Origin: Antedon mediterranea
Lineage: Eukaryota; Animalia; Echinodermata
NCBI RefSeq assembly: GCF_964355755.1
Contig: NC_092671.1
Coordinates: 11,780,001-11,844,000 of the forward strand
DNA length: 64,000 nucleotides
Direction of reading: 5' to 3'
Numbering within the stretch: position 1 is the first letter of the stretch; each line of letters opens with the position of its first letter. The notes beneath the pieces were generated by a model that made no database searches, was not told the origin of the DNA, and saw only the letters and a list, made by a program, of their open reading frames with translations. The position numbers were made by a program, and so were the translations under genes. Below are positions 1 through 64,000 of the stretch, one piece after another.

Positions 1-831
1 TATTCAATGTGATGAGCTATGACGAAATATACAAAAATCCTAAATTTTATATTCGCGTGGCCATACGATGACGTCACAATGTCCGGTTAGCCATATTAAT
101 ACCTGATCCGATATCTACAACTCATCTACTTCCAGAATATGTCATCCACAAAAAGTTGACCGTCTAGTTTAGAAATTACGACTGTTTAAAAAAAGGCATA
201 TTTTAAACGAATTTATTAACCTTTTCATAAAAAACGCGCGCAAATTGTCCAATTCGACGTGCTCGTATGACGTATCTTTAAGTCGAAATTTTGTTAAAAT
301 TTGGTAAAATTACTAGAAAAGGCTGGAAAAACATAAATTACGCGAAAAAAATACGTTTTCAATGCTACGTGCGCACCGCACACGTAAAAATGTGCGCACG
401 CGTGGGAATTTTTGACATGCTTAAAACGACATGAAACGCGTAGAAAGTTGATTAGAAATTAATTTTGCGCATTTTGAAATTTTAAATGCGCGTGCGCGCG
501 TAACTTTGTGTAAAACACGGAATTTTTTTTCAACAGAAAGTTAGCGCATGATATAAATTAAACTTTTGCAAAGTTTCAAGTTGAAATGTTATTTGGTTGT
601 CGAGCTATGTTAAATACGACAAAATCGTTAAATCGCGCGTAAGTCACGTTGCGCAATTGTAAACGTCATGAAAAGCTTCGCTTGACGACGTTACGTAAAT
701 GTCAATATGTTAAGATAGTTACCGAAATGTTATGTTTGCGAGTTTTAGAGAAAAGCGTTACACAAAAATCATACAGAATGATTTCGTACAATCACAAGAG
801 GTTATCCTGCAACTTCGTTGCGGATAACCAA

Positions 832-873
832 CTAGACATGTAACTCGTCACTTTGACGAGTTTGGTTATCCGC
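832..873 (-). other. 3' terminus of the element: CTAG end, 9-bp stem-loop and subterminal inverted repeat
   Basis: + strand: CTAG at 832-835; AACTCGTCA-ctt-TGACGAGTT hairpin at 842-862; TTGGTTATCCGC at 862-873 is the reverse complement of the element's other end (GCGGATAACCAA). A hairpin a few nt before CTAG/CTRR is the established Helitron 3' signature. Confidence 0.88.
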
Positions 874-2374
874 AGCGCAAGTGGTGCAACATTAACATTA
901 AGGGGATAGGTTGAGGACAAAAGGAAGTGTTCACGTTGGCATTATGACCTGAACTGAAGAATATGATATGTTGTTATTGCTGAATTTTGTTATTTAAATT
1001 CATATATAGTATACACAGTATAATCTGTATCCATATCACATACAGTGTAGAATAGGTGAAATTACGGGACCCGCTATTTATTGCAATTTTTAACATGTTG
1101 ACGGTTTTAAAATGAAACGCGAAGGTAGCAATTCCGAAAGGAAATTATCTCAGCAACAACGTATTAGCGTGTAGAAGAAATTTGAATACGTGAAATATTG
1201 ATGTGCGCTCTTTTAAATGTAATGAATTATGACGCAAAAGATGAAAATACGACCTTTTTTATTTAACTGGCCATATGATGACGTCACAACATCCGATTGG
1301 CAACATTTTAACATAATTTCGTATCTACAATCCAATAGCTTCCAGAAAAAGTTTTAATCGTGATTATCACATTTTATTCTTACGAGCTATAACAGATTAA
1401 AATTTACTGTAAAGATGAAATTGATGCCACACGTGATTTCAATTTTTAGGCATGATGACGTCATAAAAATTAAAATATTTTTCACTCATGTGAAAGATAG
1501 TTGATTGACCTAGACAATATCAAAATCGGGGTGAAAATGGAAAACGGATAAGTGGAGATGCGCTCTATTCAATGTGATGAGCTATGACGAAAGATACAAA
1601 AATCCTAAATTTTATATTCGCGTGGCCATACGATGACGTCACAATGTCCGGTTAGCCATATTAATACCTGATCCGATATCTACAACTCATCTACTTCCAG
1701 AATATGCCATCCACAAAAAGTTGACCTTCTAGTTTAGAAATTACGACTGTTTAAAAAAAGGCATATTTTAAACGAATTTTTTAACCTTTTCATAAAAAAC
1801 GCGCGCAAATTGTACAATTCGACGTGCTCGTATGACGTATCCTTAAGTCGAAATTGTTAAAAATTTGGTAAAATTACATGAAAAGGCTGGAAAAACATAA
1901 ATCACGCGAAAAAAATACGTTTTCAATGCTACGTGCGCACCGCACACGTAAAAATGTGCGCAAGCGTGGGAATTTTTGACATGCTTAAAACGACATGAAA
2001 CACGTAGAAAGTTGATTATAAATTAATTTCGCGCATTTTGAAATTTTAAATGCGCGTGCGCGCGTAACTTTGTGTAAAACACGCAATTTTTTTTCAACAG
2101 AAAGTTAGCGCATGATATAAATTAAACTTTTGCAAAGTTTCACTTTAAAATGTTATTTGGTTTTTGACATATGTTAAATACGAGAAAATCGTTAAATCGC
2201 GCGTACGTCACGTTGCGCAATTGTAAACATCATGAAAAGCTTCGCTTGACGACGTTACATAAATGTCAAAATGTTAACATAGTTAACAAAATGTTATGTT
2301 TGCAAGTTTCAGAGAAAAGCGTTACACAAAAATCATACAGAAAGAAAGAAGAAAAATAAAAAGTTGATGTTGAT

Positions 2375-2426
2375 GATTTCGTACAATCACAAGAGGTTAT
2401 CCTGCAACTTCGTTGCGGATAACCAA
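2375..2426 (-). other. 5' terminal cap (type A, ~52 bp) with hairpin
   Basis: GATTTCGTACAATCACAAGAGGTTATCCTGCAACTTCGTTGCGGATAACCAA; stem GGTTATCC-(T)-GCAAC / loop TTC / GTTGC-GGATAACC. Near-invariant in ~30 copies across the window. Confidence 0.85.
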
Positions 2427-2430
2427 AAAG

Positions 2431-2431
2431 T

Positions 2432-2462
<31 letters not shown>
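2431..2462 (+). repeat. (GAT)n microsatellite in the linker next to the 5' cap
   Basis: About 10 GAT copies; variable-length copies precede most type A caps (e.g. ~9135, ~30420, ~41266, ~58862). Confidence 0.9.
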
Positions 2463-2464
<2 letters not shown>

Positions 2465-4039
2465 CGTACAATCACAAGAGGTTATCCTGCAACTTCGTTG
2501 CGGATAACCAACTAGACATGTAACTCGTCACTTTGACGAGTTTGGTTATCCGCCGCGCAAGTGGTGCAACATTAACATTAAGGGGATAGGTTGAGGACAA
2601 AAGGAAGTGTTCACGTTGGCATTATGATCTGAACTGAAGAATATGATATGTTGCTGAATTTTATTATTTAAATTCATATATAGTATACACAGTATAATCT
2701 GTATCCATATCACATACAGTGACATACATAGAATAGGTGAAATTACGGGACCCGCTATTTATTGCAATTTTTAACGTGTTGACGGTTTTAAAATGAAACG
2801 CGAAGTTAGCAATTCCGAAAGGAAATTATCTCAGCAACAACGTATTAGCATGTAGAAGAAATTTGAATACGTGAAATATTGATGCGCGCTCGTTTAAATG
2901 TAATGAATTATGACGCAAAAGATGAAAATACGACCTTTTTTATATAACTGGCCATATGATGACGTCACAACATCCGATTGGCAACATTTTTACATAATTT
3001 CGTATCTAAAATTCAATAGCTTCCAGAAAAAGTTTTAATCGTGATTATCACATTTTATTCTTACGAGCTATAACAGATTAAAATTTACTGTAAAGATGAA
3101 ATTAATGCCACACGTGATTTAAATTTTTAGGCATGATGACGTCAAAAAAATTAAAATATTTTTAACTCATGCGAAAGATAGTTGATTGACCTAGACAATA
3201 TCAAAATCGGGGTGAAAATGGAAAACGAATAAGTGGAGAGGCGCTCTATTCAATGTGATGACCTATGACGAAAGATACAAAAATCCTAAATTTTATATTC
3301 GTGTGGCCATACGATGACGTCACAATGTCCGGTTAGCCATATTAATACCTGATCCGATATCTACAACTCATCAACTTCCAGAATATGTCATCCACAAAAA
3401 GTTGACCGTGTAGTTTAGAAATTACGACTGTTTAAAAAAAGGCATATTTTTAACGGAATTTTGAACTTTTTCATCAAAAACACGCGCAAATTGTCCAATT
3501 CGACGTGCTCGTATGACGTAACTTTAAGTCGAAATTGTTTAAAATTTGATAAAATTACTAGAAAAGGCTGGAAAAACATAAATCACGCGAAAAAAATATG
3601 TTTTCAATGCTACGTGCGCACCGCACACGTAAAAATTTGCGCACGCGTGGGAATTTTTTACATGCTTAAAACGACATGAAACGCGTAGAAAGTTGATTAG
3701 AAATTAATTTTGCGCATTTTGAAATTTTAAATGCGCGTGCGCGCGTAACTTTGTGTAAAACACGCAATTTTTTTTCAACATAAAGTTAGCGCATGATATA
3801 AATTAAACTTTTGGAAAGTTTCAATTTGAAATTTTTATTTGGTTTTCGACCTATGTTAAATACGAGGAAATCGTTAAATCACGCGTAAGTCACGTTGCGC
3901 AATTGTAAACGTCATGAAAAGCTTCGCAGCACATCTTCATGTGCATGACGATATGTTGAGAAAGTTACAAAATGTTATGTTTACAAGTTTTAGAGAAAAG
4001 CGTTCCACAAAAATCATACAGAAAGAAAGAAGATCAAGA

Positions 4040-4603
4040 CTAGACATGTAACTCGTCACTTTGACGAGTTTGGTTATCCGCCGCGCAAGTGGTGCAACAT
4101 TAACATTAAGGGGATAGGTTGAGGACAAAAGGAAGTGTTCACGTTGGCATTATGACCTGAACTGAAGAATATGATATGTTGTTATTGCTGAATTTTATTA
4201 TTTAAATTCATATATAGTATACACAGTATAATCTGTATCCATATCACATACAGTGTAGAATAGGTGAAATTAATTTTGCGCATTTTGAAATTTTAAATGC
4301 GCGTGCGCGCGTAACTTTGTGTAAAACACGCAATTTTTTTTCAACATAAAGTTAGCGCATGATATAAATTAAACTTTTGCGAAGTTTCAAGTTGAAATGT
4401 TATTTGGTTTTCAACATATGTTAAATACGAGAAAAACGTTAAATCGCGCGTACGTCACGTTGCGCAATTGCAAACATCATGAAAAGCTTCGCTTGACGAC
4501 GTTACGTAAATGTCAATATGTTAAGATAGTTACCGAAATGTTATGTTTGCGAGTTTTAGAGAAAAGCGTTACACAAAAATCATACAGAAAGAAAGAAGAA
4601 AAA
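4040..4603 (-). mobile_element. Internally deleted element copy (~960 bp missing)
   Basis: GAATAGGTGAAATTA is joined directly to ATTTTGCGCATTTTG at 4266-4272 through a shared GAAATTA. Confidence 0.85.
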
Positions 4604-7600
4604 CTAGACATGTAACTCGTCACTTTGACGAGTTTGGTTATCCGCCGCGCAAGTGGTGCAACATTAACATTAAGGGGATAGGTTGAGGACAAAAGGAAGT
4701 GTTCACGTTGGCATTATGACCTGAACTGAAGAATATGATATGTTGTTATTGCTGAATTTTTTTGTTTAAATTCATATATAGTTTACACAGTATAATCTGT
4801 ATCCATATCACATACAGTGTAGAATAGGTGAAATTACGGGACCCGCTATTTATTGCAATTTTTAACATGTTGACGGTTTTAAAATGAAACGCGAAGGTAG
4901 CAATTCCGAAAGGAAATTATCTCAGCAACAACGTATTAGCGTGTAAAAGAAATTTGAATACGTGAAATATTGATGCGCGCTCTTTTAAATGTAATGAATT
5001 ATGACGCAAAAGATGAAAATACGACCTTTTTTATTTAACTGGCCATATGATGACGTCACAACATCCGATTGGCAACATTTTAACATAATTTCGTATCTAC
5101 AATCCAATAGCTTCCAGAAAAAGTTTTAATCGTGATTATCACATTTTATTCTTACGAGCTATAACAGATTGAAATTTACTGTAAAGATGAAATTGATGCC
5201 ACACGTGATTTAAATTTTTAGGCATGACGACGTCAAAAAAATTAAAATATTTTTAACTCATGCGAAAGATAATTGATTGACCTAGACAATATCAAAATCG
5301 GGGTGAAAATGGAAAACGGATAAGTGGAGATGCGCTCTATTCAATGTGATGAGCTATGACGAAAGATACAAAAATCCTAAATTTTATATTCGCGTGGCCA
5401 TACGATGACGTCACAATGTCCGGTTAGCCATATTAATACCTGATCCGACATCTACAACTCATCTACTTCCAGAATATGTCATCCACAAAAAGTTGACCGT
5501 CTAGTTTAGAAATTACGACTGTTTAAAAAAAGGCATATTTTAAACGAATTTTTTAACCTTTTCATAAAAAACGCGCGCAAATTGTCCAATTCGACGTGCT
5601 CGTATGACGTATCTTTAAGTCGAAATTGTTTAAAATTTGGTAAAATTACTAGAAAAAGCTGGAAAAACATAAATCACGCGAAAAAAATACGTTTTCAATG
5701 CTACGTGCGCACCGCACACGTAAAAATGTGCGCACGCGTGGGAATTTTTGACATGCTTAAAACGACATAAAACACGTAGAAAGTTGATTATAAATTAATT
5801 TTGCGCATTTTGAAATTTTAAATGCGCGTGCGCGCGTAACTTTGTGTAAAACACGCAATTTTTTTTCAACAGAAAGTTAGCGCATGATATAAATTAAACT
5901 TTTGCAAAGTTTCACTTTAAAATGTTATTTGGTTTTCGACATATGTTAAATACGAGAAAATCGTTAAATCGCGCGTACGTCACGTTGCGCAATTGTAAAC
6001 ATCATGAAAAGCTTCGCTTGACGACGTTACATAAATGTCAAAATGTTAACATAGTTCACAAAATGTTATGTTTGCAAGTTTTAGAGAAAAGCGTGCCACA
6101 AAAATCATACAGAAAGAAAGAAGAGAAATAAAAAGTTGACTAGACACGAACTGAAGAATATGATCTGTTGTTATTGCTGAATTTTATTATTTAAATTCAT
6201 ATATAGTATACACAGTATAATCTGTATCCATATCACATACAGTGTAGAATAGGTGAAATTACGGGACCCGCTATTTATTGCAATTTTTAACATGTTGATG
6301 GTTTTAAAATGAAACGCGAAGTTAGCAATTCCGAAAGCAAATTATCTCAGCAACAACGTATTAGCGTGTAGAAGAAATTTGAATACGTTAAATATTGATG
6401 CGCGCTCTTTTAAATGTAATGAATTATGACGAAAAAGATGAAAATACGACCTTTTTTATTTAACTGGCCATATGATGACGTCACAACATCCGATTGGCAA
6501 CATTTTTACATAATTTCATATCTACAATCCAATAGCTTCCAGAAAAAGTTTTAATCGTGATTATCACATTTTATTCTTACGAGCTATAACAGATTAAAAT
6601 TTACTGTAAAGATGAAATTGATGCCACACGTGATTTAAATTTTTAGGCATGATGACGTCAAAAAAATTAAAATATTTTTAACTCATGCGAAAGATAGTTG
6701 ATTGACCTAGACAATATCAAAATCGGGGTGAAAATGGAAAACGGATAAGTGGAGATGCGCTCTATTCAATGTGATGAGCTATGACGAAAGATACAAAAAT
6801 ACTAAATTTTATATTCGCGTGGCCATACGATGACGTCACAATGTCCGGTTAGCCATATTAATACCTGATCCGATATCTAAAACTCATCTACTTCCAGAAT
6901 ATGTCATCCACAAAAATTTGACCGTCTAGTTTAGAAATTACGACTGTTTAAAAAAAGGCATATTTTAAACGAATTTTTTAACCTTTTCATAAAAAACGCG
7001 CGCAAATTGTCCAATTCGACGTGCTCGTATGACGTATCTTTAAGTCGAAATTGTTTAAAATTTGGTAAAATTACTAGAAAAGGCTGGAAAAACATAAATC
7101 ACGCGAAAAAAATACGTTTTCAATGCTACGTGCGCACCGCACACGTAGAAATGTGCGCACGCGTGGGAATTTTTGACATGCTTAAAACGACATGAAACGC
7201 GTAGAAAGTTAATTATAAATTAATTTTGCGCATTTTGAAATTTTAAATGTGCGTGCGCGCGTAACTTTGTGTAAAACACGCAATTTTTTTTCAACAGAAA
7301 TTTAGCGCATGATATAAATTAAACTTTTGCAAAGTTTCACTTTAAAATGTTATTTGGTTTTCGACATATGTTAAATACGATAAAATCGTTAAATCGCGCG
7401 TACGTCACGTTGCGCAATTGTAAACATCATGAAAAGCTTCGCTTGACGACGTTACATAAATGTCAAAATGTTGACATAGTTAACAAAATGTTATGTTTGC
7501 GAGTTTTAGAGAAAAGCGTTACACAAAAATCATACAGAAAGAAAGAAGAAGAATAACTAGACATGTAACTCGTCACTTTGACGAGTTTGGTTATCCGCCG

Positions 7601-10600
7601 CGCAAGTGGTGCAACATTAACATTAAGGGGATAGGTTGAGGACAAAAGGAAGTGTTCACGTTGGCATTATGACCTGAACTGAAGAATATGATATGTTGTT
7701 ATTGCTGAATTTTATTATTTAAATTCATATATAGTATACACAGTATAATCTGTATCCATATCACATACAGTGACATACATAGAATAAGTGAAATTACGGG
7801 ACCCGCTATTTATTGCAATTTTTAACATGTTGACGGTTTTAAAATGAAACGCGAAGGTAGCAATTCCGAAAGGAAATTATCTCAGCAACAACGTATTAGC
7901 GTGTAGAAGAAATTTGAATACGTGAAATATTGATGCGCGCTCGTTTAAATGTAATGAATTATGACGCAAAAGATGAAAATACGACCTTTTTTTATTTAAC
8001 TGGCCATATGATGACGTCACAACATCCGATTGGCAACATTTTTACATAATTTCGTATCTACAATCCAATAGCTTCCAGAAAAAGTTTTAATCGTGATTAT
8101 CAAATTTTATTCTTACGAGCTATAACAGATTAAAATTTACTGTAAAGATGAAATTGATGCCACACGTGATTTAAATTTTTAGGCATGATGACGTCAAAAA
8201 AATTAAAATATTTTTAACTCATGCGAAAGATAGTTGATTGACCTAGACAATATCAAAATCTGGGTGAAAATGGAAAACGAATAAGTGGAGATGCGCTCTA
8301 TTCAATGTGATGAGCTATGACGAAAGATACAAAAATCCTAAATTTTATATTCGCGTGGCCATACGATGATGTCACAATGTCCGGTTAGCCATATTAATAC
8401 CTGATCCAATATCTACAACTCATCTACTTCCAGAATATCTCATCCACAAAAAGTTGACCGTCTAGTTTAGAAATTACGACTGTTTTAAAAAAGGCATATT
8501 TTAAACGAATTTATTAACCTTTTCATAAAAAACGCGCGCAAATTGTCCAATTCGACGTGCTCGTATGACGTATCTTTAAGTCGAAATTGTTTAAAATTTG
8601 GTAAAATTACTAGAAAAGGCTGGAAAAACATAAATCACGCGAAAAAAATACGTTTTCAATGCTACGTGCGCACCGCACACGTAAAAATGTGCGCACGCGT
8701 GGGAATTTTTTACATGCTTAAAACGACATGAAACGCGTAGAAAGTTGATTAGAAATTAATTTTGCGCATTTTGAAATTTTAAATGCGCGTGCGCGCGTAA
8801 CTTTGTGTAAAACACGCAATTTTTTTTCAATAGAAAGTTAGCGCATGATATAAATTAAACTTTTGCAAAGTTTCAAGTTGAAATGTTATTTGGTTGTCGA
8901 GCTATGTTAAATACGACAAAATCGTTAAATCGCGCGTAAGTCACGTTGCGCAATTGTAAACGTCATGAAAAGCTTCGCTTGACGACGTTACGTAAATGTC
9001 AATATGTTAAGATAGTTACCGAAATGTTATGTTTGCGAGTTTTAGAGAAAAGCGTTACACAAAAATCATACAGAATGATTTCGTACAATCACAAGAGGTT
9101 ATCCTGCAACTTCGTTGCGGATAACCAAAAAAGTTGATGATGATGATGATGATGATGATTTCGTACAATCACAAGAGGTTATCCTGCAACTTCGTTGCGG
9201 ATAACCAATAAAAAGTTGATGTTGATGATTTCGTACAATCACAAGAGGTTATCCTGCAACTTCGTTGCGGATAACCAACTAGACATGTAACTCGTCACTT
9301 TGACGAGTTTGGTTATCCGCCGCGCCGCGCAAGTGGTGCAACATTAACATTAAGGGGATAGGTAGAGGACAAAAGGAAGTGTTCACGTTGGCATTATGAC
9401 CTGAACTGAAGAATATGATATGTTGTTATTGCTGAATTTTATTATTTAAATCCATATATAGTATACACAGTATAATCTGTATCCATATCACATACAGTGT
9501 AGAATAGGTGAAATTACGGGACCCGCTATTTATTGCAATTTTTAACATGTTGACGGTTTTAAAATGAAACGCGAAGGTAGTAATTCCGAAAGCAAATTAT
9601 CTCAGCAACAACGTATTAACGTGTAGAAGAAATTTGAATACGTGAAATATTGATGCGCGCTCTTTTAAATGTAATGAATTATGACGCAAAAGATGAAAAT
9701 ACGACCTTTTTTATTTAACTGGCCATATGATGACGTCACAACATCCGATTGGCAACATTTTTACATAATTTCGTATCTACAATCCAATAGCTTCCAGAAA
9801 AAGTTTTAATCGTGATTATCACATTTTATTCTTACGAGCTATAACAGATTAAAATTTACTGTAAAGATGAAATTACTGCCACACGTGATTTTAATTTTTA
9901 GGCATGATGACGTCAAAAAAATTAAAATATTTTTAACTCATGCGAAAGATAGTTGATTGACCTAGACAATGTCAAAATCGGGGTAAAAATGGAAAACGTA
10001 TAAGTGGAGATGCGCTCTATTCAATGTGATGAGCTATGACGAAAGATACAAAAATCCTAAATTTTATATTCGCGTGGCCATACGATGACGTCAAAATGTC
10101 CGGTTAGCCATATTAATACCTGATACGATATCTACAACTCATCTACTTCCAGAATATCCCATCCACAAAAAGTTGACCTTCTAGTTTAGAAATTACGACT
10201 GTTTAAAAAAAGGCATATTTTAAACGAATTTTTTAACATTTTCATAAAAAACGCGCGCAAATTGTCCAATTCGACGTGCTCGTATGACGTATCTTTAAGT
10301 CGAAATTGTTTAAAATTTGGTAAAATTACTAGAAAAAGCTGGAAAAACATAAATCACGCGAAAAAAAATCGTTTTCCGTGCTACGTGCGCACCGCACACG
10401 TAAAAATGTGCGCACGCGTGGGAATTTTTGACATGCTTTAAACGACATGAAACGCGTAGAAAGTTGATTATAAATTAATTTTGCGCATTTTGAAATTTTA
10501 AATGCGCGTGCGCGCGTAACTTTGTGTAAAACACGCAATTTTTTTTCAACAGAAAGTTAGCGCATGATATAAATTAAACTTTTGCAAAGTTTCACTTTAA

Positions 10601-10937
10601 AATGTTATTTGGTTTTCGACATATGTTAAATACGAGAAAATCGTTAAATCGCGCGTACGTCACGTTGCGCAATTGTAAACATCATGAAAAGCTTCGCTTG
10701 ACGACGTTACATAAATGTCAAAATGTTAACATAGGTAACAAAATGTTATGTTTGCAAGTTTTAGAGAAAAGCGTTACACAAAAATCATACAGAAAGAAAG
10801 AAGAAAAATAAAAAGTTGATGTTGATGATTTCGTACAATCACAAGAGGTTATCCTGCAACTTCGTTGCGGATAACCAATGATGATGATTTCGTACAATCA
10901 CAAGAGGTTATCCTGCAACTTCGTTGCGGATAACCAA

Positions 10938-12458
10938 CTAGACATGTAACTCGTCACTTTGACGAGTTAGTTATCCGCACGACAAACGCCACGTGCACGT
11001 CATACGTTGGAATATTCCACACAGAAAAAGATTATGGCATTATGACCTGAACTGATGAATATGATAATAGTTGTTAGTGCTGAATTCTGTCAATTTTGAG
11101 TCATATAGTATATAGTACAAACAGTATAATCTGTATATATATTATATACAGTGTAGAATAGGTGAAATTACGGGACCCGCCATTTATTTCAATTTTTAAC
11201 ATGGAGACGGTATCAAAATGAAACACTAAGGTAGCAATTTCGGAAGGAAATTATCTCGGCAACAACATATTATTGTGTAGAAGAAATTAAAATACGTAAA
11301 ATATTGATGCGCGCTCTTTTAAATGTAATGAATTATGACGCAAAAGATGAAAATACGACTTTTTTTATTTAACTGGCCATATGATGACGTCACAACATCC
11401 GATTGGCAAAATTTTCACATGATTTCCTATCTGCAATCAAATAGCTTCTAGAAAACGTTTTAATCGTGATTATCAGATTTTATTCTTACGAGCTATAACA
11501 GATTAAAATTTACTGTAAAGATGAAATTAATGCCACACGTAATTTAAATTTTTAGGCATGATGACGTGACAAAAATTTAAAAAAATTTAATTCATGTGAA
11601 AGATAGTTGATTGACCTACACAATGTTAAAATCGGGGTGAAAATGGAAAACGAATAAGTGGAGAAGCGCTCTATTAAATGTGATGAGCTATGAAGAAAGA
11701 TACAAAAATCCTAAATTGTATATTCGCGTGGCCACACGATGACGTCACAATGTCCGGTTAGCCATATTAATACATGATCCGATATCTACAACTCATCAAC
11801 TTCCAGAAAATGTCATCCACAAAAAGTTGACCGTGCAGTTTAGAAATTACGACTGTTTAAAAAAAGGCATAATTTTGACGAATTTTTGAACTTTTCCATC
11901 AAAAACGCGCGCAAATTGTCCAATTCGACGTGCTCGTATGACGTAACTTTAAGTCGAAATTGTTTAAAAGTTGGTAAAATTACTAGAAAAGGCTGGAAAA
12001 CATAAATCACGCGAAAAAATTATGTTTTCAACGCTACGTGCGCACCGCACACGTTAAAATTTGCGCACGCGTGGGAATTTTTGACATGCTTAAAATGACA
12101 TGAAACGCGTAAAAAGTTGATTATAAATTAATTTTGCGCAATTTGAAATTTTAAATGCGCGTGCGCGCGTAACTTTATGTAAAACACGCAATTTTTTTTC
12201 AACAGAAAGTTAGCACATGATATAAATTAAACTTTTGAAAAGTTTCAATTTAAAATGTTATTTGGTTTTTGACCTATGTTAAATACGAGAAAATCGTTAA
12301 ATCGCGCGTAAGTCACGTTGCGCAATTGTAAACATCCTGAAAAGGTTCGCTGCACAACTTCATATGAATGAAGATATGTTGAGAAAGTTACGAAATGTTA
12401 TGTTTGCAAGTTTTACAGATACGGGTGACACAAAATTTACAGAAAGAAAGAAGATAAA
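10938..12458 (-). mobile_element. Element body, divergent AGTT-subTIR subfamily, no adjacent 5' cap
   Basis: Starts CTAG...GACGAGTTAGTTATCCGCACGACAAACGCC; ends GAAGATAAA directly before the next CTAG. Confidence 0.8.
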
Positions 12459-15400
12459 CTAGACATGTAACTCGTCACTTTGACGAGTTTGGTTATCCGC
12501 CGCGCAAGTGGTGCAACATTAACATTAAGGGGATAGGTAGAGGACAAAAGGAAGTGTTCACGTTGGCATTATGACCTGAACTGAAGAATATGATATGTTG
12601 TTATTGCTGAATTTTATCTATATATAAATTCATATATAGTATACACAGTATAATCTGTATCCATATCACATACAGTGTAGAATATGTGAACTTACGGGAC
12701 CCGCTATTTATTGCAATTTTTAACATGTTGACGGTTTTAAAATGAAACGGGAAGGTAGCAATTCCGAAAGGAAATTATCTCAGCAACAACGTATTAGCGT
12801 GTAGAAGAAATTTGAATACGTGAAATATTGATGCGCGCTCTCTTAAATGTAATGAATTATGACGCAAAAGATGAAAATACGACCTTTTTTATTTAACTGG
12901 CCATATGATGACGTCACAACATCCGATTGGCAACATTTTTACATAATTTCGTATCTACAATCCAATAGCTTCCAGAAAAAGTTTTAATCGTGATTATCAA
13001 ATTTTATTCTTACGAGCTATAAAAGATTAAAATTTACTGTAAAGATGAAATTGATGCCACACGTGATTTAAATTTTTAGGCATGATGACGTCAAAAAAAT
13101 TAAAATATTTTTAACTCATGCGAAAGATAGTTGATTGACCTAGACAATATCAAAATCGGGGTGAAAATGGAAAACGGATAAGTGGAGATGCGCTCTATTC
13201 AATGTGATGAGCTATGACGAAAGATACAAAAATCCTAAATTTTATATTCGCGTGGCCATACGATGACGTCACAAAGTCCGGTTAGCCATATTAATACCTG
13301 ATCCGATATCTACAACTCATCTACTTCTAGAAAATGTCATCCAAAAAAATTTGACCGTCTAGTTTAGAAATTACGACTGTTTAAAAAAAGTCATATTTTA
13401 AAAGAATTTTTTAACCTTTTCATAAAAAACGCGCGCAAATTGGCCAATTCGACATGCTCGTATGACGTATCTTTAAGTCAAAATTGTTTAAAATTTGGTA
13501 AAATTACTAGAAAAGGCTGAAAAAACATAAATCACGCGAAAAAATTACGTTTTCAATTCTACGTGCGCACCGCACACGTAAAAATGTGCGCACGCGTGGG
13601 AATTTTTGACATGCTTAAAACGACATGAAACGCGTAGAAAGTTGATTATAAATTAATTTTGCGCATTTTGAAATTTTAAATGCGCGTGCACGCGTAACTT
13701 TGTGTATAACACGCAATTTTTTTTCAACAGAAAGTTAGCGCATGATATAAATTAAACTTTTGCAAAGTTTCAAGTTGAAATGTTATTTGGTTGTCGAGCT
13801 ATGTTAAATACGACAAAATCGTTAAATCGCGCGTAAGTCACGTTGCGCAATTGTAAACGTCATGAAAAGCTTCGCTTGACGACGTTACGTAAATGTCAAT
13901 ATGTTAAGATAGTTACCAAAATGTTATGTTTGCGAGTTTTGGAGAAAAGCGTTACACAAAAATCATACAGAAAGAAAGAAGAAAAATAAAAAGACTAGAC
14001 ATGTAACTCGTCACTTTGACGAGTTTGGTTATCCGCCGCGCAAGTGGTGCAACATTAACATTAAGGAGATAGGTTGAGGACAAAAGGAAGTGTTCACGTT
14101 GGCATTATGACCTGAACTGAAGAATATGATATGTTGTTATTGCTGAATTTTATTATTTAAATTCATATATAGTATACACAGTATAATCTGTATCCATATC
14201 ACATACAGTGACATACAGTGTAGAATAGGTGAAATTACGGGACCCGCTATTTATTGCAATTTTTAACATGTTGACGGTTTTAAAATGAAACGCGAAGGTA
14301 GAAATTCCGAAAGGAAAATATCTCAGCAACAACGTATTAGCGTGTAGAAGAAATTTGAATACGTGAAATATTGATGCGCGCTCTTTTAAATGTAATGAAT
14401 TATGACGCAAAAGATGAAAATACGACCTTTTTTATTTAACTGGCCATATGATGACGTCACAACATCCGATGGGCAACATTTTTACATAATTTCGTATCTA
14501 CAATCCAATAGCTTCCAGAAAAAGTTTTAATCGTGATTATCACATTTTATTCTTACGAGCTATAACAGATTAAAATTTACTGTAAAGATGAAATTGATGC
14601 CACACGTGATTTAAATTTTTAGGCATGATGACGTCAAAAAAATTAAAATATTTTTAACTCATGCGAAAGATAATTGATTGACCTAGACAATATCAAAATG
14701 GGGGTGAAAATGGAAAACGAATAAGTGAAGATGCGCTCTATTCAATGTGATGAGCTATGACGAAAGATACAAAAATCCTAAATTTTATATTCGCGTGGCC
14801 ATACGATGACGTCACAATGTCCGGTTAGCCATATTAATACCTGATCCGATACCTACAACTCATCTACTTCCAGAATATGTCATCCACAAAAAGTTGACCG
14901 TCTAGTTTAGAAATTACGACTGTTTAAAAAAAGGCATATTTTAAACAAATTTTTTAACCTTTTCGTAAAAAACGCGCGCAAATTGTCCAATTCGACGTGC
15001 TCGTATGACGTATCTTTTAGTCGAAATTGTTTAAAATTTGGTAAAATTACTAGAAAAGGCTGGAAAAACATAAATCACGTGAAAAAAATACGTTTTCAAT
15101 GCTACGTGCGCACCGCACACGTAAAAATGTGCGCACGCGTGGGAATTTTTGACATGCTTAAAACGACATGAAACGCGTAGAAAGTTGATTAGAAATTAAT
15201 TTTGCGCATTTTGAAATTTTAAATGCGCATGCGCGCGTAACTTTGTGTAAAACACGCAATTTTTTTTCAACAGAAAGTTAGCGCATGATATAGATTAAAC
15301 TTTTGCAAAGTTTCACTTTAAAATGTTATTTGGTTTTCGACATATGTTAAATATGAGAAAATCGTTAAATCACGCGTACGTCACGTTGCGCAATTGTAAA

Positions 15401-15652
15401 CATCATGAAAAGCTTCGCTTGACGACGTTACATAAATGTCAAAATGTTAACATAGTTAACAAAATGTTATGTTTGCAAGTTTTAGAGAAAAGCGTTACAC
15501 AAAAATCATACAGAAAGAAAGAAGATTAAGAAAAAGATGATGATGATTTCGTACAATCACAAGAGGTTATCCTGCAACTTCGTTGCGGATAACCAATGAT
15601 GATTTCGTACAATCACAAGAGGTTATCCTGCAACTTCGTTGCGGATAACCAA

Positions 15653-17177
15653 CTAGATTTGAACTCGTCACTTTGACGAGTTCGGGTTATCCGCGCAAAG
15701 GCAACATGCACATACTTTAAACTATATGAACTTCGACAAATATTATGCCATCCTATGACATGAATTAAACATGTTTACAGTGCTGAATTGTACCTATTAT
15801 GTAGCATACAGCATGTTATAGAATACACTGTTATATGTTATATACAGTGTAGTATATACGAAATTACGAGACCATCTTTTAAATCCAATTGTTAACACGA
15901 TGATGTCATCAAATTGACATATAAAGATAACTATTTTAGAAGATAATTATCTAAATAATTACATTAATACAAATTTGAAGAATGTTGGGCACGTAAAAGT
16001 GACATGCGCTCTCGTTTAAACGCAATGAACTTTTACGCAAAGGATAAAAATACGACTTTTTTTATTCAACTGGCCATATGATGACGTCACAGGATCTGGT
16101 TGGCAAAATATTTACATGAATTCGTATCTACAATTCAATGACTTCCAGAAAACGTTTAAATCATGAATATCACTTTTTATTCTGACGAGATATAACAGAT
16201 TAAAATTCACTGTAAAGATGAAAATAAGTGACCCACGTTGTTTAGATTTTTAGACATGATGACGTCATAAGAATTAAAATATTTTAACTCCTGCGAAAGA
16301 TAGTTGATTGACGTAGACAATATTAAAATCTCTGGGGAAATGGAATACGTATAAGTGAGATGCGCTCTGTTGAATGTGATGAGCAATAACGAAAGAGACA
16401 AAAATCCTATATTTTATATTTTAGTGGCCATGCGATGACGTCACAATGTCCGCTTAGCCATATCGATGCATGATTTGATATCTAAAACTCATCTACTTCC
16501 AGAATCTGAAATTTTGAAAATGTTAACCACGGAGTTTAGAATCTATGACTTTTTAAAGAAAGGCATAATTTTCACGAATTTTTGAACTTTTTCATCAAAA
16601 ACGTGCGTAAATTGTTCAATTCTACGTGCTCGTATGACGTGATTTTAAGTCGAAATTGATTGAAAATTGGTATATTTACTATAAAAGGCTGAAAAAACAA
16701 AAATCAAGCATAACAAAGATGTTTTTGCGCCACGTGCGTACGCGCGCGTAAAAAAATTGCGCACGCGTGGGAATTTTTGAAATGCTCAAAATGACATGAA
16801 ACGCGTAGAAAGTTGATTAGAAGTTGATTTTTCGCATTTTGAAATTTTAAACGCGCGTGCGCGCGTAACTTTTTGCGCAATCTGCCATTTTTAATCCATA
16901 GAAATTTTGCGCATGATATGACTTAAATTTTCACCAAGTTTCAATACAAAATGACTTTTGGTTTTTAATCTATGATCAATCATTGAAATTCATAAAATCG
17001 CACGTAACTTACGCTGCGCAACTCCGATATCGTCGAAAAGCTTGGCTGCAAATCTACAGCTATAGGTGAATCTTATGACAAAGGTATACAATCTTATGTT
17101 GGCCAGAATTAGAGATACCCTGCGAACAAAATTCGTGGAAAGAAAGAAGAATAAGATAGAAAAAAAAAAAGAAAAAA
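15653..17177 (-). mobile_element. Strongly diverged long element body (CTAGATTTG subfamily), interrupted in its poly-A linker
   Basis: CTAGATTTGAACTCGTCACTTTGACGAGTTCGGGTTATCCGC start; colinear with but clearly diverged from the major unit; its probable cap is at 18390-18440. Confidence 0.8.
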
Positions 17178-18389
17178 CTAGATTTGAACTCGTCACTACG
17201 GACGAGTTAGGTTATCCGCAGCGCAAAAGCCACGTGCACGTCGTACGTTAGAATATTGCGCGCAAAAAAACGATTATGGCATTGAAAAAATGTTAGTGCG
17301 CTCTCTATTTTGCGTCACGTCTAAGTGTATACGGTATAACACTATATACTGTATACGTACTACATACAGTGCGGAATAGGTGAAAATAAGTGACCAAAGT
17401 TATTGACGCATTTGAACATGATGACGTCATCACAATTTTAAAAATGGTGAATCATGGGAAAGATAATTGATTGACCTAGACAATAATAAAAAAATGATGG
17501 AATTGGAAAATGGATAAAGGAGATGCGCTCTATTAAATGTGACGAGCTATGACGAAAGAGAAAAAAATCCTATATTTCATATTCGAGTGGCCAAACGATG
17601 ACGTCACAATGTCCGGTTAGCCATATCGATGCATGATTCGATATCTACAACTCATCAACTTCTAGAATGTGTAATTTAAAAAAAGTTCACCTCGTAGTTT
17701 ACAATCTATGACTGTTTTAAAAAAGACATAATTTGGACGAATTTTTGAACTTTTTCTTCAAAAACGCGCGCAAATTGTTCAATTCTACGTGCTCGTATGA
17801 CGTGATTTTAAGTCGAAATTGATTGAAAATTGGTAAATTTACTAGAAAAGGCTGAAAAAACAAAAATAAAGCAAAAAAAAGAGGTTTTTGCGCTATGTGC
17901 GCACGCGCGCGTAAAAAAAGTGCGCACGCGTGGGAATTTTTGAAACGCTCAAAATGACATGAAACGCGTAGAAAGTTGATTAGAAATTGATTTTTCGCAT
18001 TTTGAAATTTTAAATGCGCGTGCGCACGTAACTTTCTGCGCAACCTGCCATTTTTAATCCATAGAAAGTTTCCGATTAATATGACTTAAATTTTCACCAA
18101 GTTTCAAAACAAAATTACTTTTGGTTTTTAATCTATGATCAATCATTGAAATTCATAAAATCGCGCGTAAGTTACGCTGCGCAACTCGGACTGGACCGAA
18201 AACCTTATTACGACATCTTCAGACAGAGGTCAATCTTCTGATAAAGTTATACAATGTTATGTTAAGAAGATTTTGAGATACACGCGCAACAAAATTCATG
18301 GAAAGAAAGAAGAAAAAAGAAAAAAAAGAAAAAAAAAAAAAAGATCCTGACAATAACAAGAGGTTATCCGCCAAAGTGCGGATAACCAA
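17178..18389 (-). mobile_element. Short (~1.2 kb) subfamily element with type B cap
   Basis: CTAGATTTGAACTCGTCACTACGGACGAGTTAGGTTATCCGC start; lacks one ~355-bp internal repeat; cap GATCCTGACAATAACAAGAGGTTATCCGCCAAAGTGCGGATAACCAA. Confidence 0.82.
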
Positions 18390-18440
18390 AAAAAGATCCT
18401 GACAATAACAAGGGGTTATCCGCCAAGTGCGGATAACCAA

Positions 18441-20039
18441 CTAGACATGTAACTCGTCACTTTGACGAGTTTGGTTATCCGCCGCGCAAATGGTGCAACA
18501 TTAACATTAAGGGGATAGGTTGAAGACAAAAGGAAGTGTTCACGTTGGCATTATGACCTGAACTGAAGAATATGATATGTTGTTATTGCTGAATTTTATT
18601 ATTTATATTCATATATAGTATACACAGTATAATCTGTATCCATATCACATACAGTGACATACATAGAATAGGTGAAATTACGGGACCCGCTATTTATTGC
18701 AATTTTTAACATGTTGACGGTTTTAAAATGAAACGCGAAGGTAGCAATTCCGAAAGGAAATTATCTCAGCAACAACGTATTAGCGTGTAGAAGAAATTTG
18801 AATACGTGAAATATTGATGCGCGCTCTTTTAAATGTAATGAATTATGACGCAAAAGATGAAAATACGACCTTTTTCATTTAACTGGCCATATGATGACGT
18901 CACAACATCCAATTGGCAACATTTTTACATAATTTCGTATCTACAATCCAATAGCTTCCAGAAAAAGTTTTAATCGTGATTATCACATTTTATTCTTACG
19001 AGCTATAACAGATTAAAATTTACTGTAAAGATGAAATTACTGCCACACGTGATTTTAATTTTTAGGCATGATGACGTCAAAAAAATTAAAATATTTTTAA
19101 CTCATGCGAAAGATAGTTGATTGACCTAGACAATGTCAAAATCGGGGTGAAAATTGAAAACGGATAAGTGGATATGCGCTCTATTCAATGTGATGAGCTA
19201 TGACAAAAGATACAAAAATCCTAAATTTTATATTCGCGTGGCCATACGATGACGTCACAATGTCCGGTTAGCCATATTAATACCTGATCCGATATCTACA
19301 ACTCATCTACTTCCAGAATATCCCATCCACAAAAAGTTGACCGTCTAGTTTAGAAATTACGACTGTTTAAAAAAAGGCATTTTTTAAACGAATTTTTTAA
19401 CCTTTTCATAAAAAACGCGCGCAAATTGTCCAATTCGACGTGCTCGTATGACGTATCTTTAAGTCGAAATTGTTTAAAATTTGGTAAAATTACTAGAAAA
19501 GGCTGGAAAAACATAAATCACGCGAAAAAAATACGTTTTCAATGCTACGTGCGCACCGCACACGTAAAAATGTGCGCACGTGTGGGAATTTTTGACATGC
19601 TTAAAACGACATGAAACGCGTAGAAAGTTGATTATAAATTAATTTTGCGCATTTTGAAATTTTAAATGCGCGTGCGCGCGTAACTTTGTGTAAAACACGC
19701 TATTTTTTTTCAACAGAAAGTTAGCGCATAATATAAATTAAACTTTTGCAAAGTTTCACTTTAAAATGTTATTTGGTTTTCGACATATGTTAAATACGAG
19801 AAAATCGTTAAATCGCGCGTACGTCACGTTGCGCGATTGTAAACATCATGAAAAGCTTCGCTTGACGACGTTACATAAATGTCTAAATGTTAACATAGTT
19901 AACAAAATGTTATGTTTGCAAGTTTTAGAGAAAAGCGTTACACAAAAATCATACAGAAAGAAAGAAGATTAAGAAAAAGATGATGATGATTTCGTACAAT
20001 CACAAGAGGTTATCCTGCAACTTCGTTGCGGATAACCAA
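18441..20039 (-). mobile_element. Intact major-subfamily element
   Basis: Both termini present with a single type A cap. Confidence 0.83.
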
Positions 20040-21632
20040 CTAGACATGTAACTCGTCACTTTGACGAGTTAGTTATCCGCACGACAAACGCCACGTGCAC
20101 GTCATACGTTAGAATATTGCACACAGAAAAAATTATGGCATTATGACCTGATCTGAAGAATATGATATGTTGTTAGTGCTGAATTCTGTCAATTTTGTGT
20201 CATATAGTATATACATGCAAACAGTATAATCTGTATACATGTTACATACAGTGTAGAATAGGTGAAATTACGGGACCCGCCATTTATTCAAATTTGTAAC
20301 ATGGCGACGGTATCAAGATGAAACACTAAGATAGCAATTTCGGAAGCAAATTATCTCAGCAACAACATATTAACGTGTAGAAGAAATTTGAATACGTTTA
20401 ATATTGATGCGCGCTCTTTTAAATATAATGAACTATGATGCAAACGATGAAAATACGACTTTTTTTATTTAACTTGCAATATGATGACGTCACAGCATCT
20501 GATTGGCAAAATGTTCACATGATTTCATATCTACAATCCAAGAGCTTCCAGAAAATGTTTTAATCGTGATTATCACATTTTATTTTGACGGGCTATTACA
20601 GATTAAAATTTACTGTAAAGATGAAATTAATGACCCACGTAATTAAAATTTTTAGGCATGATGACGTCATAAAAATTAAAATATTTTTATCTCATGCGAA
20701 AGATAGTTGATTGACCTAGACAATATTAAAATCTCGGAGAAAAAGAAATACGTATAAGCGTGATGCGCTCCATTGAATGTGATGAGCAATAACGAAAGAC
20801 AAAAAAATTCTATATTTTACATTCGTGTGGCCATATGATGACGTCACAACATCCGTGAGGTAAAAATTCTGCATGAATTCATATCTACAACATATCTGCT
20901 TACATATTAAGTTAAAAAAATTAGGGGTAATCGTTGATCCTGAGAAGCTATAAAACATTCAAAATAGGCATAATTTTGACAACATTTTGTAACTTTTTCA
21001 ACTAAAACGCGTGCAAATGGGCTAAATCAACGTGTTCGTATGACGTAATTTTAATTTGAAATGATGTCAATCTTTTTGAAAATGACTAGGAAAGGCTGGA
21101 AAATCACAATTCAAGAGAAAAAAACATGATTTTCAGGCTCTATGCGCACCGTGCGCGTAATATTTTTCGCGCGCGCGGTAATTTTGTACATGCTTAAAAT
21201 GACATGAAACGCGTAGAAAGTTGATTAGAAATTATTTTTGCGCATTTTGAAATTTTAAATGCGCGTGCGCGCGTAACTTTGTGTAAAACACGCAATTTTT
21301 TTCAAACAGAAAGTTAGCGCATGATATAAATTAAACTTTCACAAAGTGTCAATTAAAAATCACTTTTAGTTTTTAATCTATGATCAATCATAAAAAATCA
21401 TAAAATCGCGCGTAAGTCACGTTGCGCAACTCTGACGTAATTTAAAAATAGGAGGTGCACAACTTCACGTAAATGCCCACATGTTGTCAAAGTTATAAAA
21501 TGTTATGTTTACACATTTTAGAGAAACGCTCTACACAAAAATAGCGAGAAAGAAAGAAGAATAATACAGAAAAAAATATTGATCCCATACAATAACAAGG
21601 AGTTATCCGCCAACTTCGTTGCGGATAACTAA
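20040..21632 (-). mobile_element. Intact divergent AGTT-subfamily element with its own cap
   Basis: subTIR TTAGTTATCCGC near 20069 pairs with terminal GCGGATAACTAA at 21621-21632. Confidence 0.82.
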
Positions 21633-24600
21633 TACAGAAAAAAAAAAAAAAAGATGATGAAACAGGACAGTTACAAGGAGTTATCCGCTGAGTGCGGATA
21701 ACTAACTAGACATGTAACTCGTCACTTTGACGAGTTTGGTTATCCGCCGCGCAAGTGGTGCAACATTAACATTAAGGGGATAGGTTGAGGACAAAAGGAA
21801 GTGTTCACGTTGGTGTTATGACCTGAACTGAAGAATATGATATGTTGTTATTGCTGAATTTTATTATTTAAATTCATATATAGTATACACAGTATAATCT
21901 GTATCCATATCACATACAGTGTAGAATAGGTGAAATTACGGGACCCGCTATTTATTGCAATTTTTAACATGTTGACGGTTTTAAAATGAAACGCGAAGGT
22001 AGCAATTCCGAAAGGAAATTATCTCAGCAACAACGTATTAGCGTGTAGAAGAAATTTGAATACGTGAAATATTGATGCGCGCTCTTTTAAATGTAATGAA
22101 TTATGACGCAAAAGATGAAAATACGACCTTTTTTATTTAACTGGCCATATGATGACGTCACAACATCCGATTGGCAAAATTTTTACATAATTTCGTATCT
22201 ACAATCCAATAGCTTCCAGACAAAGTTTTAATCGTGATTATCACATTTTATTCTTACGAGCTATAACAGATTAAAATTTACTGTAAAGATGAAATTAATG
22301 CCACACGTGATTTAAATTTTTAGGCACGATGACGTCAAAAAAATTAAAATATTTTTAACTCATGCGAAAGATACTTGATTGACCTAGACAATATCAAAAT
22401 CGGGGTGAAAATGGAAAACGGATAAGTGGAGATGCGCTCTATTCAATGTGATGAGCTATGACGAAAGATACAAAAATCCTAAATTTTATATTCGCGTGGC
22501 CATACGATGACGTCATAATGTCCGGTTACCCATATTAATACCTGATCCGATATCTACAACTCATCTACTTCCAGAATATGTCATCCACAAAAATTTGACC
22601 GTCTAGTTTAGAAATTACGACTGTTTAAAAAAAGGCATATTTTAAACGAATTTTTTAACCTTTTCATAAAAAACGCGCGCAAATTGTCCAATTCGACGTG
22701 CTCGTATGACGTATCTTTAAGTCGAAATTGTTTAAAATTTGGTAAAATTACTAGAAAAGGCTGAAAAAACATAAATCACGCGAAAAAAATACGTTTTCAA
22801 TGCTACGTGCGCACCTTACACGTAAAAATGTGCGCACGCGTGGGAATTTTTGACATGCTCAAAACGACATGAAACGCGTAGAAAGTTGATTAGAAATTAA
22901 TTTTGCGCATTTTGAAATTTTAAATGCGCATGCGCGCGTAACTTTGTGTAAAACACGCAATTTTTTTTCAACAGACAGTTAGCGCATGATATAAATTAAA
23001 CTTTTGCAAAGTTTCATTTTAAAATGTTGTTTGGTTTTCGACATATGTTAAATACGAGAAAATCGTTAAATCGCGCGTACGTCGCGTTGCGCAATTGTAA
23101 ACATCATGAAAAGCTTCGCTTGACGACGTTACGTGAATGTCAAAATGTTAACATAGTTAACAAAATGTTATGTTTGCAAGTTTTAGAGAAAAGCGTTACA
23201 CAAAAATCATACAGAAAGAAAGAAGATGAAAACTAGACATGTAACTCGTCACTTTGACGAGTTTGGTTATCCGCCGCGCAAGTGGTGCAACATTAACATT
23301 AAGGGGATAGGTTGAGGACAAAAGGAAGTGTTCACGTTGGCATTATGACCTGAACTGAAGAATATGATCTGTTGTTATTGCTGAATTTTATTATTTAAAT
23401 TCATATATAGTATACACAGTATAATCTGTATCCATATCACATACAGTGTAGAATAGGTGAAATTACGGGACCCGCTATTTATTGCAATTTTTAACATGTT
23501 GATGGTTTTAAAATGAAACGCGAAGTTAGCAATTCCGAAAGCAAATTATCTCAGCAACAACGTATTAGCGTGTAGAAGAAATTTGAATACGTTAAATATT
23601 GATGCGCGCTCTTTTAAATGTAATGAACTATGACGAAAAAGATGAAAATACGACCTTTTTTATTTAACTGGCCATATGATGACGTCACAACATCCGATTG
23701 GCAACATTTTTACATAATTCCATATCTACAATCCAATAGCTTCCAGAAAAAGTTTTAATCGTGATTATCACATTTTATTCTTACGAGCTATAACAGATTA
23801 AAATTTACTGTAAACATGAAATTGATGCCACACGTGATTTAAATTTTTAGGCATGATGACGTCAAAAAAAATAAAATATTTTTAACTCATGCGAAAGATA
23901 GTTGATTGACCTAGACAATATCAAAATCGGGGTGAAAATGGAAAACGGATAAGTGGAGATGCGCTCTATTCAATGTGATGAGCTATGACGAAAGATACAA
24001 AAATACTAAATTTTATATTCGCGTGGCCATACGATGACGTCACAATGTCCGGTTAGCCATATTAATACCTGATCCGATATCTACAACTCATCTACTTCCA
24101 GAATATGTCATCCACAAAAATTTGACCGTCTAGTTTAGAAATTACGACTGTTTAAAAAAAGGCATATTTTAAACGAATTTTTTAACCTTTTCATAAAAAA
24201 CGCGCGCAAATTGTCCAATTCGACGTGCTCGTATGACGTATCTTTAAGTCGAAATTGTTTAAAATTTGGTAAAATTACTAGAAAAGGCTGGAAAAACATA
24301 AATCACGCGAAAAAAATACGTTTTCAATGCTACGTGCGCACCGCACACGTAGAAATGTGCGCACGCGTGGGAATTTTTGACATGCTTAAAACGACATGAA
24401 ACGCGTAGAAAGTTGATTATAAATTAATTTTGCGCATTTTGAAATTTTAAATGTGCGTGCGCGCGTAACTTTGTGTAAAACATGCAATTTTTTTTCAACA
24501 GAAATTTAGCGCATGATATAAATTAAACTTTTGCAAAGTTTCACTTTAAAATGTTGTTTGGTTTTCGACATATGTTAAATACGATAAAATCGTTAAATCG

Positions 24601-24760
24601 CGCGTACGTCACGTTGCGCAATTGTAAACATCATGAAAAGCTTCGCTTGACGACGTTACATAAATGTCAAAATGTTAACATAGTTAACAAAATGTTATGT
24701 TTGCGAGTTTTACAGAAAAGCGTTACACAAAAATCATACAGAAAGAAAGAAGAAGAATAA

Positions 24761-26293
24761 CTAGACATGTAACTCGTCACTTTGACGAGTTAGTTATCCG
24801 CACGACAAACGCCATGTGCACGTCATACGTTGGAATATTCCACACAGAAAAAGATTATGGCATTATGACCTGAACTGATGAATATGATATGTTGTTAGTG
24901 CTGAATTCTGTCAATTTTTTGTCTTATAGTATATAGTACAAACAGTATAATCTGTATATATATTATATACAGTGTAGAATAGGTGAAATTACGGGACCCG
25001 CCATTTATTTCAATTTTTAACATGGAGACGGTATCAAAATGAAACAGTAACACTAAGGTTGCAATTTCGGAAGGAAATTATCTCGGCAACAACATATTAA
25101 TGTGTAGAAGAAATTTAAATACGTAAAATATTGGTGCACGCTCTTTTAAATGTAATGAATTATGACGCAAAAGATGAAAATACGACTTTTCTTACTTAAC
25201 TGGACATATGATGACGTCACAACATCCGAATGGCAAAATTTTTACATGATTTTGTATCTACAATCCAATAGCTTCCAGAAAACGTTTTAATCGTGATTAT
25301 CACATTTTATTCTTACGAGCTATAACAGATTAAAATTTTCTGTAAAGATGAAATTAATGCCACATGTAATTTAAATTTTTAGGCATGATGACGTCATAAT
25401 AATTAAAATATTTTTAACTCATGCGAAAGATAGTTGATTGACCTAGACAATATCAAAATCGGGGTGAAAATGAAAAATGGATAAGTGGAGATGCGCTCTA
25501 TTAAATGTGATGAGCTATGACGAAAGATACAAAAATCCTCAATTTTATATTCGCGTGGCCATACGATGACGTTAAAATGTCCGGTTAGCCATATTAATAC
25601 ATGATCCGATATCTATAACTCATCTACTTCAAGAATATGTCATCCACAAAAAATTGACCGTCCAGTTTAGAAATTACGACTGTTTAAAAAAAGGCATAAT
25701 TTTGACAAATTTTTGTACTTTTTCATAAAAAACGTGCGCAAATTGTCCAATTCGACGTGCTCGTATGACGTAACTTTAAGTCGAAAGTGTTTAAAAGTTG
25801 GTAAAATTACTATAAAAGGCTGGAAAAACATAAATCACTCGAAAAAAATATGTTTTTAATGCTACGTGCGCACCGCACACGTAAAAATGTGCGCACGCGT
25901 GGGAATTTTTTACATGCTTAAAATGACATGAAACGCGTAGAAAGTTGATTAGAAATTAATTTTGCGCATTTTGAAATTTTAAATGCGCGTGCACGCGTAA
26001 CTTTTTGTAAAACATGCCATTTTTAGTGCACTAACAGTTTGCCCTTCATATGACTTAAATTTTCATAAAGGGTAAACAAAAAATTACTCTTGGTTTTTAA
26101 GCTATGATCAATCATTAAAAATCATAAAATCGCGCGCAAGTCACGTTGCGCAACTCTGACGTCATTCAAAATAGGAGATGCACAACTTCACGTAAATGCC
26201 CACATGTTGTCAAAGTTATAAAATGTTATGTTTACACATTTTAGAGAAACGTGACTCACAAAAAAATGGGAAAGAAATAAGAAGAATACAGAA
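24761..26293 (-). mobile_element. AGTT-subfamily element body, interrupted in its linker
   Basis: Ends GAATACAGAA|CTAG; the matching AGTT-type cap is at ~30353-30413. Confidence 0.8.
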
Positions 26294-27897
26294 CTAGACA
26301 TGTAACTCGTCACTTTGACGAGTTTGGTTATCCGCCGCGCAAGTGGTGCAACATTAACATTAAGGAGATAGGTTGAGGACAAAAGGAAGTGTTCACGTTG
26401 GCATTATGACCTGAACTGAAGAATATGATATGTTGTTATTGCTGAATTTTATTATTTAAATTCATATATAGTATACACAGTATAATCTGTATCCATATCA
26501 CATACAGCTCAGTGACATACAGTGTAGAATAGGTGAAATTACGGGACCCGCTTTTTATTGCAATTTTTAACATGTTGACGGTTTTAAAATGAAACGCGAA
26601 GGTAGCAATTCCGAAAGGAAATTATCTCAGCAACAACGTATTAGCGTGTAGAAGAAATTTGAATACGTGAAATATTGATGCGCGCTTTTTTAAATGTAAT
26701 GAATTATGACGCAAAAGATGAAAATACGACCTTTTTTATTTAACTGGCCATATGATGACGTCACAACATCCGATGGGCAACATTTTTACATAATTTCGTA
26801 TCTACAATCCAATAGCTTCCAGAAAAAGTTTTAATCGTGATTATCACATTTTATTCTTACGAGCTATAACAGATTAAAATTTACTGTAAAGATGAAATTG
26901 ATGCCACACGTGATTTAAATATTTAGGCATGATGACGTCAAAAAAATTAAAATATTTTTAACTCATGCGAAAGATAGTTGATTGACCTAGACAATATCAA
27001 AATCGGGGTGAAAATGGAAAACGAATAAGTGGAGATGCGCTCTATTCAATGTGATGAGCTATGACGAAAGATACAAAAATCCTAAATTTTATATTCGCGT
27101 GGCCATACGATGACGTCACAATGTCCGGTTAGCCATATTAATACCTGATCCGATACCTACAACTCATCTACTTCCAGAATATGTCATCCACAAAAAGTTG
27201 ACCGTCTAGTTTAGAAATTACAACTGTTTAAAAAAAGGCATATTTTAAACGAATTTTTTAACCTTTTCATAAAAAACGCGCGCAAATTGTCCAATTCGAC
27301 GTGCTCGTATGACGTATCTTTAAGTCGAAATTGTTTAAAATTTGGTAAAATTACTAGAAAAGGCTGGAAAAACATAAATCACGCGAAAAAAATACGTTTT
27401 CAATGCTACGTGCGCACCGCACACGTAAAAATGTGCGCACACGTGGGAATTTTTGACATGCTTAAAACGACATGAAACGCGTAGAAAGTTGATTATAAAT
27501 TAATTTTGCGCATTTTGAAATTTTAAATGCGCGTGCGCGCGTAACTTTGTGTAAAACACGCAATTTTTTTTCAACAGAAAGTTAGCGCATGATATAAATT
27601 GCAAAGTTTCACTTTAAAATGTTATTTGGTTTTCGACATATGTTAAATACGAGAAAATCGTTAAATCGCGCGTACGTCACGTTGCGCAATTGTAAACATC
27701 ATGAAAAGCTTCGCTTGACGACGTTACATAAATGTCAAAATGTTAACATAGTTAACAAAATGTTATGTTTGCAAGTTTTAGAGAAAAGCGTTACACAAAA
27801 ATCATACAGAAAGAAAGAAGATTAAGAAAAAGATGTTGATGATTTCGTACAATCACAAGAGGTTATCCTGCAACTTCGTTGCGGATAACCAAAAAAA

Positions 27898-29050
27898 CTA
27901 GATTTGAACTCGTCACTACGGACGAGTTAGGTTATCCGCATCGCAAAACCCACGCGCATGACACCTAAGTTAGAATATTGCGCGCAGAAAAACGATTATG
28001 CCATTGAAAAAATGTTAGTGAGCCCTCTATTTTGTGTCGCGTCTAAGTGTGTACGGTATACACTATATACTGTATACGTACTACATACAGTGCAGAATAG
28101 GTGAAAATAAGTGACCAAAGTTATTGACGCATTTGAACATGATGACGTCATCACAATTTTAAAAATGGTGAATCATGCGAAAGATAATTGATTGATCTAG
28201 ACAATATAAAAAAATTGAGTGAAATGGAATACAGATAAGTGGAGATGCGCTCTATTAAATTTGACGAGCTATGACAAAAGAGAAAAAAATCCTATATTTT
28301 ATATTCGGGTGGCCATACGATGATGTCACAATGTCCGGTTAGCCATATCAATGCATGATTCGAGAAAAACAACTCATCTACTTCCAGAATATGTAATTTT
28401 AAAAAAGTTCACCACGTAGTTTAGAATTTATGACTGTTTAAAAAAAGGTCTAATTTTGACGATTTTTTGAAGTTTTTCATCAAAAACACGCGCAAATTAT
28501 CCAATTCTACGTGCTCGTGTGACGTGATTTTCAGTCGAAATTGATTGAAAATTCATAAATTTACTAGAAAAGGCTGAAAAAACAAAAATCAAGCAAAAAA
28601 AAGATGTTTTTGCGCTACGTGCGCACGCGCGCGTAAAAAAATTGCGCACGCGTGGGAATTTTTGAAATGCTCAAAATGACATGAAACGCATAGAAAGTTG
28701 ATTAGAAATTGATTTTTCGCATTTTGAAATTTCAAACGCGCATGCGCGCGTAACTTTTTGTGAAACATGCCATTTTTAATCCATAAAAAGTTTGCGCATG
28801 ATCTCACTTAAATTTTCACAAAGTTTCAATACAAAACAACTTTTAGTTTTTATTCTATGATCAATCATTGAAATTCATGAAATCGCGCGTAACTTACACT
28901 GCGCAACTCCAAAATCGTCCAAAAGCTTGGCTGCACATCTACAGCTATAGGTCAACCTTATGACAAAGTTATACAATCTTATGTTGGCCACAAGATAGAG
29001 ATGTGCTGCGAACAAAATTCGGGGAAAGAAAGAAGAATAACATAGAAAAA
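27898..29050 (-). mobile_element. Short-subfamily element body, interrupted in its poly-A linker
   Basis: CTAGATTTG start, ~1.15 kb, ends CATAGAAAAA|CTAG. Confidence 0.8.
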
Positions 29051-30202
29051 CTAGATTTGAACTCGTCACTACGGACGAGTTAGGTTATCCGCAGCGCAAA
29101 AGCCACGTGCACGTCGTACGTTAGAATATTGCGCGCAGATAAACGATGATGCCATTGAAACAATTTCAGTTTTCTCTCTATTTTGCGTCACGTCTAAGTA
29201 TATACGGTATACACTATATTATACTCTATACGTACTACATACAGTGCAGAATAGGTGAAAATAAGTGACCAAAGTTATTGACGCTTTTGGACATGATGAC
29301 GTCATCACAATTTTTAAACTAATGAATCATACGAAAGATAATTGATTGACTTAGACAATATAAAGAAATGGAGGGCAATGGAATACGGATAAGTCGAGAT
29401 GCGCTCTATTAAATGTGATGAGCTCTACGAAAGAGAAAAAAATCCTATATTTTATATTCGAGTGGCCATACGATGACGTCACAATGTCCGGTTAGCCATA
29501 TCGATGCATGATTTGATATTTACAACTCATCTACTTCCAGAATCTGAAATTTAAAAAATTTTCACCTCGGAGTTTAGAATCTATGACTTTTTAAAAAAAG
29601 GCATAATTTTCACGAATTTTTGAACTTTTTCATCAAAAACGCGCGCAAATTGTTCAATTCTACGTGCTCGTATGACGTGATTTTAAGTCCAAATTGTTTG
29701 AAAGTTGGTAAATTTACTAGAAAAGGCTGGAAAAACAAAAATCAAACAAAAAAAAGATGTTTTTGCGCTACGTGCGCACGCGCGCGTAAAAAAATTGCGC
29801 ATGCCTGGGAATTTTTGAAATGCTCAAAATGACATGAAACGCGTAGAAAGTTGATTAGAAGTTGATTTTTTGCATTTTGAAATTTTAAACGCGCGTGCGC
29901 GCGTAACTTCCTGTGAAACATGCCATTTTTAATCCATAGAAAGTTTGCGCTTGATATGACTTAAATGTTCACTAAGTTTCAATATAAAATGACTTTCGGT
30001 TTTTAATCTATGATCAATCATTTAAATTCATAAAACCGCGCGTAACTTACGCTGCGCAACTCAAAATTCATAAAAAAAAGTTTCTTGCACATCTACAGCT
30101 ACAGGGCAATCTTTTGACAAAGTTATACAATCATATGTTTGCCAGAGTTAGAGATACGCTGCGAACAAAATTCGTGGAAAGAAAGAAGAACATAGAAAAA
30201 AA

Positions 30203-30233
<31 letters not shown>

Positions 30234-30277
30234 GATCCTGACAATAACAAGGGGTTATCCGCCAAGTGCGGATAACC

Positions 30278-30279
<2 letters not shown>
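29051..30279 (-). mobile_element. Intact short-subfamily element with type B cap
   Basis: CTAGATTTG start; poly-A linker; cap GATCCTGACAATAACAAGGGGTTATCCGCCAAGTGCGGATAACCAA at 30234-30279. Confidence 0.82.
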
Positions 30280-30308
<29 letters not shown>

Positions 30309-30489
30309 TCCTGACAATAACAAGGGGTTATCCGCCAAGTGCGGATAACCAAAAAAAAAAATATTGATCCACTACAATCACAAGGAGTTATCCGCTACTA
30401 AGCGGATAACTAAAAAGTTGATGATGATGATGATGATGATTTCGTACAATCACAAGAGGTTATCCTGCAACTTCGTTGCGGATAACCAA
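30234..30489 (-). repeat. Stack of four 5' caps from three subfamilies (B, B, AGTT-type, A)
   Basis: Caps end at 30279, 30352, 30413 and 30489, separated by poly-A or (GAT)n linker halves. Confidence 0.9.
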
Positions 30490-33400
30490 CTAGACATGTA
30501 ACTCGTCACTTTGACGAGTTTGGTTATCCGCCGCGCAAGTGGTGCAACATTAACATTAAGGGGATAGGTTGAGGACAAAAGGAAGTGTTCACGTTGGCAT
30601 TATGACCTGAACTGAAGAATATGATATGTTGTTATTGCTGAATTTTATTGTTTAAATTCATATATAGTATACACAGTATAATCTGTATCCATATCACATA
30701 CAGTGTAGAATAGGTGAAATTACGGGACCCGCTATTTATTGCAATTTTTAACATGTTGACGGTTTTAAAATGAAACGCGAAGGTAGCAATTCCGAAAGGA
30801 AATTATCTCAGCAACAACGTCTTAGCGTGTAGAAGAAATTTGAATACGTGAAATATTGATGCGCGCTCTTTTAAATGTAATGAATTATGACGCAAAAGAT
30901 GAAAATACGACCTTTTTCATTTAACTGGCCATATGATGACGTCACAACATCCGATTGGCAACATTTTTACATAATTTCGTATCTACAATCCAATAGCTTC
31001 CAGAAAAAATTTTAATCGTGATTATCACATTTTATTCTTACGAGCTATAACAGATTAAAATTTACTGTAAAGATGAAATTAATGCCACACGTGATTTAAA
31101 TTTTTAGGCATGATGACGTCAAAAAAATTAAAATATTTTTAACTCATGTGAAAGATACTTGATTGACCTAGACAAAATCAAAATCGGGGTGAAAATGGAA
31201 AACGGATAAGTGGAGATGCGCTCTATTCAATGTGATGAGCTATGACGAAAGATACAAAAATCCTAAATTTTATATTCGCGTGGCCATACGATAACATCAC
31301 AATGTCCGGTTAGCCATATTAATACCTGATCCGATATCTACAACTCATCTACTTCCAGAATATGCCATCCACAAAAAGTTGACCGTCTAGTTTAGAAATT
31401 ATGCCTGTTTAAAAAAAGGCATATTTTAAACGAATTTTTTAACCTTTTCATAAAAAACGCGCGCAAATTGTCCAATTCGACGTGCTCGTATGACGTATCT
31501 TTAAGTCGAAATTGTTTAAAATTTGGTAAAATTACTAGAAAAGGCTGGAAAAACATAAATCACGCAAAAAAAGTACGTTTTCAATACTACGTGCGCACCG
31601 CACACGTAAAAATGTGCGCACGCGTGGGAATTTTTGACATGCTTAAAACGACATGAAACGCGTAGAAAGTTGATTATAAATTAATTTTGCGCATTTTTAA
31701 ATTTTAAATGCGCGTGCGCGCGTAACTTTGTGTAAAACACGCAATTTTTTTTCAACAGAAAGTTAGCGCATGATATAAATTAAACTTTTGCAAATTTTCA
31801 AGTGGAAATGTTATTTGGTTGTCGAGCTATGTTAAATACGACAAAATCGTTAAATCGCGCGTAAGTCACGTTGCGCAATTGTAAACGTCATGAAAAGCTT
31901 CGCTTGACGACGTTACGTAAATGTCAATATGTTAAGATAGTTACCGAAATGTTATGTTTGCGAGTTTTAGAGAAAAGCGTTACACAAAAATCATACAGAA
32001 TGATTTCGTACAATCACAAGAGGTTATCCTGCAACTTCGTTGCGGATAACCAACTAGACATGTAACTCGTCACTTTGACGAGTTTGGTTATCCGCCGCGC
32101 AAGTGGTGCAACATTAACATTAAGGGGATAGGTTGAGGACAAAAGGAAGTGTTCACGTTGGCATTATGACCTGAACTGAAGAATATGATATGTTGTTATT
32201 GCTGAATTTTATTATTTAAATTCATATATAGTATACACAGTATAATCTGTATCCATATCACATACAGTGTAGAATAGGTGAAATTACGGGACCCGCTATT
32301 TATTGCAATTTTTAACATGTTGACGGTTTTAAAATGAAACGCGAAGGTAGCAATTCCGAAAGGAAATTATCTCAGCAACAACGTATTAGCGTGTAGGAGA
32401 AATTTGAATACGTGAAATATTGATGCGCGCTCTTTTAAATGTAATGAATTATGACGCAAAAGATGAAAATACGACCTTTTTTATTTAACTGGCCATATGA
32501 TGACGTCACAACATCCGATTGGCAACATTTTTACATAATTTCGTATCTACAATCCAATAGCTTCCAGAAAAAGTTTTAATCGTGATTATCACATTTTATT
32601 TTTACGAGCTATAACAGATTAAAATTTACTGTAAAGATGAAATTGATGCCACACGTGATTTAAATGTTTAGGCATGATGACGTCAAAAAAATTAAAATAT
32701 TTTTAACTCATGCGAAAGATAGTTGATTGACCTAGACAATATCAAAATCGGGGTGAAAATGGAAAACGTATAAGTGGAGATGCGCTCTATTCAATGTGAT
32801 GAGCTATGACGAAAGATACAAAAATCCTAAATTTTATATTCGCGTGGCCATACGATGACGTCACAATGTCCGGTTAGTCATATTAATACCTGATCCGATA
32901 TCTACAACTCATCTACTTCTAGAATATGTCATCCACAAAAATTTGACCGTCTAGTTTAGAAATTACGACTGTTTAAAAAAAGGCATATTTTAAACGAATT
33001 TTTTAACCTTTTCATAAAAAACGCGCGCAAATTGTCCAATTCGACGTGCTCGTATGACGTATCTTTAAGTCGAAATTGTTTAAAATTTGGTAAAATTACT
33101 AGAAAAGGCTGGAAAAACATAAATCACGCGAAAAAAATACGTTTTCAATGCTACGTGCGCACCGCACACGTAAAAATTTGCGCACGCGTGGGAATTTTTG
33201 ACATGCTTAAAACGACATGAAACGCGTAGAAAGTTGATTAGAAATTAATTTTGCGCATTTTGAAATTTTAAATGCGCGTGTGCGCGTAACTTTGTGTAAA
33301 ACATGGAATTTTTTTTCAACAGAAAGTTAGCGCATGATATAAATTAAACTTTTGCAAAGTTTTAAATTGAAATGTTATTTGGTTGTCGAGCTATGTTAAA

Positions 33401-36400
33401 TACGACAAAATCGTTAAATCACGCGTAAGTCACGTTGCGCAATTGTAAACGTCATTAGAAGCTTCGCTTGACGACGTTACGTAAATGTCAATATGTTAAG
33501 ATAGTTACCGAAATGTTATGTTTGCGAGTTTTAGAGAAAAGCGTTACACAAAAATCATACAGAATGATTTCGTACAATCACAAGAGGTTATCCTGCAACT
33601 TCGTTGCGGATAACCAACTAGATTTAACTAGACATGTAACTCGTCACTTTGACGAGTTTGGTTATCCGCCGCGCAAGTGGTGCAACATTAACATTAAGGG
33701 GATAGGTTGAGGACAAAAGGAAGTTTTCACGTCGGCATTATGACCTGAACTGAAGAATATGATATATTATTATTGCTGAATTTTATTATTTAAATTCATA
33801 TATAGTATACACAGTATAATCTGTATCCATATCACATACAGTGACATACATAGAATTGGTGAAATTACGGGACCCGCTATTTATTGCAATTTTTAACATG
33901 TTGACGGTTTTAAAATGAAACGCAAAGGTAGCAATTCCGAAAGGAAATTATCTCAGCAACAACGTATTAGCGTGTAGAAGAAATTTGAATACGTGAAATA
34001 TTGATGCGCGCTCGTTTAAATGTAATGAATTATGACGCAAGAAATGAAAATACGACCTTTTTTATTTAACTGGCCATATGATGACGTCACAACATCCGAT
34101 TGGCAACATTTTTACATAATTTCGTATCTACAGTCCAATAGCTTCCAGAAAAAGTTTTAATCGTGATTATCACATTTTATTCTTACGTGCTATAACAGAT
34201 TAAAATTTACTGTAAAGATGAAATTGATGCCACACGTGATTTAAATTTTTAGGCATGATGACGTCAAAAAAATTAAAATATTTTTAACTCATGCGAAAGA
34301 TAGTTAATTGACCTAAACAATATCAAAATCGGGGTGAAAATGGAAAACGAATAAGTGGAGATGCGCTCTATTCAATGTGTAGAGCTATGACGAAAGATAC
34401 AAAAATCCTAAATTTTATATTCGCGTGGCCATACGATGACGTCACAATGTCCGGTTAGCCATATTAATACCTGATCCGATATCTACAACTCATCTACTTC
34501 CAGAATATGCCATCCACAAAAAGTTGACCGTCTAGTTTAGAAATTACGACTGTTTAAAAAAAGGCATATTTTAAACGAATTTTTTAACCTTTTCATAAAA
34601 AACGCGCGCAAATTGTCCAATTCGACGTGCTCGTATGACGTATCTTTAAGTCGAAATTGTTAAAAATTTGGTAAAATTACATGAAAAGGCTGGAAAAACA
34701 TAAATCGCGCGAAAAAAACACGTTTTCAATGCTACGTGCGCACCGCACACGTAAAAATGTGCGCACGCGTGGGAATTTTTGACATGCTTAAAACGACATG
34801 AAACGCATAGAAAGTTGATTATAAATTAGTTTCGCGCATTTTGAAATTTTAAATGCGCGTGCGCGCGTAACTTTGTTTAAAACACGCAATTTTTTTTCAA
34901 CAGAAAGTTAGCGCATGATATAAATTAAACTTTTGCAAAGTTTCACTTTAAAATGTTATTTGGTTTTCGACATATGTTAAATACGAGAAAATCGTTAAAT
35001 TGCGCGATTGTAAACATCATGAAAAGCTTCGCTTGACGACGTTACATAAATGTCAAAATGTTAACATAGTTAACAAAATGTTATGTTTGCAAGTTTTAGA
35101 GAAAAGCGTTACACAAAAATCATACAGAAAGAAAGAAGATTAAGAAAAAGACTAGACATGTAACTCGTCACTTTGACGAGTTTGGTTATCCGCCGCGCAA
35201 GTGGTGCAACATTAACATTAAGGGGATAGGTTGAGGACAAAGGGAAGTGTTCACGTTGGCATTATGACCTGAACTGAAGAGTATGATATGTTGTTATTGC
35301 TGAACTTTATTATTTAAATTCATATATAGTATACACAGTATAATCTGTATCCATATCACATACAGTGTAGAATAGGTGAAATTACGGGACCCGCTATTTA
35401 TTGCAATTTTTAACATGTTGACGGTTTTAAAATGAAACGCGAAGGTAGCAATTGCGAAAGAAAATTATCTCAGCAACAACGTATTAACGTGTAGAAGAAA
35501 TTTGAATACGTGAAATATTGATGCGCGCTCTTTTAAATGTAATGAATTATGACGCAAAAGATGAAAATACGACCTTTTTTATTTAACTGGCCATATGATG
35601 ACGTCACAACATCCGATTGGCAACATTTTTACATAATTTCGTATCTACAATCCAATAGCTTCCAGAAAAAGTTTTAATCGTGATTATCACATTTTATTCT
35701 TACGAGCTATAACAGATTAAAATTTACTGTAAAGATGAAATTGATGCCACACGTGATTTAAATTTTTAGGCATGACGACGTCAAAAAAATAAAAATATTT
35801 TTAACTCATGCGAAAGATAGTTGATTGACCTAGACAATATCAAAATCAGGGTGAAAATGGAAAACGGATAAGTGGAGATGCGCTCTATTCAATGTGATGA
35901 GCTATGACGAAAGATACAAAAATCCTAAATTTTATATTCGCGTGGCCATACGATGACGTCACAATGTCCGGTTAGCCATATTAATACCTGATCCGACATC
36001 TACAACTCATCTACTTCCAGAATATGTCATCCACAAAAAGTTGACCGTCTAGTTTAGAAATTACGACTGTTTAAAAAAAGGCATATTTTAAACGAATTGT
36101 TTAACCTTTTCATAAAAAACGCGCGCAAATTGTCCAATTCGACGTGCTCGTATGACGTATCTTTAAGTCGAAATTGTTTAAAATTTGGTAAAATTACTAG
36201 AAAAGGCTGGAAAAACATAAATTACGCGAAAAAAATACGTTTTCAATGCTACGTGCGCACCGCACACGTAAAAATGTGCGCACGCGTGGGAATTTTTGAC
36301 ATGCTTAAAACGACATGAAACGCGTAGAAAGTTGATTATAAATTAATTTTGCGCAATTTGAAATTTTAAATGCGCGTGCGCGCGTAACTTTGTGTAAAAC

Positions 36401-39400
36401 ACGCAATTTTTTTTCAACAGAAAGTTAGCGCATGATATAAATTAAACTTTAGCAAAGTTTCACTTTAAAATGTTATTTGGTTTTCGACATATGTTAAATA
36501 CGAGAAAATCGTTAAATCGCGCGTACGTCACGTTGCGCAATTGTAAACGTCATGAAAAGCTTCGCATGACGACGTTACGTAAATGTCAAAATGTTAACAT
36601 AGTTAACGAAATGTTATGTTTACGAGTTTCAGAGAAAAGCGTTACACAAAAATCATACAGAAAGAAAGAAGAACTAGACATGTAACTCGTCACTTTGACG
36701 AGTTTGGTTATCCGCCGCGCAAGTGGTGCAACATTAACATTAAGGGGATAGGTTGAGGACAAAAGGAAGTGTTCACGTTGGCATTATGATCTGAACTGAA
36801 GAATATGATATGTTGTTATTGCTGAATTTTATTATTTAAATTCATATATAGTATACACAGTATATTCTGTATCCATATCACATACAGTGACATACAGTGT
36901 AGAATAGGTGAAATTACGGGACCTGCTATTTATTGCAATTTTTAACATGTTGACGGTTTTAAAATAAAACGCGAAGGTAGCAATTCCGAAAGGAAATTAT
37001 CTCAGCAACAACGTATTAGCGTGTAGAAGAAATTTGAATACGTGAAATATTGATGCGCGCTCTTTTAAATGTAATGAATTATGACGCAAAAGATGAAAAT
37101 ACGACCTTTTTCATTTAACTGGCCATATGATGACGTCACAACATCCGATTGGCAACATTTTTACATAATTTCGTATCTACAATCCAATAGCTTCCAGAAA
37201 AAGTTTAATCGTGATTATCACATTTTATTCTTACGAGCTATAACAGATTAAAATTTACTGTAAAGATGAAATTGATGCCACACGTGATTTAAATTTTTAG
37301 GCATGATGACGTCAAAAAAATTAAAATATTTTTAACTCATGCGAAAGATAGTTGATTGACCTAGACAATATCAAAATCAGGGTGAAAATAGAAAACGAAT
37401 AGGTGGAGATGCGCTCTATTCAATGTGATGAGTTATGACGAAAGATACAAAAATCCTAAATTTTATATTCGCGTGGCCATACGATGACGTCACAATGTCC
37501 GGTTAGCCATATTAATACCTGATCCGATATCTACAACTCATCTACTTCCAGAATATGTCATCCACAAAAAGTTGACCGTCTAGTTTAGAAATTACGACTG
37601 TTTAAAAAAAGGCATATTTTAAACGAATTTTTTAACCTTTTCATAAAAAACGCGCGCAAATTGCCCAATTCGACGTGCTCGTATGACGTATCTTTAAGTC
37701 GAAATTGTTTAAAATTTGGTAAAATTGCTAGAAAAGGCTGGAAAAACATAAATCACGCGAAAAAAATACGTTTTCAATGCTACGTGCGCACCGCACACGT
37801 AAAAATGTGCGCACGCGTGGGAATTTTTGACATGCTTAAAACGACATAAAACGCGTAGAAAGTTGATTATAAATTAATTTTGCGCATTTTGAAATTTTAA
37901 ATATGCGTGCGCGCGTAACTTTGTGTAAAACACGCAATTTTTTTTCAACAGAAAGTTAGCGCATGATATAAATTAAACTTTTGCAAAGTTTCACTTTAAA
38001 ATGTTATTTGGTTTTCGACATATGTTAGATACGAGAAAATCGTTAAATCGCGCGTACGTCACGTTGCGCAATTGTAAACATCATGAAAAGCTTCGCTTGA
38101 CGACGTTACATAAATGTCAAAATGTTAACATAGTTACCGAAATGTTATGTTTGCGAATTTTAGAGAAAAGCGTTACACAAAAATCATACAGAAAGAAAGA
38201 AGAAGAACTAGACATGTAACTCGTCACTTTGACGAGTTTGGTTATCCGCCGCGCAAGTGGTGCAACATTAACATTAAGGGGATAGGTTGAGGACAAAAGG
38301 AAGTGTTCACGTTGGCATTATGACCTGAACTGAAGAATATGATATGTTGTTATTGCGGAAATTTATTGTTTAAATTCATATATACTGTAGTATACACAGT
38401 ATAATCTGTATCCATATCACATACAGTGTAGAATAGGTGAAATTACGGGACCCGCTATTTATTGCAATTTTTAACATGTTGACGGTTTTAAAATGAAACG
38501 CGAAGGTAGCAATTCCGAAAGGAAATTATCTCAGCAACAACGTATTAGCGTGTAGAAGAAATTTGAATACGTGAAATATTGATGCGCGCTCTTTTAAATG
38601 TAATGAATTATGACGCAAAAGATGAAAATACGACCTTTTTCATTTAACTGGCCATATGATGACGTCACAACATCCAATTGGCAACATTTTTACATAATTT
38701 CGTATCTACAATCCAATAGCTTCCAGAAAAAGTTTTAATCGTGATTATCACATTTTATTCTTACGAGCTATAACAGATTAAAATTTACTGTAAAGATGAA
38801 ATTACTGCCACACGTGATTTTAATTTTTAGGCATGATGACGTCAAAAAAATTAAAATATTTTTAACTCATGCGAAAGATAGTTGATTGACCTAGACAATG
38901 TCAAAATCGGGGTGAAAATTGAAAACGGATAAGTGGATATGCGCTCTATTCAATGTGATGAGCTATGACAAAAGATACAAAAATCCTAAATTTTATATTC
39001 GCGTGGCCATACGATGACGTCACAATGTCCGGTTAGCCATATTAATACCTGATCCGATATCTACAACTCATCTACTTCCAGAATATCCCATCCACAAAAA
39101 GTTGACCGTCTAGTTTAGAAATTACGACTGTTTAAAAAAAGGCATATTTTAAACGAATTTTTTAACCTTTTCATAAAAAACGCGCACAAATTGTCCAATT
39201 CGACGTACTCGTATGACGTATCTTTAAGTCGAAATTGTTTAAAATTTGGTAAAATTACTAGAAAAGGCTGGAAAAACATAAATCGCGAAAAAAATACGTT
39301 TTCAATGCTACGTGCGTACCGCACACGTAAAAATGTGCGCACGCGTGGGAATTTTTGACATACTTAAAACGACCAGAAACGCGTAGAAAGTTGATTATAA

Positions 39401-41286
39401 ATTAATTTTGCGCATTTTGAAGTTTTAAATGCGCGTGCGCGCGTAACTTTGTGTAAAACACGCAATTTTTTTTCAACATAAAGTTAGCGCATGATATAAA
39501 TTAAACTTTTGCGAAGTTTCAAGTTGAAATGTTATTTGGTTTTCAACATATGTTAAATACGAGAAAAACGTTAAATCGCGCGTACGTCACGTTGCGCAAT
39601 TGCAAACATCATGAAAAGCTTCGCTTGACGACGTTACGTAAATGTCAATATGTTAAGATAGTTACCGAAATGTTATGTTTGCGAGTTTTAGAGAAAAGCG
39701 TTACACAAAAATCATACAGAAAGAAAGAAGAACTAGACATGTAACTCGTCACTTTGACGAGTTTGGTTATCCGCCGCGCAAGTGGTGCAACATTAACATT
39801 AAGGGGATAGGTTGAGGACAAAAGGAAGTGTTCACGTTGGCATTATGACCTGAACTGAAGAATATGATATGTTGTTATTGCTGAATTTTATTGTTTAAAT
39901 TCATATATAGTATACACAGTATAATCTGTATCCATATCACATACAGTGTAGAATAGGTGAAATTACGGGACCCGCTATTTATTGCAATTTTTAACATGTT
40001 GACGGTTTTAAAATGAAACGGGAAGGTAGCAATTCCGAAAGGAAATTATCTCAGCAACAACGTATTAGCGTGTAGAAGAAATTTGAATACGTGAAATATT
40101 GATGCGCGCTCTTTTAAATGTAATGAATTATGACGCAAAAGATGGAAATACGACCTTTTTTATTTAACTGGCCATATGATGACGTCACAACATCCGATTG
40201 GCAACATTTTTACATAATTTCGTATCTACAATCCAATAGCTTCCAGAAAAAGTTTTAATCGTGATTATCACATTTTATTCTTACGAGCTATAACAGATTA
40301 AAATTTACTGTAAAGATGAAATTGATGCCACACGTGATTTAAATTTTTAGGCATGATGACGTCAAAAAAATTAAAATATTTTAACTCATGCGAAAGATAG
40401 TTGATTGACCTAGACAATATCAAAATCCGGGTGAAAATGGAAAACGGATAAGTGGAGATGCGCTCTATTCAATGTGATGAGCTATGACGAAAGATACAAA
40501 AATCCTAAATTTTATATTCGCGTGGCCATACGATGACGTCACAATGTCCGGTTAGCCATATTAATACCTGATCCGATATCTACAACTCATCTACTTCCAG
40601 AATATGCCATCCACAAAAATTTGACCGTCTAGTTTAGAAATTACGACTGTTTAAAAAAAGGCATATTTTAAACGAATTTGTTAACCTTTTCATAAAAAAC
40701 GCGCGCAAATTGTCCAATTCGACGTGCTCGTATGACGTATCTTTAAGTCGAAATTGTTTAAAATTTGGTAAAATTACATGAAAAGGCTGGAAAAACATAA
40801 ATCACTCGAAAAAAATACCTTTTCAATGCTACGTGCGCACCGCACACGTAAAAATGTGCGCACGCGTGGGAATTTTTGACATGCTTAAAACGACATGAAA
40901 CGCGTAGAAAGTTGATTATAAATTAGTTTCGCGCATTTTGAAATTTTAAATGCGCGTGCGCGCGTAACTTTGTGTAAAACACGCAATTTTTTTTCAACAG
41001 AAAGTTAGCGCATGATATAAATTAAACTTTTGCAAAGTTTCACTTTAAAATGTTATTTGGTTTTCGACATATGTTAAATACGAGAAAATCGTTAAATCGC
41101 GCGTACGTCACGTTGCGCAATTGTAAACATCATGAAAAGCTTCGCTTGACGACGTTACATAAATGTCAAAATGTTAACATAGTTAACAAAATGTTATGTT
41201 TGCAAGTTTCAGAGAAAAGCGTTACACAAAAATCATACAGAAAGAAAGAAGAAGAATAAAAAGTTGATGATGATGATGATGATGAT

Positions 41287-41543
41287 GATTTCGTACAATC
41301 ACAAGAGGTTATCCTGCAACTTCGTTGCGGATAACCAAAAATAAAAAGATGATGATTTCGTACAATCACAAGAGGTTATCCTGCAACTTCGTTGCGGATA
41401 ACCAATGATGATGATTTCGTACAATCACAAGAGGTTATCCTGCAACTTCGTTGCGGATAACCAATAAAAAGTTGATGATGATGATGATGATGATTTCGTA
41501 CAATCACAAGAGGTTATCCTGCAACTTCGTTGCGGATAACCAA
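41287..41543 (-). repeat. Stack of four type A 5' caps
   Basis: Caps end at 41338, 41405, 41464 and 41543, following four consecutive cap-less bodies (33628-39732) plus the adjacent body. Confidence 0.9.
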
Positions 41544-44500
41544 CTAGACATGTAACTCGTCACTTTGACGAGTTTGGTTATCCGCCGCGCAAGTGGTGCA
41601 ACATTAACATTAAAGGGATAGGTTGAGGACAAAAGGAAGTGTTCACGTTGGCATTATGACCTGAACTGAAGAATATGATATGTTGTTATTGCTGAATTTT
41701 ATTATTTAAATTCATATATAGTATACACAGTATAATCTGTATCCATATCACATACAGTGTAGACTAGGTGAAATTACGGGACCCGCTATTTATTGCAATT
41801 TTTAACATGTTGACGGTTTTAAAATGAAACGCGAAGTTAGCAATTCCGAAAGGAAATTATCTCAGCAACAACGTATTAGCGTGTAGAAGAAATTTGAATA
41901 CGTTAAATATTGATGCGCGCTCTTTTAAATGTAATGAATTATGACGCAAAAGATGAAAATACGACCTTTTTTATTTAACTGGCCATATGATGACGTCACA
42001 ACATCCGATTGGCAACATTTTTACATAATTTCGTATCTACAATCCAATAGCTTCCAGGAAGAGTTTTAATCGTGATTATCACATTTTATTCTTACGAGCT
42101 ATAACAGATTAAAATTTACTGTAAAGATGAAATTAATGCCACACGTGATTTAAATTTTTAGGCATGATGACGTCAAAAAAATTTAAATATTTTTAACTCA
42201 TGCGAAAGATAGTTGATTGACCTAGACAATATCAAAATCGGGGTGAAAATAGAAAACGGATAAGTGGAGATGCGCTCTATTCAATGTGATGAGCTATGAC
42301 GAAAGATACAAAAATCCTAAATTTTATATTCGCGTGGCCATACGATGACGTCACAATGTCCGGTTAGCCATATTAATACCTGATCCGATATCTACAACTC
42401 ATCTACTTCTAGAATATGTCATCCACAAAAAATTGACCGTCTAGTTTAGAAATTACGACTGTTTAAAAAAAGGCATATTTTAAACGAATTTTTTTAACCT
42501 TTTCATAAAAAACGCGCGCAAATTGTCCAATTCGACGTGCTCGTATGACGTATCTTTAAGTCGAAATTGTTTAAAATTTGGTAAAATTACTAGAAAAGGC
42601 TGGAAAAACATAAATCAAGCGAAAAAAATACGTTTTCAATGCTACGTGCGCACCGCACACGTAAAAATGTGCGCACGCGTGGGAATTTTTAACATGCTTA
42701 AAACGACATGAAACGCGTAGATAGTTGATTAGAAATTAATTTTGCGCATTTTGAAATTTTAAATGCGCGTGCGCGCGTAACTTTGTGTAAAACACGGACT
42801 TTTTTTTCAACAGAAAGTTAGCGCATGATATAAATTAAACTTTTGCAAAGTTTCAAGTTGAAATGTTATTTGGTTGTCGAGCTATGTTAAATACGACAAA
42901 ATCGTTAAATCGCGCGTAAGTCACGTTGCGCAATTGTAAACGTCATGAAAAGCTTCGCTTGACGACGTTACGTAAATGTCAATATGTTAAGATAGTTACC
43001 GAAATGTTATGTTTGCGAGTTTTAGAGAAAAGCGTTACACAAAAATCATACAGAATGATTTCGTACAATCACAAGAGGTTATCCTGCAACTTCGTTGCGG
43101 ATAACCAACTAGACATGTAACTCGTCACTTTGACGAGTTTGGTTATCCGCCGCGCAAGTGGTGCAACATTAACATTAAGGGGATAGGTTGAGGACAAAAG
43201 GAAGTGTTCACGTTGGCATTATGACCTGAACTGAAGAATATGATATGTTGTTATTGCTGAAATTTATTGTTTAAATTCATATATACTGTAGTATACACAG
43301 TATAATCTGTATCCATATCACATACAGTGTAGAATAGGTGAAATTACGGGACCCGCTATTTATTGCAATTTTTAACATGTTGACGGTTTTAAAATGAAAC
43401 GCGAAGGTAGCAATTCCGAAAGGAAATTATCTCAGCAACAACGTATTAGCATGTAGAAGAAATTTGAATACGTGAAATATTGATGCGCGCTCGTTTAAAT
43501 GTAATGAATTATGACGCAAAAGATGAAAATACGACCTTTTTTATTTAACTGGCCATATGATGACGTCACAACATCCGATTGGCAACATTTTTACATAATT
43601 TCGTATCTACAGTCCAATAGCTTCCAGAAAAAGTTTTAATCGTGATTATCACATTTTATTCTTACGAGCTATAACAGATTAAAATTTACTGTAAAGATGA
43701 AATTAATGCCACACGTGATTTAAATTTTTAAGCACGATGACGTAAAAAAAATTAAAATATTTTTAACTCATGCGAAAGATAGTTGATTGACCTAGACAAT
43801 ATCAAAATCGGGGTGAAAATGGAAAACGGATAAGTGGAGATGCGCTCTATTCAATGTGATGAGCTATGACGAAAGATACAAAATCCTAAATTTTATATTT
43901 GCGTGGCCATACGATGACATCACAATGTCCGGTTAGCCATATTAATACCTGATCCAATATCTACAACTCATCTACTTCCAGAAAATGCCATCCACAAAAA
44001 GTTGACCGTTTAGTTTAGAAATTACGACTGTTTTAAAAAAGGCATATTTTAAACGAATTTTTTAACGTTTTCATAAAAAACGCGCGCAAATTGTCCAATT
44101 CGACGTGCTCGTATGACGTATCTTTAAGTCAAAATTGTTTAAAATTTGGTAAAATTACTAGAAAAGGCTGGAAAAACATAAATCACGCGAAAAAAATACG
44201 TTTTCAATGCTACGTGCGCTCCGCACACGTAAAAATGTGCGCATGCGTGGGAATTTTTGACATGCTTAAACCGACATGAAACGCGTAGAAAGTTGATTAG
44301 AAATTAATTTTGCGCATTTTGAAATTTTAAATGCGCGTGCGCGCGTAACTTTGTGTAAAACACGCAATTTTTTTTCAACAGAAGGTTAGCGCATGATATA
44401 AATTAAACTTTTGCAAAGTTTCACTTTAAAATGTTATTTGGTTTTCGACATATGTTAAATACGAGAAAATCGTTAAATCGCGCGTACGTCACGTTGCGCG

Positions 44501-47500
44501 ATTGTAAACATCATGAAAAGCTTCGCTTGACGACGTTACATAAATGTCAAAATGTTAACATAGTTAACAAAATGTTATGTTTGCAAGTTTTAGAGAAAAG
44601 CGTTACACAAAAATCATACAGAAAGAAAGAAGATTAAGAAAAAGATGACTAGACATGTAACTCGTCACTTTGACGAGTTTGGTTATCCGCCGCGCAAGTG
44701 GTGCAACATTAACATTAAGGGGATAGGTTGAGGACAAAAGGAAGTGTTCACGTTGGCATTATGACCTGAACTGAAGAATATGATATGTTGTTATTGCTGA
44801 ATTTTATTATTTAAATTCATATATAGTATACACAGTATAATCTGTATCCATATCACATACAGTGACATACAGTGTAGAATAGGTGAAATTACGGGACCCG
44901 CTATTTATTGCAATTTTTAACATGTTGACGGTTTTAAAATGAAACGCGAAGGTAGCAATTCCGAAAGGAAATTATCTCAGCAACAACGTATTAGCGTGTA
45001 GAAGAAATTTGAATACGTGAAATATTGATGCGCGCTCTTTTAAATGTAATGAATTATGACGCAAAAGATGAAAATACGACCTTTTTTATTTAACTGGCCA
45101 TATGATGACGTCACAATATCCGATTGGCAACATTTTTACATAATATCGTATCTACAATCCAATAGCTTTCAGAAAAAGTTTTAATCGTGATTATCACATT
45201 TTATTCTTACGAGCTATAACAGATTAAAATTTACTGTAAAGATGAAATTGATGCCACACGTGATTTAAATTTTTAGGCATGATGACGTCAAAAAAATTTA
45301 AATATTTTTATCTCATGCGAAAGATAGTTGATTGACCTAGACAATATCAAAATCGGGGTAAAAATGGAAAACGAATAAGTGGAGATGCGCTCTATTCAAT
45401 GTGATGAGCTATGACGAAAGATACAAAAATCCTAAATTTCATATTCGCGTGGCCATACGATGACGTCACAATGTCCGGTTAGCCATATTAATACCTGATC
45501 CGATATCTACAACTCATCTACTTCCAGAATATGTCATCCACAAAAAGTTGACCGTCTACTTTAGAAATTACGACTGTTTTAAAAAATGCATATTTTAAAC
45601 GAATTTGTTAACCTTTTCATAAAAAACGCGCGCAAATTGTCCAATTCGACGTGCTCGTATGACGTATCTTAAAGTCGAAATTGTTTAAAATTTGGTAAAA
45701 TTACTAGAAAAGGCTGGAAAAACATAAATCACGCGAAAAAAATACGTTTTCAATGCTACGTGCGCACCGCACACGTAAAAATGTGCGCACGCGTGGGAAT
45801 TTTTTACATGCTTAAAACGACATGAAACGCGTAGAAAGTTGATTATAAATTAATTTTGCGCATTTTGAAATTTTAAATGCGCGTGCGCGCGTAACTTTGT
45901 GTAAAACACGCAATTTTTTTTCAACAGAAATTTAGCGCATGATATAAATTAAACTTTTGCAAAGTTTCACTTTAAAATGTTATTTGGTTTTTGACATATG
46001 TTAAATACGAGAAAATCGTTAAATCGCGCGTACGTCACGTTGCGCAATTGTAAACATCATGAAAAGCTTCGCCTGACGACGTTACATAAATGTCAAAATG
46101 TTAACATAGTTAACAAAATGTTATGTTTGCAAGTTTTAGAGAAAAGCGTTACACAAAAATCATACAGAAAGAAAGAAGATTAAGAAAAAGATGATGATGA
46201 TTTCGTACAATCACAAGAGGTTATCCTGCAACTTCGTTGCGGATAACCAATGATGATTTCGTACAATCACAAGAGGTTATCCTGCAACTTCGTTGCGGAT
46301 AACCAACTAGACATGTAACTCGTCACTTTGACGAGTTTGGTTATCCGCCGCGCAAGTGGTGCAACATTAACATTAAGGGGATAGGTTGAGGACAAAAGGA
46401 AGTGTTCACGTTGGCATTATGACCTGAACTGAAGAATATGATCTGTTGTTATTGCTGAATTTTATTATTTAAATTCATATATAGTATACACAGTATAATC
46501 TGTATCCATATCACATACAGTGTAGAATAGGTGAAATTACGGGACCCGCTATTTATTGCAATTTTTAACATGTTGATGGTTTTAAAATGAAACGCGAAGT
46601 TAGCAATTCCGAAAGCAAATTATCTCAGCAACAACGTATTAGCATGTAGAAGAAATTTGAATACGTGAAATATTGATGCGCGCTCGTTTAAATGTAATGA
46701 ATTATGACGCAAAAGATGAAAATACGACCTTTTTTATATAACTGGCCATATGATGACGTCACAACATCCGATTGGCAACATTTTTACATAATTTCGTATC
46801 TAAAATTCAATAGCTTCCAGAAAAAGTTTTAATCGTGATTATCACATTTTATTCTTACGAGCTATAACAGATTAAAATTTACTGTAAAGATGAAATTAAT
46901 GCCACACGTGATTTAAATTTTTAGGCATGATGACGTCAAAAAAATTAAAATATTTTTAACTCATGCGAAAGATAGTTGATTGACCTAGACAATATCAAAA
47001 TCGGGGTGAAAATGGAAAACGAATAAGTGGAGAGGCGCTCTATTCAATGTGATGACCTATGACGAAAGATACAAAAATCCTAAATTTTATATTCGTGTGG
47101 CCATACGATGACGTCACAATGTCCGGTTAGCCATATTAATACCTGATCCGATATCTACAACTCATCAACTTCCAGAATATGTCATCCACAAAAAGTTGAC
47201 CGTGTAGTTTAGAAATTACGACTGTTTAAAAAAAGGCATATTTTTAACGGAATTTTGAACTTTTTCATCAAAAACACGCGCAAATTGTCCAATTCGACGT
47301 GCTCGTATGACGTAACTTTAAGTCGAAATTGTTTAAAATTTGATAAAATTACTAGAAAAGGCTGGAAAAACATAAATCACGCGAAAAAAATATGTTTTCA
47401 ATGCTACGTGCGCACCGCACACGTAAAAATTTGCGCACGCGTGGGAATTTTTTACATGCTTAAAACGACATGAAACGCGTAGAAAGTTGATTAGAAATTA

Positions 47501-50500
47501 ATTTTGCGCATTTTGAAATTTTAAATGCGCGTGCGCGCGTAACTTTGTGTAAAACACGCAATTTTTTTTCAACATAAAGTTAGCGCATGATATAAATTAA
47601 ACTTTTGGAAAGTTTCAATTTGAAATGTTATTTGGTTTTCGACCTATGTTAAATACGAGGAAATCGTTAAATCACGCGTAAGTCACGTTGCGCAATTGTA
47701 AACGTCATGAAAAGCTTCGCAGCACATCTTCATGTGCATGACGATATGTTGAGAAAGTTACAAAATGTTATGTTTACAAGTTTTAGAGAAAAGCGTTCCA
47801 CAAAAATCATACAGAAAGAAAGAAGATCAAGACTAGACATGTAACTCGTCACTTTGACGAGTTTGGTTATCCGCCGCGCAAGTGGTGCAACATTAACATT
47901 AAGGGGATAGGTTGAGGACAAAAGGAAGTGTTCACGTTGGCATTATGACCTGAACTGAACAATATGATATGTTGTTATTGCGGAATTTTATTATTTAAAT
48001 TCATATATAGTATATACACAGTATAATCTGTATCCATATCACATACAGTGTAGAATAGGTGAAATTACGGGACCCGCTATTTATTGCAATTTTTAACATG
48101 TTGATGGTTTTAAAATGAAACGCGAAGGTAGCAATTCCGAAAGGAAATTATCTCAGCAACAACGTATTAGCGTGTAGAAGAAATTTGAATACGTGAAATA
48201 TTGATGCGCCCTCTTTTAAATGTAATGAATTATGACGCAAAAGATGAAAATACGACCTTTTTTATTTAACTGGCCATATGATGACGTCACAACATCCGAT
48301 TGGCAACATTTTTACATAATTTCGTATCTACAGTCCAATAGCTTCCAGAAAAAATTTTAATCGTGATTATCACATTTTATTCTTACGAGCTATAACAGAT
48401 TAAAATTTACTGTAAAGATGAAATTAATGCCACACGTGATTTAAATTTTTAGGCATGATGACGTCAAAAAAATTAAAATATTTTTAACTCATGCGAAAGA
48501 TACTTGATTGACCTAGACAAAATCAAAATCGGGGTGAAAATGGAAAACGGATAAGTGGAGATGCGCTCTATTCAATGTGATGAGCTATGACGAAAGATAC
48601 AAAAATCCTAAATTTTATATTCGCGTGGCCATACGATGACGTCACAATGTCCGGTTAGCCATATTAATACCTGATCCGATATCTACAACTCATCTACTTC
48701 CAGAATATGCCATCCACAAAAAGTTGACCGTCTAGTTTAGAAATTACGACTGTTTAAAAAAAGGCATATTTTAAACAAATTTTTTAACCTTTTCATAAAA
48801 AACGCGCGCAAATTGTCCAATTCGACCAGCTCGTATGAGGTATCTTTAAGTCGAAATTGTTTAAAATTTGGTAAAATTACTAGAAAAGGCTGGAAAAATA
48901 TAAATCACGCGAAAAAAGTACGTTTTCAATACTACGTGCGCACCGCACACGTAAAAATGTGCGCACGCGTGGGAATTTTTGACATGCTTAAAACGACATG
49001 AAACGCGTAGAAAGTTGATTATAAATTAATTTTGCGCATTTTGAAATTTTAAATGCGCGTGCGCGCGTAACTTTGTGTAAAACACGCAATTTTTTTTCAA
49101 CAGAAAGTTAGCGCATGATATAAATTAAACTTTTGCAAAGTTTCAAGTTGAAATGTTATTTGGTTGTCGAGCTATGTTAAATACGACAAAATCGTTAAAT
49201 CGCGCGTAAGTCACGTTGCGCAATTGTAAACGTCATGAAAAGCTTCGCTTGACGACGTTACGTAAATGTCAATATGTTAAGATAGTTACCGAAATGTTAT
49301 GTTTGCGAGTTTTAGAGAAAAGCGTTACACAAAAATCATACAGAATGATTTCGTACAATCACAAGAGGTTATCCTGCAACTTCGTTGCGGATAACCAAAA
49401 AAGACTAGACATGTAACTCGTCACTTTGACGAGTTTGGTTATCCGCCGCGCAAGTGGTGCAACATTAACATTAAGGGGATAGGTTGAGGACAAAAGGAAG
49501 TGTTCACGTTGGCATTATGATCTGAACTGAAGAATATGATATGTTGTTATTGCTGAATTTTATTATTTAAATTCATATATAGTATAAACAGTATATTCTG
49601 TATCCATATCACATACAGTGACATACAGTGTAGAATAGGTGAAATTACGGGACCTGCTATTTATTGCAATTTTTATCATGTTGACGGTTTTAAAATAAAA
49701 CGCGAAGGTAGCAATTCCGAAAGGAAATTATCTCAGCAACAACGTATTAGCGTGTAGAAGAAATTTGAATACGTGAAATATTGATGCGCGCTCTTTTAAA
49801 TGTAATGAATTATGACGCAAAAGATGAAAATACGACCTTTTTCATTTAACTGGCCATATGATGACGTCACAACATCCGATTGGCAACATTTTTACATAAT
49901 TTCGTATCTACAATCCAATAGCTTCCAGAAAAAGTTTTAATCGTGATTATCACATTTTATTCTTACGAGCTATAACAGATTAAAATTTACTGTAAAGATG
50001 AAATTGATGCCACACGTGATTTAAATTTTTAGGCATGATGACGTCAAAAAAATTAAAATATTTTTACCTCATGCGAAAGATAGTTGATTGACCTAGACAA
50101 TATCAAAATCAGGGTGAAAATGGAAAACGAATAGGTGGAGATGCGCTCTATTCAATGTGATGAGTTATGACGAAAGATACAAAAATCCTAAATTTTATAT
50201 TCGCGTGGCCATACGATGACGTCACAATGTCCGGTTAGCCATATTAATACCTGATCCGATATCTACAACTCATCTACTTCCAGAATATGTCATCCACAAA
50301 AAGTTGACCGTCTAGTTTAGAAATTACGACTGTTTAAAAAAAGGCATATTTTAAACGAATTTTTTAACCTTTTCATAAAAAACGCGCGCAAATTGTCCAA
50401 TTCGACGTGCTCGTATGACGTATCTTTAAGTCGAAATTGTTTAAAATTTGGTAAAATTGCTAGAAAAGGCTGGAAAAACATAAATCACGCGAAAAAAATA

Positions 50501-50939
50501 CGTTTTCAATGCTACGTGCGCACCGCACACGTAAAAATGTGCGCACGCGTGGGAATTTTTGACATGCTTAAAACGACATAAAACGCGTAGAAAGTTGATT
50601 ATAAATTAATTTTGCGCATTTTGAAATTTTAAATACGCGTGCGCGCGTAACTTTGTGTAAAACACGCAATTTTTTTTCAACAGAAAGTTAGCGCATGATA
50701 TAAATTAAACTTTTGCAAAGTTTCACTTTAAAATGTTATTTGGTTTTCGACATATGTTAGATACGAGAAAATCGTTAAATCGCGCGTACGTCACGTTGCG
50801 CAATTGTAAACATCATGAAAAGCTTCGCTTGACGACGTTACATAAATGTCAAAATGTTAACATAGTTACCGAAATGTTATGTTTGCGAGTTTTAGAGAAA
50901 AGCGTTACACAAAAATCATACAGAAAGAAAGAAGAAGAA

Positions 50940-52538
50940 CTAGACATGTAACTCGTCACTTTGACGAGTTAGTTATCCGCATGAGAAACGCCACGCACAC
51001 GTCATACGTTGAAATTTTGCGCACAAAAAAATATTATGGCATTATGACCTGAACTGAAGAATGTCATATGCTGTTAGTGCTGAATTCTGTCAATTTTGTG
51101 TCATATAGTATATACAGTATAAACAGTATAATCTGTATGCGTATTACATACAGTGTAGAATAGGTGAAATTACGGGACCCCCCATTTATTCCTATTTTTA
51201 ACATGGCGGCGGTATCAAAATGAAACACTAAGATAGCAATTTTGGAAGCAAATGATCTCATCAACAACATATTACCGTGTAGAAGAAATTTGAATACGTC
51301 AAATATAGATACGCGCTCTTTTAAATGTGATGAACTATGACGCAAATTATGAAAATACGACTTTTTATATTCAACTGGCCATATGATGACGTCACAACAT
51401 CTGATTGGCAAAATGTTCACATGAATTCGTATCTACAATCCAATAGCTTCCATAAAAAGTTTTGATCATGATTATCACTTTTTATTGTGACGAGCTATAA
51501 CAGATTGAAATTTACTGTAAAGATGAAAATAAGTGACCCACGTTATTTACATTTTTAGACATGATGGCGTCATAAAAATTAAAATATTTTTAACTCATGC
51601 GAAAGAAAGGTGATTGACCTAGACAATGTCAAAATCGGGGTGAAAATTGAAAACGGATAAGTAGAGATGCGCTCTATTAAATGTGATGAGCTATGACGAA
51701 AGATACAAAAATCCTATATTTTATATTCACGTGGCCATACGATGACGTCACAATGTCCGGTTAGCCATATTATTACATGATCCGATATCTACACCTCATC
51801 AACTTCAAGAATATGTCATCCACAAAAATTTGACCGTCCAGTTTAGAAATTACAACTGTTTAAAAAAAGGCATAATTTTGACAAATTTTAACGAATTTTT
51901 TAACTTTTTCACCAAAAACCCACGTAAATTATCCAATTCGACGCGCAAGTATGACGTAATTTTAAGTCAAAATCGTTTAAAAGTTGGTAAAATTACTACA
52001 AAAGGCTGGAAAAACATAAATCACGTGAAAAAAATTGTTTTCAACGCTACGTGCGCACGGCGCGCGTAACAAAATGCGCGTGCGTTGGAATTTTTTACCT
52101 GCTCAAAATGACATGAAACGCGTAGAAAGTGGATTAGAAATTGATTTTTCGCATTTTGAAATTTTAAACGCGCGTGCGCGCGTAACTTCGTGTAAAACAA
52201 GCCATTTTTTTTACACAGTCAGTTAGCGCAAGATATAACTTAAACTTTCGTTAAGTTTCAATTTAAATTGTTATATGGTTTTCGATGTATGTTAAATACG
52301 CGAAATTCGTTAAAACACGCGTAAGTCATGTTGTGCAATTCTGACGTCATTCAAAAATAGAAAAGCACAACTTCAGGTGAATACCCATATGTTGACAAAG
52401 TTATGAAATGTTAACTTTACACTTTTTTGAGATATGCTCTGCACAAAAATGACAGAAAGAAAGAATAATACAGAAAAAAAAAAAAGATGATGAAACAGGA
52501 CAGTTACAAGGAGTTATCCGCTGAGTGCGGATAACTAA
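50940..52538 (-). mobile_element. Intact divergent AGTT-subfamily element
   Basis: subTIR TTAGTTATCCGC; cap GATGAAACAGGACAGTTACAAGGAGTTATCCGCTGAGTGCGGATAACTAA. Confidence 0.82.
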
Positions 52539-55500
52539 CTAGACATGTAACTCGTCACTTTGACGAGTTTGGTTATCCGCCGCGCAAGTGGTGCAACATT
52601 AACATTAAGGGGATAGGTTGAGGACAAAAGGAAGTGTTCACGTTGGCATTATGACCTGAACTGAAGAATATGATCTGTTGTTATTGCTGAATTTTATTAT
52701 TTAAATTCATATATAGTATACACAGTATAATCTGTATCCATATCACATACAGTGTAGAATAGGTGAAATTACGGGACCCGCTATTTATTGCAATTTTTAA
52801 CATGTTGATGGTTTTAAAATGAAACGCGAAGTTAGCAATTCCGAAAGCAAATTATCTCAGCAACAACGTATTAGCGTGTAGAAGAAATTTGAATACGTTA
52901 AATATTGATGCGCGCTCTTTTAAATGTAATGAACTATGACGAAAAAGATGAAAATACGACCTTTTTTATTTAACTGGCCATATGATGACGTCACAACATC
53001 CGATTGGCAACATTTTTACATAATTCCATATCTACAATCCAATAGCTTCCAGAAAAAGTTTTAATCGTGATTATCACATTTTATTCTTACGAGCTATAAC
53101 AGATTAAAATTTACTGTAAACATGAAATTGATGCCACACGTGATTTAAATTTTTAGGCATGATGACGTCAAAAAAAATAAAATATTTTTAACTCATGCGA
53201 AAGATAGTTGATTGACCTAGACAATATCAAAATCGGGGTGAAAATGGAAAACGGATAAGTGGAGATGCGCTCTATTCAATGTGATGAGCTATGACGAAAG
53301 ATACAAAAATACTAAATTTTATATTCGCGTGGCCATACGATGACGTCACAATGTCCGGTTAGCCATATTAATACCTGATCCGATATCTACAACTCATCTA
53401 CTTCCAGAATATGTCATCCACAAAAATTTGACCGTCTAGTTTAGAAATTACGACTGTTTAAAAAAAGGCATATTTTAAACGAATTTTTTAACCTTTTCAT
53501 AAAAAACGCGCGCAAATTGTCCAATTCGACGTGCTCGTATGACGTATCTTTAAGTCGAAATTGTTTAAAATTTGGTAAAATTACTAGAAAAGGCTGGAAA
53601 AACATAAATCACGCGAAAAAAATACGTTTTCAATGCTACGTGCGCACCGCACACGTAGAAATGTGCGCACGCGTGGGAATTTTTGACATGCTTAAAACGA
53701 CATGAAACGCGTAGAAAGTTGATTATAAATTAATTTTGCGCATTTTGAAATTTTAAATGTGCGTGCGCGCGTAACTTTGTGTAAAACATGCAATTTTTTT
53801 TCAACAGAAATTTAGCGCATGATATAAATTAAACTTTTGCAAAGTTTCACTTTAAAATGTTATTTGGTTTTCGACATATGTTAAATACGATAAAATCGTT
53901 AAATCGCGCGTACGTCACGTTGCGCAATTGTAAACATCATGAAAAGCTTCGCTTGACGACGTTACATAAATGTCAAAATGTTAACATAGTTAACAAAATG
54001 TTATGTTTGCGAGTTTTACAGAAAAGCGTTACACAAAAATCATACAGAAAGAAAGAAGAAGAACTAGACATGTAACTCGTCACTTTGACGAGTTTGGTTA
54101 TCCGCCGCGCAAGTGGTGAAACATTAACATTAAGGGGATAGGTTGAGGACAAAAGGAAGTGTTCACGTTGGCATTATGACCTGAACTGAAGAATATGATA
54201 TGTTGTTATTGCTGAATTTTATTATTTAAATCCATATATAGTATACACAGTATAATCTGTATCCATATCACATACAGTGTAGAATAGGTGAAATTACGGG
54301 ACCCGCTATTTATTGCAATTTTTAACATGTTGACGGTTTTAAAATGAAACGCGAAGGTAGTAATTCCGAAAGCAAATTATCTCAGCAACAACGTATTAAC
54401 GTGTAGAAGAAATTTGAATACGTGAAATATTGATGCGCGCTCTTTTAAATGTAATGAATTATGACGCAAAAGATGAAAATACGACCTTTTTTATTTAACT
54501 GGCCATATGATGACGTCACAACATCCGATTGGCAACATTTTTACATAATTTCGTATCTACAATCCAATAGCTTCCAGAAAAAGTTTTATTCGTGATTATC
54601 ACATTTTATTCTTACGAGCTATAACAGATTAAAATTTACTGTAAAGATGAAATTACTGCCACACGTGATTTTAATTTTTAGGCATGATGACGTCAAAAAA
54701 ATTAAAATATTTTTAACTCATGCGAAAGATAGTTGATTGACCTAGACAATGTCAAAATCGGGGTGAAAATGGAAAACGGATAAGTGGAGATGCGCTCTAT
54801 TCAATGTGATGAGCTATGACGAAAGATACAAAAATCCTAAATTTTATATTCGCGTGGCCATACGATGTTGTCAAAATGTCCGGTTAGCCATATTAATACC
54901 TGATCCGATATCTACAACTCATCTACTTCCAGAATATCCCATCCACAAAAAGTTGACCTTCTAGTTTAGAAATTACGACTGTTTAAAAAAAGGCATATTT
55001 TAAACGAATTTTTTAACATTTTCATAAAAAACGCGCGCAAATTGTCCAATTCGACGTGCTCGTATGACGTATCTTTAAGTCGAAATTGTTTAAAATTTGG
55101 TAAAATTACTAGAAAAAGCTGGAAAAACATAAATCACGCGAAAAAAAATCGTTTTCCATGCTACGTGCGCACCGCACACGTAAAAATGTGCGCACGCGTG
55201 GGAATTTTTGACATGCTTAAAACGACATGAAACGCGTAGAAAGTTGATTATAAATTAATTTTGCGCATTTTGAAATTTTAAATGCGCGTGCGCGCGTAAC
55301 TTTGTGTAAAACACGCAATTTTTTTTCAACAGAAAGTTAGCGCATGATATAAATTAAACTTTTGCAAAGTTTCACTTTAAAATGTTATTTGGTTTTCGAC
55401 ATATGTTAAATACGAGAAAATCGTTAAATTGCGCGTACGTCACGTTGCGCAATTGTAAACATCATGAAAAGCTTCGCTTGACGACGTTACATAAATGTCA

Positions 55501-58500
55501 AAATGTTAACATAGGTAACAAAATGTTATGTTTTCAAGTTTTAGAGAAAAGCGTTACACAAAAATCATACAGAAAGAAAGAAGAAAAATAAAAAGTTGAT
55601 GTTGATGATTTCGTACAATCACAAGAGGTTATCCTGCAACTTCGTTGCGGATAACCAACTAGACATGTAACTCGTCACTTTGACGAGTTTGGTTATCCGC
55701 CGCGCAAGTGGTGCAACATTAACATTAAGGGGATAGGTTGAGGACAAAAGGAAGTGTTCACGTTGGCGTTATGACCTGAACTGAAGAATATGATCTGTTG
55801 TTATTGCTGAATTTTATTATTTAAATTCATATATAGTATACACAGTATAATCTGTATCCATATCACATACAGTGTAGAATAGGTGAAATTACGGGACCCG
55901 CTATTTATTGCAATTTTTAACATGTTGACGGTTTTAAAATGAAACGCAAAGTTAGCAATTCCGAAAGGAAATTATCTCAGCAACAACGTATTAGCGTGTA
56001 GAAGAAATTTGAATACGTTAAATATTGATGCGCGCTCTTTTAAATGTAATGAATTATGACGCAACAGATGAAAATACGACCTTTTTTATTTAACTGGCCA
56101 TATGATGACGTCACAACATCCGATTGGCAACATTTTTACATAATTTCGTATCTGCAATCCAATAGCTTCCAGAAAAAATTGTAATCGTGATTATCACATT
56201 TTATTCTTACGAGCTATAACAGATTAAAATTTACTGTAAAGATGAAATTGATGCCATACGTGATTTAAATTTTTAGGCATGATGACGTCAAAAAAATTAA
56301 AATATTTTTAACTCATGCGAAAGATAGTTGATTGACCTAGACAATATCAAAATCGGGATGAAAATGGAAAACGGATAAGTGGAGATGCGCTCTATTCAAT
56401 GTGATGAGCTATGACGAAAGATACAAAAATCCTAAATTTTATATTCGCGTGGCCATACGATGACGTCACAATGTCCGGTTAGCCATATTAATACCTGATC
56501 CGATATCTAAAACTCATCTACTTCCAGAATATGTCATCCACAAAAATTTGACCGTCTAGTTTAGAAATTACGACTGTTTAAAAAAAGGCATATTTTAAAC
56601 GAATTTTTTAACCTTTTCATAAAAAACGCGCGCAAATTGTCCAATTGGACGTGCTCGTATGACGTATCTTTAAGTCGAAATTGTTTAAAATTTGGTAAAA
56701 TTACTAGAAAAAGCTGGAAAAACATAAATCACGCGAAAAAAATACGTTTTCAATGCTACGTGCGCACCGCACACATAAAAATGTGCGCACGCGTGGGAAT
56801 TTTTTACATGCTTAAAACGACATGAAACGCGTAGAAAGTTGATTAGAAATTAATTTTGCGCATTTTGAAATTTTAAATGCGCGTGCGCGCGTAACTTTGT
56901 GTAAAACACGCAATTTTTTTTCAACAGACAGTTAGCGCATGATATAAATTAAACTTTTGAAAAGTTTCACTTTAAAATGTTATTTGGTTTTCGACATATG
57001 TTAAATACGAGAAAATCGTTAAATCGCGCGTACGTCGCGTTGCGCAATTGCAAACATCATGAAAAGCTTCGCTTGACGACGTTACGTGAATGTCAAAATG
57101 TTAACATAGTTAACAAAATGTTATGTTTGCAAGTTTTAGAGAAAAGCGTTACACAAAAATCATACAGAAAGAAAGAAGATGACAAAAAAGATGACTAGAC
57201 ATGTAACTCGTCACTTTGACGAGTTTGGTTATCCGCCGCGCAAGTGGTGCAACATTAACATTAAGGGGATAGGTTGAGGACAAAAGGAAGTGTTCACGTT
57301 GGCATTATGACCTGAACTGAAGAATATGATATGTTGTTATTGCTGAATTTTATTATTTAAATTCATATATAGTATACACAGTATAATCTGTATCCATATC
57401 ACATACAGTGACATACAGTGTAGAATAGGTGAAATTACGGGACCCGCTATTTATTGCAATTTTTAACATGTTGACGGTTTTTAAATGAAACGCGAAGGTA
57501 GCAATTCCGAAAGGAAATTATCTCAGCAACAACGTATTAGCGTGTAGAAGAAATTTTAATACGTGAAATATTGATGAGCGCTCTTTTAAATGTAATGAAT
57601 TATGACGCAAAAGATGAAAATACGACCTTTTTTATTTAACTGGCCATATGATGACGTCACAACATCCGATTGGCAACATTTTTACATAATTTCGTATCTA
57701 CAATCCAATAGCTTCCAGAAAAAGTTTTAATCGTGATTATCACATTTTATTCTTACGAGCTATAACAGATTAAAATCTACTGTAAAGATGAAATTGATGC
57801 CACACGTGATTTAGATTTTTAGGCATGATGACGTCAAAAAAATTAAAATATTTTTAACTCATGCGAAAGATAGTTGATTGACCTACACAATATCAAAATC
57901 GGGGTGAAAGTGGAAAACGAATAAGTGGAGATGCGCTCTATTCAATGTGATGAGCTATGACGAAAGATACAAAAATCCTAAATTTTATATTCGCGTGGCC
58001 ATACGATGACGTCACAATGTCCGGTTAGCCATATTAATACCTGATCCGATACCTACAACTCATCTACTTACAGAATATGTCATCCACAAAAAGTTGACCG
58101 TCTAGTTTAGAAATTACGACTGTTTAAAAAAAGGCATATTTTAAACGAATTTTTTAACCTTTTCATTAAAAACGCGCGCAAATTGTCCAATTCGACGTGC
58201 TCGTATGACGTATCTTTAAGTCGAAATTGTTTAAAATTTGGTAAAATTATTAGAAAAGGCTGGAAAAACATAAATCACGCGAAAAAAATACGTTTTCAAT
58301 GCTACGTGCGCACCGCACACGTAAAAATGTGCGCACGCGTGGGAATTTTTGACATGCTTAAAACGACATGAAACGCGTAGAAAGTTGATTATAAATTAAT
58401 TTTGCGCATTTTGAATATTTAAATGCGCGTGCGCGCGTAACTTTGTGTAAAACACGCAATTTTTTTTCAACAGAAAGTTAGCGCATGAAATAAATTAAAC

Positions 58501-58931
58501 TTTTGCAAAGTTTCACTTTAAAATGTTATTTGGTTTTCGACATATGTTAAATACGAGAAAATCGTTAAATCGCGCGTACGTCACGTTGCGCAATTGTAAA
58601 CATCATGAAAAGCTTCGCTTGACGACGTTACATAAATGTCAAAATGTTAACATAGTTAACAAAATGTTATGTTTGCAAGTTTTAGAGAAAAGCGTTACAC
58701 AAAAATCATACAGAAAGAAAGAAGATTAAGAAAAAGATGTTGATGATTTCGTACAATCACAAGAGGTTATCCTGCAACTTCGTTGCGGATAACCAATGAT
58801 GATTTCGTACAATCACAAGAGGTTATCCTGCAACTTCGTTGCGGATAACCAATAAAAAGTTGATGATGATGATGATGATGATTTCGTACAATCACAAGAG
58901 GTTATCCTGCAACTTCGTTGCGGATAACCAA

Positions 58932-60512
58932 CTAGACATGAAACTCGTCACTTTGACGAGTTAGTTATCCGCACGACAAACGCCACGAGCACGTCATGCG
59001 TTGGAATATTGCACACAGAAAAAGATTATGGCATTATGACCTGAAGAAGAATATGATTATGTTATTATTGCTGAATTCTGTTATTTTGTGTCATATAGTA
59101 TACACAGTATAATCTGTATACATCACATACAGTGTAGAATAGGTGAAATTACGGGACCCGCTATTTATTCCAATTTTTAACATGTTGACGGTTTCAAAAT
59201 GAAACCCGAAGGTAGCAATTTCGGAAGAAAATTATCTCAGCAACAACATATTAGCATGTAGAAGAAATTTGAATACGTGAAATATGGATGCGCGCTCTTT
59301 TAAATGTAATGAATTATAATGCAAAAGATGAAAATACGACTTTTTTTATTTAACTGGCCATATGATGACTTCACAACATCCGATTGGCAAAATGTTCACA
59401 TGATTTCGTATCTACAATTCAATAGCTTCCAGAAAACGTTTTAATCGTGATTATCATATTTCATTCTTACGAGCTATAACAGATTAAAATTTACTGTAAA
59501 GATAAAATTTATGCAACATGTAATTTAAATTTTTAGGCATGATGACGTCATAAAAATTAAAATATTTTTAACTCATGCGAAAGACAGTTGATTGACCTAG
59601 ACAATATCAAAATCGGGGTGAAAATGGAAAACGGATAAGTGTAGATGCGCTCTATTAAATGTGATGAGCTATGACGAAAGATACAAAAATCATAAATTTT
59701 GTATTCGCGTGGCCATACAGTGACGTCACAATGTCCGGTTAGCCATAATAATGCATGATCCGATATTTACAACTCATCAACTTCCAGAATATGCAATAAA
59801 AATAACTTTCACCGTTTGGTTTAGAAACTACGACTGTTTAAAAAAAGGTATAATTTTGACAAATTTTGACAAATTTTTGAACTTTTTCATCAAAAACGCA
59901 CATAAATTATCCAATTCGACGTGCCCGTATGACGTGATTTTAAGTCGAAAATGTTTGGAAATTGGTAAAATTACTAAAAAAGAGTGGAAAAACATAAATC
60001 ACGGAAAAAAAATTGTTTTCAACGCTACATGTGCACCGCACGCGTAAAAAAATGCGCACGCGTGGGAATTTTTGACATGCTCAAAATGACATGAAACGCG
60101 TAGAAAGTTGATTAGAAATTGATTTTTCTCAATTTTAAATTTTAAACGCGCATGCGCGCGTAACTTTGTGTGAAACATGCCATTTTTTTTCCACAGTCAG
60201 TTAGCGCAAGATATAAATTAAACTTTTGTTAAGTTTCAATTTAAATTGTTATATGGTTTTCGATCTATATTAAATACGCGAAATTCGTAAAAACGCGCGT
60301 AAGTCATGTTGCGCAACTCTGTCGTCATTCACAATAGGAGGTGCACTATTTCACGTGAATGCCCACATGTTGACAAAGTTATAAAATGTTATGTTAACAC
60401 GTTTTTGAGTTACGCGAGACACAAAATTGACAGAAAGAAAGAATAATACAGAAAAAAAAAAAGATGATTTCATACAGTTACAAGGAGTTATCCGCTGAAT
60501 GCGGATAACTAA
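58932..60512 (-). mobile_element. Intact divergent AGTT-subfamily element
   Basis: subTIR TTAGTTATCCGC; cap GATTTCATACAGTTACAAGGAGTTATCCGCTGAATGCGGATAACTAA. Confidence 0.82.
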
Positions 60513-60647
60513 AAAAGATGATTTCGTACAATCACAAGAGGTTATCCTGCAACTTCGTTGCGGATAACCAAAAATAAAAAGTTGATGATGATGATGATTT
60601 CGTACAATCACAAGAGGTTATCCTGCAACTTCGTTGCGGATAACCAA

Positions 60648-62234
60648 CTAGACATGTAACTCGTCACTTTGACGAGTTTGGTTATCCGCCGCGCAAGTGG
60701 TGCAACATTAACATTAAGGGGATAGGTTGAGGACAAAAGGAAGTGTTCACGTTGGTATTATGACCTGAACTGAAGAATATGATATGTTGTTATTGCTGAA
60801 TTTTATTATTTAAATTCATATATAATATACACAGTATAATCTGTATCCATATCACATACAGTGTAGAATAGGTGAAATTACGGGACCCGCTATTTATTGC
60901 AATTTTTAACATGTTGACGGTTTTAAAATGAAACGCGAAGGTAGCAATTCCGAAAGGAAATTATCTCAGCAACAACGTATTAGCGTGTAGAAGAAATTTG
61001 AATACGTGAAATATTGATGCGCGCTCTTTTAAATGTAATGAATTATGACGCAAAAGATGAAAATACGACCTTTTTTATTTAACTGGCCATATGATGACGT
61101 CACAACATCCGATTGGCAAAATTTTTACATAATTTCGTATCTACAATCCAATAGCTTCCAGACAAAGTTTTAATCGTGATTATCACATTTTATTCTTACG
61201 AGCTATAACAGATTAAAATTTACTGTAAAGATGAAATTAATGCCACACGTGATTTAAATTTTTAGGCACGATGACGTCAAAAAAAATTAAAATATTTTTA
61301 ACTCATGCAAAAGATACTTGATTGACCTAGACAATATCAAAATCGGGGTGAAAATGGAAAACGGATAAGTGGAGATGCGCTCTATTCAATGTGATGAGCT
61401 ATGACGAAAGATACAAAAATCCTAAATTTTATATTCGCGTGGCCATACGATGACGTCATAATGTCCGGTTACCCATATTAATACCTGATCCGATATCTAC
61501 AACTCATCTACTTCCAGAATATGTCATCCACAAAAATTTGACCGTCTAGTTTAGAAATTACGACTGTTTAAAAAAAGGCATATTTTAAACGAATTTTTTA
61601 ACCTTTTCATAAAAAACGCGCGCAAATTGTCCAATTCGACGTGCTCGTATGACGTATCTTTAAGTCGAAATTGTTTAAAATTTGGTAAAATTACTAGAAA
61701 AGGCTGAAAAAACATAAATCACGCGAAAAAAATACGTTTTCAATGCTACGTGCGCACCGTACACGTAAAAATGTGCGCACGCGTGGGAATTTTTGACATG
61801 CTCAAAACGACATGAAACGCGTAGAAAGTTGATTAGAAATTAATTTTGCGCATTTTGAAATTTTAAATGCGCGTGCGCGCGTAACTTTGTGTAAAACACG
61901 CAATTTTTTTTCAACAGACAGTTAGCGCATGATATAAATTAAACTTTTGCAAAGTTTCATTTTAAAATGTTGTTTGGTTTTCGACATATGTTAAATACGA
62001 GAAAATCGTTAAATCGCGCGTACGTCGCGTTGCGCAATTGTAAACATCATGAAAAGCTTCGCTTGACGACGTTACGTGAATGTCAAAATGTTAACATAGT
62101 TAACAAAATGTTATGTTTGCAAGTTTTAGAGAAAAGCGTTACACAAAAATCATACAGAAAGAAAGAAGATGAAAAAAAAGATGATTTCGTACAATCACAA
62201 GAGGTTATCCTGCAACTTCGTTGCGGATAACCAA
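60648..62234 (-). mobile_element. Last intact major-subfamily element of the array
   Basis: Both termini present; shares diagnostic variants with the copy at 21706-23232. Confidence 0.83.
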
Positions 62235-62289
62235 TAAAGATTTCATACAATAACAATAGGTGATCATTTTATTCTAAATGATCACCTAA
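62235..62289 (-). mobile_element. Orphan 5' cap of a distantly related family closing the array
   Basis: GATTTCATACAATAACAA leader like the other caps, then a different perfect 13-bp hairpin TAGGTGATCATTT-tattct-AAATGATCACCTA (62257-62288) followed by an A-run. Confidence 0.65.
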
Positions 62290-62606
62290 AAAACGAGTAG
62301 GAGCAAAGGATAACCCTCTAAACCCGGAGGTTTGTATCCTGAGGGGTTATGACAAGGTCAAGCAGAATGTCGCAATCAAACATCACACATAAATCTGCAA
62401 TTACAGACCATGCTACAAAGGAAAACCGTACACCTATAGGAAGCAAAAGTGTTAAAGAAACAGGGAAATATCAACAAGAGAAGATGGCAAGCAAAAAGTA
62501 ATTATAATTAGAAAAACTGAAAACAACATGAACAGAGATCAAGGAGGAAAGTGGCTGCCACACATACGATGATCTATTAGAAGTGAGACGGCCGACCGCG
62601 GCGGAC

Positions 62607-62641
62607 CACTCTTGGACTCACCCGCACTCTGGGACTCACCC
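62607..62641 (+). repeat. 17-bp direct repeat x2 in a small GC-rich patch
   Basis: CACTCTTGGACTCACCC (62607-62623) and CACTCTGGGACTCACCC (62625-62641). Confidence 0.7.
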
Positions 62642-62883
62642 AGAGGTTTTCAAGTAACAACATATAGAGGGGGCGTGTCACAATAAAATCACGTGACTAT
62701 GCCATGATCGGTGTCGACAAACCAAAACTTGAGAAAGTGCGATGATAACGCGGGGATAACGCATGAAACGTTGGGTAAGTTTCAACGTAACCTTGTTCCT
62801 TCACCATAGGCCTAAACGAAATTATTTTCAAACAATTTAATTTAGATATTAAAGCAACTACAAATTTACAGAATACAAACATT

Positions 62884-63334
62884 TACTTCTACCTAATCAC
62901 AAAGAAAGCTATATGTTCTTTATAGGCCTAAGAAACTAAGGATGAATTTTTATATAATTTTTCTTTTGCAGAATAAATTAGACCCACACAAAATGATCAG
63001 ACAAACACTTTTAATTGATGTAGGAGTTAACGCAAAAATGATAACCCCCGTTCACCTATGATCTAGTTCCCTATGATTCCGGTTTTTCTGCAGAACTACA
63101 CGTATAACTAATGTTAAGCTTTCTATCAATAGATAATTAACTAGTGCTATCTTAAACTTGAGAAAATACTTCTACCTAACTATATAAGAAACTAAGGATG
63201 AATTTTGATATGTTTTTTTTGTTTGTTTTTGCTCTCTTTTTTTTGCAGAATAATTTAGACCCAAATGATCAGACAAACGCTTTAATTGATGTAGGAGTTA
63301 ATGAGGTCGACTTGGTTTCCGGTTTATCTGCAGA
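62884..63334 (+). repeat. Degenerate local duplication (~170-210 bp x2)
   Basis: 62884-63094 and 63167-63334 share TACTTCTACCTAA, AAGAAACTAAGGATGAATTTT, TTTTGCAGAATAA, AATGATCAGACAAAC, TTTAATTGATGTAGGAGTTAA and TTCCGGTTTwTCTGCAGA in the same order. Confidence 0.8.
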
Positions 63335-63773
63335 GATCTCAACACAAATGGAGACATAAGTTTAACTAGACTAAACTAAATAAACCATTAACTAGGCCTA
63401 ACTTAAACTTCAGACCTAATTGTACATGAATGGAATTTTAATCTTTTTTTAATTTTTTTTTTTATAAATCAAAGGATGCACAGACGAAGAATAATTAATG
63501 CGAAATAATTGTTTAACTTTACACATTTTTTTTTCTTCTGTCGTAACACCCGATATGGAAAAAAATAAATAAATTGTTTAAAATGTTACGAGGTCATATT
63601 TTAACATAGGACTATTACAGTAACGTTAAGAAACCTAACAGTTATTTCAAAACTACATACGTGGTGTACCGCAAACTTTATATATCATTACAATTATGTA
63701 TGGTTATTTAAAGTTCATACTGATATAAAGTACTCATAAGTTCACATAAAACAGAATATGAAAAATCATTTAC

Positions 63774-63803
63774 CAGGACCTCCACCACCACCACCACCAC
63801 CAC
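63774..63803 (-). CDS. Candidate 30-nt micro-exon encoding a poly-Gly-Pro stretch of an unknown host gene
   Basis: Minus strand: ttttgtttgtcttttAG|GTGGTGGTGGTGGTGGTGGTGGAGGTCCTG|GTAAAT. It has a pyrimidine tract, AG acceptor, GT donor and a length divisible by 3. It could instead be a (CCA)n microsatellite. Confidence 0.45.
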
Positions 63804-64000
63804 CTAAAAGACAAACAAAACTGTAAATTAACTAAATTTAATAACACCTTGCAACAATCAGTTCACAATGATTTAAGTACACATAGACTATAAGTCACTA
63901 GGCCTAATATAATATTTATAAGTCTCTAATTTTATATATTTTGTTGTGTACTGTGTCTTTTGCTTATTTTAAATTCCTTATCCATTCCATAAGCTAATTA

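What the first reader, a model, noticed from the sequence alone, without database searches (positions are those of the whole stretch)
1..62289. A satellite-like array that appears to be a self-targeting nest of rolling-circle elements
Seen: 41 bodies versus 40 5' caps (hand count, including the diverged last cap). Twenty bodies lack an adjacent cap and stop at variable points within the same short A/GAT-rich linker. Other junctions have 2-4 stacked caps, each preceded by what looks like the missing half of a linker. Simple tandem amplification predicts one cap per body. Inference: new copies insert, always in the same orientation, into the linker ~55-90 bp inside the 5' end of a resident copy, pushing its cap outward. 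Each insertion brings a fresh target, so the array can keep growing. Tandem Helitron/DINE-1 arrays are known, but I do not know of this nested, linker-targeted growth mode being described; novelty is unverified.
Basis: partly seen in the sequence, partly recalled or inferred. Interest (0 to 1): 0.92.

Follow-up and report, generated by a model that had tools for sequence, protein, structure and literature searches.

The report
Transposon array built by self-nesting
This 62-kb satellite-like block is made of about 41 small protein-less rolling-circle-type transposons whose ends close in last-in-first-out order, most likely because new copies kept landing just inside the front end of older ones, which would be a way to grow repeat DNA other than copying neighbours in tandem.

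Summary
Observation confirmed: 41 bodies, 40 5' caps, 20 capless bodies, stacks of 2-4 caps. The units are ~1.6-kb non-coding elements with Helitron2/HINE-type ends, all on the minus strand, in three subfamilies plus one foreign cap. Nesting is well supported. Under a strict stack, 9 of 9 minority-subfamily bodies get their own cap type, 4 of 4 of them displaced (P=4e-5). Rejoined linkers fit intact ones better than shuffles (P=7e-4; main subfamily alone P~0.05). Near-identical sister copies are split at different points or left intact. No main-subfamily body (0 of 32) has a neighbour as nearest relative, and only 3 of 19 extra caps fit slippage. Breaks lie 51-85 nt from the host 5' end. Nesting is not perfect: 7 of 18 strict pairs fail or fit poorly, so ends were likely lost later. 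Long reads and a genome were not available. Self-insertion near the 5' end is already proposed for Fusarium Helitron2 elements, and self-nesting arrays are known for the Cnl1 retroelement. The scale, the cross-subfamily bracket record and the satellite-like outcome were not found in 9 paper searches. Verdict: new variant of a known kind.

The parts
1..62286 (-). Nested array of 41 non-autonomous Helitron2/HINE-type elements (runs off the left edge of the window)
60647..62233 (-). Representative intact type-A element (b40), ~1.59 kb, with a 142-bp internal repeat pair 70% alike
60647..60690 (-). 3' end: subterminal inverted repeat, hairpin, terminal CTAG(T); the repeat ends 32-33 nt from the terminus
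62158..62182 (-). Linker of b40 (T-rich tract plus ATC microsatellite on the minus strand): the inferred target; the strongest polypurine/polypyrimidine tract of the element
62183..62233 (-). 5' cap: terminal inverted repeat forming a hairpin (z -4.96) plus a ~20-nt core shared by all cap types
23233..30488 (-). Cleanest nest: A body b16 holds C body b17, which holds A b18 and B b19, which holds B b20
30178..30489 (-). Four-cap stack in order B, B, C, A, the reverse of the open bodies b20, b19, b17, b16
10938..21704 (-). C body b8 and its displaced C cap (21631-21703) about 9 kb from the body end, with six elements between
15653..18439 (-). B body b11 holding intact B element b12; two B caps
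21706..23232 (-). Split body b15, 0.33% from intact b40; with the cap at 60511-60569 its linker is rebuilt identical to b40's (that cap also fits b2 within one edit)
52539..58930 (-). Split host b35, one difference from b16 but broken at a different base; holds b36-b38
62233..62286 (-). Foreign cap X with a different inverted repeat and the same inner core; likely the 5' end of the outermost host, whose body is left of the window
6140..7556 (-). Body b5 with a deletion after its first 7 bases (+ strand); could have removed one whole host body and explain a crossed pair
   Evidence: inference
4040..4603 (-). Body b3 with a ~955-bp internal deletion at a 7-bp microhomology
33618..33627 (-). 10-nt stub of a B-type 3' end between a cap and the next element

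Best explanation
The array consists of non-coding elements with Helitron2/HINE-type ends whose caps close in last-in-first-out order, and it likely grew by repeated one-at-a-time insertion of new copies, moved by an inferred Rep-helicase transposase acting in trans, into a T-rich linker 51-85 nt inside the 5' end of resident copies. Shown: anatomy, counts, bracket order, split and unsplit sister copies, one orientation, break positions. Inferred: (1) insertion at T|T or T|C with no duplication, the published Helitron2 rule; (2) the site is chosen by the long pyrimidine tract together with nearness to the 5' hairpin, and this asymmetry fixes orientation; (3) each guest brings a new target and leaves a T|T site at its own 5' boundary, giving cap-to-start junctions; (4) subfamilies and at least one other family use each other's linkers; (5) later deletions, recombination between copies, or read-through mobilisation removed some bodies and caps.
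For: Strict stack: 9 of 9 B/C bodies get own-type caps, 4 of 4 displaced ones, P=4e-5 in 100,000 shuffles. Summed edit distance of 18 rejoined linkers 62 vs null 103.6+/-12.5, P=7e-4. Innermost pairs 6 of 7 compatible vs 1.05 expected, P=4e-5; best non-crossing matching 14 of 19 caps vs null mean 9.5, max 13 in 1,500 shuffles. b16 and b35 differ at 1 site, are broken at different bases and rebuild identical linkers; b15 rebuilds b40's intact linker exactly; b9 and b26 share a tail haplotype and rebuild the same linker from different breaks. 0 of 32 A bodies have a neighbour as nearest relative. All 22 internal breaks are in linkers, though the reference element has 19 such dinucleotide sites there against 315 same-strand and 241 opposite-strand sites in its body. 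0 of 6 short-linker copies are split vs 20 of 35 others, Fisher p=0.02. A toy model with 85-100% of insertions in linkers gives the observed cap counts. Linker-to-start joints (X10, X14) and X-cap-to-X-cap joints (X10, X11, X14) occur in contigs of public runs.
Against: Main subfamily alone: P=0.048 for summed edits; 7 of 13 pairs within one edit vs 3.6 expected, P=0.042. Six A pairs need 2-11 edits and one pair joins an A body to the foreign cap; at least 2 bodies stay open. B and C rejoined linkers are 3-8 edits from the few intact references. Repairs for crossed pairs are post hoc: the b26 mosaic is compatible, but mosaics are common in the family. Three extra caps are exact suffix copies of the previous cap and follow related bodies. 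Short-linker copies are one clade, so the Fisher test overstates independence. No transposase, dispersed copy or long read was seen. X10/X11 may be the assembly's own sample.
Confidence: 0.82

Rival explanations
1. Ordinary tandem amplification (rolling-circle concatemers or unequal crossing-over), with caps later lost at some junctions and duplicated by slippage at others.
For: 18 of 40 junctions are plain cap-to-start. 3 of 19 extra caps are exact suffix copies. Tandem Helitron arrays with many 5' ends by rolling-circle amplification are reported (Xiong 2016, seen only as summarised in PMC12628747).
Against: 16 of 19 extra caps are not suffix copies and 4 change cap type within a stack. The B,B,C,A order mirrors the open bodies. 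0 of 32 A bodies are closest to a neighbour. B and C bodies and caps balance 4:4 and 5:5.
Confidence: 0.03
2. Composite transposition is the main builder: units already carrying two or more caps (start at an outer cap, stop at the first 3' end) or two bodies (read-through) were moved as blocks, as proposed for Fusarium FoHeli.
For: Published model and transposed multi-cap copies (PMC5148889); 3' bypass shown for Helraiser (PMC4778049). Related bodies b10, b30, b38 each carry the same short second cap. Sister pairs b2/b31 and b25/b33 share a break point. Crossed brackets exist.
Against: Each of those three second caps also fits the body just left of it within one edit, so the block reading needs three more lost caps. 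Sister hosts hold different guests. It still needs self-insertion as its first step.
Confidence: 0.08
3. Nesting is real but targeting is sequence preference alone: the element carries the T-rich tract its transposase likes, and the 5' hairpin plays no part.
For: The linker is the best polypurine window in 4 of 4 long-linker copies tested (22-25 of 25 vs 21-23 next best). Short-linker copies keep the cap but are never split. Spacing from the inner hairpin arm varies 25-54 nt, not fixed. T-rich target preference is published for HINEs (PMC4067079).
Against: 11 A-runs and 8 T-runs of 5 or more in the body are never hit. Breaks stay within 51-85 nt of the 5' end across four cap types with different linkers, and several fall in the ATC repeat rather than in a T-run.
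Confidence: 0.35
4. Assembly artefact: mis-joins among collapsed repeat copies.
For: No long reads were laid, and no contig spans the stretch laid.
Against: Mis-joins would not put four cap types in last-in-first-out order or rebuild sister linkers exactly. Both odd junction classes occur in contigs of public runs, including a separate sample and study, X14.
Confidence: 0.02

Closest known systems
FoHeli1 (Helitron2 group) of Fusarium oxysporum with multiple 5' termini (PMC5148889, passages and section 10; PMC13342296, passages)
   Same: Asymmetric inverted repeats with hairpins; short (<200 bp; 31-85 nt quoted) repeated 5' ends, up to five per copy, ascribed to self-insertion; one Metarhizium triple explained as either insertion into the 5' end or rolling-circle replication.
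   Different: There the multi-cap copies have one 3' end and are dispersed, and self-insertion was left as a proposal. Here bodies and caps are both kept in place over 62 kb, in three subfamilies, so the order can be tested.
HINE / DINE-1 non-autonomous Helentrons, incl. oyster Cg_HINE (PMC4067079, PMC2374699, PMC7492417; passages)
   Same: 5' subterminal repeat with partner, microsatellite behind it, 3' subterminal repeat and stem-loop, T-rich target, no coding capacity, clustering.
   Different: 3' end is CTAG(T); the microsatellite is ATC and TTTC-like, not GTCY; no central tandem array. In the passages read, clusters are ascribed to terminator bypass or nearby insertion, not to linker-directed nesting.
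Cnl1 non-LTR retrotransposon of Cryptococcus (PMC9942834, passages); Zepp and DIRS-1 (recalled, no call)
   Same: [quoted passage not shown]
   Different: RNA-based element with target-primed reverse transcription; here a DNA element with rolling-circle-type ends and a ~35-nt target zone.
Tandem Helitron arrays by rolling-circle amplification (Xiong 2016) and TE dimers by site preference (McGurk and Barbash 2018), both seen only as summarised in PMC12628747; Hydractinia subtelomeric Helitron-like arrays (PMC11934779, first 2 of 6 parts read)
   Same: Satellite-like arrays derived from mobile elements, with unequal numbers of ends in the plant case.
   Different: Those involve local copying (same-arm clades in Hydractinia) or side-by-side dimers. 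Here neighbours are not nearest relatives and ends are interleaved as brackets.

Membership tests
Helitron2/HLE2 non-autonomous (HINE/DINE-1) | 5' inverted repeat 0-2 bp from the end, forming a hairpin with a nearby partner | tested here: met
   Hairpins in A, B, C and X caps, z -4.96, -7.28, -5.96, -5.76; alignment; definition in PMC3627910
Helitron2/HLE2 non-autonomous (HINE/DINE-1) | Subterminal 3' inverted repeat just upstream of a 3' hairpin | tested here: met
   10 of 10 ends aligned share it; 32-33 nt from the end in 4 of 4 checked; hairpin folds in 3 of 3 but z only -1.6 to -2.6
Helitron2/HLE2 non-autonomous (HINE/DINE-1) | Matching changes in the 5' repeat, its partner and the 3' repeat | tested here: met
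   5 of 5 C caps and 5 of 5 C 3' ends carry the same one-base covariant change relative to A/B
Helitron2/HLE2 non-autonomous (HINE/DINE-1) | Microsatellite behind the 5' end; no coding capacity | tested here: met
   ATC and T-rich repeats in the linker; 7 stop-to-stop frames of 90 aa or more in 64 kb, longest 122 aa; no Rfam hit in 57000-64000
Helitron2/HLE2 non-autonomous (HINE/DINE-1) | Insertion at T|T or T|C without target duplication | tested here: inconclusive
   20 of 20 left halves end in GA or AA on + and 39 of 40 caps are followed by AA; removing two A's rebuilds sister linkers exactly. This fits T|Y with one terminal T each side, but also 5'-TT ends at A|T or T|T, or a 1-bp duplication.
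Helitron2/HLE2 non-autonomous (HINE/DINE-1) | Autonomous partner with Rep-helicase (endonuclease for Helentron) sharing the ends | not testable with these tools
   No genome held; 0 hits in two metagenome scans
Canonical Helitron1 | 5'-TC start, no inverted repeats | tested here: not met
   Ends begin with T(T)GG or T(T)AG and carry inverted repeats
Canonical Helitron1 | CTRR 3' end after a hairpin | tested here: met
   40 of 40 starts on + read CTAG; 39 carry the hairpin, b5 lost it by deletion
Tandemly amplified satellite | One complete unit repeated; neighbours most alike | tested here: not met
   0 of 32 A bodies nearest to a neighbour; 20 capless junctions and 12 stacks
FoHeli-type multi-cap composites | Multi-cap units that transpose as a block to dispersed sites | not testable with these tools
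   Needs the genome

The most novel reading that the evidence does not exclude
Helitron2-type transposases in animals dock on the 5' hairpin and shared core of a resident copy, of any related family, and integrate into the linker behind it. Arrays then act as self-renewing landing pads that soak up new copies in bursts (here four guests of three subfamilies inside a host with one difference from its sister). This would be a general, overlooked route to satellite-like DNA, with insertion order readable from the junctions.
Probability: 0.4. Interest if true: 0.78.

Novelty: new variant of a known kind. Interest (0 to 1): 0.62.

Why it matters
Tandem Helitron arrays are usually ascribed to rolling-circle over-replication or unequal exchange. 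This array carries internal evidence for a third route, growth by targeted self-insertion, and turns a proposal made for fungal Helitron2 elements into something testable from assemblies. It gives dozens of ordered insertion events and a narrow target zone for a transposon group for which the papers read here give no biochemistry of target choice. It also warns that repeat finders will call such blocks satellites and mis-set element ends.

Tried and rejected
Whole-genome analysis: no genome held. Dispersed copies: 0 hits in both metagenome scans. Rfam on 57000-64000: 0 hits. Run search gave only contig sets, no raw long reads; small-share runs were not used as evidence of habitat. One stretch (60300-64000) was laid on 4 of 14 runs; a genome-wide break-point profile from runs was not obtained. 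Fixed-spacing idea from an earlier scan note (site spaced like the element's own 3' end, 32-33 nt): observed 25-54 nt, median 36, 0 of 19 at 32-33, so not supported here, though microsatellite length may have drifted. Two-motif model with half of insertions at the 3' flank: P=0.0075 for 20 or more capless bodies in a toy simulation. b26 as the fusion that explains an orphan cap: compatible but not decisive, mosaics are family-wide. The b3 head comparison was void (scoring slip) and was redone, where it was uninformative. The second opposite-strand count (35) matches the 3' repeat itself and was ignored. b3's distances are distorted by its deletion. The pair list printed is one of several optimal tracebacks and is not used. 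Earlier scan notes by place and by sequence: none.
Full report
OBSERVATION. Positions 1-62286 hold 41 bodies of a ~1.5-kb repeat (40 starts reading CTAG on +, plus a partial body at the left edge) and 40 short caps. Twenty bodies have no adjacent cap; the rest carry 1 (9 bodies), 2 (7), 3 (3) or 4 (2) caps. All elements point the same way; no start was found on the other strand.

ANATOMY. On the minus strand an intact unit reads: a terminal inverted repeat folding into a hairpin (z -5.0 to -7.3 for four cap types), a ~20-nt core shared by all caps, a T-rich and ATC-repeat linker, a non-coding body (longest frame in the window 122 aa; no Rfam hit in the last 7 kb), then the matching inverted repeat, a hairpin and CTAG, with the repeat 32-33 nt from the end. 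This fits the definition of Helitron2 ends (PMC3627910, passages) and of HINE/DINE-1 elements (PMC4067079, passages). There are 32 A, 4 B and 5 C bodies and 30 A, 4 B, 5 C and 1 foreign X cap. C bodies and C caps share a one-base covariant change in all three repeat copies. The host is a eukaryote by inference; no genome was held, so the transposase was not seen.

BRACKET TEST. Treating starts as open and caps as close brackets, a strict stack gives every B and C body its own cap type (9 of 9). Four of these caps are displaced, one by six elements (P=4e-5 in 100,000 shuffles). At 30178-30489 the caps read B, B, C, A, the reverse of the four open bodies. The 18 rejoined linkers total 62 edits from intact linkers against 103.6+/-12.5 for shuffles (P=7e-4). 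Six of 7 innermost pairs are compatible (1.05 expected, P=4e-5), and the best non-crossing matching pairs 14 of 19 displaced caps against a null mean of 9.5 and maximum 13 in 1,500 shuffles.

SISTER COPIES. b16 and b35 differ at one site, are broken at different bases and rebuild identical linkers. Split b15 is 0.33% from intact b40 and rebuilds its linker exactly with the cap at 60511-60569, though that cap also fits b2 within one edit. b9 and b26 share a tail haplotype and rebuild one linker from two break points. These act as filled and empty sites. None of 32 A bodies has a neighbour as nearest relative, which argues against local tandem copying. Only 3 of 19 extra caps are suffix copies of the cap before them, and 4 change type, which argues against slippage. 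Host b16 holds four guests of three subfamilies, so either insertion was fast compared with mutation or the sisters were homogenised later; these were not told apart.

WHERE IT FAILS. For A elements alone the strict test is marginal (P=0.048; 7 of 13 pairs within one edit). Six A pairs need 2-11 edits, one A body is paired with the foreign cap, two bodies stay open, and one cap closes a body outside the window. Several crossed pairs would be repaired by losing one host body, for example at the deletion in b5. Copies are visibly mosaic (b31, b26, b13), so recombination occurs, but each repair is post hoc. Read-through or multi-cap mobilisation could do the same (PMC5148889, PMC4778049; passages).

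TARGET. The 19 displaced caps place breaks 51-85 nt from the host 5' end. All 22 internal breaks are in linkers, though a reference element has 19 suitable dinucleotides there against 315 same-strand and 241 opposite-strand ones in its body. All 20 left halves end in GA or AA on +, which fits the T|T or T|C rule quoted for Helitron2 (PMC13085455, passage); boundary and 1-bp duplication cannot be separated. The six copies lacking the linker are never split (0 of 6 vs 20 of 35, p=0.02, one clade). The linker is the strongest polypurine window in 4 of 4 long-linker copies tested. Toy simulations fit best when 85-100% of insertions go to linkers or just inside the host cap, and disfavour an even split with the 3' flank. 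Spacing from the inner hairpin arm is 25-54 nt, not fixed. I therefore infer that both the tract and nearness to the 5' end matter; tract alone remains a live rival (0.35).

OUTSIDE THE WINDOW. Fourteen public runs were listed, all as contigs. Four were laid on 60300-64000. X10 and X11 (one sample, possibly the assembly's source) cover the flank with exact matches. Joints from linker positions 62168-62170 to the element start appear in X10 and X14, some with letters not seen in this window, and X-cap-to-X-cap joints appear in X10, X11 and X14. So both odd junction classes exist outside this assembly and in a second sample, and family X also stacks caps. No listed piece spans the stretch, so the window's own order is not confirmed by reads. 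Two metagenome scans found 0 matches. Four earlier scan notes report the same kind of nest in other genomes; they are unchecked AI notes and count as leads only.

COMPARISON AND NOVELTY. Self-insertion is proposed for Fusarium FoHeli copies with repeated 31-85-nt 5' ends (PMC5148889, passages and section 10; up to five ends in PMC13342296, passages). Self-nesting arrays are described for the retroelement Cnl1 (PMC9942834, passages). Tandem Helitron arrays by rolling-circle amplification and dimers by site preference were seen only as summarised in a review (PMC12628747, passages). Passages of PMC7492417, PMC2374699 and PMC2773423 and two of six parts of PMC11934779 showed no such nest. Nine searches found no report of a tens-of-kilobase, linker-directed, bracket-ordered Helitron2 array; most listed papers were seen as listings only, subscription papers are not searched, and no supplements were read (those of PMC5148889 may show more nested cases). 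It works like FoHeli self-insertion and belongs by structure with non-autonomous Helitron2/HINE elements, partner untested.

VERDICT. Real feature; nested self-insertion 0.82; new variant of a known kind; interest 0.62.

Noticed in passing
window 33618-33627: A 10-nt stub of a B-type 3' end sits between a cap and the next element: a near-total deletion or an abortive insertion.
   Followed up: no
window 46307-46650: The first ~320 bases of b31 match the b16/b35 haplotype and the rest matches b2: a clean recombinant.
   Followed up: partly
window 17178-18301, 27898-29024, 29051-30177: Three of four B bodies lack ~360 bp relative to b11, about the spacing of the internal repeat pair.
   Followed up: partly
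window 777-829, 9074-9126, 31999-32051, 33563-33615, 43054-43106, 49344-49396: A clade of six copies has lost the linker and is never split; it could be a target-free escape variant.
   Followed up: partly
window 62233-62290: The foreign X cap has a different inverted repeat but the same inner core; contigs of three runs show X caps stacked on X caps.
   Followed up: partly
window 62300-62780: The flank begins with a palindrome-rich stretch holding a cap-like motif and is more deeply covered by contigs than the DNA further right; possibly another decayed repeat.
   Followed up: no
window 62929-63414: Two degenerate copies about 255-280 bp apart, each with a pyrimidine tract before AG, like duplicated intron-exon borders.
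   Followed up: no
window 63777-63822: A short stretch between AG and GT that could be a small proline-repeat exon; untested.
   Followed up: no

What the first reader, a model, noticed from the sequence alone, without database searches (positions are those of the whole stretch)
20040..21632. Three-way compensatory change linking the two element ends
The major subfamily has TTGGTTATCCGC at one end and GGTTATCC...GCGGATAACCAA in the cap. The intact divergent elements at 20040, 50940 and 58932 all have TTAGTTATCCGC at one end and AGTTATCCGC...GCGGATAACTAA in the cap. The same G>A change therefore appears at three positions ~1.5 kb apart while cap loops vary freely (CAACTTCGTT, TGAGT, TGAAT, TACTAA, CAAGT). 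Inference: the 5' terminal 12-mer can pair either locally (hairpin) or with the 3' subTIR, or these are three matched transposase-binding sites under selection.
Basis: partly seen in the sequence, partly recalled or inferred. Interest (0 to 1): 0.7.

Follow-up and report, generated by a model that had tools for sequence, protein, structure and literature searches.

The report
Matched ends of self-nesting rolling-circle transposons
About 40 copies of a small non-coding element, likely a rolling-circle (Helentron-type) transposon, sit nested inside one another's ends, and each copy's three short end repeats match even when its two halves lie kilobases apart; this is a clear new example of a known end design, and variants in other organisms' runs suggest the local hairpin is the stricter constraint.

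Summary
Confirmed and extended. Bases 1-62234 are about 40 same-strand copies of a ~1.6-kb non-coding element with the DINE-1/HINE (Helentron, HLE2) end plan on the minus strand: 5' subTIR plus adjacent inverted repeat, 3' subTIR, stem-loop, CTAG. The array grew by nested insertion without target duplication. Bracket-matching pairs all 5 A-type heads with A-type caps (two of them split, spanning 10.8 and 5.7 kb) and all 4 heads of a third subfamily with their own caps (37 of 37 pairs concordant by class).
Corrections: the shared core is 10 bp, not 12; the head difference includes a 1-nt indel; A is probably older than the major subfamily's G; trees need two concerted changes.
The 5' hairpin looks like the stricter constraint. 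Its predicted energy is near constant in 8 cap types, the major subfamily's inner arm carries a bulge, and three other organisms' runs show a paired A-T/T-A swap in the hairpin with no matching change listed at the third copy (unlinked contigs).
Matched repeats that change between subfamilies, and self-insertion, are published for this group; the scan noted similar nests in other genomes. No autonomous partner was found.

The parts
20040..21632 (-). Intact A-type non-autonomous element (HINE/DINE-1-like), 1593 bp, no ORF of 100 aa or more
21621..21632 (-). 5' subTIR (outer arm of the 5' hairpin), A-type; element starts with TT
21601..21610 (-). Inner inverted repeat (IR) that is predicted to pair with the 5' subTIR; loop 21611-21620
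20069..20080 (-). 3' subTIR, A-type (variable base 20071)
20050..20070 (-). 3' stem-loop (9-10 bp stem, 3-nt loop), likely terminator of rolling-circle copying
   Evidence: role inferred from the literature
20040..20043 (-). 3' terminal CTAG; followed by T on the minus strand in 40 of 40 copies
21545..21590 (-). T-rich stretch (A-rich on +) just inside the 5' hairpin; the zone where nested copies land, 51-85 nt from the 5' end (bounds approximate)
10938..12458 (-). Body and 3' end of a split A-type element whose 5' end is 21633-21705
21633..21705 (-). Orphan A-type 5' end belonging to the element that starts at 10938
24761..26293 (-). Body and 3' end of a split A-type element; rest at 27893-27897 and 30353-30413
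30353..30413 (-). Orphan A-type 5' end belonging to the element that starts at 24761
50940..52538 (-). Intact A-type element
58932..60512 (-). Intact A-type element
15653..18440 (-). Third subfamily (F): element 15653-17177 + 18390-18440, with 17178-18389 nested in it; G-state, 10-bp match only
27898..30352 (-). Third subfamily (F): element 27898-29050 + 30280-30352, with 29051-30279 nested in it
1..62234 (-). Nested array: 39 intact heads, 1 damaged head (6140), 39 caps, all one orientation; open at the left window edge
62235..62289 (-). Orphan 5' end of a different family: related flank, different perfect stem (arms 62257-62269 and 62276-62288); its other end is not in the window

Best explanation
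These are likely non-autonomous Helentron-type (HLE2; HINE/DINE-1-like) rolling-circle elements, stacked by insertion into each other's 5' ends, and the three matching repeats are the 5' subTIR, its adjacent inverted repeat and the 3' subTIR. Shown: the layout, the nesting, the absence of target duplication, and the class match of both ends. Inferred: on the displaced single strand the 5' subTIR folds back on the adjacent repeat, and this hairpin is the signal that a Rep/Hel transposase, supplied in trans, recognises and nicks beside. The 3' subTIR next to the terminator stem-loop is kept nearly identical because the same sequence is likely read again, or paired with the 5' subTIR, when the ends are joined; this constraint tolerates some mismatch. 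Concerted A/G shifts occurred at least twice on the trees, A probably preceding the G of the young major subfamily. Inferred: because the enzyme is drawn to resident 5' ends, new copies land at the end itself or in the T-rich stretch 51-85 nt inside it, which builds the array.
For: Architecture matches DINE-1 (subTIRs, IR beside the 5' subTIR, 3' stem-loop, T-rich target, no target change; passages). 37 of 37 bracket-matched head-cap pairs agree in class (28 G, 5 A, 4 F); chance that the 4 split minor elements get the right orphan caps is 5e-5. Split hosts rejoin without gain or loss: 43109 rebuilds the intact tail of 44649; sisters 23233 and 52539 (0.07% apart), cut at different bases, rebuild one identical tail. 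40 of 40 heads follow an A and none is reversed. 5' hairpin energy is -10.7 to -11.7 kcal/mol in all 8 cap types folded, including the AT-rich foreign cap, which has a 13-bp stem. The major inner arm has a 1-nt bulge yet keeps 13 pairs. Runs X5, X11 and X16 (organisms B, D, F) show A>T at 60620 and T>A at 60641, the two sides of one hairpin pair; run X1 shows neither. Core conserved in all copies against 49% invariant interior columns. The A label needs 2 changes in all 4 segment trees; A as one clade is weakly rejected in interior (p-AU 0.045) and tail (0.024).
Against: No autonomous element or Rep/Hel gene was found, so the family rests on end structure alone. The 3' CTAG and frequent A|T targets are Helitron1 or proto-Helentron traits, not typical HINE traits. 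A as one clade is not rejected in the head (p-AU 0.128) or cap (0.307) segments, so one origin plus interior exchange remains open. Long-range pairing is predicted to dominate in 8 of 12 own-end junctions but also in 53 of 94 cross-class ones. The contig evidence at the third copy is an absence in unlinked short contigs; X16 does not cover it and 26 loose-end rows were not shown. Three heads stay unclosed and some G-type head-cap pairings conflict.
Confidence: 0.7

Rival explanations
1. Strict three-way pairing switch: the 5' subTIR must pair first with the inner repeat and then with the 3' subTIR across the joined ends of a single-stranded circle, so all three must match.
For: All 5 A-type elements match at all three places although their bodies differ by 10-18% and are mosaics with major-like interiors. 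Joined ends are predicted to fold both ways within a few kcal/mol; G head with A cap mostly loses the long-range stem (P 0.01-0.20 in 14 of 15 combinations).
Against: A head with G cap still favours long-range pairing (P 0.73-0.79 for 4 of 5 A heads); 4 of 12 own-end junctions favour the local hairpin. F subfamily matches over 10 bp only. No change listed at 60684 where caps carry the swap in organisms B and D.
Confidence: 0.2
2. Three sequence-specific double-stranded binding sites for the transposase; pairing is incidental.
For: The core sequence itself, not only its complementarity, is invariant in heads and outer arms across three subfamilies. Mixed-class junctions occur as often as chance predicts (7 of 17 against 6.4), which fits one enzyme handling all end types.
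Against: The most abundant subfamily has a 1-nt insertion inside the inner copy (30 of 39 caps). An A-T to T-A swap and a foreign cap with a different stem keep pairing and energy but not sequence.
Confidence: 0.15
3. No selection for matching: the repeats are homogenised by template switching or mismatch repair within paired inverted repeats, and subfamily ends stay linked because gene conversion replaces interiors but not the more divergent ends.
For: Template switching can create and maintain hairpins (listing and start of abstract only, 10.1101/2021.04.15.439925). Interiors of A elements contain blocks 1-5% from the major subfamily while their ends differ by 19-39%. Only two or three concerted events are seen.
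Against: Homogenisation alone does not explain why the core stays the same across lineages with about half of interior columns changed (rough P 2e-8), nor the constant hairpin energy.
Confidence: 0.2
4. The block is an ordinary satellite or rolling-circle concatemer and the matches reflect duplication of whole units.
For: Head-to-tail, one orientation, ~1.5-kb period; six near-identical pairs (0.07-0.8%).
Against: Abutting neighbours differ by 2.4-20.9% (5 pairs); near-identical sisters sit in different contexts; caps close in last-in-first-out order.
Confidence: 0.03

Closest known systems
DINE-1 / HINE non-autonomous Helentrons (PMC4067079, PMC2374699; passages read)
   Same: SubTIRs, a partial or interrupted inverted repeat beside the 5' subTIR, stem-loop after the 3' subTIR, microsatellite near the 5' end, central repeat, no ORF, T-rich target without duplication; subTIR sequence differs between species and between D. 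willistoni subtypes.
   Different: Core match is 10-12 bp; 3' end is CTAG; targets include A|T as well as T|T; copies here are concentrated in a nested array rather than seen dispersed.
Oyster Cg_HINE (PMC7492417; passages read)
   Same: 5' subTIR + IR, 3' subTIR + palindrome; element-specific changes in subTIR, IR and stems; one-mismatch subTIR pairs are common there.
   Different: Cg_HINEs carry satellite arrays inside the element; here the elements themselves make up the array.
FoHeli1/2 of Fusarium oxysporum (PMC5148889 passages and section 16; PMC13342296 passages)
   Same: [quoted passage not shown]
   Different: Autonomous fungal elements with a few stacked ends; here about 40 non-autonomous copies of three subfamilies, up to about 8 levels deep by simple stack count.
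proto-Helentron of Phytophthora (passages)
   Same: 5' TT, 3' CTAG, insertion between A and T, no duplication.
   Different: There the inverted repeats and stem-loop are arranged differently (HLE2-reverse-like); here the layout is the DINE-1 one.

Membership tests
HINE/DINE-1 (non-autonomous HLE2/Helentron) | Subterminal inverted repeats of about 11-15 bp, one at the 5' end and one 38-60 bp from the 3' end | tested here: met
   12-bp match in G and A types, 10-bp in F; 3' copy spans 30-42 nt from the end. Slightly shorter and closer to the end than the mite range.
HINE/DINE-1 (non-autonomous HLE2/Helentron) | Short inverted repeat 3-22 bp from the 5' subTIR (DINE-1 type) | tested here: met
   39 of 39 caps, spacer 5-10 nt
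HINE/DINE-1 (non-autonomous HLE2/Helentron) | Stem-loop between 3' subTIR and 3' end | tested here: met
   8-10 bp stems, -6.9 to -10.7 kcal/mol for the 50-nt end
HINE/DINE-1 (non-autonomous HLE2/Helentron) | No target-site duplication | tested here: met
   Split hosts rebuild sister or intact tails exactly in several cases; one (6140) has one extra A
HINE/DINE-1 (non-autonomous HLE2/Helentron) | Insertion at TT in T-rich DNA | tested here: inconclusive
   3' side is T in 40 of 40; the 5' side is T in 11 and A in 10 of 21 host-tail junctions; 17 abut a resident TT end. T-rich, but not only T|T.
HINE/DINE-1 (non-autonomous HLE2/Helentron) | No coding capacity | tested here: met
   2 ORFs of 100 aa or more in 64 kb (108 and 118 aa), not shared among copies
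HINE/DINE-1 (non-autonomous HLE2/Helentron) | Autonomous partner with the same ends encoding an HLE2 Rep/Hel transposase | not testable with these tools
   No genome held; viral and metagenome scans gave nothing related
Canonical Helitron (HLE1) | 5' TC end and no terminal inverted repeats | tested here: not met
   5' end is TT and subTIRs are present
Canonical Helitron (HLE1) | 3' hairpin followed by CTRR | tested here: met
   Stem-loop then CTAG
MITE (cut-and-paste) | [quoted passage not shown] | tested here: not met
   3' repeat is internal and no duplication is seen

The most novel reading that the evidence does not exclude
HLE2 ends work as a single-strand folding switch: a 5' hairpin tuned to about -11 kcal/mol that can refold onto the 3' subTIR when the ends are joined, with the transposase nicking beside resident 5' hairpins so that the family builds satellite-like blocks purely by self-targeted insertion. 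This locus and its relatives would then hold a natural variant series (A/G shift, bulged arm, A-T swap, foreign stem) that separates structure reading from sequence reading in a group whose ends, in the papers searched here, have no functional test.
Probability: 0.25. Interest if true: 0.65.

Novelty: new member of a known kind. Interest (0 to 1): 0.38.

Why it matters
The role of Helentron subTIRs is inferred, not tested, in the papers read here. This array gives a ready set of natural end variants and an internal control (split copies whose ends still match), and it points to the 5' hairpin as the tighter constraint. It also shows how a transposon can build a satellite-like block by targeting its own end, which a repeat annotator would likely call a 1.5-kb tandem repeat.

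Tried and rejected
Whole genome: none held, so no genome-wide linked covariation. Head pattern: 0 hits in viral and metagenome contigs. Cap pattern: 12 metagenome loci; 0 of 12 has similarity beyond the hairpin, and 11 of 12 hold only the two arms, so they were treated as chance hairpins. Rfam: 0 matches on 18400-21800. Sequencing-run search: no RNA holder listed; this is no evidence on expression. Right flank 62235-64000 has no significant similarity to the element. The other end of the foreign cap was not found in the window or seen in the laid contigs (tables cut). Rolling-circle concatemer and plain satellite readings rejected. A count of A-diagnostic columns gave 5 of 1699, all within 100 columns of the ends, but the four-gamete profile shows conflict at the ends as well (8 of 44 and 9 of 23 columns), so it was not used as proof of end linkage. 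Paper searches for a functional or covariation test of Helentron ends listed none among the 27 rows shown; two searches showed only 12 of 35 and 12 of 540 papers. Supplements were not read; the subTIR tables of PMC4067079 and PMC7492417 may already show three-way changes.

Full report
Observation. The window is 33-35% GC with only 2 ORFs of 100 aa or more. The 12-mer of the finding occurs 77 times with up to one mismatch against 0.51 expected. The elements at 20040, 50940 and 58932 carry A at all three homologous places, as stated.

Anatomy. Bases 1-62234 consist of a ~1.6-kb element in one orientation: 39 intact heads, one head with a deletion of about 110 bp at 6140, and 39 caps. Read on the minus strand, each element starts with TT and a subTIR that is predicted to fold back on an inverted repeat 5-10 nt away. 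A (TCA)n or T-rich stretch follows, then a body with a diverged internal repeat (about 140 bp, 70-75% alike), the reverse copy of the subTIR, a stem-loop and CTAG. This is the layout described for DINE-1 and HINEs (passages of PMC4067079 and PMC2374699) and for HLE2 in general (passages of PMC11417382).

The array is a nest. Treating heads and caps as brackets gives 37 pairs, and all agree in class: 28 major (G), 5 A-type, 4 of a third subfamily F. Four minor elements are split by later insertions and still close on the right cap; chance among the 18 orphan caps is 5e-5. Two of them are A-type, spanning 10.8 kb (10938 to 21705) and 5.7 kb (24761 to 30413), which extends the finding from 3 to 5 cases. 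Split hosts rejoin cleanly: 43109 gives the intact tail of 44649, and sisters 23233 and 52539, cut at different bases, give one identical tail. All 40 heads follow an A. Seventeen abut a cap exactly; the 18 orphan cap pieces are 51-85 nt long; none of the 40 insertions lies in the interior, although 374 of 406 like dinucleotides of a reference copy lie outside its last 110 nt, and none is reversed. Abutting neighbours differ by 2.4-20.9% (5 pairs), which excludes a concatemer. Junctions between classes are as common as chance (7 of 17 against 6.4), so insertion does not need a matching resident end. A into G and G into A insertions both occur, so the subfamilies moved in overlapping periods. 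Not resolved: three heads stay open, and within the major subfamily some pairings conflict (21706 fits the cap at 60571 by its sister 60648, against the stack order); loss or gain of short stacked caps by recombination is a likely cause.

How many events? Major copies with full bodies lie 0.07-4% from their nearest neighbour; the five A copies lie 10-18% from each other. In trees of head, interior, tail and cap segments of 12 representatives (all 9 minor copies and 3 of the 21 rebuilt major copies), G and F are each one side of a branch, with A between them, so the A label needs two changes in all four. One A clade is weakly rejected for interior (p-AU 0.045) and tail (0.024) but not for head (0.128) or cap (0.307). 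The trees have no outgroup; A preceding the major G is inferred from the youth of the major clade. The elements are mosaics: A copies hold interior blocks 1-5% from the major subfamily while their first and last 100-column windows differ by 19-39%. So there are about two concerted shifts, too few for a covariation statistic.

Which constraint? All three copies are conserved: the 9-bp core is intact in 39 of 39 intact heads and 39 of 39 outer arms, against 456 of 927 invariant interior columns (rough P 2e-8). The local hairpin looks tighter than the three-way match. Its predicted energy is -10.7 to -11.7 kcal/mol in all 8 cap types folded. The major inner arm has an extra T but keeps 13 pairs. 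An orphan cap of another family at 62235-62289 has a related flank, a different AT-rich 13-bp stem and the same energy; contigs of X1 and X5 show that it also forms stacks (joint 62289 to 62233). Laying contigs on 60590-60730 listed only two variant places at 1% or more: A>T at 60620 and T>A at 60641, the two sides of one pair, in X5 (29 and 20 contigs), X11 (one contig at equal depth for both) and X16, and not in X1. No change was listed at the homologous base 60684 of the 3' subTIR, which X5 and X11 cover. These are short unlinked contigs, X16 does not cover that base and 26 loose-end rows were hidden, so this is a hint, not proof. The F subfamily matches over 10 bp only, and the A head is also 1 nt shorter than the G head. 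Folding of joined ends puts the local and long-range forms within about 4 kcal/mol; long-range pairing dominates in 8 of 12 own-end and 53 of 94 cross-class junctions, with G head plus A cap the clearly poor class.

Distribution. 24 runs of 11 studies and at least 7 coded organisms hold part of the stretch. In the laid runs X1 and X5 summed depth on the element is about three orders of magnitude above the flank; the tool states that this is no copy number. A-type heads appear as loose ends in all four runs.

Mechanism. Most likely a Rep/Hel transposase supplied in trans recognises the 5' hairpin, nicks at the TT end, copies to the 3' stem-loop and joins the ends, with the 3' subTIR read or paired at that step (inferred from Helitron2 work; circles are reported for FoHeli1). 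Attraction of the enzyme to resident 5' ends would explain the targeting. Template switching within the paired repeats may be how two or three positions change together (listing only).

Comparison. Matched subTIR, IR and subTIR that change between subfamilies are described for DINE-1, Cg_HINE and FoHeli1/2, one-mismatch subTIR pairs are common in Cg_HINE, and stacked 5' ends from self-insertion are described for FoHeli. Passages of a centromere atlas preprint describe nested centromeric clusters of LTR elements and mention Helitrons only in passing; passages of PMC13085455 propose nested Helitron insertions. Three earlier notes of this scan report similar nests in other genomes; they were read after the nesting was worked out here and are not support. 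The CTAG end and A|T targets are a small departure from typical HINEs. Membership rests on end structure, since no transposase gene was found.

Verdict. A real and well-ordered feature, a new member of a known kind. Interest 0.38.

Noticed in passing
window 62235-62289: Orphan 5' end of a different family with a different perfect stem; possibly the outermost host of the nest. It is abundant and stacked in runs X1 and X5.
   Followed up: partly
window 33618-33627: A 10-nt fragment of a head (starts CTAG) between a cap and the next full head; no remainder found in the window.
   Followed up: partly
window 6140-7556: Copy that has lost about 110 bp including the 3' stem-loop and subTIR, yet was itself used as a host for a later insertion.
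   Followed up: partly
window 4040-4603: Internally deleted copy (about 955 bp missing between element positions 233 and 1189).
   Followed up: no
window 21201-21212: The only run of 9 or more invariant columns (12 nt) in the interior of all 12 representative copies; possible internal signal.
   Followed up: no
every element, e.g. window 20486-20850: Two or three TGACGTCA palindromes per copy (28 of 40 have three), the CRE-type motif (name recalled); thousands of copies could supply many such sites.
   Followed up: no
window 7557, 30490, 32054, 41544, 47833: A sub-lineage of the major type lacks most of the A-rich landing stretch; none of these five copies is split by a later insertion.
   Followed up: no
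window 20040-21632, alignment columns 800-1200: The central part of this copy differs by 20-38% from every other copy in the window, so it came from a lineage not otherwise present here.
   Followed up: partly
window 62305-62350: A short inverted repeat just beyond the array whose arms resemble part of the subTIR core.
   Followed up: no

What the first reader, a model, noticed from the sequence alone, without database searches (positions are those of the whole stretch)
23233..30489. Four-level last-in-first-out nest across three subfamilies
Bodies open in the order major (23233, ends GAAGAATAA|), AGTT-type (24761, ends ATACAGAA|), short (27898, ends CATAGAAAAA|), short (29051). One complete major element (26294-27892) sits in between, followed by five leftover A's. 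The caps close in exactly reverse order: B (ends 30279), B (30352), AGTT-type preceded by A(n)TATTGATCC (30413), type A preceded by AAAGTTGATG (30489). Rejoining gives GAAGAATAAAAAGTTGATG, identical to the intact linker near 41250, and ATACAGA(n)TATTGATCC, like the intact linker near 21564-21585. Slippage cannot produce caps of different families in mirror order. It also implies that the divergent subfamilies inserted after a major-family copy, so they were co-active.
Basis: seen in the sequence. Interest (0 to 1): 0.9.

Follow-up and report, generated by a model that had tools for sequence, protein, structure and literature searches.

The report
Self-nesting rolling-circle transposon array
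This stretch is a real Russian-doll stack of small non-coding transposon copies, part of a 62-kb array in which every copy faces the same way and interrupts an earlier copy only near one end, most likely because these rolling-circle (Helitron2-type) elements keep jumping into their own relatives; self-insertion is known for such elements, but this depth and regularity is unusual.

Summary
The four-level nest is real. Bodies open at 23232, 24760, 27897 and 29050; caps close in mirror order at 30278, 30351, 30412 and 30488. Read on the minus strand, each unit has Helitron2/HLE2 anatomy: 5' T, asymmetric terminal inverted repeats (ATIRs), hairpins at both ends, 3' CTAGT, no target duplication, no ORF. 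The "caps" are the 5' ends. Bases 1-62233 are one such array: 40 bodies and 39 caps, all in one orientation. A stack parse type-matches 37 of 37 pairs (17 split; p about 7e-5). All 19 split points lie 51-82 nt from a host's 5' end, and 0 of 5 linker-deleted copies carry an insert. The nest lies inside a fifth copy (21705) and probably inside a founder of another family (cap at 62234-62288). Outside the focal nest the order is imperfect: 8 of 13 split major pairs rejoin cleanly and 3-5 bodies lack caps. Major and AGTT types nest in each other, which shows overlapping activity; for the short type this is inferred. Self-insertion with stacked 5' ends is published for Fusarium Helitrons, and this scan noted similar nests in two other genomes. 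No transposase was found.

The parts
23232..24759 (-). Level 1 host, major type: 3' end (CTAGT, hairpin, 3' ATIR) and body, broken in its linker
   Evidence: sister copy 52538 differs at 1 of 1506 sites
24760..26292 (-). Level 2, AGTT type: 3' end and body, broken in its linker; mosaic with a major-like middle
26293..27891 (-). Complete major element (1599 bp) inserted in the AGTT host
27892..27896 (-). Five leftover bases of the AGTT host's A-run between its two guests
27897..29049 (-). Level 3, short type: 3' end and body, broken in its A-run
   Evidence: 89.3% to 29050
29050..30278 (-). Level 4, complete short element (1229 bp) with cap B
30279..30351 (-). 5' end (A-run + cap B hairpin) of element 27897
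30352..30412 (-). 5' end (T-type cap, TAG- ATIR) of AGTT element 24760
30413..30488 (-). 5' end (linker rest, GAT repeat, cap A) of major element 23232
   Evidence: 0 edits to an intact linker
21705..23231 (-). Outer host (major) whose open linker holds the focal nest; intact sister 60647 differs at 5 of 1506 sites; its cap is either the one ending at 60570 or lost
1..62233 (-). Whole array: 40 bodies, 39 caps and one 10-nt stub, all in one orientation; it begins before the window
62234..62288 (-). 5' end of a different family (other ATIR hairpin, same subterminal ACAAT-ACAA motif); probable founder host that closes the array
   Evidence: (hairpin z -6.0)

Best explanation
The stretch is a last-in-first-out nest of 1.2-1.6-kb non-coding elements with Helitron2/HLE2 ends, likely built by successive rolling-circle insertions of whole copies, always in one orientation, into the T-rich linker 51-82 nt inside the 5' end of an earlier copy. 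Shown: the anatomy, the order, the narrow window of break points, the single orientation and the absence of target duplication. Inferred: (1) a RepHel transposase encoded elsewhere moves the copies; (2) the pyrimidine/T-rich linker is a preferred target because these elements insert after a T, and each new copy brings a fresh linker, so the array feeds itself; (3) insertion without duplication leaves the T site intact next to the resident's end, and the end is probably also cut by the transposase, so later copies land flush on an existing junction; (4) 3'-end read-through and unequal recombination among the direct repeats later removed or shuffled some caps.
For: 37 of 37 stack pairs type-matched, 17 of them split, p 7e-5. 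19 of 19 distinct split points lie within the last 90 nt (51-82 nt) of 1.2-1.6-kb hosts; the one internally deleted host is 0.6 kb. The strict start motif occurs 35 times on plus and 0 on minus, the cap motif 40 and 0. All 5 cap hairpins folded have z -4.9 to -6.9; the 3 3' hairpins folded are weaker, z -1.9 to -3.2. A T precedes the 5' end in 39 of 39 and T or C follows the 3' CTAGT in 40 of 40, matching Helitron2 in PMC3627910 and PMC5148889. 0 of 5 linker-deleted major copies hold inserts against 16 of 26 others, Fisher p 0.018. 17 of 40 bodies start flush on a cap end and 3 more within 10 nt. None of the 15 comparable flush neighbours or 20 host-guest pairs reaches 98% identity, while 99.1-99.9% sisters are never adjacent. 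Contigs of run X2 join 26291 to 30351, the empty-linker form of the AGTT host (2 contigs, 23 letters on the short side).
Against: No transposase: only 2 ORFs of 100 aa or more in the window and no genome on hand, so the rolling-circle step rests on end structure. Outside the focal nest the strict stack is imperfect: 8 of 13 split major pairs rejoin within 2 edits (null mean 4.1, p 0.02). The strict stack leaves 3 bodies open; a best non-crossing match leaves 5 bodies and 4 caps unpaired, two of those caps belonging to bodies before the window. All 4 B-cap guests lie in non-major hosts, which took 8 of 40 insertions (p 8e-4, a post hoc test), as expected if parts of the nest were built elsewhere. 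The T-before/T-after rule depends on where one shared base is assigned, and 18 of the 39 T's come from a neighbour's end. Joints 29045>30351, 29047>30363 and 29050>30373 could be short-type linkers joined to T-type caps; I read them as 20039-like copies mapped at 90% likeness, but did not prove it. All four runs are one sample.
Confidence: 0.82

Rival explanations
1. The nest was mostly not built step by step at this locus: composite transposition (5' start at an outer cap, or read-through of inner 3' ends) and unequal recombination moved ready-made sub-nests between arrays, so nesting order here says little about co-activity.
For: 3-5 capless bodies and linker rejoins with an 11-nt gain or loss; mosaic bodies 24760 and 10937; B-cap guests only in non-major hosts; the same model is proposed for Fusarium multiple 5' termini.
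Against: It still needs oriented self-insertion to make the sub-nests. Near-identical hosts carry different cargo (23232/52538, 36673/49404, 21705/60647), so no duplicated sub-nest is seen in the window. Moving 24760 with its cargo in one step would need read-through of three inner 3' ends. The three split focal pairs are all in the best non-crossing match.
Confidence: 0.12
2. Caps are multiplied by slippage or by rolling-circle concatemers, and bodies are ordinary tandem duplicates that lost their ends.
For: The two B caps at 30232-30351 are identical and flanked by long A-runs; Tandem Repeats Finder calls several cap pairs as 2-copy arrays.
Against: Adjacent caps are of three types in mirror order; the linker piece before a cap complements the piece left on its body; neighbours are 73-98% alike, never identical; in nest 15652>17177 the two B caps differ and each follows its own body tail type.
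Confidence: 0.03
3. The order is an assembly artefact of collapsed or shuffled repeats.
For: Highly repetitive region; no contig spans it.
Against: Copies differ by 0.07-28% and carry private junctions; a mis-assembly would not give 17 of 17 type-matched split pairs with complementary linkers.
Confidence: 0.02

Closest known systems
Helitron2 / HLE2 non-autonomous elements (Bao and Jurka 2013, PMC3627910; HELIANO, PMC11417382; passages read)
   Same: 5' T; 5' ATIR 0-2 bp from the end folding into a hairpin; 3' ATIR directly upstream of a 3' hairpin; insertion after T-rich sequence before T or C; no target duplication.
   Different: 3' end is CTAGT, close to the canonical CTRR; the 3' ATIR ends about 30-33 nt from the end (20-30 in the paper); only 11 of 21 linker sites follow TTTT, the rest TCAT, TTAT or GTAT; here every copy seen sits inside or flush against a relative.
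FoHeli of Fusarium oxysporum with multiple 5' termini (Chellapan et al. 2016, PMC5148889; sections 10 and 16 and passages read)
   Same: Self-insertion near the 5' end giving stacked short 5' termini (31-85 nt there, 51-82 nt here); FoHeli1/2 insert between TNAT and T.
   Different: There: one nested example and a few multi-5' copies, with one 3' end. Here: a 62-kb pure array with balanced, type-matched nests five or more levels deep and several end families.
HINE / DINE-1 (non-autonomous Helentrons; PMC4067079, PMC7492417; passages read)
   Same: SubTIRs, 5' inverted repeat, microsatellite after the 5' end, central repeats (about 177-bp units, 63-68% alike), 3' palindrome, T-rich targets, clustering of related copies.
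   Different: The endonuclease-bearing Helentron partner was not found; the passages read describe dispersed or neighbouring copies, not deep oriented nests.
Earlier notes of this scan, e1-7626375 and e1-7695787 (other genomes, unchecked AI notes)
   Same: One-directional Russian-doll piles of small Helitron2/Helentron-type elements inserting near one end of relatives.
   Different: Different DNA: a sequence look-up with this element found nothing.

Membership tests
Helitron2 / HLE2 | 5' end starts with T; ATIR within 0-2 bp of it, pairing into a 5' hairpin | tested here: met
   5 of 5 caps folded, z -4.9 to -6.9; definition
Helitron2 / HLE2 | 3' ATIR (8-15 bp) about 20-30 bp from the 3' end, directly upstream of a hairpin | tested here: met
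   10-12 bp ATIR, about 30-33 nt from the end, co-varying with the cap in all 11 copies listed; at the upper edge of the published range
Helitron2 / HLE2 | Insertion between T and T/C, no target-site duplication | tested here: met
   T before in 39 of 39, T or C after in 40 of 40; clean rejoins without duplication in the focal pairs; depends on the assignment of one shared base
Helitron2 / HLE2 | Partner RepHel protein in the HLE2 clade | not testable with these tools
   No such ORF in the window, no genome held, pattern scans gave only 3 short chance-like hits
Helentron (HINE/DINE-1) | Autonomous partner carries an endonuclease domain | not testable with these tools
   No partner available
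Helentron (HINE/DINE-1) | Microsatellite near the 5' end and central tandem repeats | tested here: met
   GAT/ATC runs next to cap A; about 177-bp degenerate internal repeats in the major and AGTT copies tested, not detected by self-BLAST in the short copy
Helitron1 / HLE1 | 5' TC, no terminal inverted repeats, single 3' hairpin | tested here: not met
   5' ends read TG or TA, with ATIRs and a 5' hairpin; only the CTAG near the 3' end resembles HLE1

The most novel reading that the evidence does not exclude
A guild of HLE2 elements uses the 5' subterminal zone of any resident relative as a dedicated, self-renewing landing pad. Targeting would be set by a feature shared across families with different ATIRs (the ACAAT-ACAA motif, the 5' hairpin and the pyrimidine tract, as in the foreign founder cap), plus re-cutting of resident ends. 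Such arrays would be safe-harbour 'transposon stacks' that grow by transposition into satellite-sized blocks and record the order of activity of all families.
Probability: 0.3. Interest if true: 0.75.

Novelty: new variant of a known kind. Interest (0 to 1): 0.52.

Why it matters
It shows a route to long heterochromatin-like arrays by targeted transposition instead of unequal crossover, with the order of events readable from the sequence. The 32-bp target window, the lack of inserts in linker-deleted copies and the flush re-use of junctions make the target choice of Helitron2/Helentron transposases directly testable. It also warns annotators: such arrays look like tandem repeats with 'multiple termini'.

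Tried and rejected
No whole genome is held, so genome-wide cap/body trees were not possible; trees and identities use the 40 window copies only. Pattern scans of metagenome contigs (2 loci) and genome contigs (1 locus) gave only 20-23-nt matches in prokaryote-like DNA: rejected as chance. Viral contigs was not scanned. The other haplotype or empty site at the founder cap (62190-63400) was not obtained, so it stays open. Contig depths are not copy numbers and were not used as such; only the top rows of its tables were shown (254 joints hidden). The idea that 21705 closes at 60570 fits its sister's linker exactly, but the best non-crossing match prefers 35151-60646 plus 49404-60570: left undecided. 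Which side of a junction new copies enter could not be told from the data. Identities for 4039 (internal deletion) are distorted by alignment and were not used. Canonical Helitron1 rejected on the 5' end. Literature: 8 searches found self-insertion only for Fusarium Helitrons and no description of a deep oriented nest; subscription papers are not covered, and supplements were not read (those of PMC5148889 list the multi-terminus copies and may bear on novelty).

Full report
Observation. Bodies begin with ACTAG plus a hairpin at 23232, 24760, 27897 and 29050. A complete element lies at 26293-27891, followed by five A's. Four caps end at 30278, 30351, 30412 and 30488 in the order B, B, T, A. Removing the inner copies restores the linker of 23232 to 0 edits from the intact linker of 39732, ignoring GAT-run length. 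The linker of 24760 rejoins into the form of intact 20039 with a longer A-run. The two short bodies differ at 120 of 1122 sites, so they are separate copies, each owed a cap.

The whole window. Bases 1-62233 hold 40 body starts, one 10-nt stub (33617) and 39 caps. The strict start motif occurs 35 times on plus and never on minus; the cap motif 40 times and never on minus. Only two ORFs of 100 aa or more exist. A plain stack parse gives 37 pairs, all type-matched: 20 intact (15 major-A, 3 AGTT-T, 2 short-B) and 17 split (13 major-A, 2 AGTT-T, 1 short-B, 1 CGGG-B). Random order of the 17 delayed caps would match with p 7e-5. Finer checks agree. The ATIR reads TAG- at both ends of all 5 AGTT copies and TGG- in the caps of the other 6 copies listed. 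The tail of 24760 is 92% like 20039, against 63-85% for the other nine compared. In nest 15652>17177 the divergent tail gets the divergent B cap. The focal nest sits in the open linker of 21705, so it is at least five levels deep. The array ends at 62234-62288 in a cap of another family, with a different hairpin but the same subterminal motif, followed by unrelated DNA; I read it as the founder host, whose body would lie before the window (inference).

What the element is. On the minus strand each unit reads 5' T, an ATIR folded into a hairpin (5 of 5 caps folded, z -4.9 to -6.9), a conserved motif, a microsatellite or T-run, a pyrimidine tract, a body, the 3' ATIR, a hairpin (3 folded, z -1.9 to -3.2) and CTAGT. 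The major and AGTT bodies tested carry about 177-bp degenerate repeats. This matches the Helitron2 definition in PMC3627910 (passages) and the HINE layout in PMC4067079 and PMC7492417 (passages). A T precedes the 5' end in 39 of 39 cases and T or C follows the 3' end in 40 of 40, the published Helitron2 rule. One base can be assigned to either side, so the firm statement is that the target holds an obligatory T and is not duplicated. Family membership by transposase could not be tested.

Where copies land. All 19 distinct split points lie 51-82 nt from the host's 5' end, none elsewhere in the hosts. Five major copies lack the purine linker and none holds an insert, against 16 of 26 others (Fisher p 0.018; these five could also simply be late arrivals). 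Seventeen of 40 bodies start exactly on a cap end and three more within 10 nt. Neighbours are not copies of each other: the 15 comparable flush pairs and 20 host-guest pairs are all under 98% alike, whereas six sister groups at 99.1-99.9% are never adjacent and carry different cargo. This argues against rolling-circle concatemers and local duplication, and for independent insertions.

Mechanism. Shown: order, orientation, window, no duplication. Inferred: a RepHel enzyme from elsewhere inserts whole copies strand-specifically after a T in the T-rich linker; each copy brings a new linker; the site beside a resident's end is regenerated and perhaps re-cut, giving flush stacks. The foreign founder cap, hit 55 nt from its end, suggests that the guest's own ATIR sequence is not the address.

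Results against a clean picture. Only 8 of 13 split major pairs of the strict stack rejoin within 2 edits of an intact linker (null mean 4.1, p 0.02). Three bodies stay open in the strict stack. A best non-crossing match leaves 5 bodies and 4 caps unpaired (2 caps belong before the window), but keeps all three split focal pairs. Linkers with an 11-nt gain or loss, mosaic bodies and capless bodies point to 3' read-through or recombination after insertion. All 4 B-cap guests lie in non-major hosts (p 8e-4, post hoc).

Co-activity. Major > AGTT > major nesting (23232 > 24760 > 26293; also 10937 holding majors) shows overlap of these two types. Host 23232 differs from 52538 at 1 of 1506 sites yet has another break and cargo, so the AGTT copy probably arrived very recently (gene conversion could mimic this). 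For the short type the evidence is one-way.

Reads. Four coded runs, all one sample, hold the flank. Laid on 24700-30520, 6,920-39,015 contigs per run cover 30 of 30 bins, so the family is abundant and varied. X2 has a joint 26291>30351, the empty-linker form of the AGTT host (2 contigs, 23 letters on the short side). Joints from the short linker to the T cap also appear; I attribute them to 20039-like copies at 90% likeness, because another joint carries the 20039 tail letters, but short-body/T-cap chimeras are not excluded. No contig spans the nest, and the runs are not independent of the assembly. The state of the other haplotype is open.

What is known. PMC5148889 (sections 10 and 16 and passages) describes Fusarium Helitron2-like elements with repeated 5' termini of 31-85 nt and explains them by self-insertion. 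PMC4067079 notes related copies next to one another. Eight searches found no account of a deep, oriented, balanced nest; PMC11417382, PMC13085455 and 10.1101/2025.11.13.688278 were seen as passages only, and no supplements were read. This scan noted similar nests in two other genomes; these notes are unchecked and not evidence.

Verdict. Interest 0.52.

Noticed in passing
window 62234-62288: Cap of another family (different ATIR hairpin, same subterminal motif) closes the array; it was hit 55 nt from its end, inside the same window as the other hosts.
   Followed up: partly
window 33617-33626: A 10-nt stub of a short-type 3' end between a cap and the next major body: a doubled 3' terminus or a deletion scar.
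   Followed up: no
window 6139-6150: Copy that keeps its last 8 nt but has lost about 115 nt including the 3' hairpin and ATIR; otherwise 99.1% like 23232.
   Followed up: no
window 4039-4602: Internally deleted major copy (about 560 bp) that still hosts inserts.
   Followed up: no
window 7556, 30489, 32053, 41543, 47832 (and the copy ending at 830): Sub-lineage lacking the purine linker; none carries an insert.
   Followed up: yes
window 15652-18439: Full-length CGGG-type copy with a B cap; the short type looks like its internally deleted relative (80-82% overall, up to 93% locally).
   Followed up: partly
window 10937-12457 and 24760-26292: AGTT copies are mosaics: ends of their own type, middles 92-95% like the major type.
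   Followed up: partly
window 62308-62352: A second GC-richer hairpin-like stretch just outside the founder cap, seen by eye only.
   Followed up: no
window 62929-63030 and 63185-63301: Two imperfect direct copies (about 87% in matched pieces) in the flank.
   Followed up: no

What the first reader, a model, noticed from the sequence alone, without database searches (positions are those of the whole stretch)
43109..46306. Base-exact empty-site reconstruction defines the target: no duplication, A|T or A|A
Body 43109 ends AAAAAGATGA| and the second cap begins |TGATGATTTC (46251). Removing 44649-46250 restores AAAAAGATGATGATGATTTC, identical to intact linkers near 15531 and 46185. Similar rejoins occur at 13994/15597, 39732/41339 and 57194/58797. 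Every CTAG start is preceded by A on +, so the element's 3' end is always joined to a T, while the other side is A or T. This fits Helitron-type insertion without target duplication and makes (GAT)n and poly-A tracts dense target fields.
Basis: seen in the sequence. Interest (0 to 1): 0.7.

Follow-up and report, generated by a model that had tools for sequence, protein, structure and literature searches.

The report
Helitron copies nesting inside each other
This is a 62-kb stack of about 40 copies of a gene-less element with rolling-circle transposon (Helitron2-type) ends; the copies sit inside one short stretch near the start of other copies, or exactly against their ends, likely because they jumped there without duplicating the target, so the array was probably built by repeated self-insertion.

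Summary
The quoted junctions are real. Bases 1-62234 are a same-strand array of non-coding 1.2-1.6 kb elements with Helitron2/HINE ends: 5' TT, 12-bp subterminal inverted repeat, 5' hairpin; 3' repeat, hairpin, CTAG. Removing 44649-46250 restores an intact linker, but that cut lies in (GAT)n and is flanked by TGA/TGA, so alone it cannot exclude a 3-bp duplication. The real control is a twin pair (23233, 52539) cut 3 nt apart that rejoins to 1604 nt with 1 mismatch and no gap. All 41 CTAG ends follow A; after a cap come A (11), T (10) or another CTAG (18). No-duplication A^T/T^T insertion is textbook. The notable part is where: 18 of 18 split caps are cut 51-85 nt from the host's 5' end, the 1.5-kb body is never hit, cap type mirrors body type 17 of 17, and a variant lacking the tract is hit 0 of 6 times against 16 of 26. 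Transposase and genome-wide sites were not available.

The parts
43109..44648 (-). Host copy (type A), 3' part: CTAG end, 3' hairpin, 3' subterminal repeat, 1.5-kb non-coding body, left part of the linker
44622..44648 (-). Left part of the host's pyrimidine-tract/(ATC)n linker, lying 3' of the insertion point on the element strand
44649..46250 (-). Complete 1602-nt type-A copy inserted 56 nt inside the host's 5' end (A^T on the element strand)
44649..44690 (-). 3' terminus of the insert: CTAG end, 9-bp hairpin (44659-44679), 12-nt 3' subterminal repeat (44679-44690) ending 30 nt from the end
46168..46199 (-). Intact linker of the insert (target tract); holds the only two purine runs of 10 nt or more on either strand of this copy
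46219..46250 (-). 5' terminus of the insert: TT start, 12-nt 5' subterminal repeat (46239-46250) and 5' hairpin
46251..46306 (-). Displaced 56-nt 5' cap of the host; identical to the caps at 15597-15652 and 58797-58852
43097..43120 (-). Head-to-tail join (cap end 43108, CTAG start 43109); another at 46306/46307; 18 in the window
23233..30489 (-). Four-level nest A(23233) > B(24761) > D(27898) > D(29051) with caps closing in mirror order; host is one of the twin pair
52539..58931 (-). Twin of 23233, cut 79 instead of 76 nt from its 5' end; both rejoin to 1604 nt, 1 mismatch, no gap
1..62234 (-). Whole array: 41 CTAG ends (39 by pattern, plus a deleted start at 6140 and a 10-nt stub at 33618 added by hand) and 39 caps of types A, B, C/D, all on one strand
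62235..62289 (-). 55-nt cap of a further family with a different subterminal repeat and a perfect 13-bp hairpin; likely the outer host of the array's right end

Best explanation
The window is an array of non-autonomous elements with Helitron2/HINE-type ends, nested inside one another, which likely grew by serial single-strand insertion 5' of a T without target duplication and was later reshuffled in places by recombination. Shown in the sequence: the end structures, the same orientation of all copies, the nesting, the confinement of cuts to 51-85 nt from the host's 5' end or to the exact terminus, and gain-free rejoining in the twin pair. Inferred: a RepHel transposase encoded elsewhere in the genome nicks donor and target 5' of a T (the element itself starts with T; HUH chemistry recalled, not tested), joins the target's 3'-OH to the element's 5' end and the element's CTAG 3'-OH to the target T. 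It would prefer a T followed by about 20 nt of pyrimidine-rich sequence, which the element carries just inside its own 5' hairpin, and it would also use the bonds it normally cuts at a resident copy's ends, giving head-to-tail joins between different families. Unequal exchange and deletions between the 98%-identical bodies would then explain the outer pairs that no longer rejoin.
For: End anatomy matches the Helitron2 definition in all 6 intact copies of types A, B, D examined: repeats 11-12 of 12 complementary, 29-30 nt from the 3' end, the B-type change present at both ends. Cap type equals body type in 17 of 17 orphan pairs, chance 7e-5. Innermost type-A pairs 5 of 5 within 1 edit, p 0.002. 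Twins 23233/52539. Body 21706 plus cap 60513 equals intact twin 60648 over the last 115 nt (pairing chosen by me, not by the stack). No A|G cut in 21 (p 0.0035; 16 distinct, p 0.014). 18 of 18 orphan caps 51-85 nt, plus the 55-nt cap of another family. Tract-less variant interrupted 0 of 6 against 16 of 26, Fisher p 0.018. None of the 15 head-to-tail pairs that could be compared is a twin pair (36-310 differences; twins have 12 or fewer), and 7 of the 17 typed joins link different types, the stub join being an eighth. Chimeric bodies 38208 and 46307 and deletions in 4040 and 6140. Linker-to-CTAG joints at several positions stand in contigs of two public runs from two studies, cap-to-linker joints in one of them.
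Against: 6 of 13 scorable stack pairs do not rejoin; only some sit next to a shown chimera or deletion, and 3 bodies stay unclosed. The best non-crossing matching reaches 11 pairs at 1 edit against 8.0 in shuffles (p 0.013) and 8 exact pairs against 6.1 (p 0.087). Copy 6140 rejoins with one A and one GAT more than its near twin 23233: slippage or a 1-nt gain. Three pairs of near-identical bodies share the same left junction (2512/46307, 36674/49405, 6140/23233), so junctions were also copied and the number of independent events is below the number of sites. No transposase is in the window and no genome was held.
Confidence: 0.8

Rival explanations
1. Few true insertions; most junctions are copies made by unequal crossing-over, gene conversion or segment duplication inside a satellite-like array, so the target rule rests on a handful of founder events.
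For: Chimeric bodies (38208: 9 differences from 18441 on the left, 1 from 4040 on the right; 46307: 0 from 52539 on the left, 3 from 2512 on the right). Shared left junctions in twins. The three 56-nt second caps are identical and all follow inserts of one linker variant. Single joint types have contig depths in the hundreds to thousands in public runs (depth is no copy number).
Against: 15 distinct left and 16 distinct right junction sequences; twins cut at different bonds; mirror order of types; the three hosts of the 56-nt caps differ by 46-58 and their inserts by 29-33 substitutions and carry different linkers.
Confidence: 0.12
2. Composite transposition: nicking at an outer 5' end and stopping at the first 3' end moves double-capped units (as proposed for Fusarium Helitrons), so second caps such as 46251-46306 travelled with the insert and the rejoin is a coincidence.
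For: Model published for FoHelis. Three identical second caps behind inserts of one variant. Surplus or mismatched caps at 41406 and 60572.
Against: All three left flanks end at a place that this cap completes (0, 0, 1 edits), which holds for 6 of 16 type-A left junctions (about 0.05 for three by chance); bodies, not caps, are in excess in the window.
Confidence: 0.05
3. The element starts with one T and makes a 1-nt T duplication, or adds a variable number of Ts as reported for HINEs; or the array is a rolling-circle concatemer.
For: Formally the same sequence: every 3' end abuts a T and the 5' end reads TT. Variable terminal Ts are reported for HINEs; one copy shows one extra A. Head-to-tail joins are usually read as concatemers.
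Against: A fixed TT at A^T and T^T sites alike needs no duplication, and single-strand transfer gives none. Concatemers of one circle cannot join different families or give mirror-ordered caps; plant concatemer arrays are described as having many 5' ends and one 3' end (second-hand), here the ends are nearly balanced.
Confidence: 0.03

Closest known systems
Helitron2 / HLE2 group (Bao and Jurka 2013, PMC3627910; HELIANO, PMC11417382)
   Same: 5' end T; 5' asymmetric inverted repeat at the very end forming a 5' hairpin; 3' repeat about 30 nt from the end directly before a hairpin; T^T insertion; no duplication.
   Different: Ends in CTAG and uses A^T about as often as T^T (10 and 11 of 21), features these papers give to canonical Helitron1. 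Membership by transposase tree could not be tested.
HINE / DINE-1 non-autonomous Helentrons (Thomas et al. 2014, PMC4067079; Cg_HINE, PMC7492417)
   Same: Non-coding; 11-13 bp subterminal repeats, inner inverted repeat near the 5' one, microsatellite behind it, 3' stem-loop; T-rich targets, no site modification. Types A-D share 11-12 bp of the repeat, one family by that paper's rule.
   Different: No central tandem repeats seen by self-comparison; terminal T number fixed in most scorable sites; the microsatellite/pyrimidine module is itself the insertion hot spot.
proto-Helentron of Phytophthora (PMC4067079)
   Same: 5' TT, 3' CTAG, A^T insertion, no duplication.
   Different: That is a 14-kb coding element whose inverted repeat and stem-loop are arranged differently (PMC11417382); no sequence relation was tested.
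Self-inserted FoHelis with several 5' termini (Chellapan et al. 2016, PMC5148889)
   Same: Insertion of a Helitron into the first 200 nt of another copy; stacked short 5' ends.
   Different: A few cases there; here about 40 copies of several types, at least four levels deep, with both ends retained.
Tandem Helitron arrays and TE tandems from site preference (Xiong 2016 and McGurk and Barbash 2018 as cited in PMC12628747; Hydractinia subtelomeric arrays, PMC11934779)
   Same: Long same-strand arrays of Helitron-derived units.
   Different: Those are read as rolling-circle concatemers of truncated units or local amplification; this array is nested and mixes families.

Membership tests
Helitron2/HLE2 (non-autonomous, HINE) | 5' asymmetric inverted repeat 0-2 nt from a 5' end that starts with T | tested here: met
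   12-nt repeat at position 1 in 6 of 6 intact copies examined (definition)
Helitron2/HLE2 (non-autonomous, HINE) | 5' hairpin formed with the 5' repeat | tested here: met
   Folded for type A, -11.7 kcal/mol, no shuffle control; inverted copy visible in B and D
Helitron2/HLE2 (non-autonomous, HINE) | 3' repeat 20-30 nt from the 3' end, directly upstream of a hairpin | tested here: met
   29-30 nt, 11-12 of 12 complementary; 9-bp hairpin
Helitron2/HLE2 (non-autonomous, HINE) | Insertion between T and T | tested here: inconclusive
   11 of 21 T^T, 10 of 21 A^T on the element strand; papers say 'generally' T^T
Helitron2/HLE2 (non-autonomous, HINE) | No target site duplication | tested here: met
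   Twin pair and non-repeat sites 13994/15597, 54063/58853 with no flanking repeat; 1-nt T duplication formally indistinguishable; 6 outer pairs unresolved
Helitron2/HLE2 (non-autonomous, HINE) | Autonomous partner with RepHel of the HLE2 clade sharing the ends | not testable with these tools
   No genome held; no long ORF in the window
Canonical Helitron1/HLE1 | 5' TC start | tested here: not met
   All caps start TT on the element strand
Canonical Helitron1/HLE1 | 3' hairpin and CTRR end | tested here: met
   CTAG 10 nt after the hairpin in type A
Canonical Helitron1/HLE1 | No terminal inverted repeats | tested here: not met
   12-nt asymmetric repeats present
Rolling-circle concatemer array | Adjacent units are copies of one circle | tested here: not met
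   0 of 15 comparable head-to-tail pairs are twins; 7 of 17 typed joins link different types

The most novel reading that the evidence does not exclude
A Helitron2 family that carries its own landing pad: a pyrimidine tract just inside the 5' hairpin, kept at the same place in several subfamilies, plus the resident termini themselves, draw new copies in, so long same-strand arrays grow by serial self-insertion rather than by rolling-circle concatemers; a common variant that deleted the tract escapes being interrupted. If the transposase bound at a resident end chooses the target, this would be terminus-directed targeting in a eukaryotic rolling-circle transposon.
Probability: 0.4. Interest if true: 0.7.

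Novelty: new variant of a known kind. Interest (0 to 1): 0.45.

Why it matters
The target rule as such (5' of a T, no duplication) is known. The array matters because head-to-tail Helitron junctions are cited as evidence of rolling-circle concatemers, and here such joins link different families and sit inside mirror-ordered nests, so they can arise by repeated insertion at one bond. It offers a natural test set for how Helitron2 transposases pick targets (sequence tract or tethering to resident ends), and a route from a dispersed transposon to satellite-like arrays.

Tried and rejected
Own genome: none held, so no dispersed empty sites and no search for the autonomous partner. Metagenome scan with a 21-nt 3'-end pattern: 10 loci, none with the hairpin and repeat, best match 22 nt; chance hits. 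Rfam: 0 matches in 43109-46306. ORFs: 2 of 100 aa or more in the window, longest stop-free stretch in copy 44649 62 aa. Reading the body end at 44648 as a canonical 5' TC end was rejected: body ends fall at many linker positions and the conserved hairpin end lies in the cap. Simple collinear duplication of the array was considered from twin positions and dropped, because twins sit at different nesting levels. Strict stack pairing is not adequate for outer levels; the first parse also used a provisional start at 6148, corrected to 6140 afterwards. A|T enrichment over A|A is significant on all 21 sites (p 0.003) but not on 16 distinct ones (p 0.066). Pure tethering could not be separated from sequence preference: the best rules fitted after the fact (17 purines in 20 nt; 23 in 29) leave 72-75% of candidate sites in the linker and none on the opposite strand. 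The public-run tables are cut to the best-supported rows and give only a consensus of loose ends, so no genome-wide target logo could be made. Earlier scan notes: nothing. Paper searches for the terminal motifs showed none in the 25 of 62 papers listed; searches for self-nesting arrays returned only the precedents cited; subscription papers such as Xiong 2016 and all supplements were not seen.
Full report
What the window is. Self-comparison shows that the first 62 kb consist of copies of one 1.2-1.6 kb unit, with no long reading frame. Each unit begins on + with CTAG and a 9-bp hairpin and ends with a short cap. Read on the minus strand, the cap is the 5' end: TT, a 12-nt repeat, and a hairpin formed with a copy of it; the other end carries the complementary repeat 29-30 nt from the end, the hairpin and CTAG. 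This is the Helitron2 layout of Bao and Jurka (passages read) and of HINE/DINE-1 (passages and one section), with a Helitron1-like CTAG end. There are 41 CTAG ends (39 by pattern, two added by hand) and 39 caps of types A, B and C/D; a reverse-strand search with the type-A patterns gave no CTAG end and one isolated loose cap match. Type-A copies differ by a median of 43 substitutions in 1.5 kb; 6 of 435 pairs differ by 12 or fewer.

The observation. The junction letters at 44648/44649 and 46250/46251 are as quoted, and the rejoined 20-mer stands unbroken at 15531, 19974 and 46185. All 41 CTAG starts follow an A. Caps are followed by CTAG (18), A (11) or T (10), never G, although G follows A in 24% of linker positions (p 0.0035, or 0.014 for 16 distinct flanks). 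On the element strand the target is therefore A^T or T^T.

How far 'base-exact' holds. The highlighted cut is in (GAT)n and the insert is flanked by TGA on both sides; repeat number varies between linker variants, so this site alone is weak, though the rejoined count equals that of the 5 intact copies of the same linker variant. Better evidence: bodies 23233 and 52539 differ by one base, are cut 76 and 79 nt from the 5' end, and both rejoin to 1604 nt with no gap; sites 13994/15597 and 54063/58853 have no flanking repeat at all. The five innermost type-A pairs are all within one edit of an intact linker (p 0.002). But of all 13 scorable stack pairs only 5 are exact and 7 within one edit; six outer pairs show apparent gains or losses of 2-11 edits, one of which mimics an 11-bp duplication. 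These look like mis-pairings after rearrangement: 4040 and 6140 carry internal deletions, the right part of 4040 is a twin of 38208 and points to cap 9209 rather than its stack partner, and 38208 and 46307 are chimeras. Not every mismatch is explained, three bodies stay unclosed, and 6140 has one A and one GAT more than its near twin. A 1-nt T duplication with a one-T start is formally the same sequence as a TT start without duplication.

That the copies are nested is firm: in 17 of 17 orphan pairs the cap type equals the body type (chance 7e-5), including caps D, D, B, A closing bodies A, B, D, D at 23233-30489, and a B cap closing a B body across 10.7 kb. Junctions of these kinds stand in contigs of public runs X12 and X16 (two studies; either may be the source sample), where 18,541 and 14,748 contigs lie on one copy; in X12, 17 contigs leave the cap into other A/T-rich sequence, which suggests dispersed copies. 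An assembly artefact is therefore unlikely for the junction types; their order in this window was not checked with long reads.

Where the copies land. All 18 orphan caps are 51-85 nt long, and the array's right end lies 55 nt inside the cap of a further family. All 20 body-side junctions lie in the 35-nt linker, none in the 1.5-kb body, which offers about 383 plus 338 A|A/T sites per copy. So dinucleotide density or short A runs do not explain it. A rule fitted afterwards, at least 17 purines in the 20 nt left of the cut, covers all 20 and leaves 72% of candidate sites in the linker and none on the opposite strand, so a preference for T followed by a pyrimidine tract could account for both place and orientation. 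In line with this, the variant that lacks the tract is interrupted in 0 of 6 copies against 16 of 26 (p 0.018), though it may simply be younger. The 18 head-to-tail joins are a second class: 7 of the 17 typed join different types (an eighth precedes a C/D-like stub) and none of 15 comparable pairs is a twin. Counting 6 distinct mixed joins against 2 short spacers, exact termini are favoured over nearby tract sites (p 0.004 under an assumed 1 in 4). Short homologies between types leave template switching as a lesser alternative.

Mechanism. Inferred: a RepHel acting in trans transfers one strand; donor and target are both cut 5' of a T, which explains the invariant T at the 3' join and the lack of duplication (no-duplication logic; the tyrosine chemistry is recalled). 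The tract gives the internal sites; the resident's own cutting sites, its first T or the CTAG^T bond, would give head-to-tail joins. Which of the two, and whether binding to resident ends directs the choice, cannot be told from this window.

Comparison and novelty. No-duplication A^T and T^T insertion, T-rich targets and single cases of self-insertion near the 5' end are in print. Tandems made by site preference and concatemer arrays are reviewed in PMC12628747 (passages, second-hand for the primary papers). Passages of PMC13085455, PMC6581046, PMC13286980, PMC4224331, PMC2773423, PMC7492417 and the abstract and passages of PMC11934779 gave no nested array of this kind, nor did the listings of the ten searches; subscription papers and supplements were not seen. 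Verdict: the finding's own claim is largely right and ordinary; the self-targeted, multi-family nested array behind it is a new variant of a known kind. Interest 0.45.

Noticed in passing
window 62235-62289: Cap of a further family with the same layout but a different subterminal repeat and a perfect 13-bp hairpin; its body is not in the window.
   Followed up: partly
window 33618-33627: 10-nt stub that starts like a type C/D 3' end and ends in AA before the next CTAG; probably the scar of a large deletion.
   Followed up: partly
window 770, 9067, 31992, 33556, 43047, 49337: Type-A variant with the linker tract deleted; it shares a block of substitutions in the neighbouring 300 nt, and its joint is the deepest one listed for run X12.
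   Followed up: yes
run X1, record 1: A single 1594-nt contig runs cap into CTAG head to tail around one tract-less unit at depth 7: a collapsed tandem at low coverage or a circle; not resolved.
   Followed up: no
window 2512-4039, 46307-47832, 10938-12458: Two type-A twins share a block of substitutions at unit positions about 1420-1460 with type-B copy 10938: exchange between types.
   Followed up: partly
window 21706-23232 with 60513-60571: Body and cap 37 kb apart complete each other to match intact twin 60648; if right, most of the window is nested in this one copy.
   Followed up: partly
window 62880-63420: Degenerate direct repeat of about 250-280 nt in the non-array tail; no similarity to the array.
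   Followed up: no
runs X12, X16, X3, X1: The family is held by runs under several coded organism labels, so it may be shared between related species.
   Followed up: no

What the first reader, a model, noticed from the sequence alone, without database searches (positions are those of the whole stretch)
62235..62289. Outermost cap from a different family: possible founder of the array
Directly after the last element (...ATAACCAA|TAAAGATTTCATACAATAACAA) comes a cap with the conserved GAT..TACAAT.ACAA leader but an unrelated perfect 13-bp stem. Under the nesting model this is the 5' end of the original host element, whose body should lie at the far left end of the whole array. The leader conserved across all cap types may be the signal that directs insertion to the adjacent linker (inference).
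Basis: inference. Interest (0 to 1): 0.72.

Follow-up and report, generated by a model that had tools for sequence, protein, structure and literature searches.

The report
Host transposon end capping nested array
The hairpin at the right edge of a long stack of jumping-DNA copies is the end of a different, very common, distantly related mobile element that was likely the host into which the stack grew, by repeated insertion into a short T/C-rich stretch that each copy carries.

Summary
The cap is real: an 18-nt leader plus the window's only perfect 13-bp stem. In public contigs it lies at about 10^4 times single-locus depth, ends at 62289 against unrelated flanks, and stacks on itself in 4 of 4 runs. 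It is therefore the terminus (5' end, minus strand) of an abundant second HINE-like rolling-circle family, X. It is not 'unrelated': 23 of 28 nt match the array's A-family cap, with compensatory stem changes, though it is a separate family by the subTIR rule. The array grew by nested insertion: 22 junctions in linkers, 18 at element ends, 0 in 57.8 kb of bodies. No X partner lies in the window. X as outermost host with its body left of the window is likely (about 0.7) but untested, because no genome is held. X/A nesting recurs elsewhere in both directions, so X is an ordinary host. Targeting more likely follows the T/C-rich tract 3' of the site than the leader. Precedents: DINE-1's conserved core and FoHeli's stacked 5' ends.

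The parts
62257..62289 (-). Cap X hairpin: predicted 5' subTIR (62276-62288) plus inverted repeat (62257-62269) and terminal T(s); end of family X
   Evidence: contigs diverge behind 62289 in 4 of 4 runs
62239..62256 (-). 18-nt leader/core shared with A, B and C caps (16 of 18 identical to A)
62235..62238 (-). Remnant of X's linker, cut 4 nt from the leader by the A-family insertion (A^T site on the minus strand)
   Evidence: X-family linker is A-rich with TAA units (table 5c, table 7)
60648..62234 (-). Last intact A-family HINE-like element (5'-TT, cap, leader, linker, 1.5 kb body, 12-bp 3' subTIR, 9-bp hairpin, CTAG-3')
   Evidence: near-identical sister at 21706 (5 of 1467 differences)
1..62234 (-). 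Nested and head-to-tail array: 40 element 3' ends (31 a, 5 b, 4 c/d type) and 39 A/B/C caps; continues beyond the left edge of the window
62290..62341 (+). Repeated flank piece that X inserted into; other copies without X carry a purine-rich tract at the X position
   Evidence: X7 loose end before 62291, 3 contigs, agreement 0.81; records 26, 27; records 14, 23, 24
62343..62444 (+). Decayed fragment like the C-terminal part of a GIY-YIG endonuclease, probably a Penelope-like retroelement relic
   Evidence: 68% identical over 34 aa to P0001, which carries a VY.I.C..C...YIGETGR motif (the motif label is recalled, Pfam gave no GIY-YIG call)

Best explanation
The hairpin at 62239-62289 is the terminus of an abundant second family (X) of small mobile elements, likely non-autonomous rolling-circle transposons (HINE type), and likely the outermost host into whose linker the A-family array grew. 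SHOWN: the cap is a mobile-element end, homologous to but distinct from the A cap. An A copy sits 4 nt from its leader. The array is built of whole elements joined only in linkers or at element ends. X-in-X, A-like-in-X and X-in-A-like junctions occur elsewhere. INFERRED: a RepHel transposase from an unseen autonomous partner inserts 5'-TT...CTAG-3' copies before a T, without duplication, preferring sites followed by about 20 nt of T/C-rich DNA. Each element carries such a tract just inside its 5' cap and the tract survives each insertion, so copies land in each other and at each other's 3' ends. X first inserted in such a tract in a decayed repeat; A, B and C copies then piled into X's linker and pushed X's body more than 62 kb to the left. 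PREDICTED: left of the window lies an X body whose linker abuts a CTAG end and whose 3' subTIR reads like 62257-62269 on the plus strand; it is not necessarily at the extreme left edge.
For: Cap X summed contig depth is 2.6e5-4.5e5 in run X1 against 29-31 for four exactly matching flank pieces. Contigs leave the window behind 62289 with unrelated AT-rich sequence in 4 of 4 runs (13, 17, 21, 16 contigs; agreement 0.45-0.46). Cap X-cap X joints occur in 4 of 4 runs (depth 950, 4134, 97, 267). A-like cap followed by cap X with differences from the window: X1 record 4, X2 record 11, X7 record 21, the last beside a loose end showing a different cap loop. Cap X followed by an A-like cap: X2, depth 285. 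No X subTIR elsewhere in the window; X stays unpaired in 8 of 8 matching runs and no orphan cap is needed. Split B/C bodies close on their own cap type 4 of 4, P 7e-5. Junctions: 22 in linkers, 18 at ends, 0 in 57,814 bp of bodies holding 8,516 AA dinucleotides. 20 of 22 linker sites have at least 85% purines in the 20 nt on the plus-strand left, against 121 of 20,208 body A positions. The X-free flank consensus has 17 purines in its last 20 nt and no leader (counted by hand table 7). Neighbours are no more alike than random pairs (about 3%), while near-identical sisters lie 13-46 kb apart and hold different children. Helraiser prefers AT-rich DNA within about 20 bp, most strongly on the 3' side (PMC4778049, passage).
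Against: The left boundary and any X body were never seen: no genome, and collection scans found no X element. The plain bracket parse is unbalanced: it pairs X with an A body at 33628 and leaves 2 more A bodies capless. Only 7 of 13 stack pairs rebuild an intact linker within 1 edit, permutation P 0.062. The matching is fitted and lets caps stay open to the left at no cost, which favours leaving X unpaired. X's 4-nt linker remnant is within 1 edit of an intact A linker for 3 of 16 left pieces, so an X-cap/A-body chimera is not excluded. Summed contig depth is not a copy number (tool's warning); X1 and X2 are one sample and may be the window's source. The X-free site comes from paralogues in organism B (3 contigs) and differs from the window by one A at the junction. 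Four of 19 splits, X's among them, lie exactly 4 nt from a leader and none closer, which fits a leader effect as well.
Confidence: 0.66

Rival explanations
1. Orphan or passenger cap: an A copy inserted into an X linker elsewhere, and transposition starting at X's cap and ending at the A 3' end carried a double-capped unit here, so no X body exists at this locus.
For: FoHeli elements with multiple 5' termini move as units, and self-insertion was proposed as their origin (PMC5148889, section 10 and passage). HelenXT233 has two different left ends in direct repeat (PMC11417382, section 18). A-like/X double caps exist elsewhere at the same offset.
Against: No orphan cap is needed in any of 8 parses; the array has a deficit of caps, not an excess. 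B and C caps stay with their own bodies 9 of 9. Listed A-like/X junction pieces are at only about 1-2 times single-locus depth (48, 308, 81.5, table cut), not amplified.
Confidence: 0.17
2. Leader-directed targeting: the conserved leader and cap, bound by a transposase or host protein, direct new copies of any family to the adjacent linker; X is the founder and its body marks the far-left end.
For: All 19 cap-to-cap splits lie 4-33 nt from a leader, 4 of them at exactly 4 nt including X's. The same X offset is used by another cap variant in organism B. The leader is conserved across diverged stems, as the DINE-1 core is across five subTIRs (PMC2374699, passages).
Against: X's own target has no leader but has the purine-rich tract. 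The tract alone separates linker sites from bodies (20 of 22 versus 0.6%). Two B-type caps have degenerate leaders, and one of them (21679) hosts four sibling blocks. A dating test that could separate the two models had no power.
Confidence: 0.25
3. X was the host, but its body has since been deleted or separated by recombination within the array, leaving a solo cap.
For: At least 3 (5-7 in the fitted matching) A bodies lack caps; unit 4040 has lost about 1 kb and unit 6140 about 120 bp, so rearrangement occurs.
Against: Cap X shows no variant at 5% share or more against the runs (table 3 lists none in 62233-62292), and sister elements differ by as little as 1 of 1465 nt, so the locus looks young.
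Confidence: 0.1
4. The array is an ordinary satellite made by unequal crossing-over or rolling-circle concatemers, and the cap is a chance neighbour.
For: 18 of 40 junctions are head-to-tail and 17 of them have the CTAG/TT form expected of a circle junction.
Against: Head-to-tail a-type neighbours differ at 36-69 of about 1450 nt, no closer than the 2.8% median, and 7 such junctions join different types. Cap/body types match at a distance. The A element sits inside X's linker 4 nt from the leader.
Confidence: 0.04

Closest known systems
DINE-1 / HINE, non-autonomous Helentrons (HLE2) (PMC2374699, PMC4067079; passages read)
   Same: About 12-13-bp subTIRs, an inverted repeat beside the 5' subTIR, a conserved core shared across different subTIRs, a microsatellite, a 3' stem-loop, T-rich targets, no duplication, variable terminal T's, no coding capacity.
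   Different: A elements end in CTAG like canonical Helitrons and use A^T, T^T and G^T sites (10, 11, 18 of 39). The shared core is only 18 nt. The passages seen describe no deep recursive nesting or cross-family cap stacks.
FoHeli non-canonical Helitrons of Fusarium with multiple 5' termini (PMC5148889; passages and section 10)
   Same: Stacked short 5' ends explained by self-insertion close to the 5' end.
   Different: There the multi-cap units transpose as chimeras with a single 3' end. Here most caps still pair with their own bodies up to 10.7 kb away, two families are involved, and the array exceeds 62 kb.
Xenopus HelenXT233 with two left terminal sequences (PMC11417382; section 18)
   Same: Two non-identical 5' ends in direct repeat, each marking its own non-autonomous subfamily.
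   Different: A single autonomous element with two left ends, not a nested array.
Tandem truncated Helitron arrays of plant centromeres and shuffled Helitron loci of oyster (seen only as passages of the review PMC12628747)
   Same: Helitron-derived arrays; multiple 5' ends.
   Different: Those are ascribed to rolling-circle concatemers or shuffling. Here neighbours are unrelated copies and bodies outnumber caps.
Helraiser (HLE1) target choice (PMC4778049; passages)
   Same: CTAG-3' joined to a target T; AT-rich preference strongest on the 3' side; 3'-end bypass.
   Different: HLE1 starts with TC and lacks inverted repeats; these elements start with TT and have subTIRs.

Membership tests
HINE / non-autonomous Helentron (HLE2), family X | 5' subTIR within a few nt of a T-rich terminus, with an adjacent inverted repeat | tested here: met
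   13-bp stem ending 1 nt from the element end at 62289
HINE / non-autonomous Helentron (HLE2), family X | Matching 3' subTIR followed by a 3' stem-loop | not testable with these tools
   No match in the window; no genome; collection scans empty or chance; read laying gives no contig sequences
HINE / non-autonomous Helentron (HLE2), family X | Interspersed, high copy, sharp boundary | tested here: met
   Depth about 10^4 times single-locus pieces and diverse flanks behind 62289 in 4 of 4 runs
HINE / non-autonomous Helentron (HLE2), family X | Insertion in T-rich DNA without target duplication | tested here: inconclusive
   T-run at the junction and X-free paralogues seen, but only the right junction is in the window and it differs from the paralogue by one A
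HINE / non-autonomous Helentron (HLE2), family X | Microsatellite behind the core | tested here: inconclusive
   TAA units and A-runs in 30-nt consensus ends with agreement 0.56-0.66
HINE / non-autonomous Helentron (HLE2), family X | Autonomous RepHel partner with the same subTIR | not testable with these tools
   No genome held
HINE / non-autonomous Helentron (HLE2), family A (the array) | Paired subTIRs, 5' inverted repeat, 3' stem-loop, microsatellite, no ORF | tested here: met
   12-bp subTIR, 3' copy 30 nt from the CTAG; 9-bp hairpin at 39 of 40 ends; (GAT)n; one 87-aa ORF only in 60640-64000
HINE / non-autonomous Helentron (HLE2), family A (the array) | Insertion before T without duplication | tested here: met
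   A precedes CTAG at 40 of 40 ends and AA follows 39 of 39 caps; removing the child restores an intact-type linker exactly in 5 of 13 stack pairs
Same HINE family as A (rule of PMC4067079) | At least 11 bp identical subTIR | tested here: not met
   Longest shared run in the terminal 14 nt is 3 nt; X is a separate but homologous family
Canonical Helitron (HLE1) | 5'-TC start, no terminal inverted repeats | tested here: not met
   5' ends are TT(A)GG and subTIRs are present
Canonical Helitron (HLE1) | Hairpin plus CTRR-3' | tested here: met
   Family A ends in hairpin plus CTAG; not testable for X
Penelope-like element (flank relic) | GIY-YIG endonuclease fused to a PLE reverse transcriptase | tested here: inconclusive
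   One hit, E 7.9e-4, to a protein with a GIY-YIG-like motif; no Pfam call; no RT seen

The most novel reading that the evidence does not exclude
Several HINE families with diverged, compensated stems keep one 18-nt leader that acts as a shared landing signal. Families served by different transposases therefore insert into each other's linkers and build satellite-like arrays over 60 kb long by recursive insertion alone, with cap X marking the datable seed of this array.
Probability: 0.22. Interest if true: 0.7.

Novelty: new variant of a known kind. Interest (0 to 1): 0.42.

Why it matters
It shows a route from transposon to satellite-like array that needs no tandem duplication: elements that carry their own preferred target grow by insertion into themselves, and the route crosses family boundaries. 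The edge cap gives a precise test (an X body and a known flank sequence left of the array). The 40 natural insertion sites here constrain target choice by HLE2 transposases; the transposition assay I read concerns HLE1 (Helraiser), and PMC4067079 calls for biochemical work on Helentrons. The parts have precedents (DINE-1 core, FoHeli stacked ends), so a specialist would find this a neat case more than a surprise.

Tried and rejected
No genome for the window. Scans for cap X found nothing in viral contigs, metagenome contigs and genome contigs; a scan for cap A in genome contigs found nothing. A looser leader-plus-stem pattern gave 1 metagenome hit, read as chance inside coding-looking DNA, and 112 viral hits, none with a return arm. 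No RNA holder was listed; this says nothing on expression. Rfam over 60600-64000 gave one weak match (E 0.36), far below threshold. Pfam on two flank peptides and the ESM Atlas on one gave nothing. Dating hosts against children by private mutations failed its own control (6 older, 6 younger, 1 tie of 13), so the 4:1 result (1 tie) on 6 head-to-tail pairs was discarded. The plain-stack pairing of X with the A body at 33628 was set aside: that body belongs to the linker clade whose exact complement is cap 41413. Unit 4040 was left out of the a-type distance summaries because of its deletion. Junction 33628 was classed by hand as head-to-tail although a 10-nt remnant intervenes. The Hydractinia subtelomeric Helitron-like arrays (PMC11934779, parts 1-2 of 6) are 372-bp tandem repeats and were judged different. 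Eight literature searches listed no paper that, in the listings or passages I read, describes cross-family nested HINE arrays. Subscription journals are largely not covered, and no supplements were read.

Full report
Observation. After the last A-family cap (ends 62232) come AA, TAAA, an 18-nt leader (62239-62256) and a perfect 13-bp stem, 62257-62269 with 62276-62288. It is the only such stem in the window; 0 of 500 resamples of the flank give one, and it folds at z -5.7. The stem is not unrelated: leader plus left arm match the A cap at 23 of 28 nt without gaps, and the two stems differ in their shared core by two compensatory pairs. By the rule of at least 11 identical subTIR bases (PMC4067079, passage) it is still a separate family, here called X.

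The array. Positions 1-62234 hold 40 element 3' ends and 39 caps of types A, B and C. On the minus strand each element reads TT, cap hairpin, leader, (ATC)n and T/C-rich linker, about 1.5 kb body, 12-bp 3' subTIR, 9-bp hairpin, CTAG. This is the DINE-1/HINE anatomy (PMC2374699, passages) with a Helitron-like CTAG end. An A precedes CTAG at 40 of 40 ends and AA follows 39 of 39 caps; target dinucleotides on the element strand are G^T 18, T^T 11, A^T 10. Junctions fall in linkers (22) or at element ends (18, one with a 10-nt remnant) and never in 57,814 bp of bodies. The four split B/C bodies each close on a cap of their own type 2.4-10.7 kb away, chance 7e-5. a-type neighbours are as different as random pairs (about 3%), while sisters differing by 1-12 nt lie 13-46 kb apart with different children. 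The array therefore grew by independent insertions.

The bookkeeping is imperfect. The plain stack pairs X with an A body at 33628 and leaves two more A bodies capless. Only 7 of 13 stack pairs rebuild an intact linker within one edit (P 0.062). A non-crossing matching that allows capless bodies gives 9-11 pairs within two edits, 5-7 capless bodies, no orphan caps, and leaves X open to the left in 8 of 8 settings; that matching is fitted and does not penalise open caps. No X subTIR occurs elsewhere in the window.

What X is. No genome is held, so I laid public contigs: 4 of the 8 listed runs and 3. X1 and X2 are one sample of organism A and may be the window's source; X5 and X7 are organism B. 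Over cap X the summed depth is 2.6e5-4.5e5 in X1, against 29-31 for four exactly matching flank pieces. The tool warns that this is no copy number, but the gap is four orders of magnitude. In 4 of 4 runs contigs leave the window behind 62289 with unrelated AT-rich sequence, and cap X follows cap X. Peak depth over cap X exceeds that over cap A in all three runs. Pieces joining an A-like cap to cap X with differences from the window are listed in 3 of 3 runs at about 1-2 times single-locus depth; in X7 a neighbouring loose end shows a different cap loop. One X2 joint shows cap X followed by an A-like cap. X is therefore an abundant, self-nesting family that trades insertions with the A group in both directions. 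Its 3' end could not be read, because the tool prints no contig sequences.

The flank. Positions 62290-62341 are a repeated piece also seen without X. Positions 62343-62444 are 68% identical over 34 aa to a protein with a GIY-YIG-like motif; I read this, from recall of the motif, as a Penelope-like relic. Pfam did not confirm it.

Mechanism. Inferred steps: X inserted at this site; an A copy inserted at an A^T site 4 nt from X's leader; further copies inserted into linkers and at element ends. For targeting, 20 of 22 linker sites are followed on the element strand by 20 nt that are at least 85% T/C, against 0.6% of body sites. The two exceptions are tracts cut short by a neighbouring insertion. 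The X-free flank consensus has the same make-up (17 of 20, hand count) and no leader. Helraiser likewise prefers AT-rich DNA on the 3' side of the site (PMC4778049, passage). This tract survives every insertion, which explains both nesting and head-to-tail chains, and it means X's body may not mark the extreme left end. The leader model is not excluded: all 19 cap-to-cap splits are 4-33 nt from a leader, four at exactly 4 nt, and my attempt to order siblings by age had no power. The leader's conservation more simply reflects a role in excision or transposase binding, as proposed for the DINE-1 core.

Odds. X is a real terminus of a distinct family: about 0.93. X was the host and its body lies left of the window: about 0.7. 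That body lies exactly at the left boundary: about 0.4. Tract over leader as the main target signal: about 0.6 to 0.25.

Comparison. It works like a HINE and meets the testable 5' features; the 3' features and the autonomous partner are untested, so membership of X is provisional. Stacked 5' ends by self-insertion are described for FoHeli (PMC5148889, passages and section 10) and two left ends for HelenXT233 (PMC11417382, passages and section 18). Tandem Helitron arrays are reviewed in PMC12628747 (passages). Oyster HINEs (PMC7492417, passages) and Hydractinia arrays (PMC11934779, parts 1-2 of 6) differ. Eight searches showed no description of cross-family nested HINE arrays; coverage is partial and no supplements were read. 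An unchecked note from this scan reports a similar nest in another genome; it is not evidence for this locus.

Verdict. The feature is real. New variant of a known kind; interest 0.42.

Noticed in passing
window 23233 and 52539: Two elements differing at 1 of 1465 nt are split at different linker positions and hold different nested stacks (4 and 3 elements), which suggests very recent, fast growth of the array.
   Followed up: partly
window 2512/46307 and 36674/49405: Two sister pairs (6 differences each) share the same truncated linker end and are often left capless in the matching. They may be passengers of 3'-end read-through or copies started inside the linker.
   Followed up: partly
window 33618-33627: A 10-nt extra CTAG-bearing remnant lies between a cap and the next 3' end, possibly a 3'-end bypass relic of a c/d-type end.
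   Followed up: no
window 780, 9077, 32002, 33566, 43057, 49347: A subfamily with the linker tract deleted: all 5 copies whose body is in the window are unsplit, as expected if the linker tract is the target.
   Followed up: partly
window 4040-4603 and 6140: Internally deleted units (about 1 kb and about 120 bp lost); the 5' part of 4040 is closest to unit 38208.
   Followed up: partly
window 62670-62800: A second moderately repeated piece in the flank (X1 depth up to 1,900 against 30 for single-locus pieces), of unknown identity; no Rfam match.
   Followed up: partly
window 62884-63301: A degenerate direct duplication with 256-283 nt spacing, each copy with a T-rich tract ending in GCAG that looks like a splice acceptor.
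   Followed up: no
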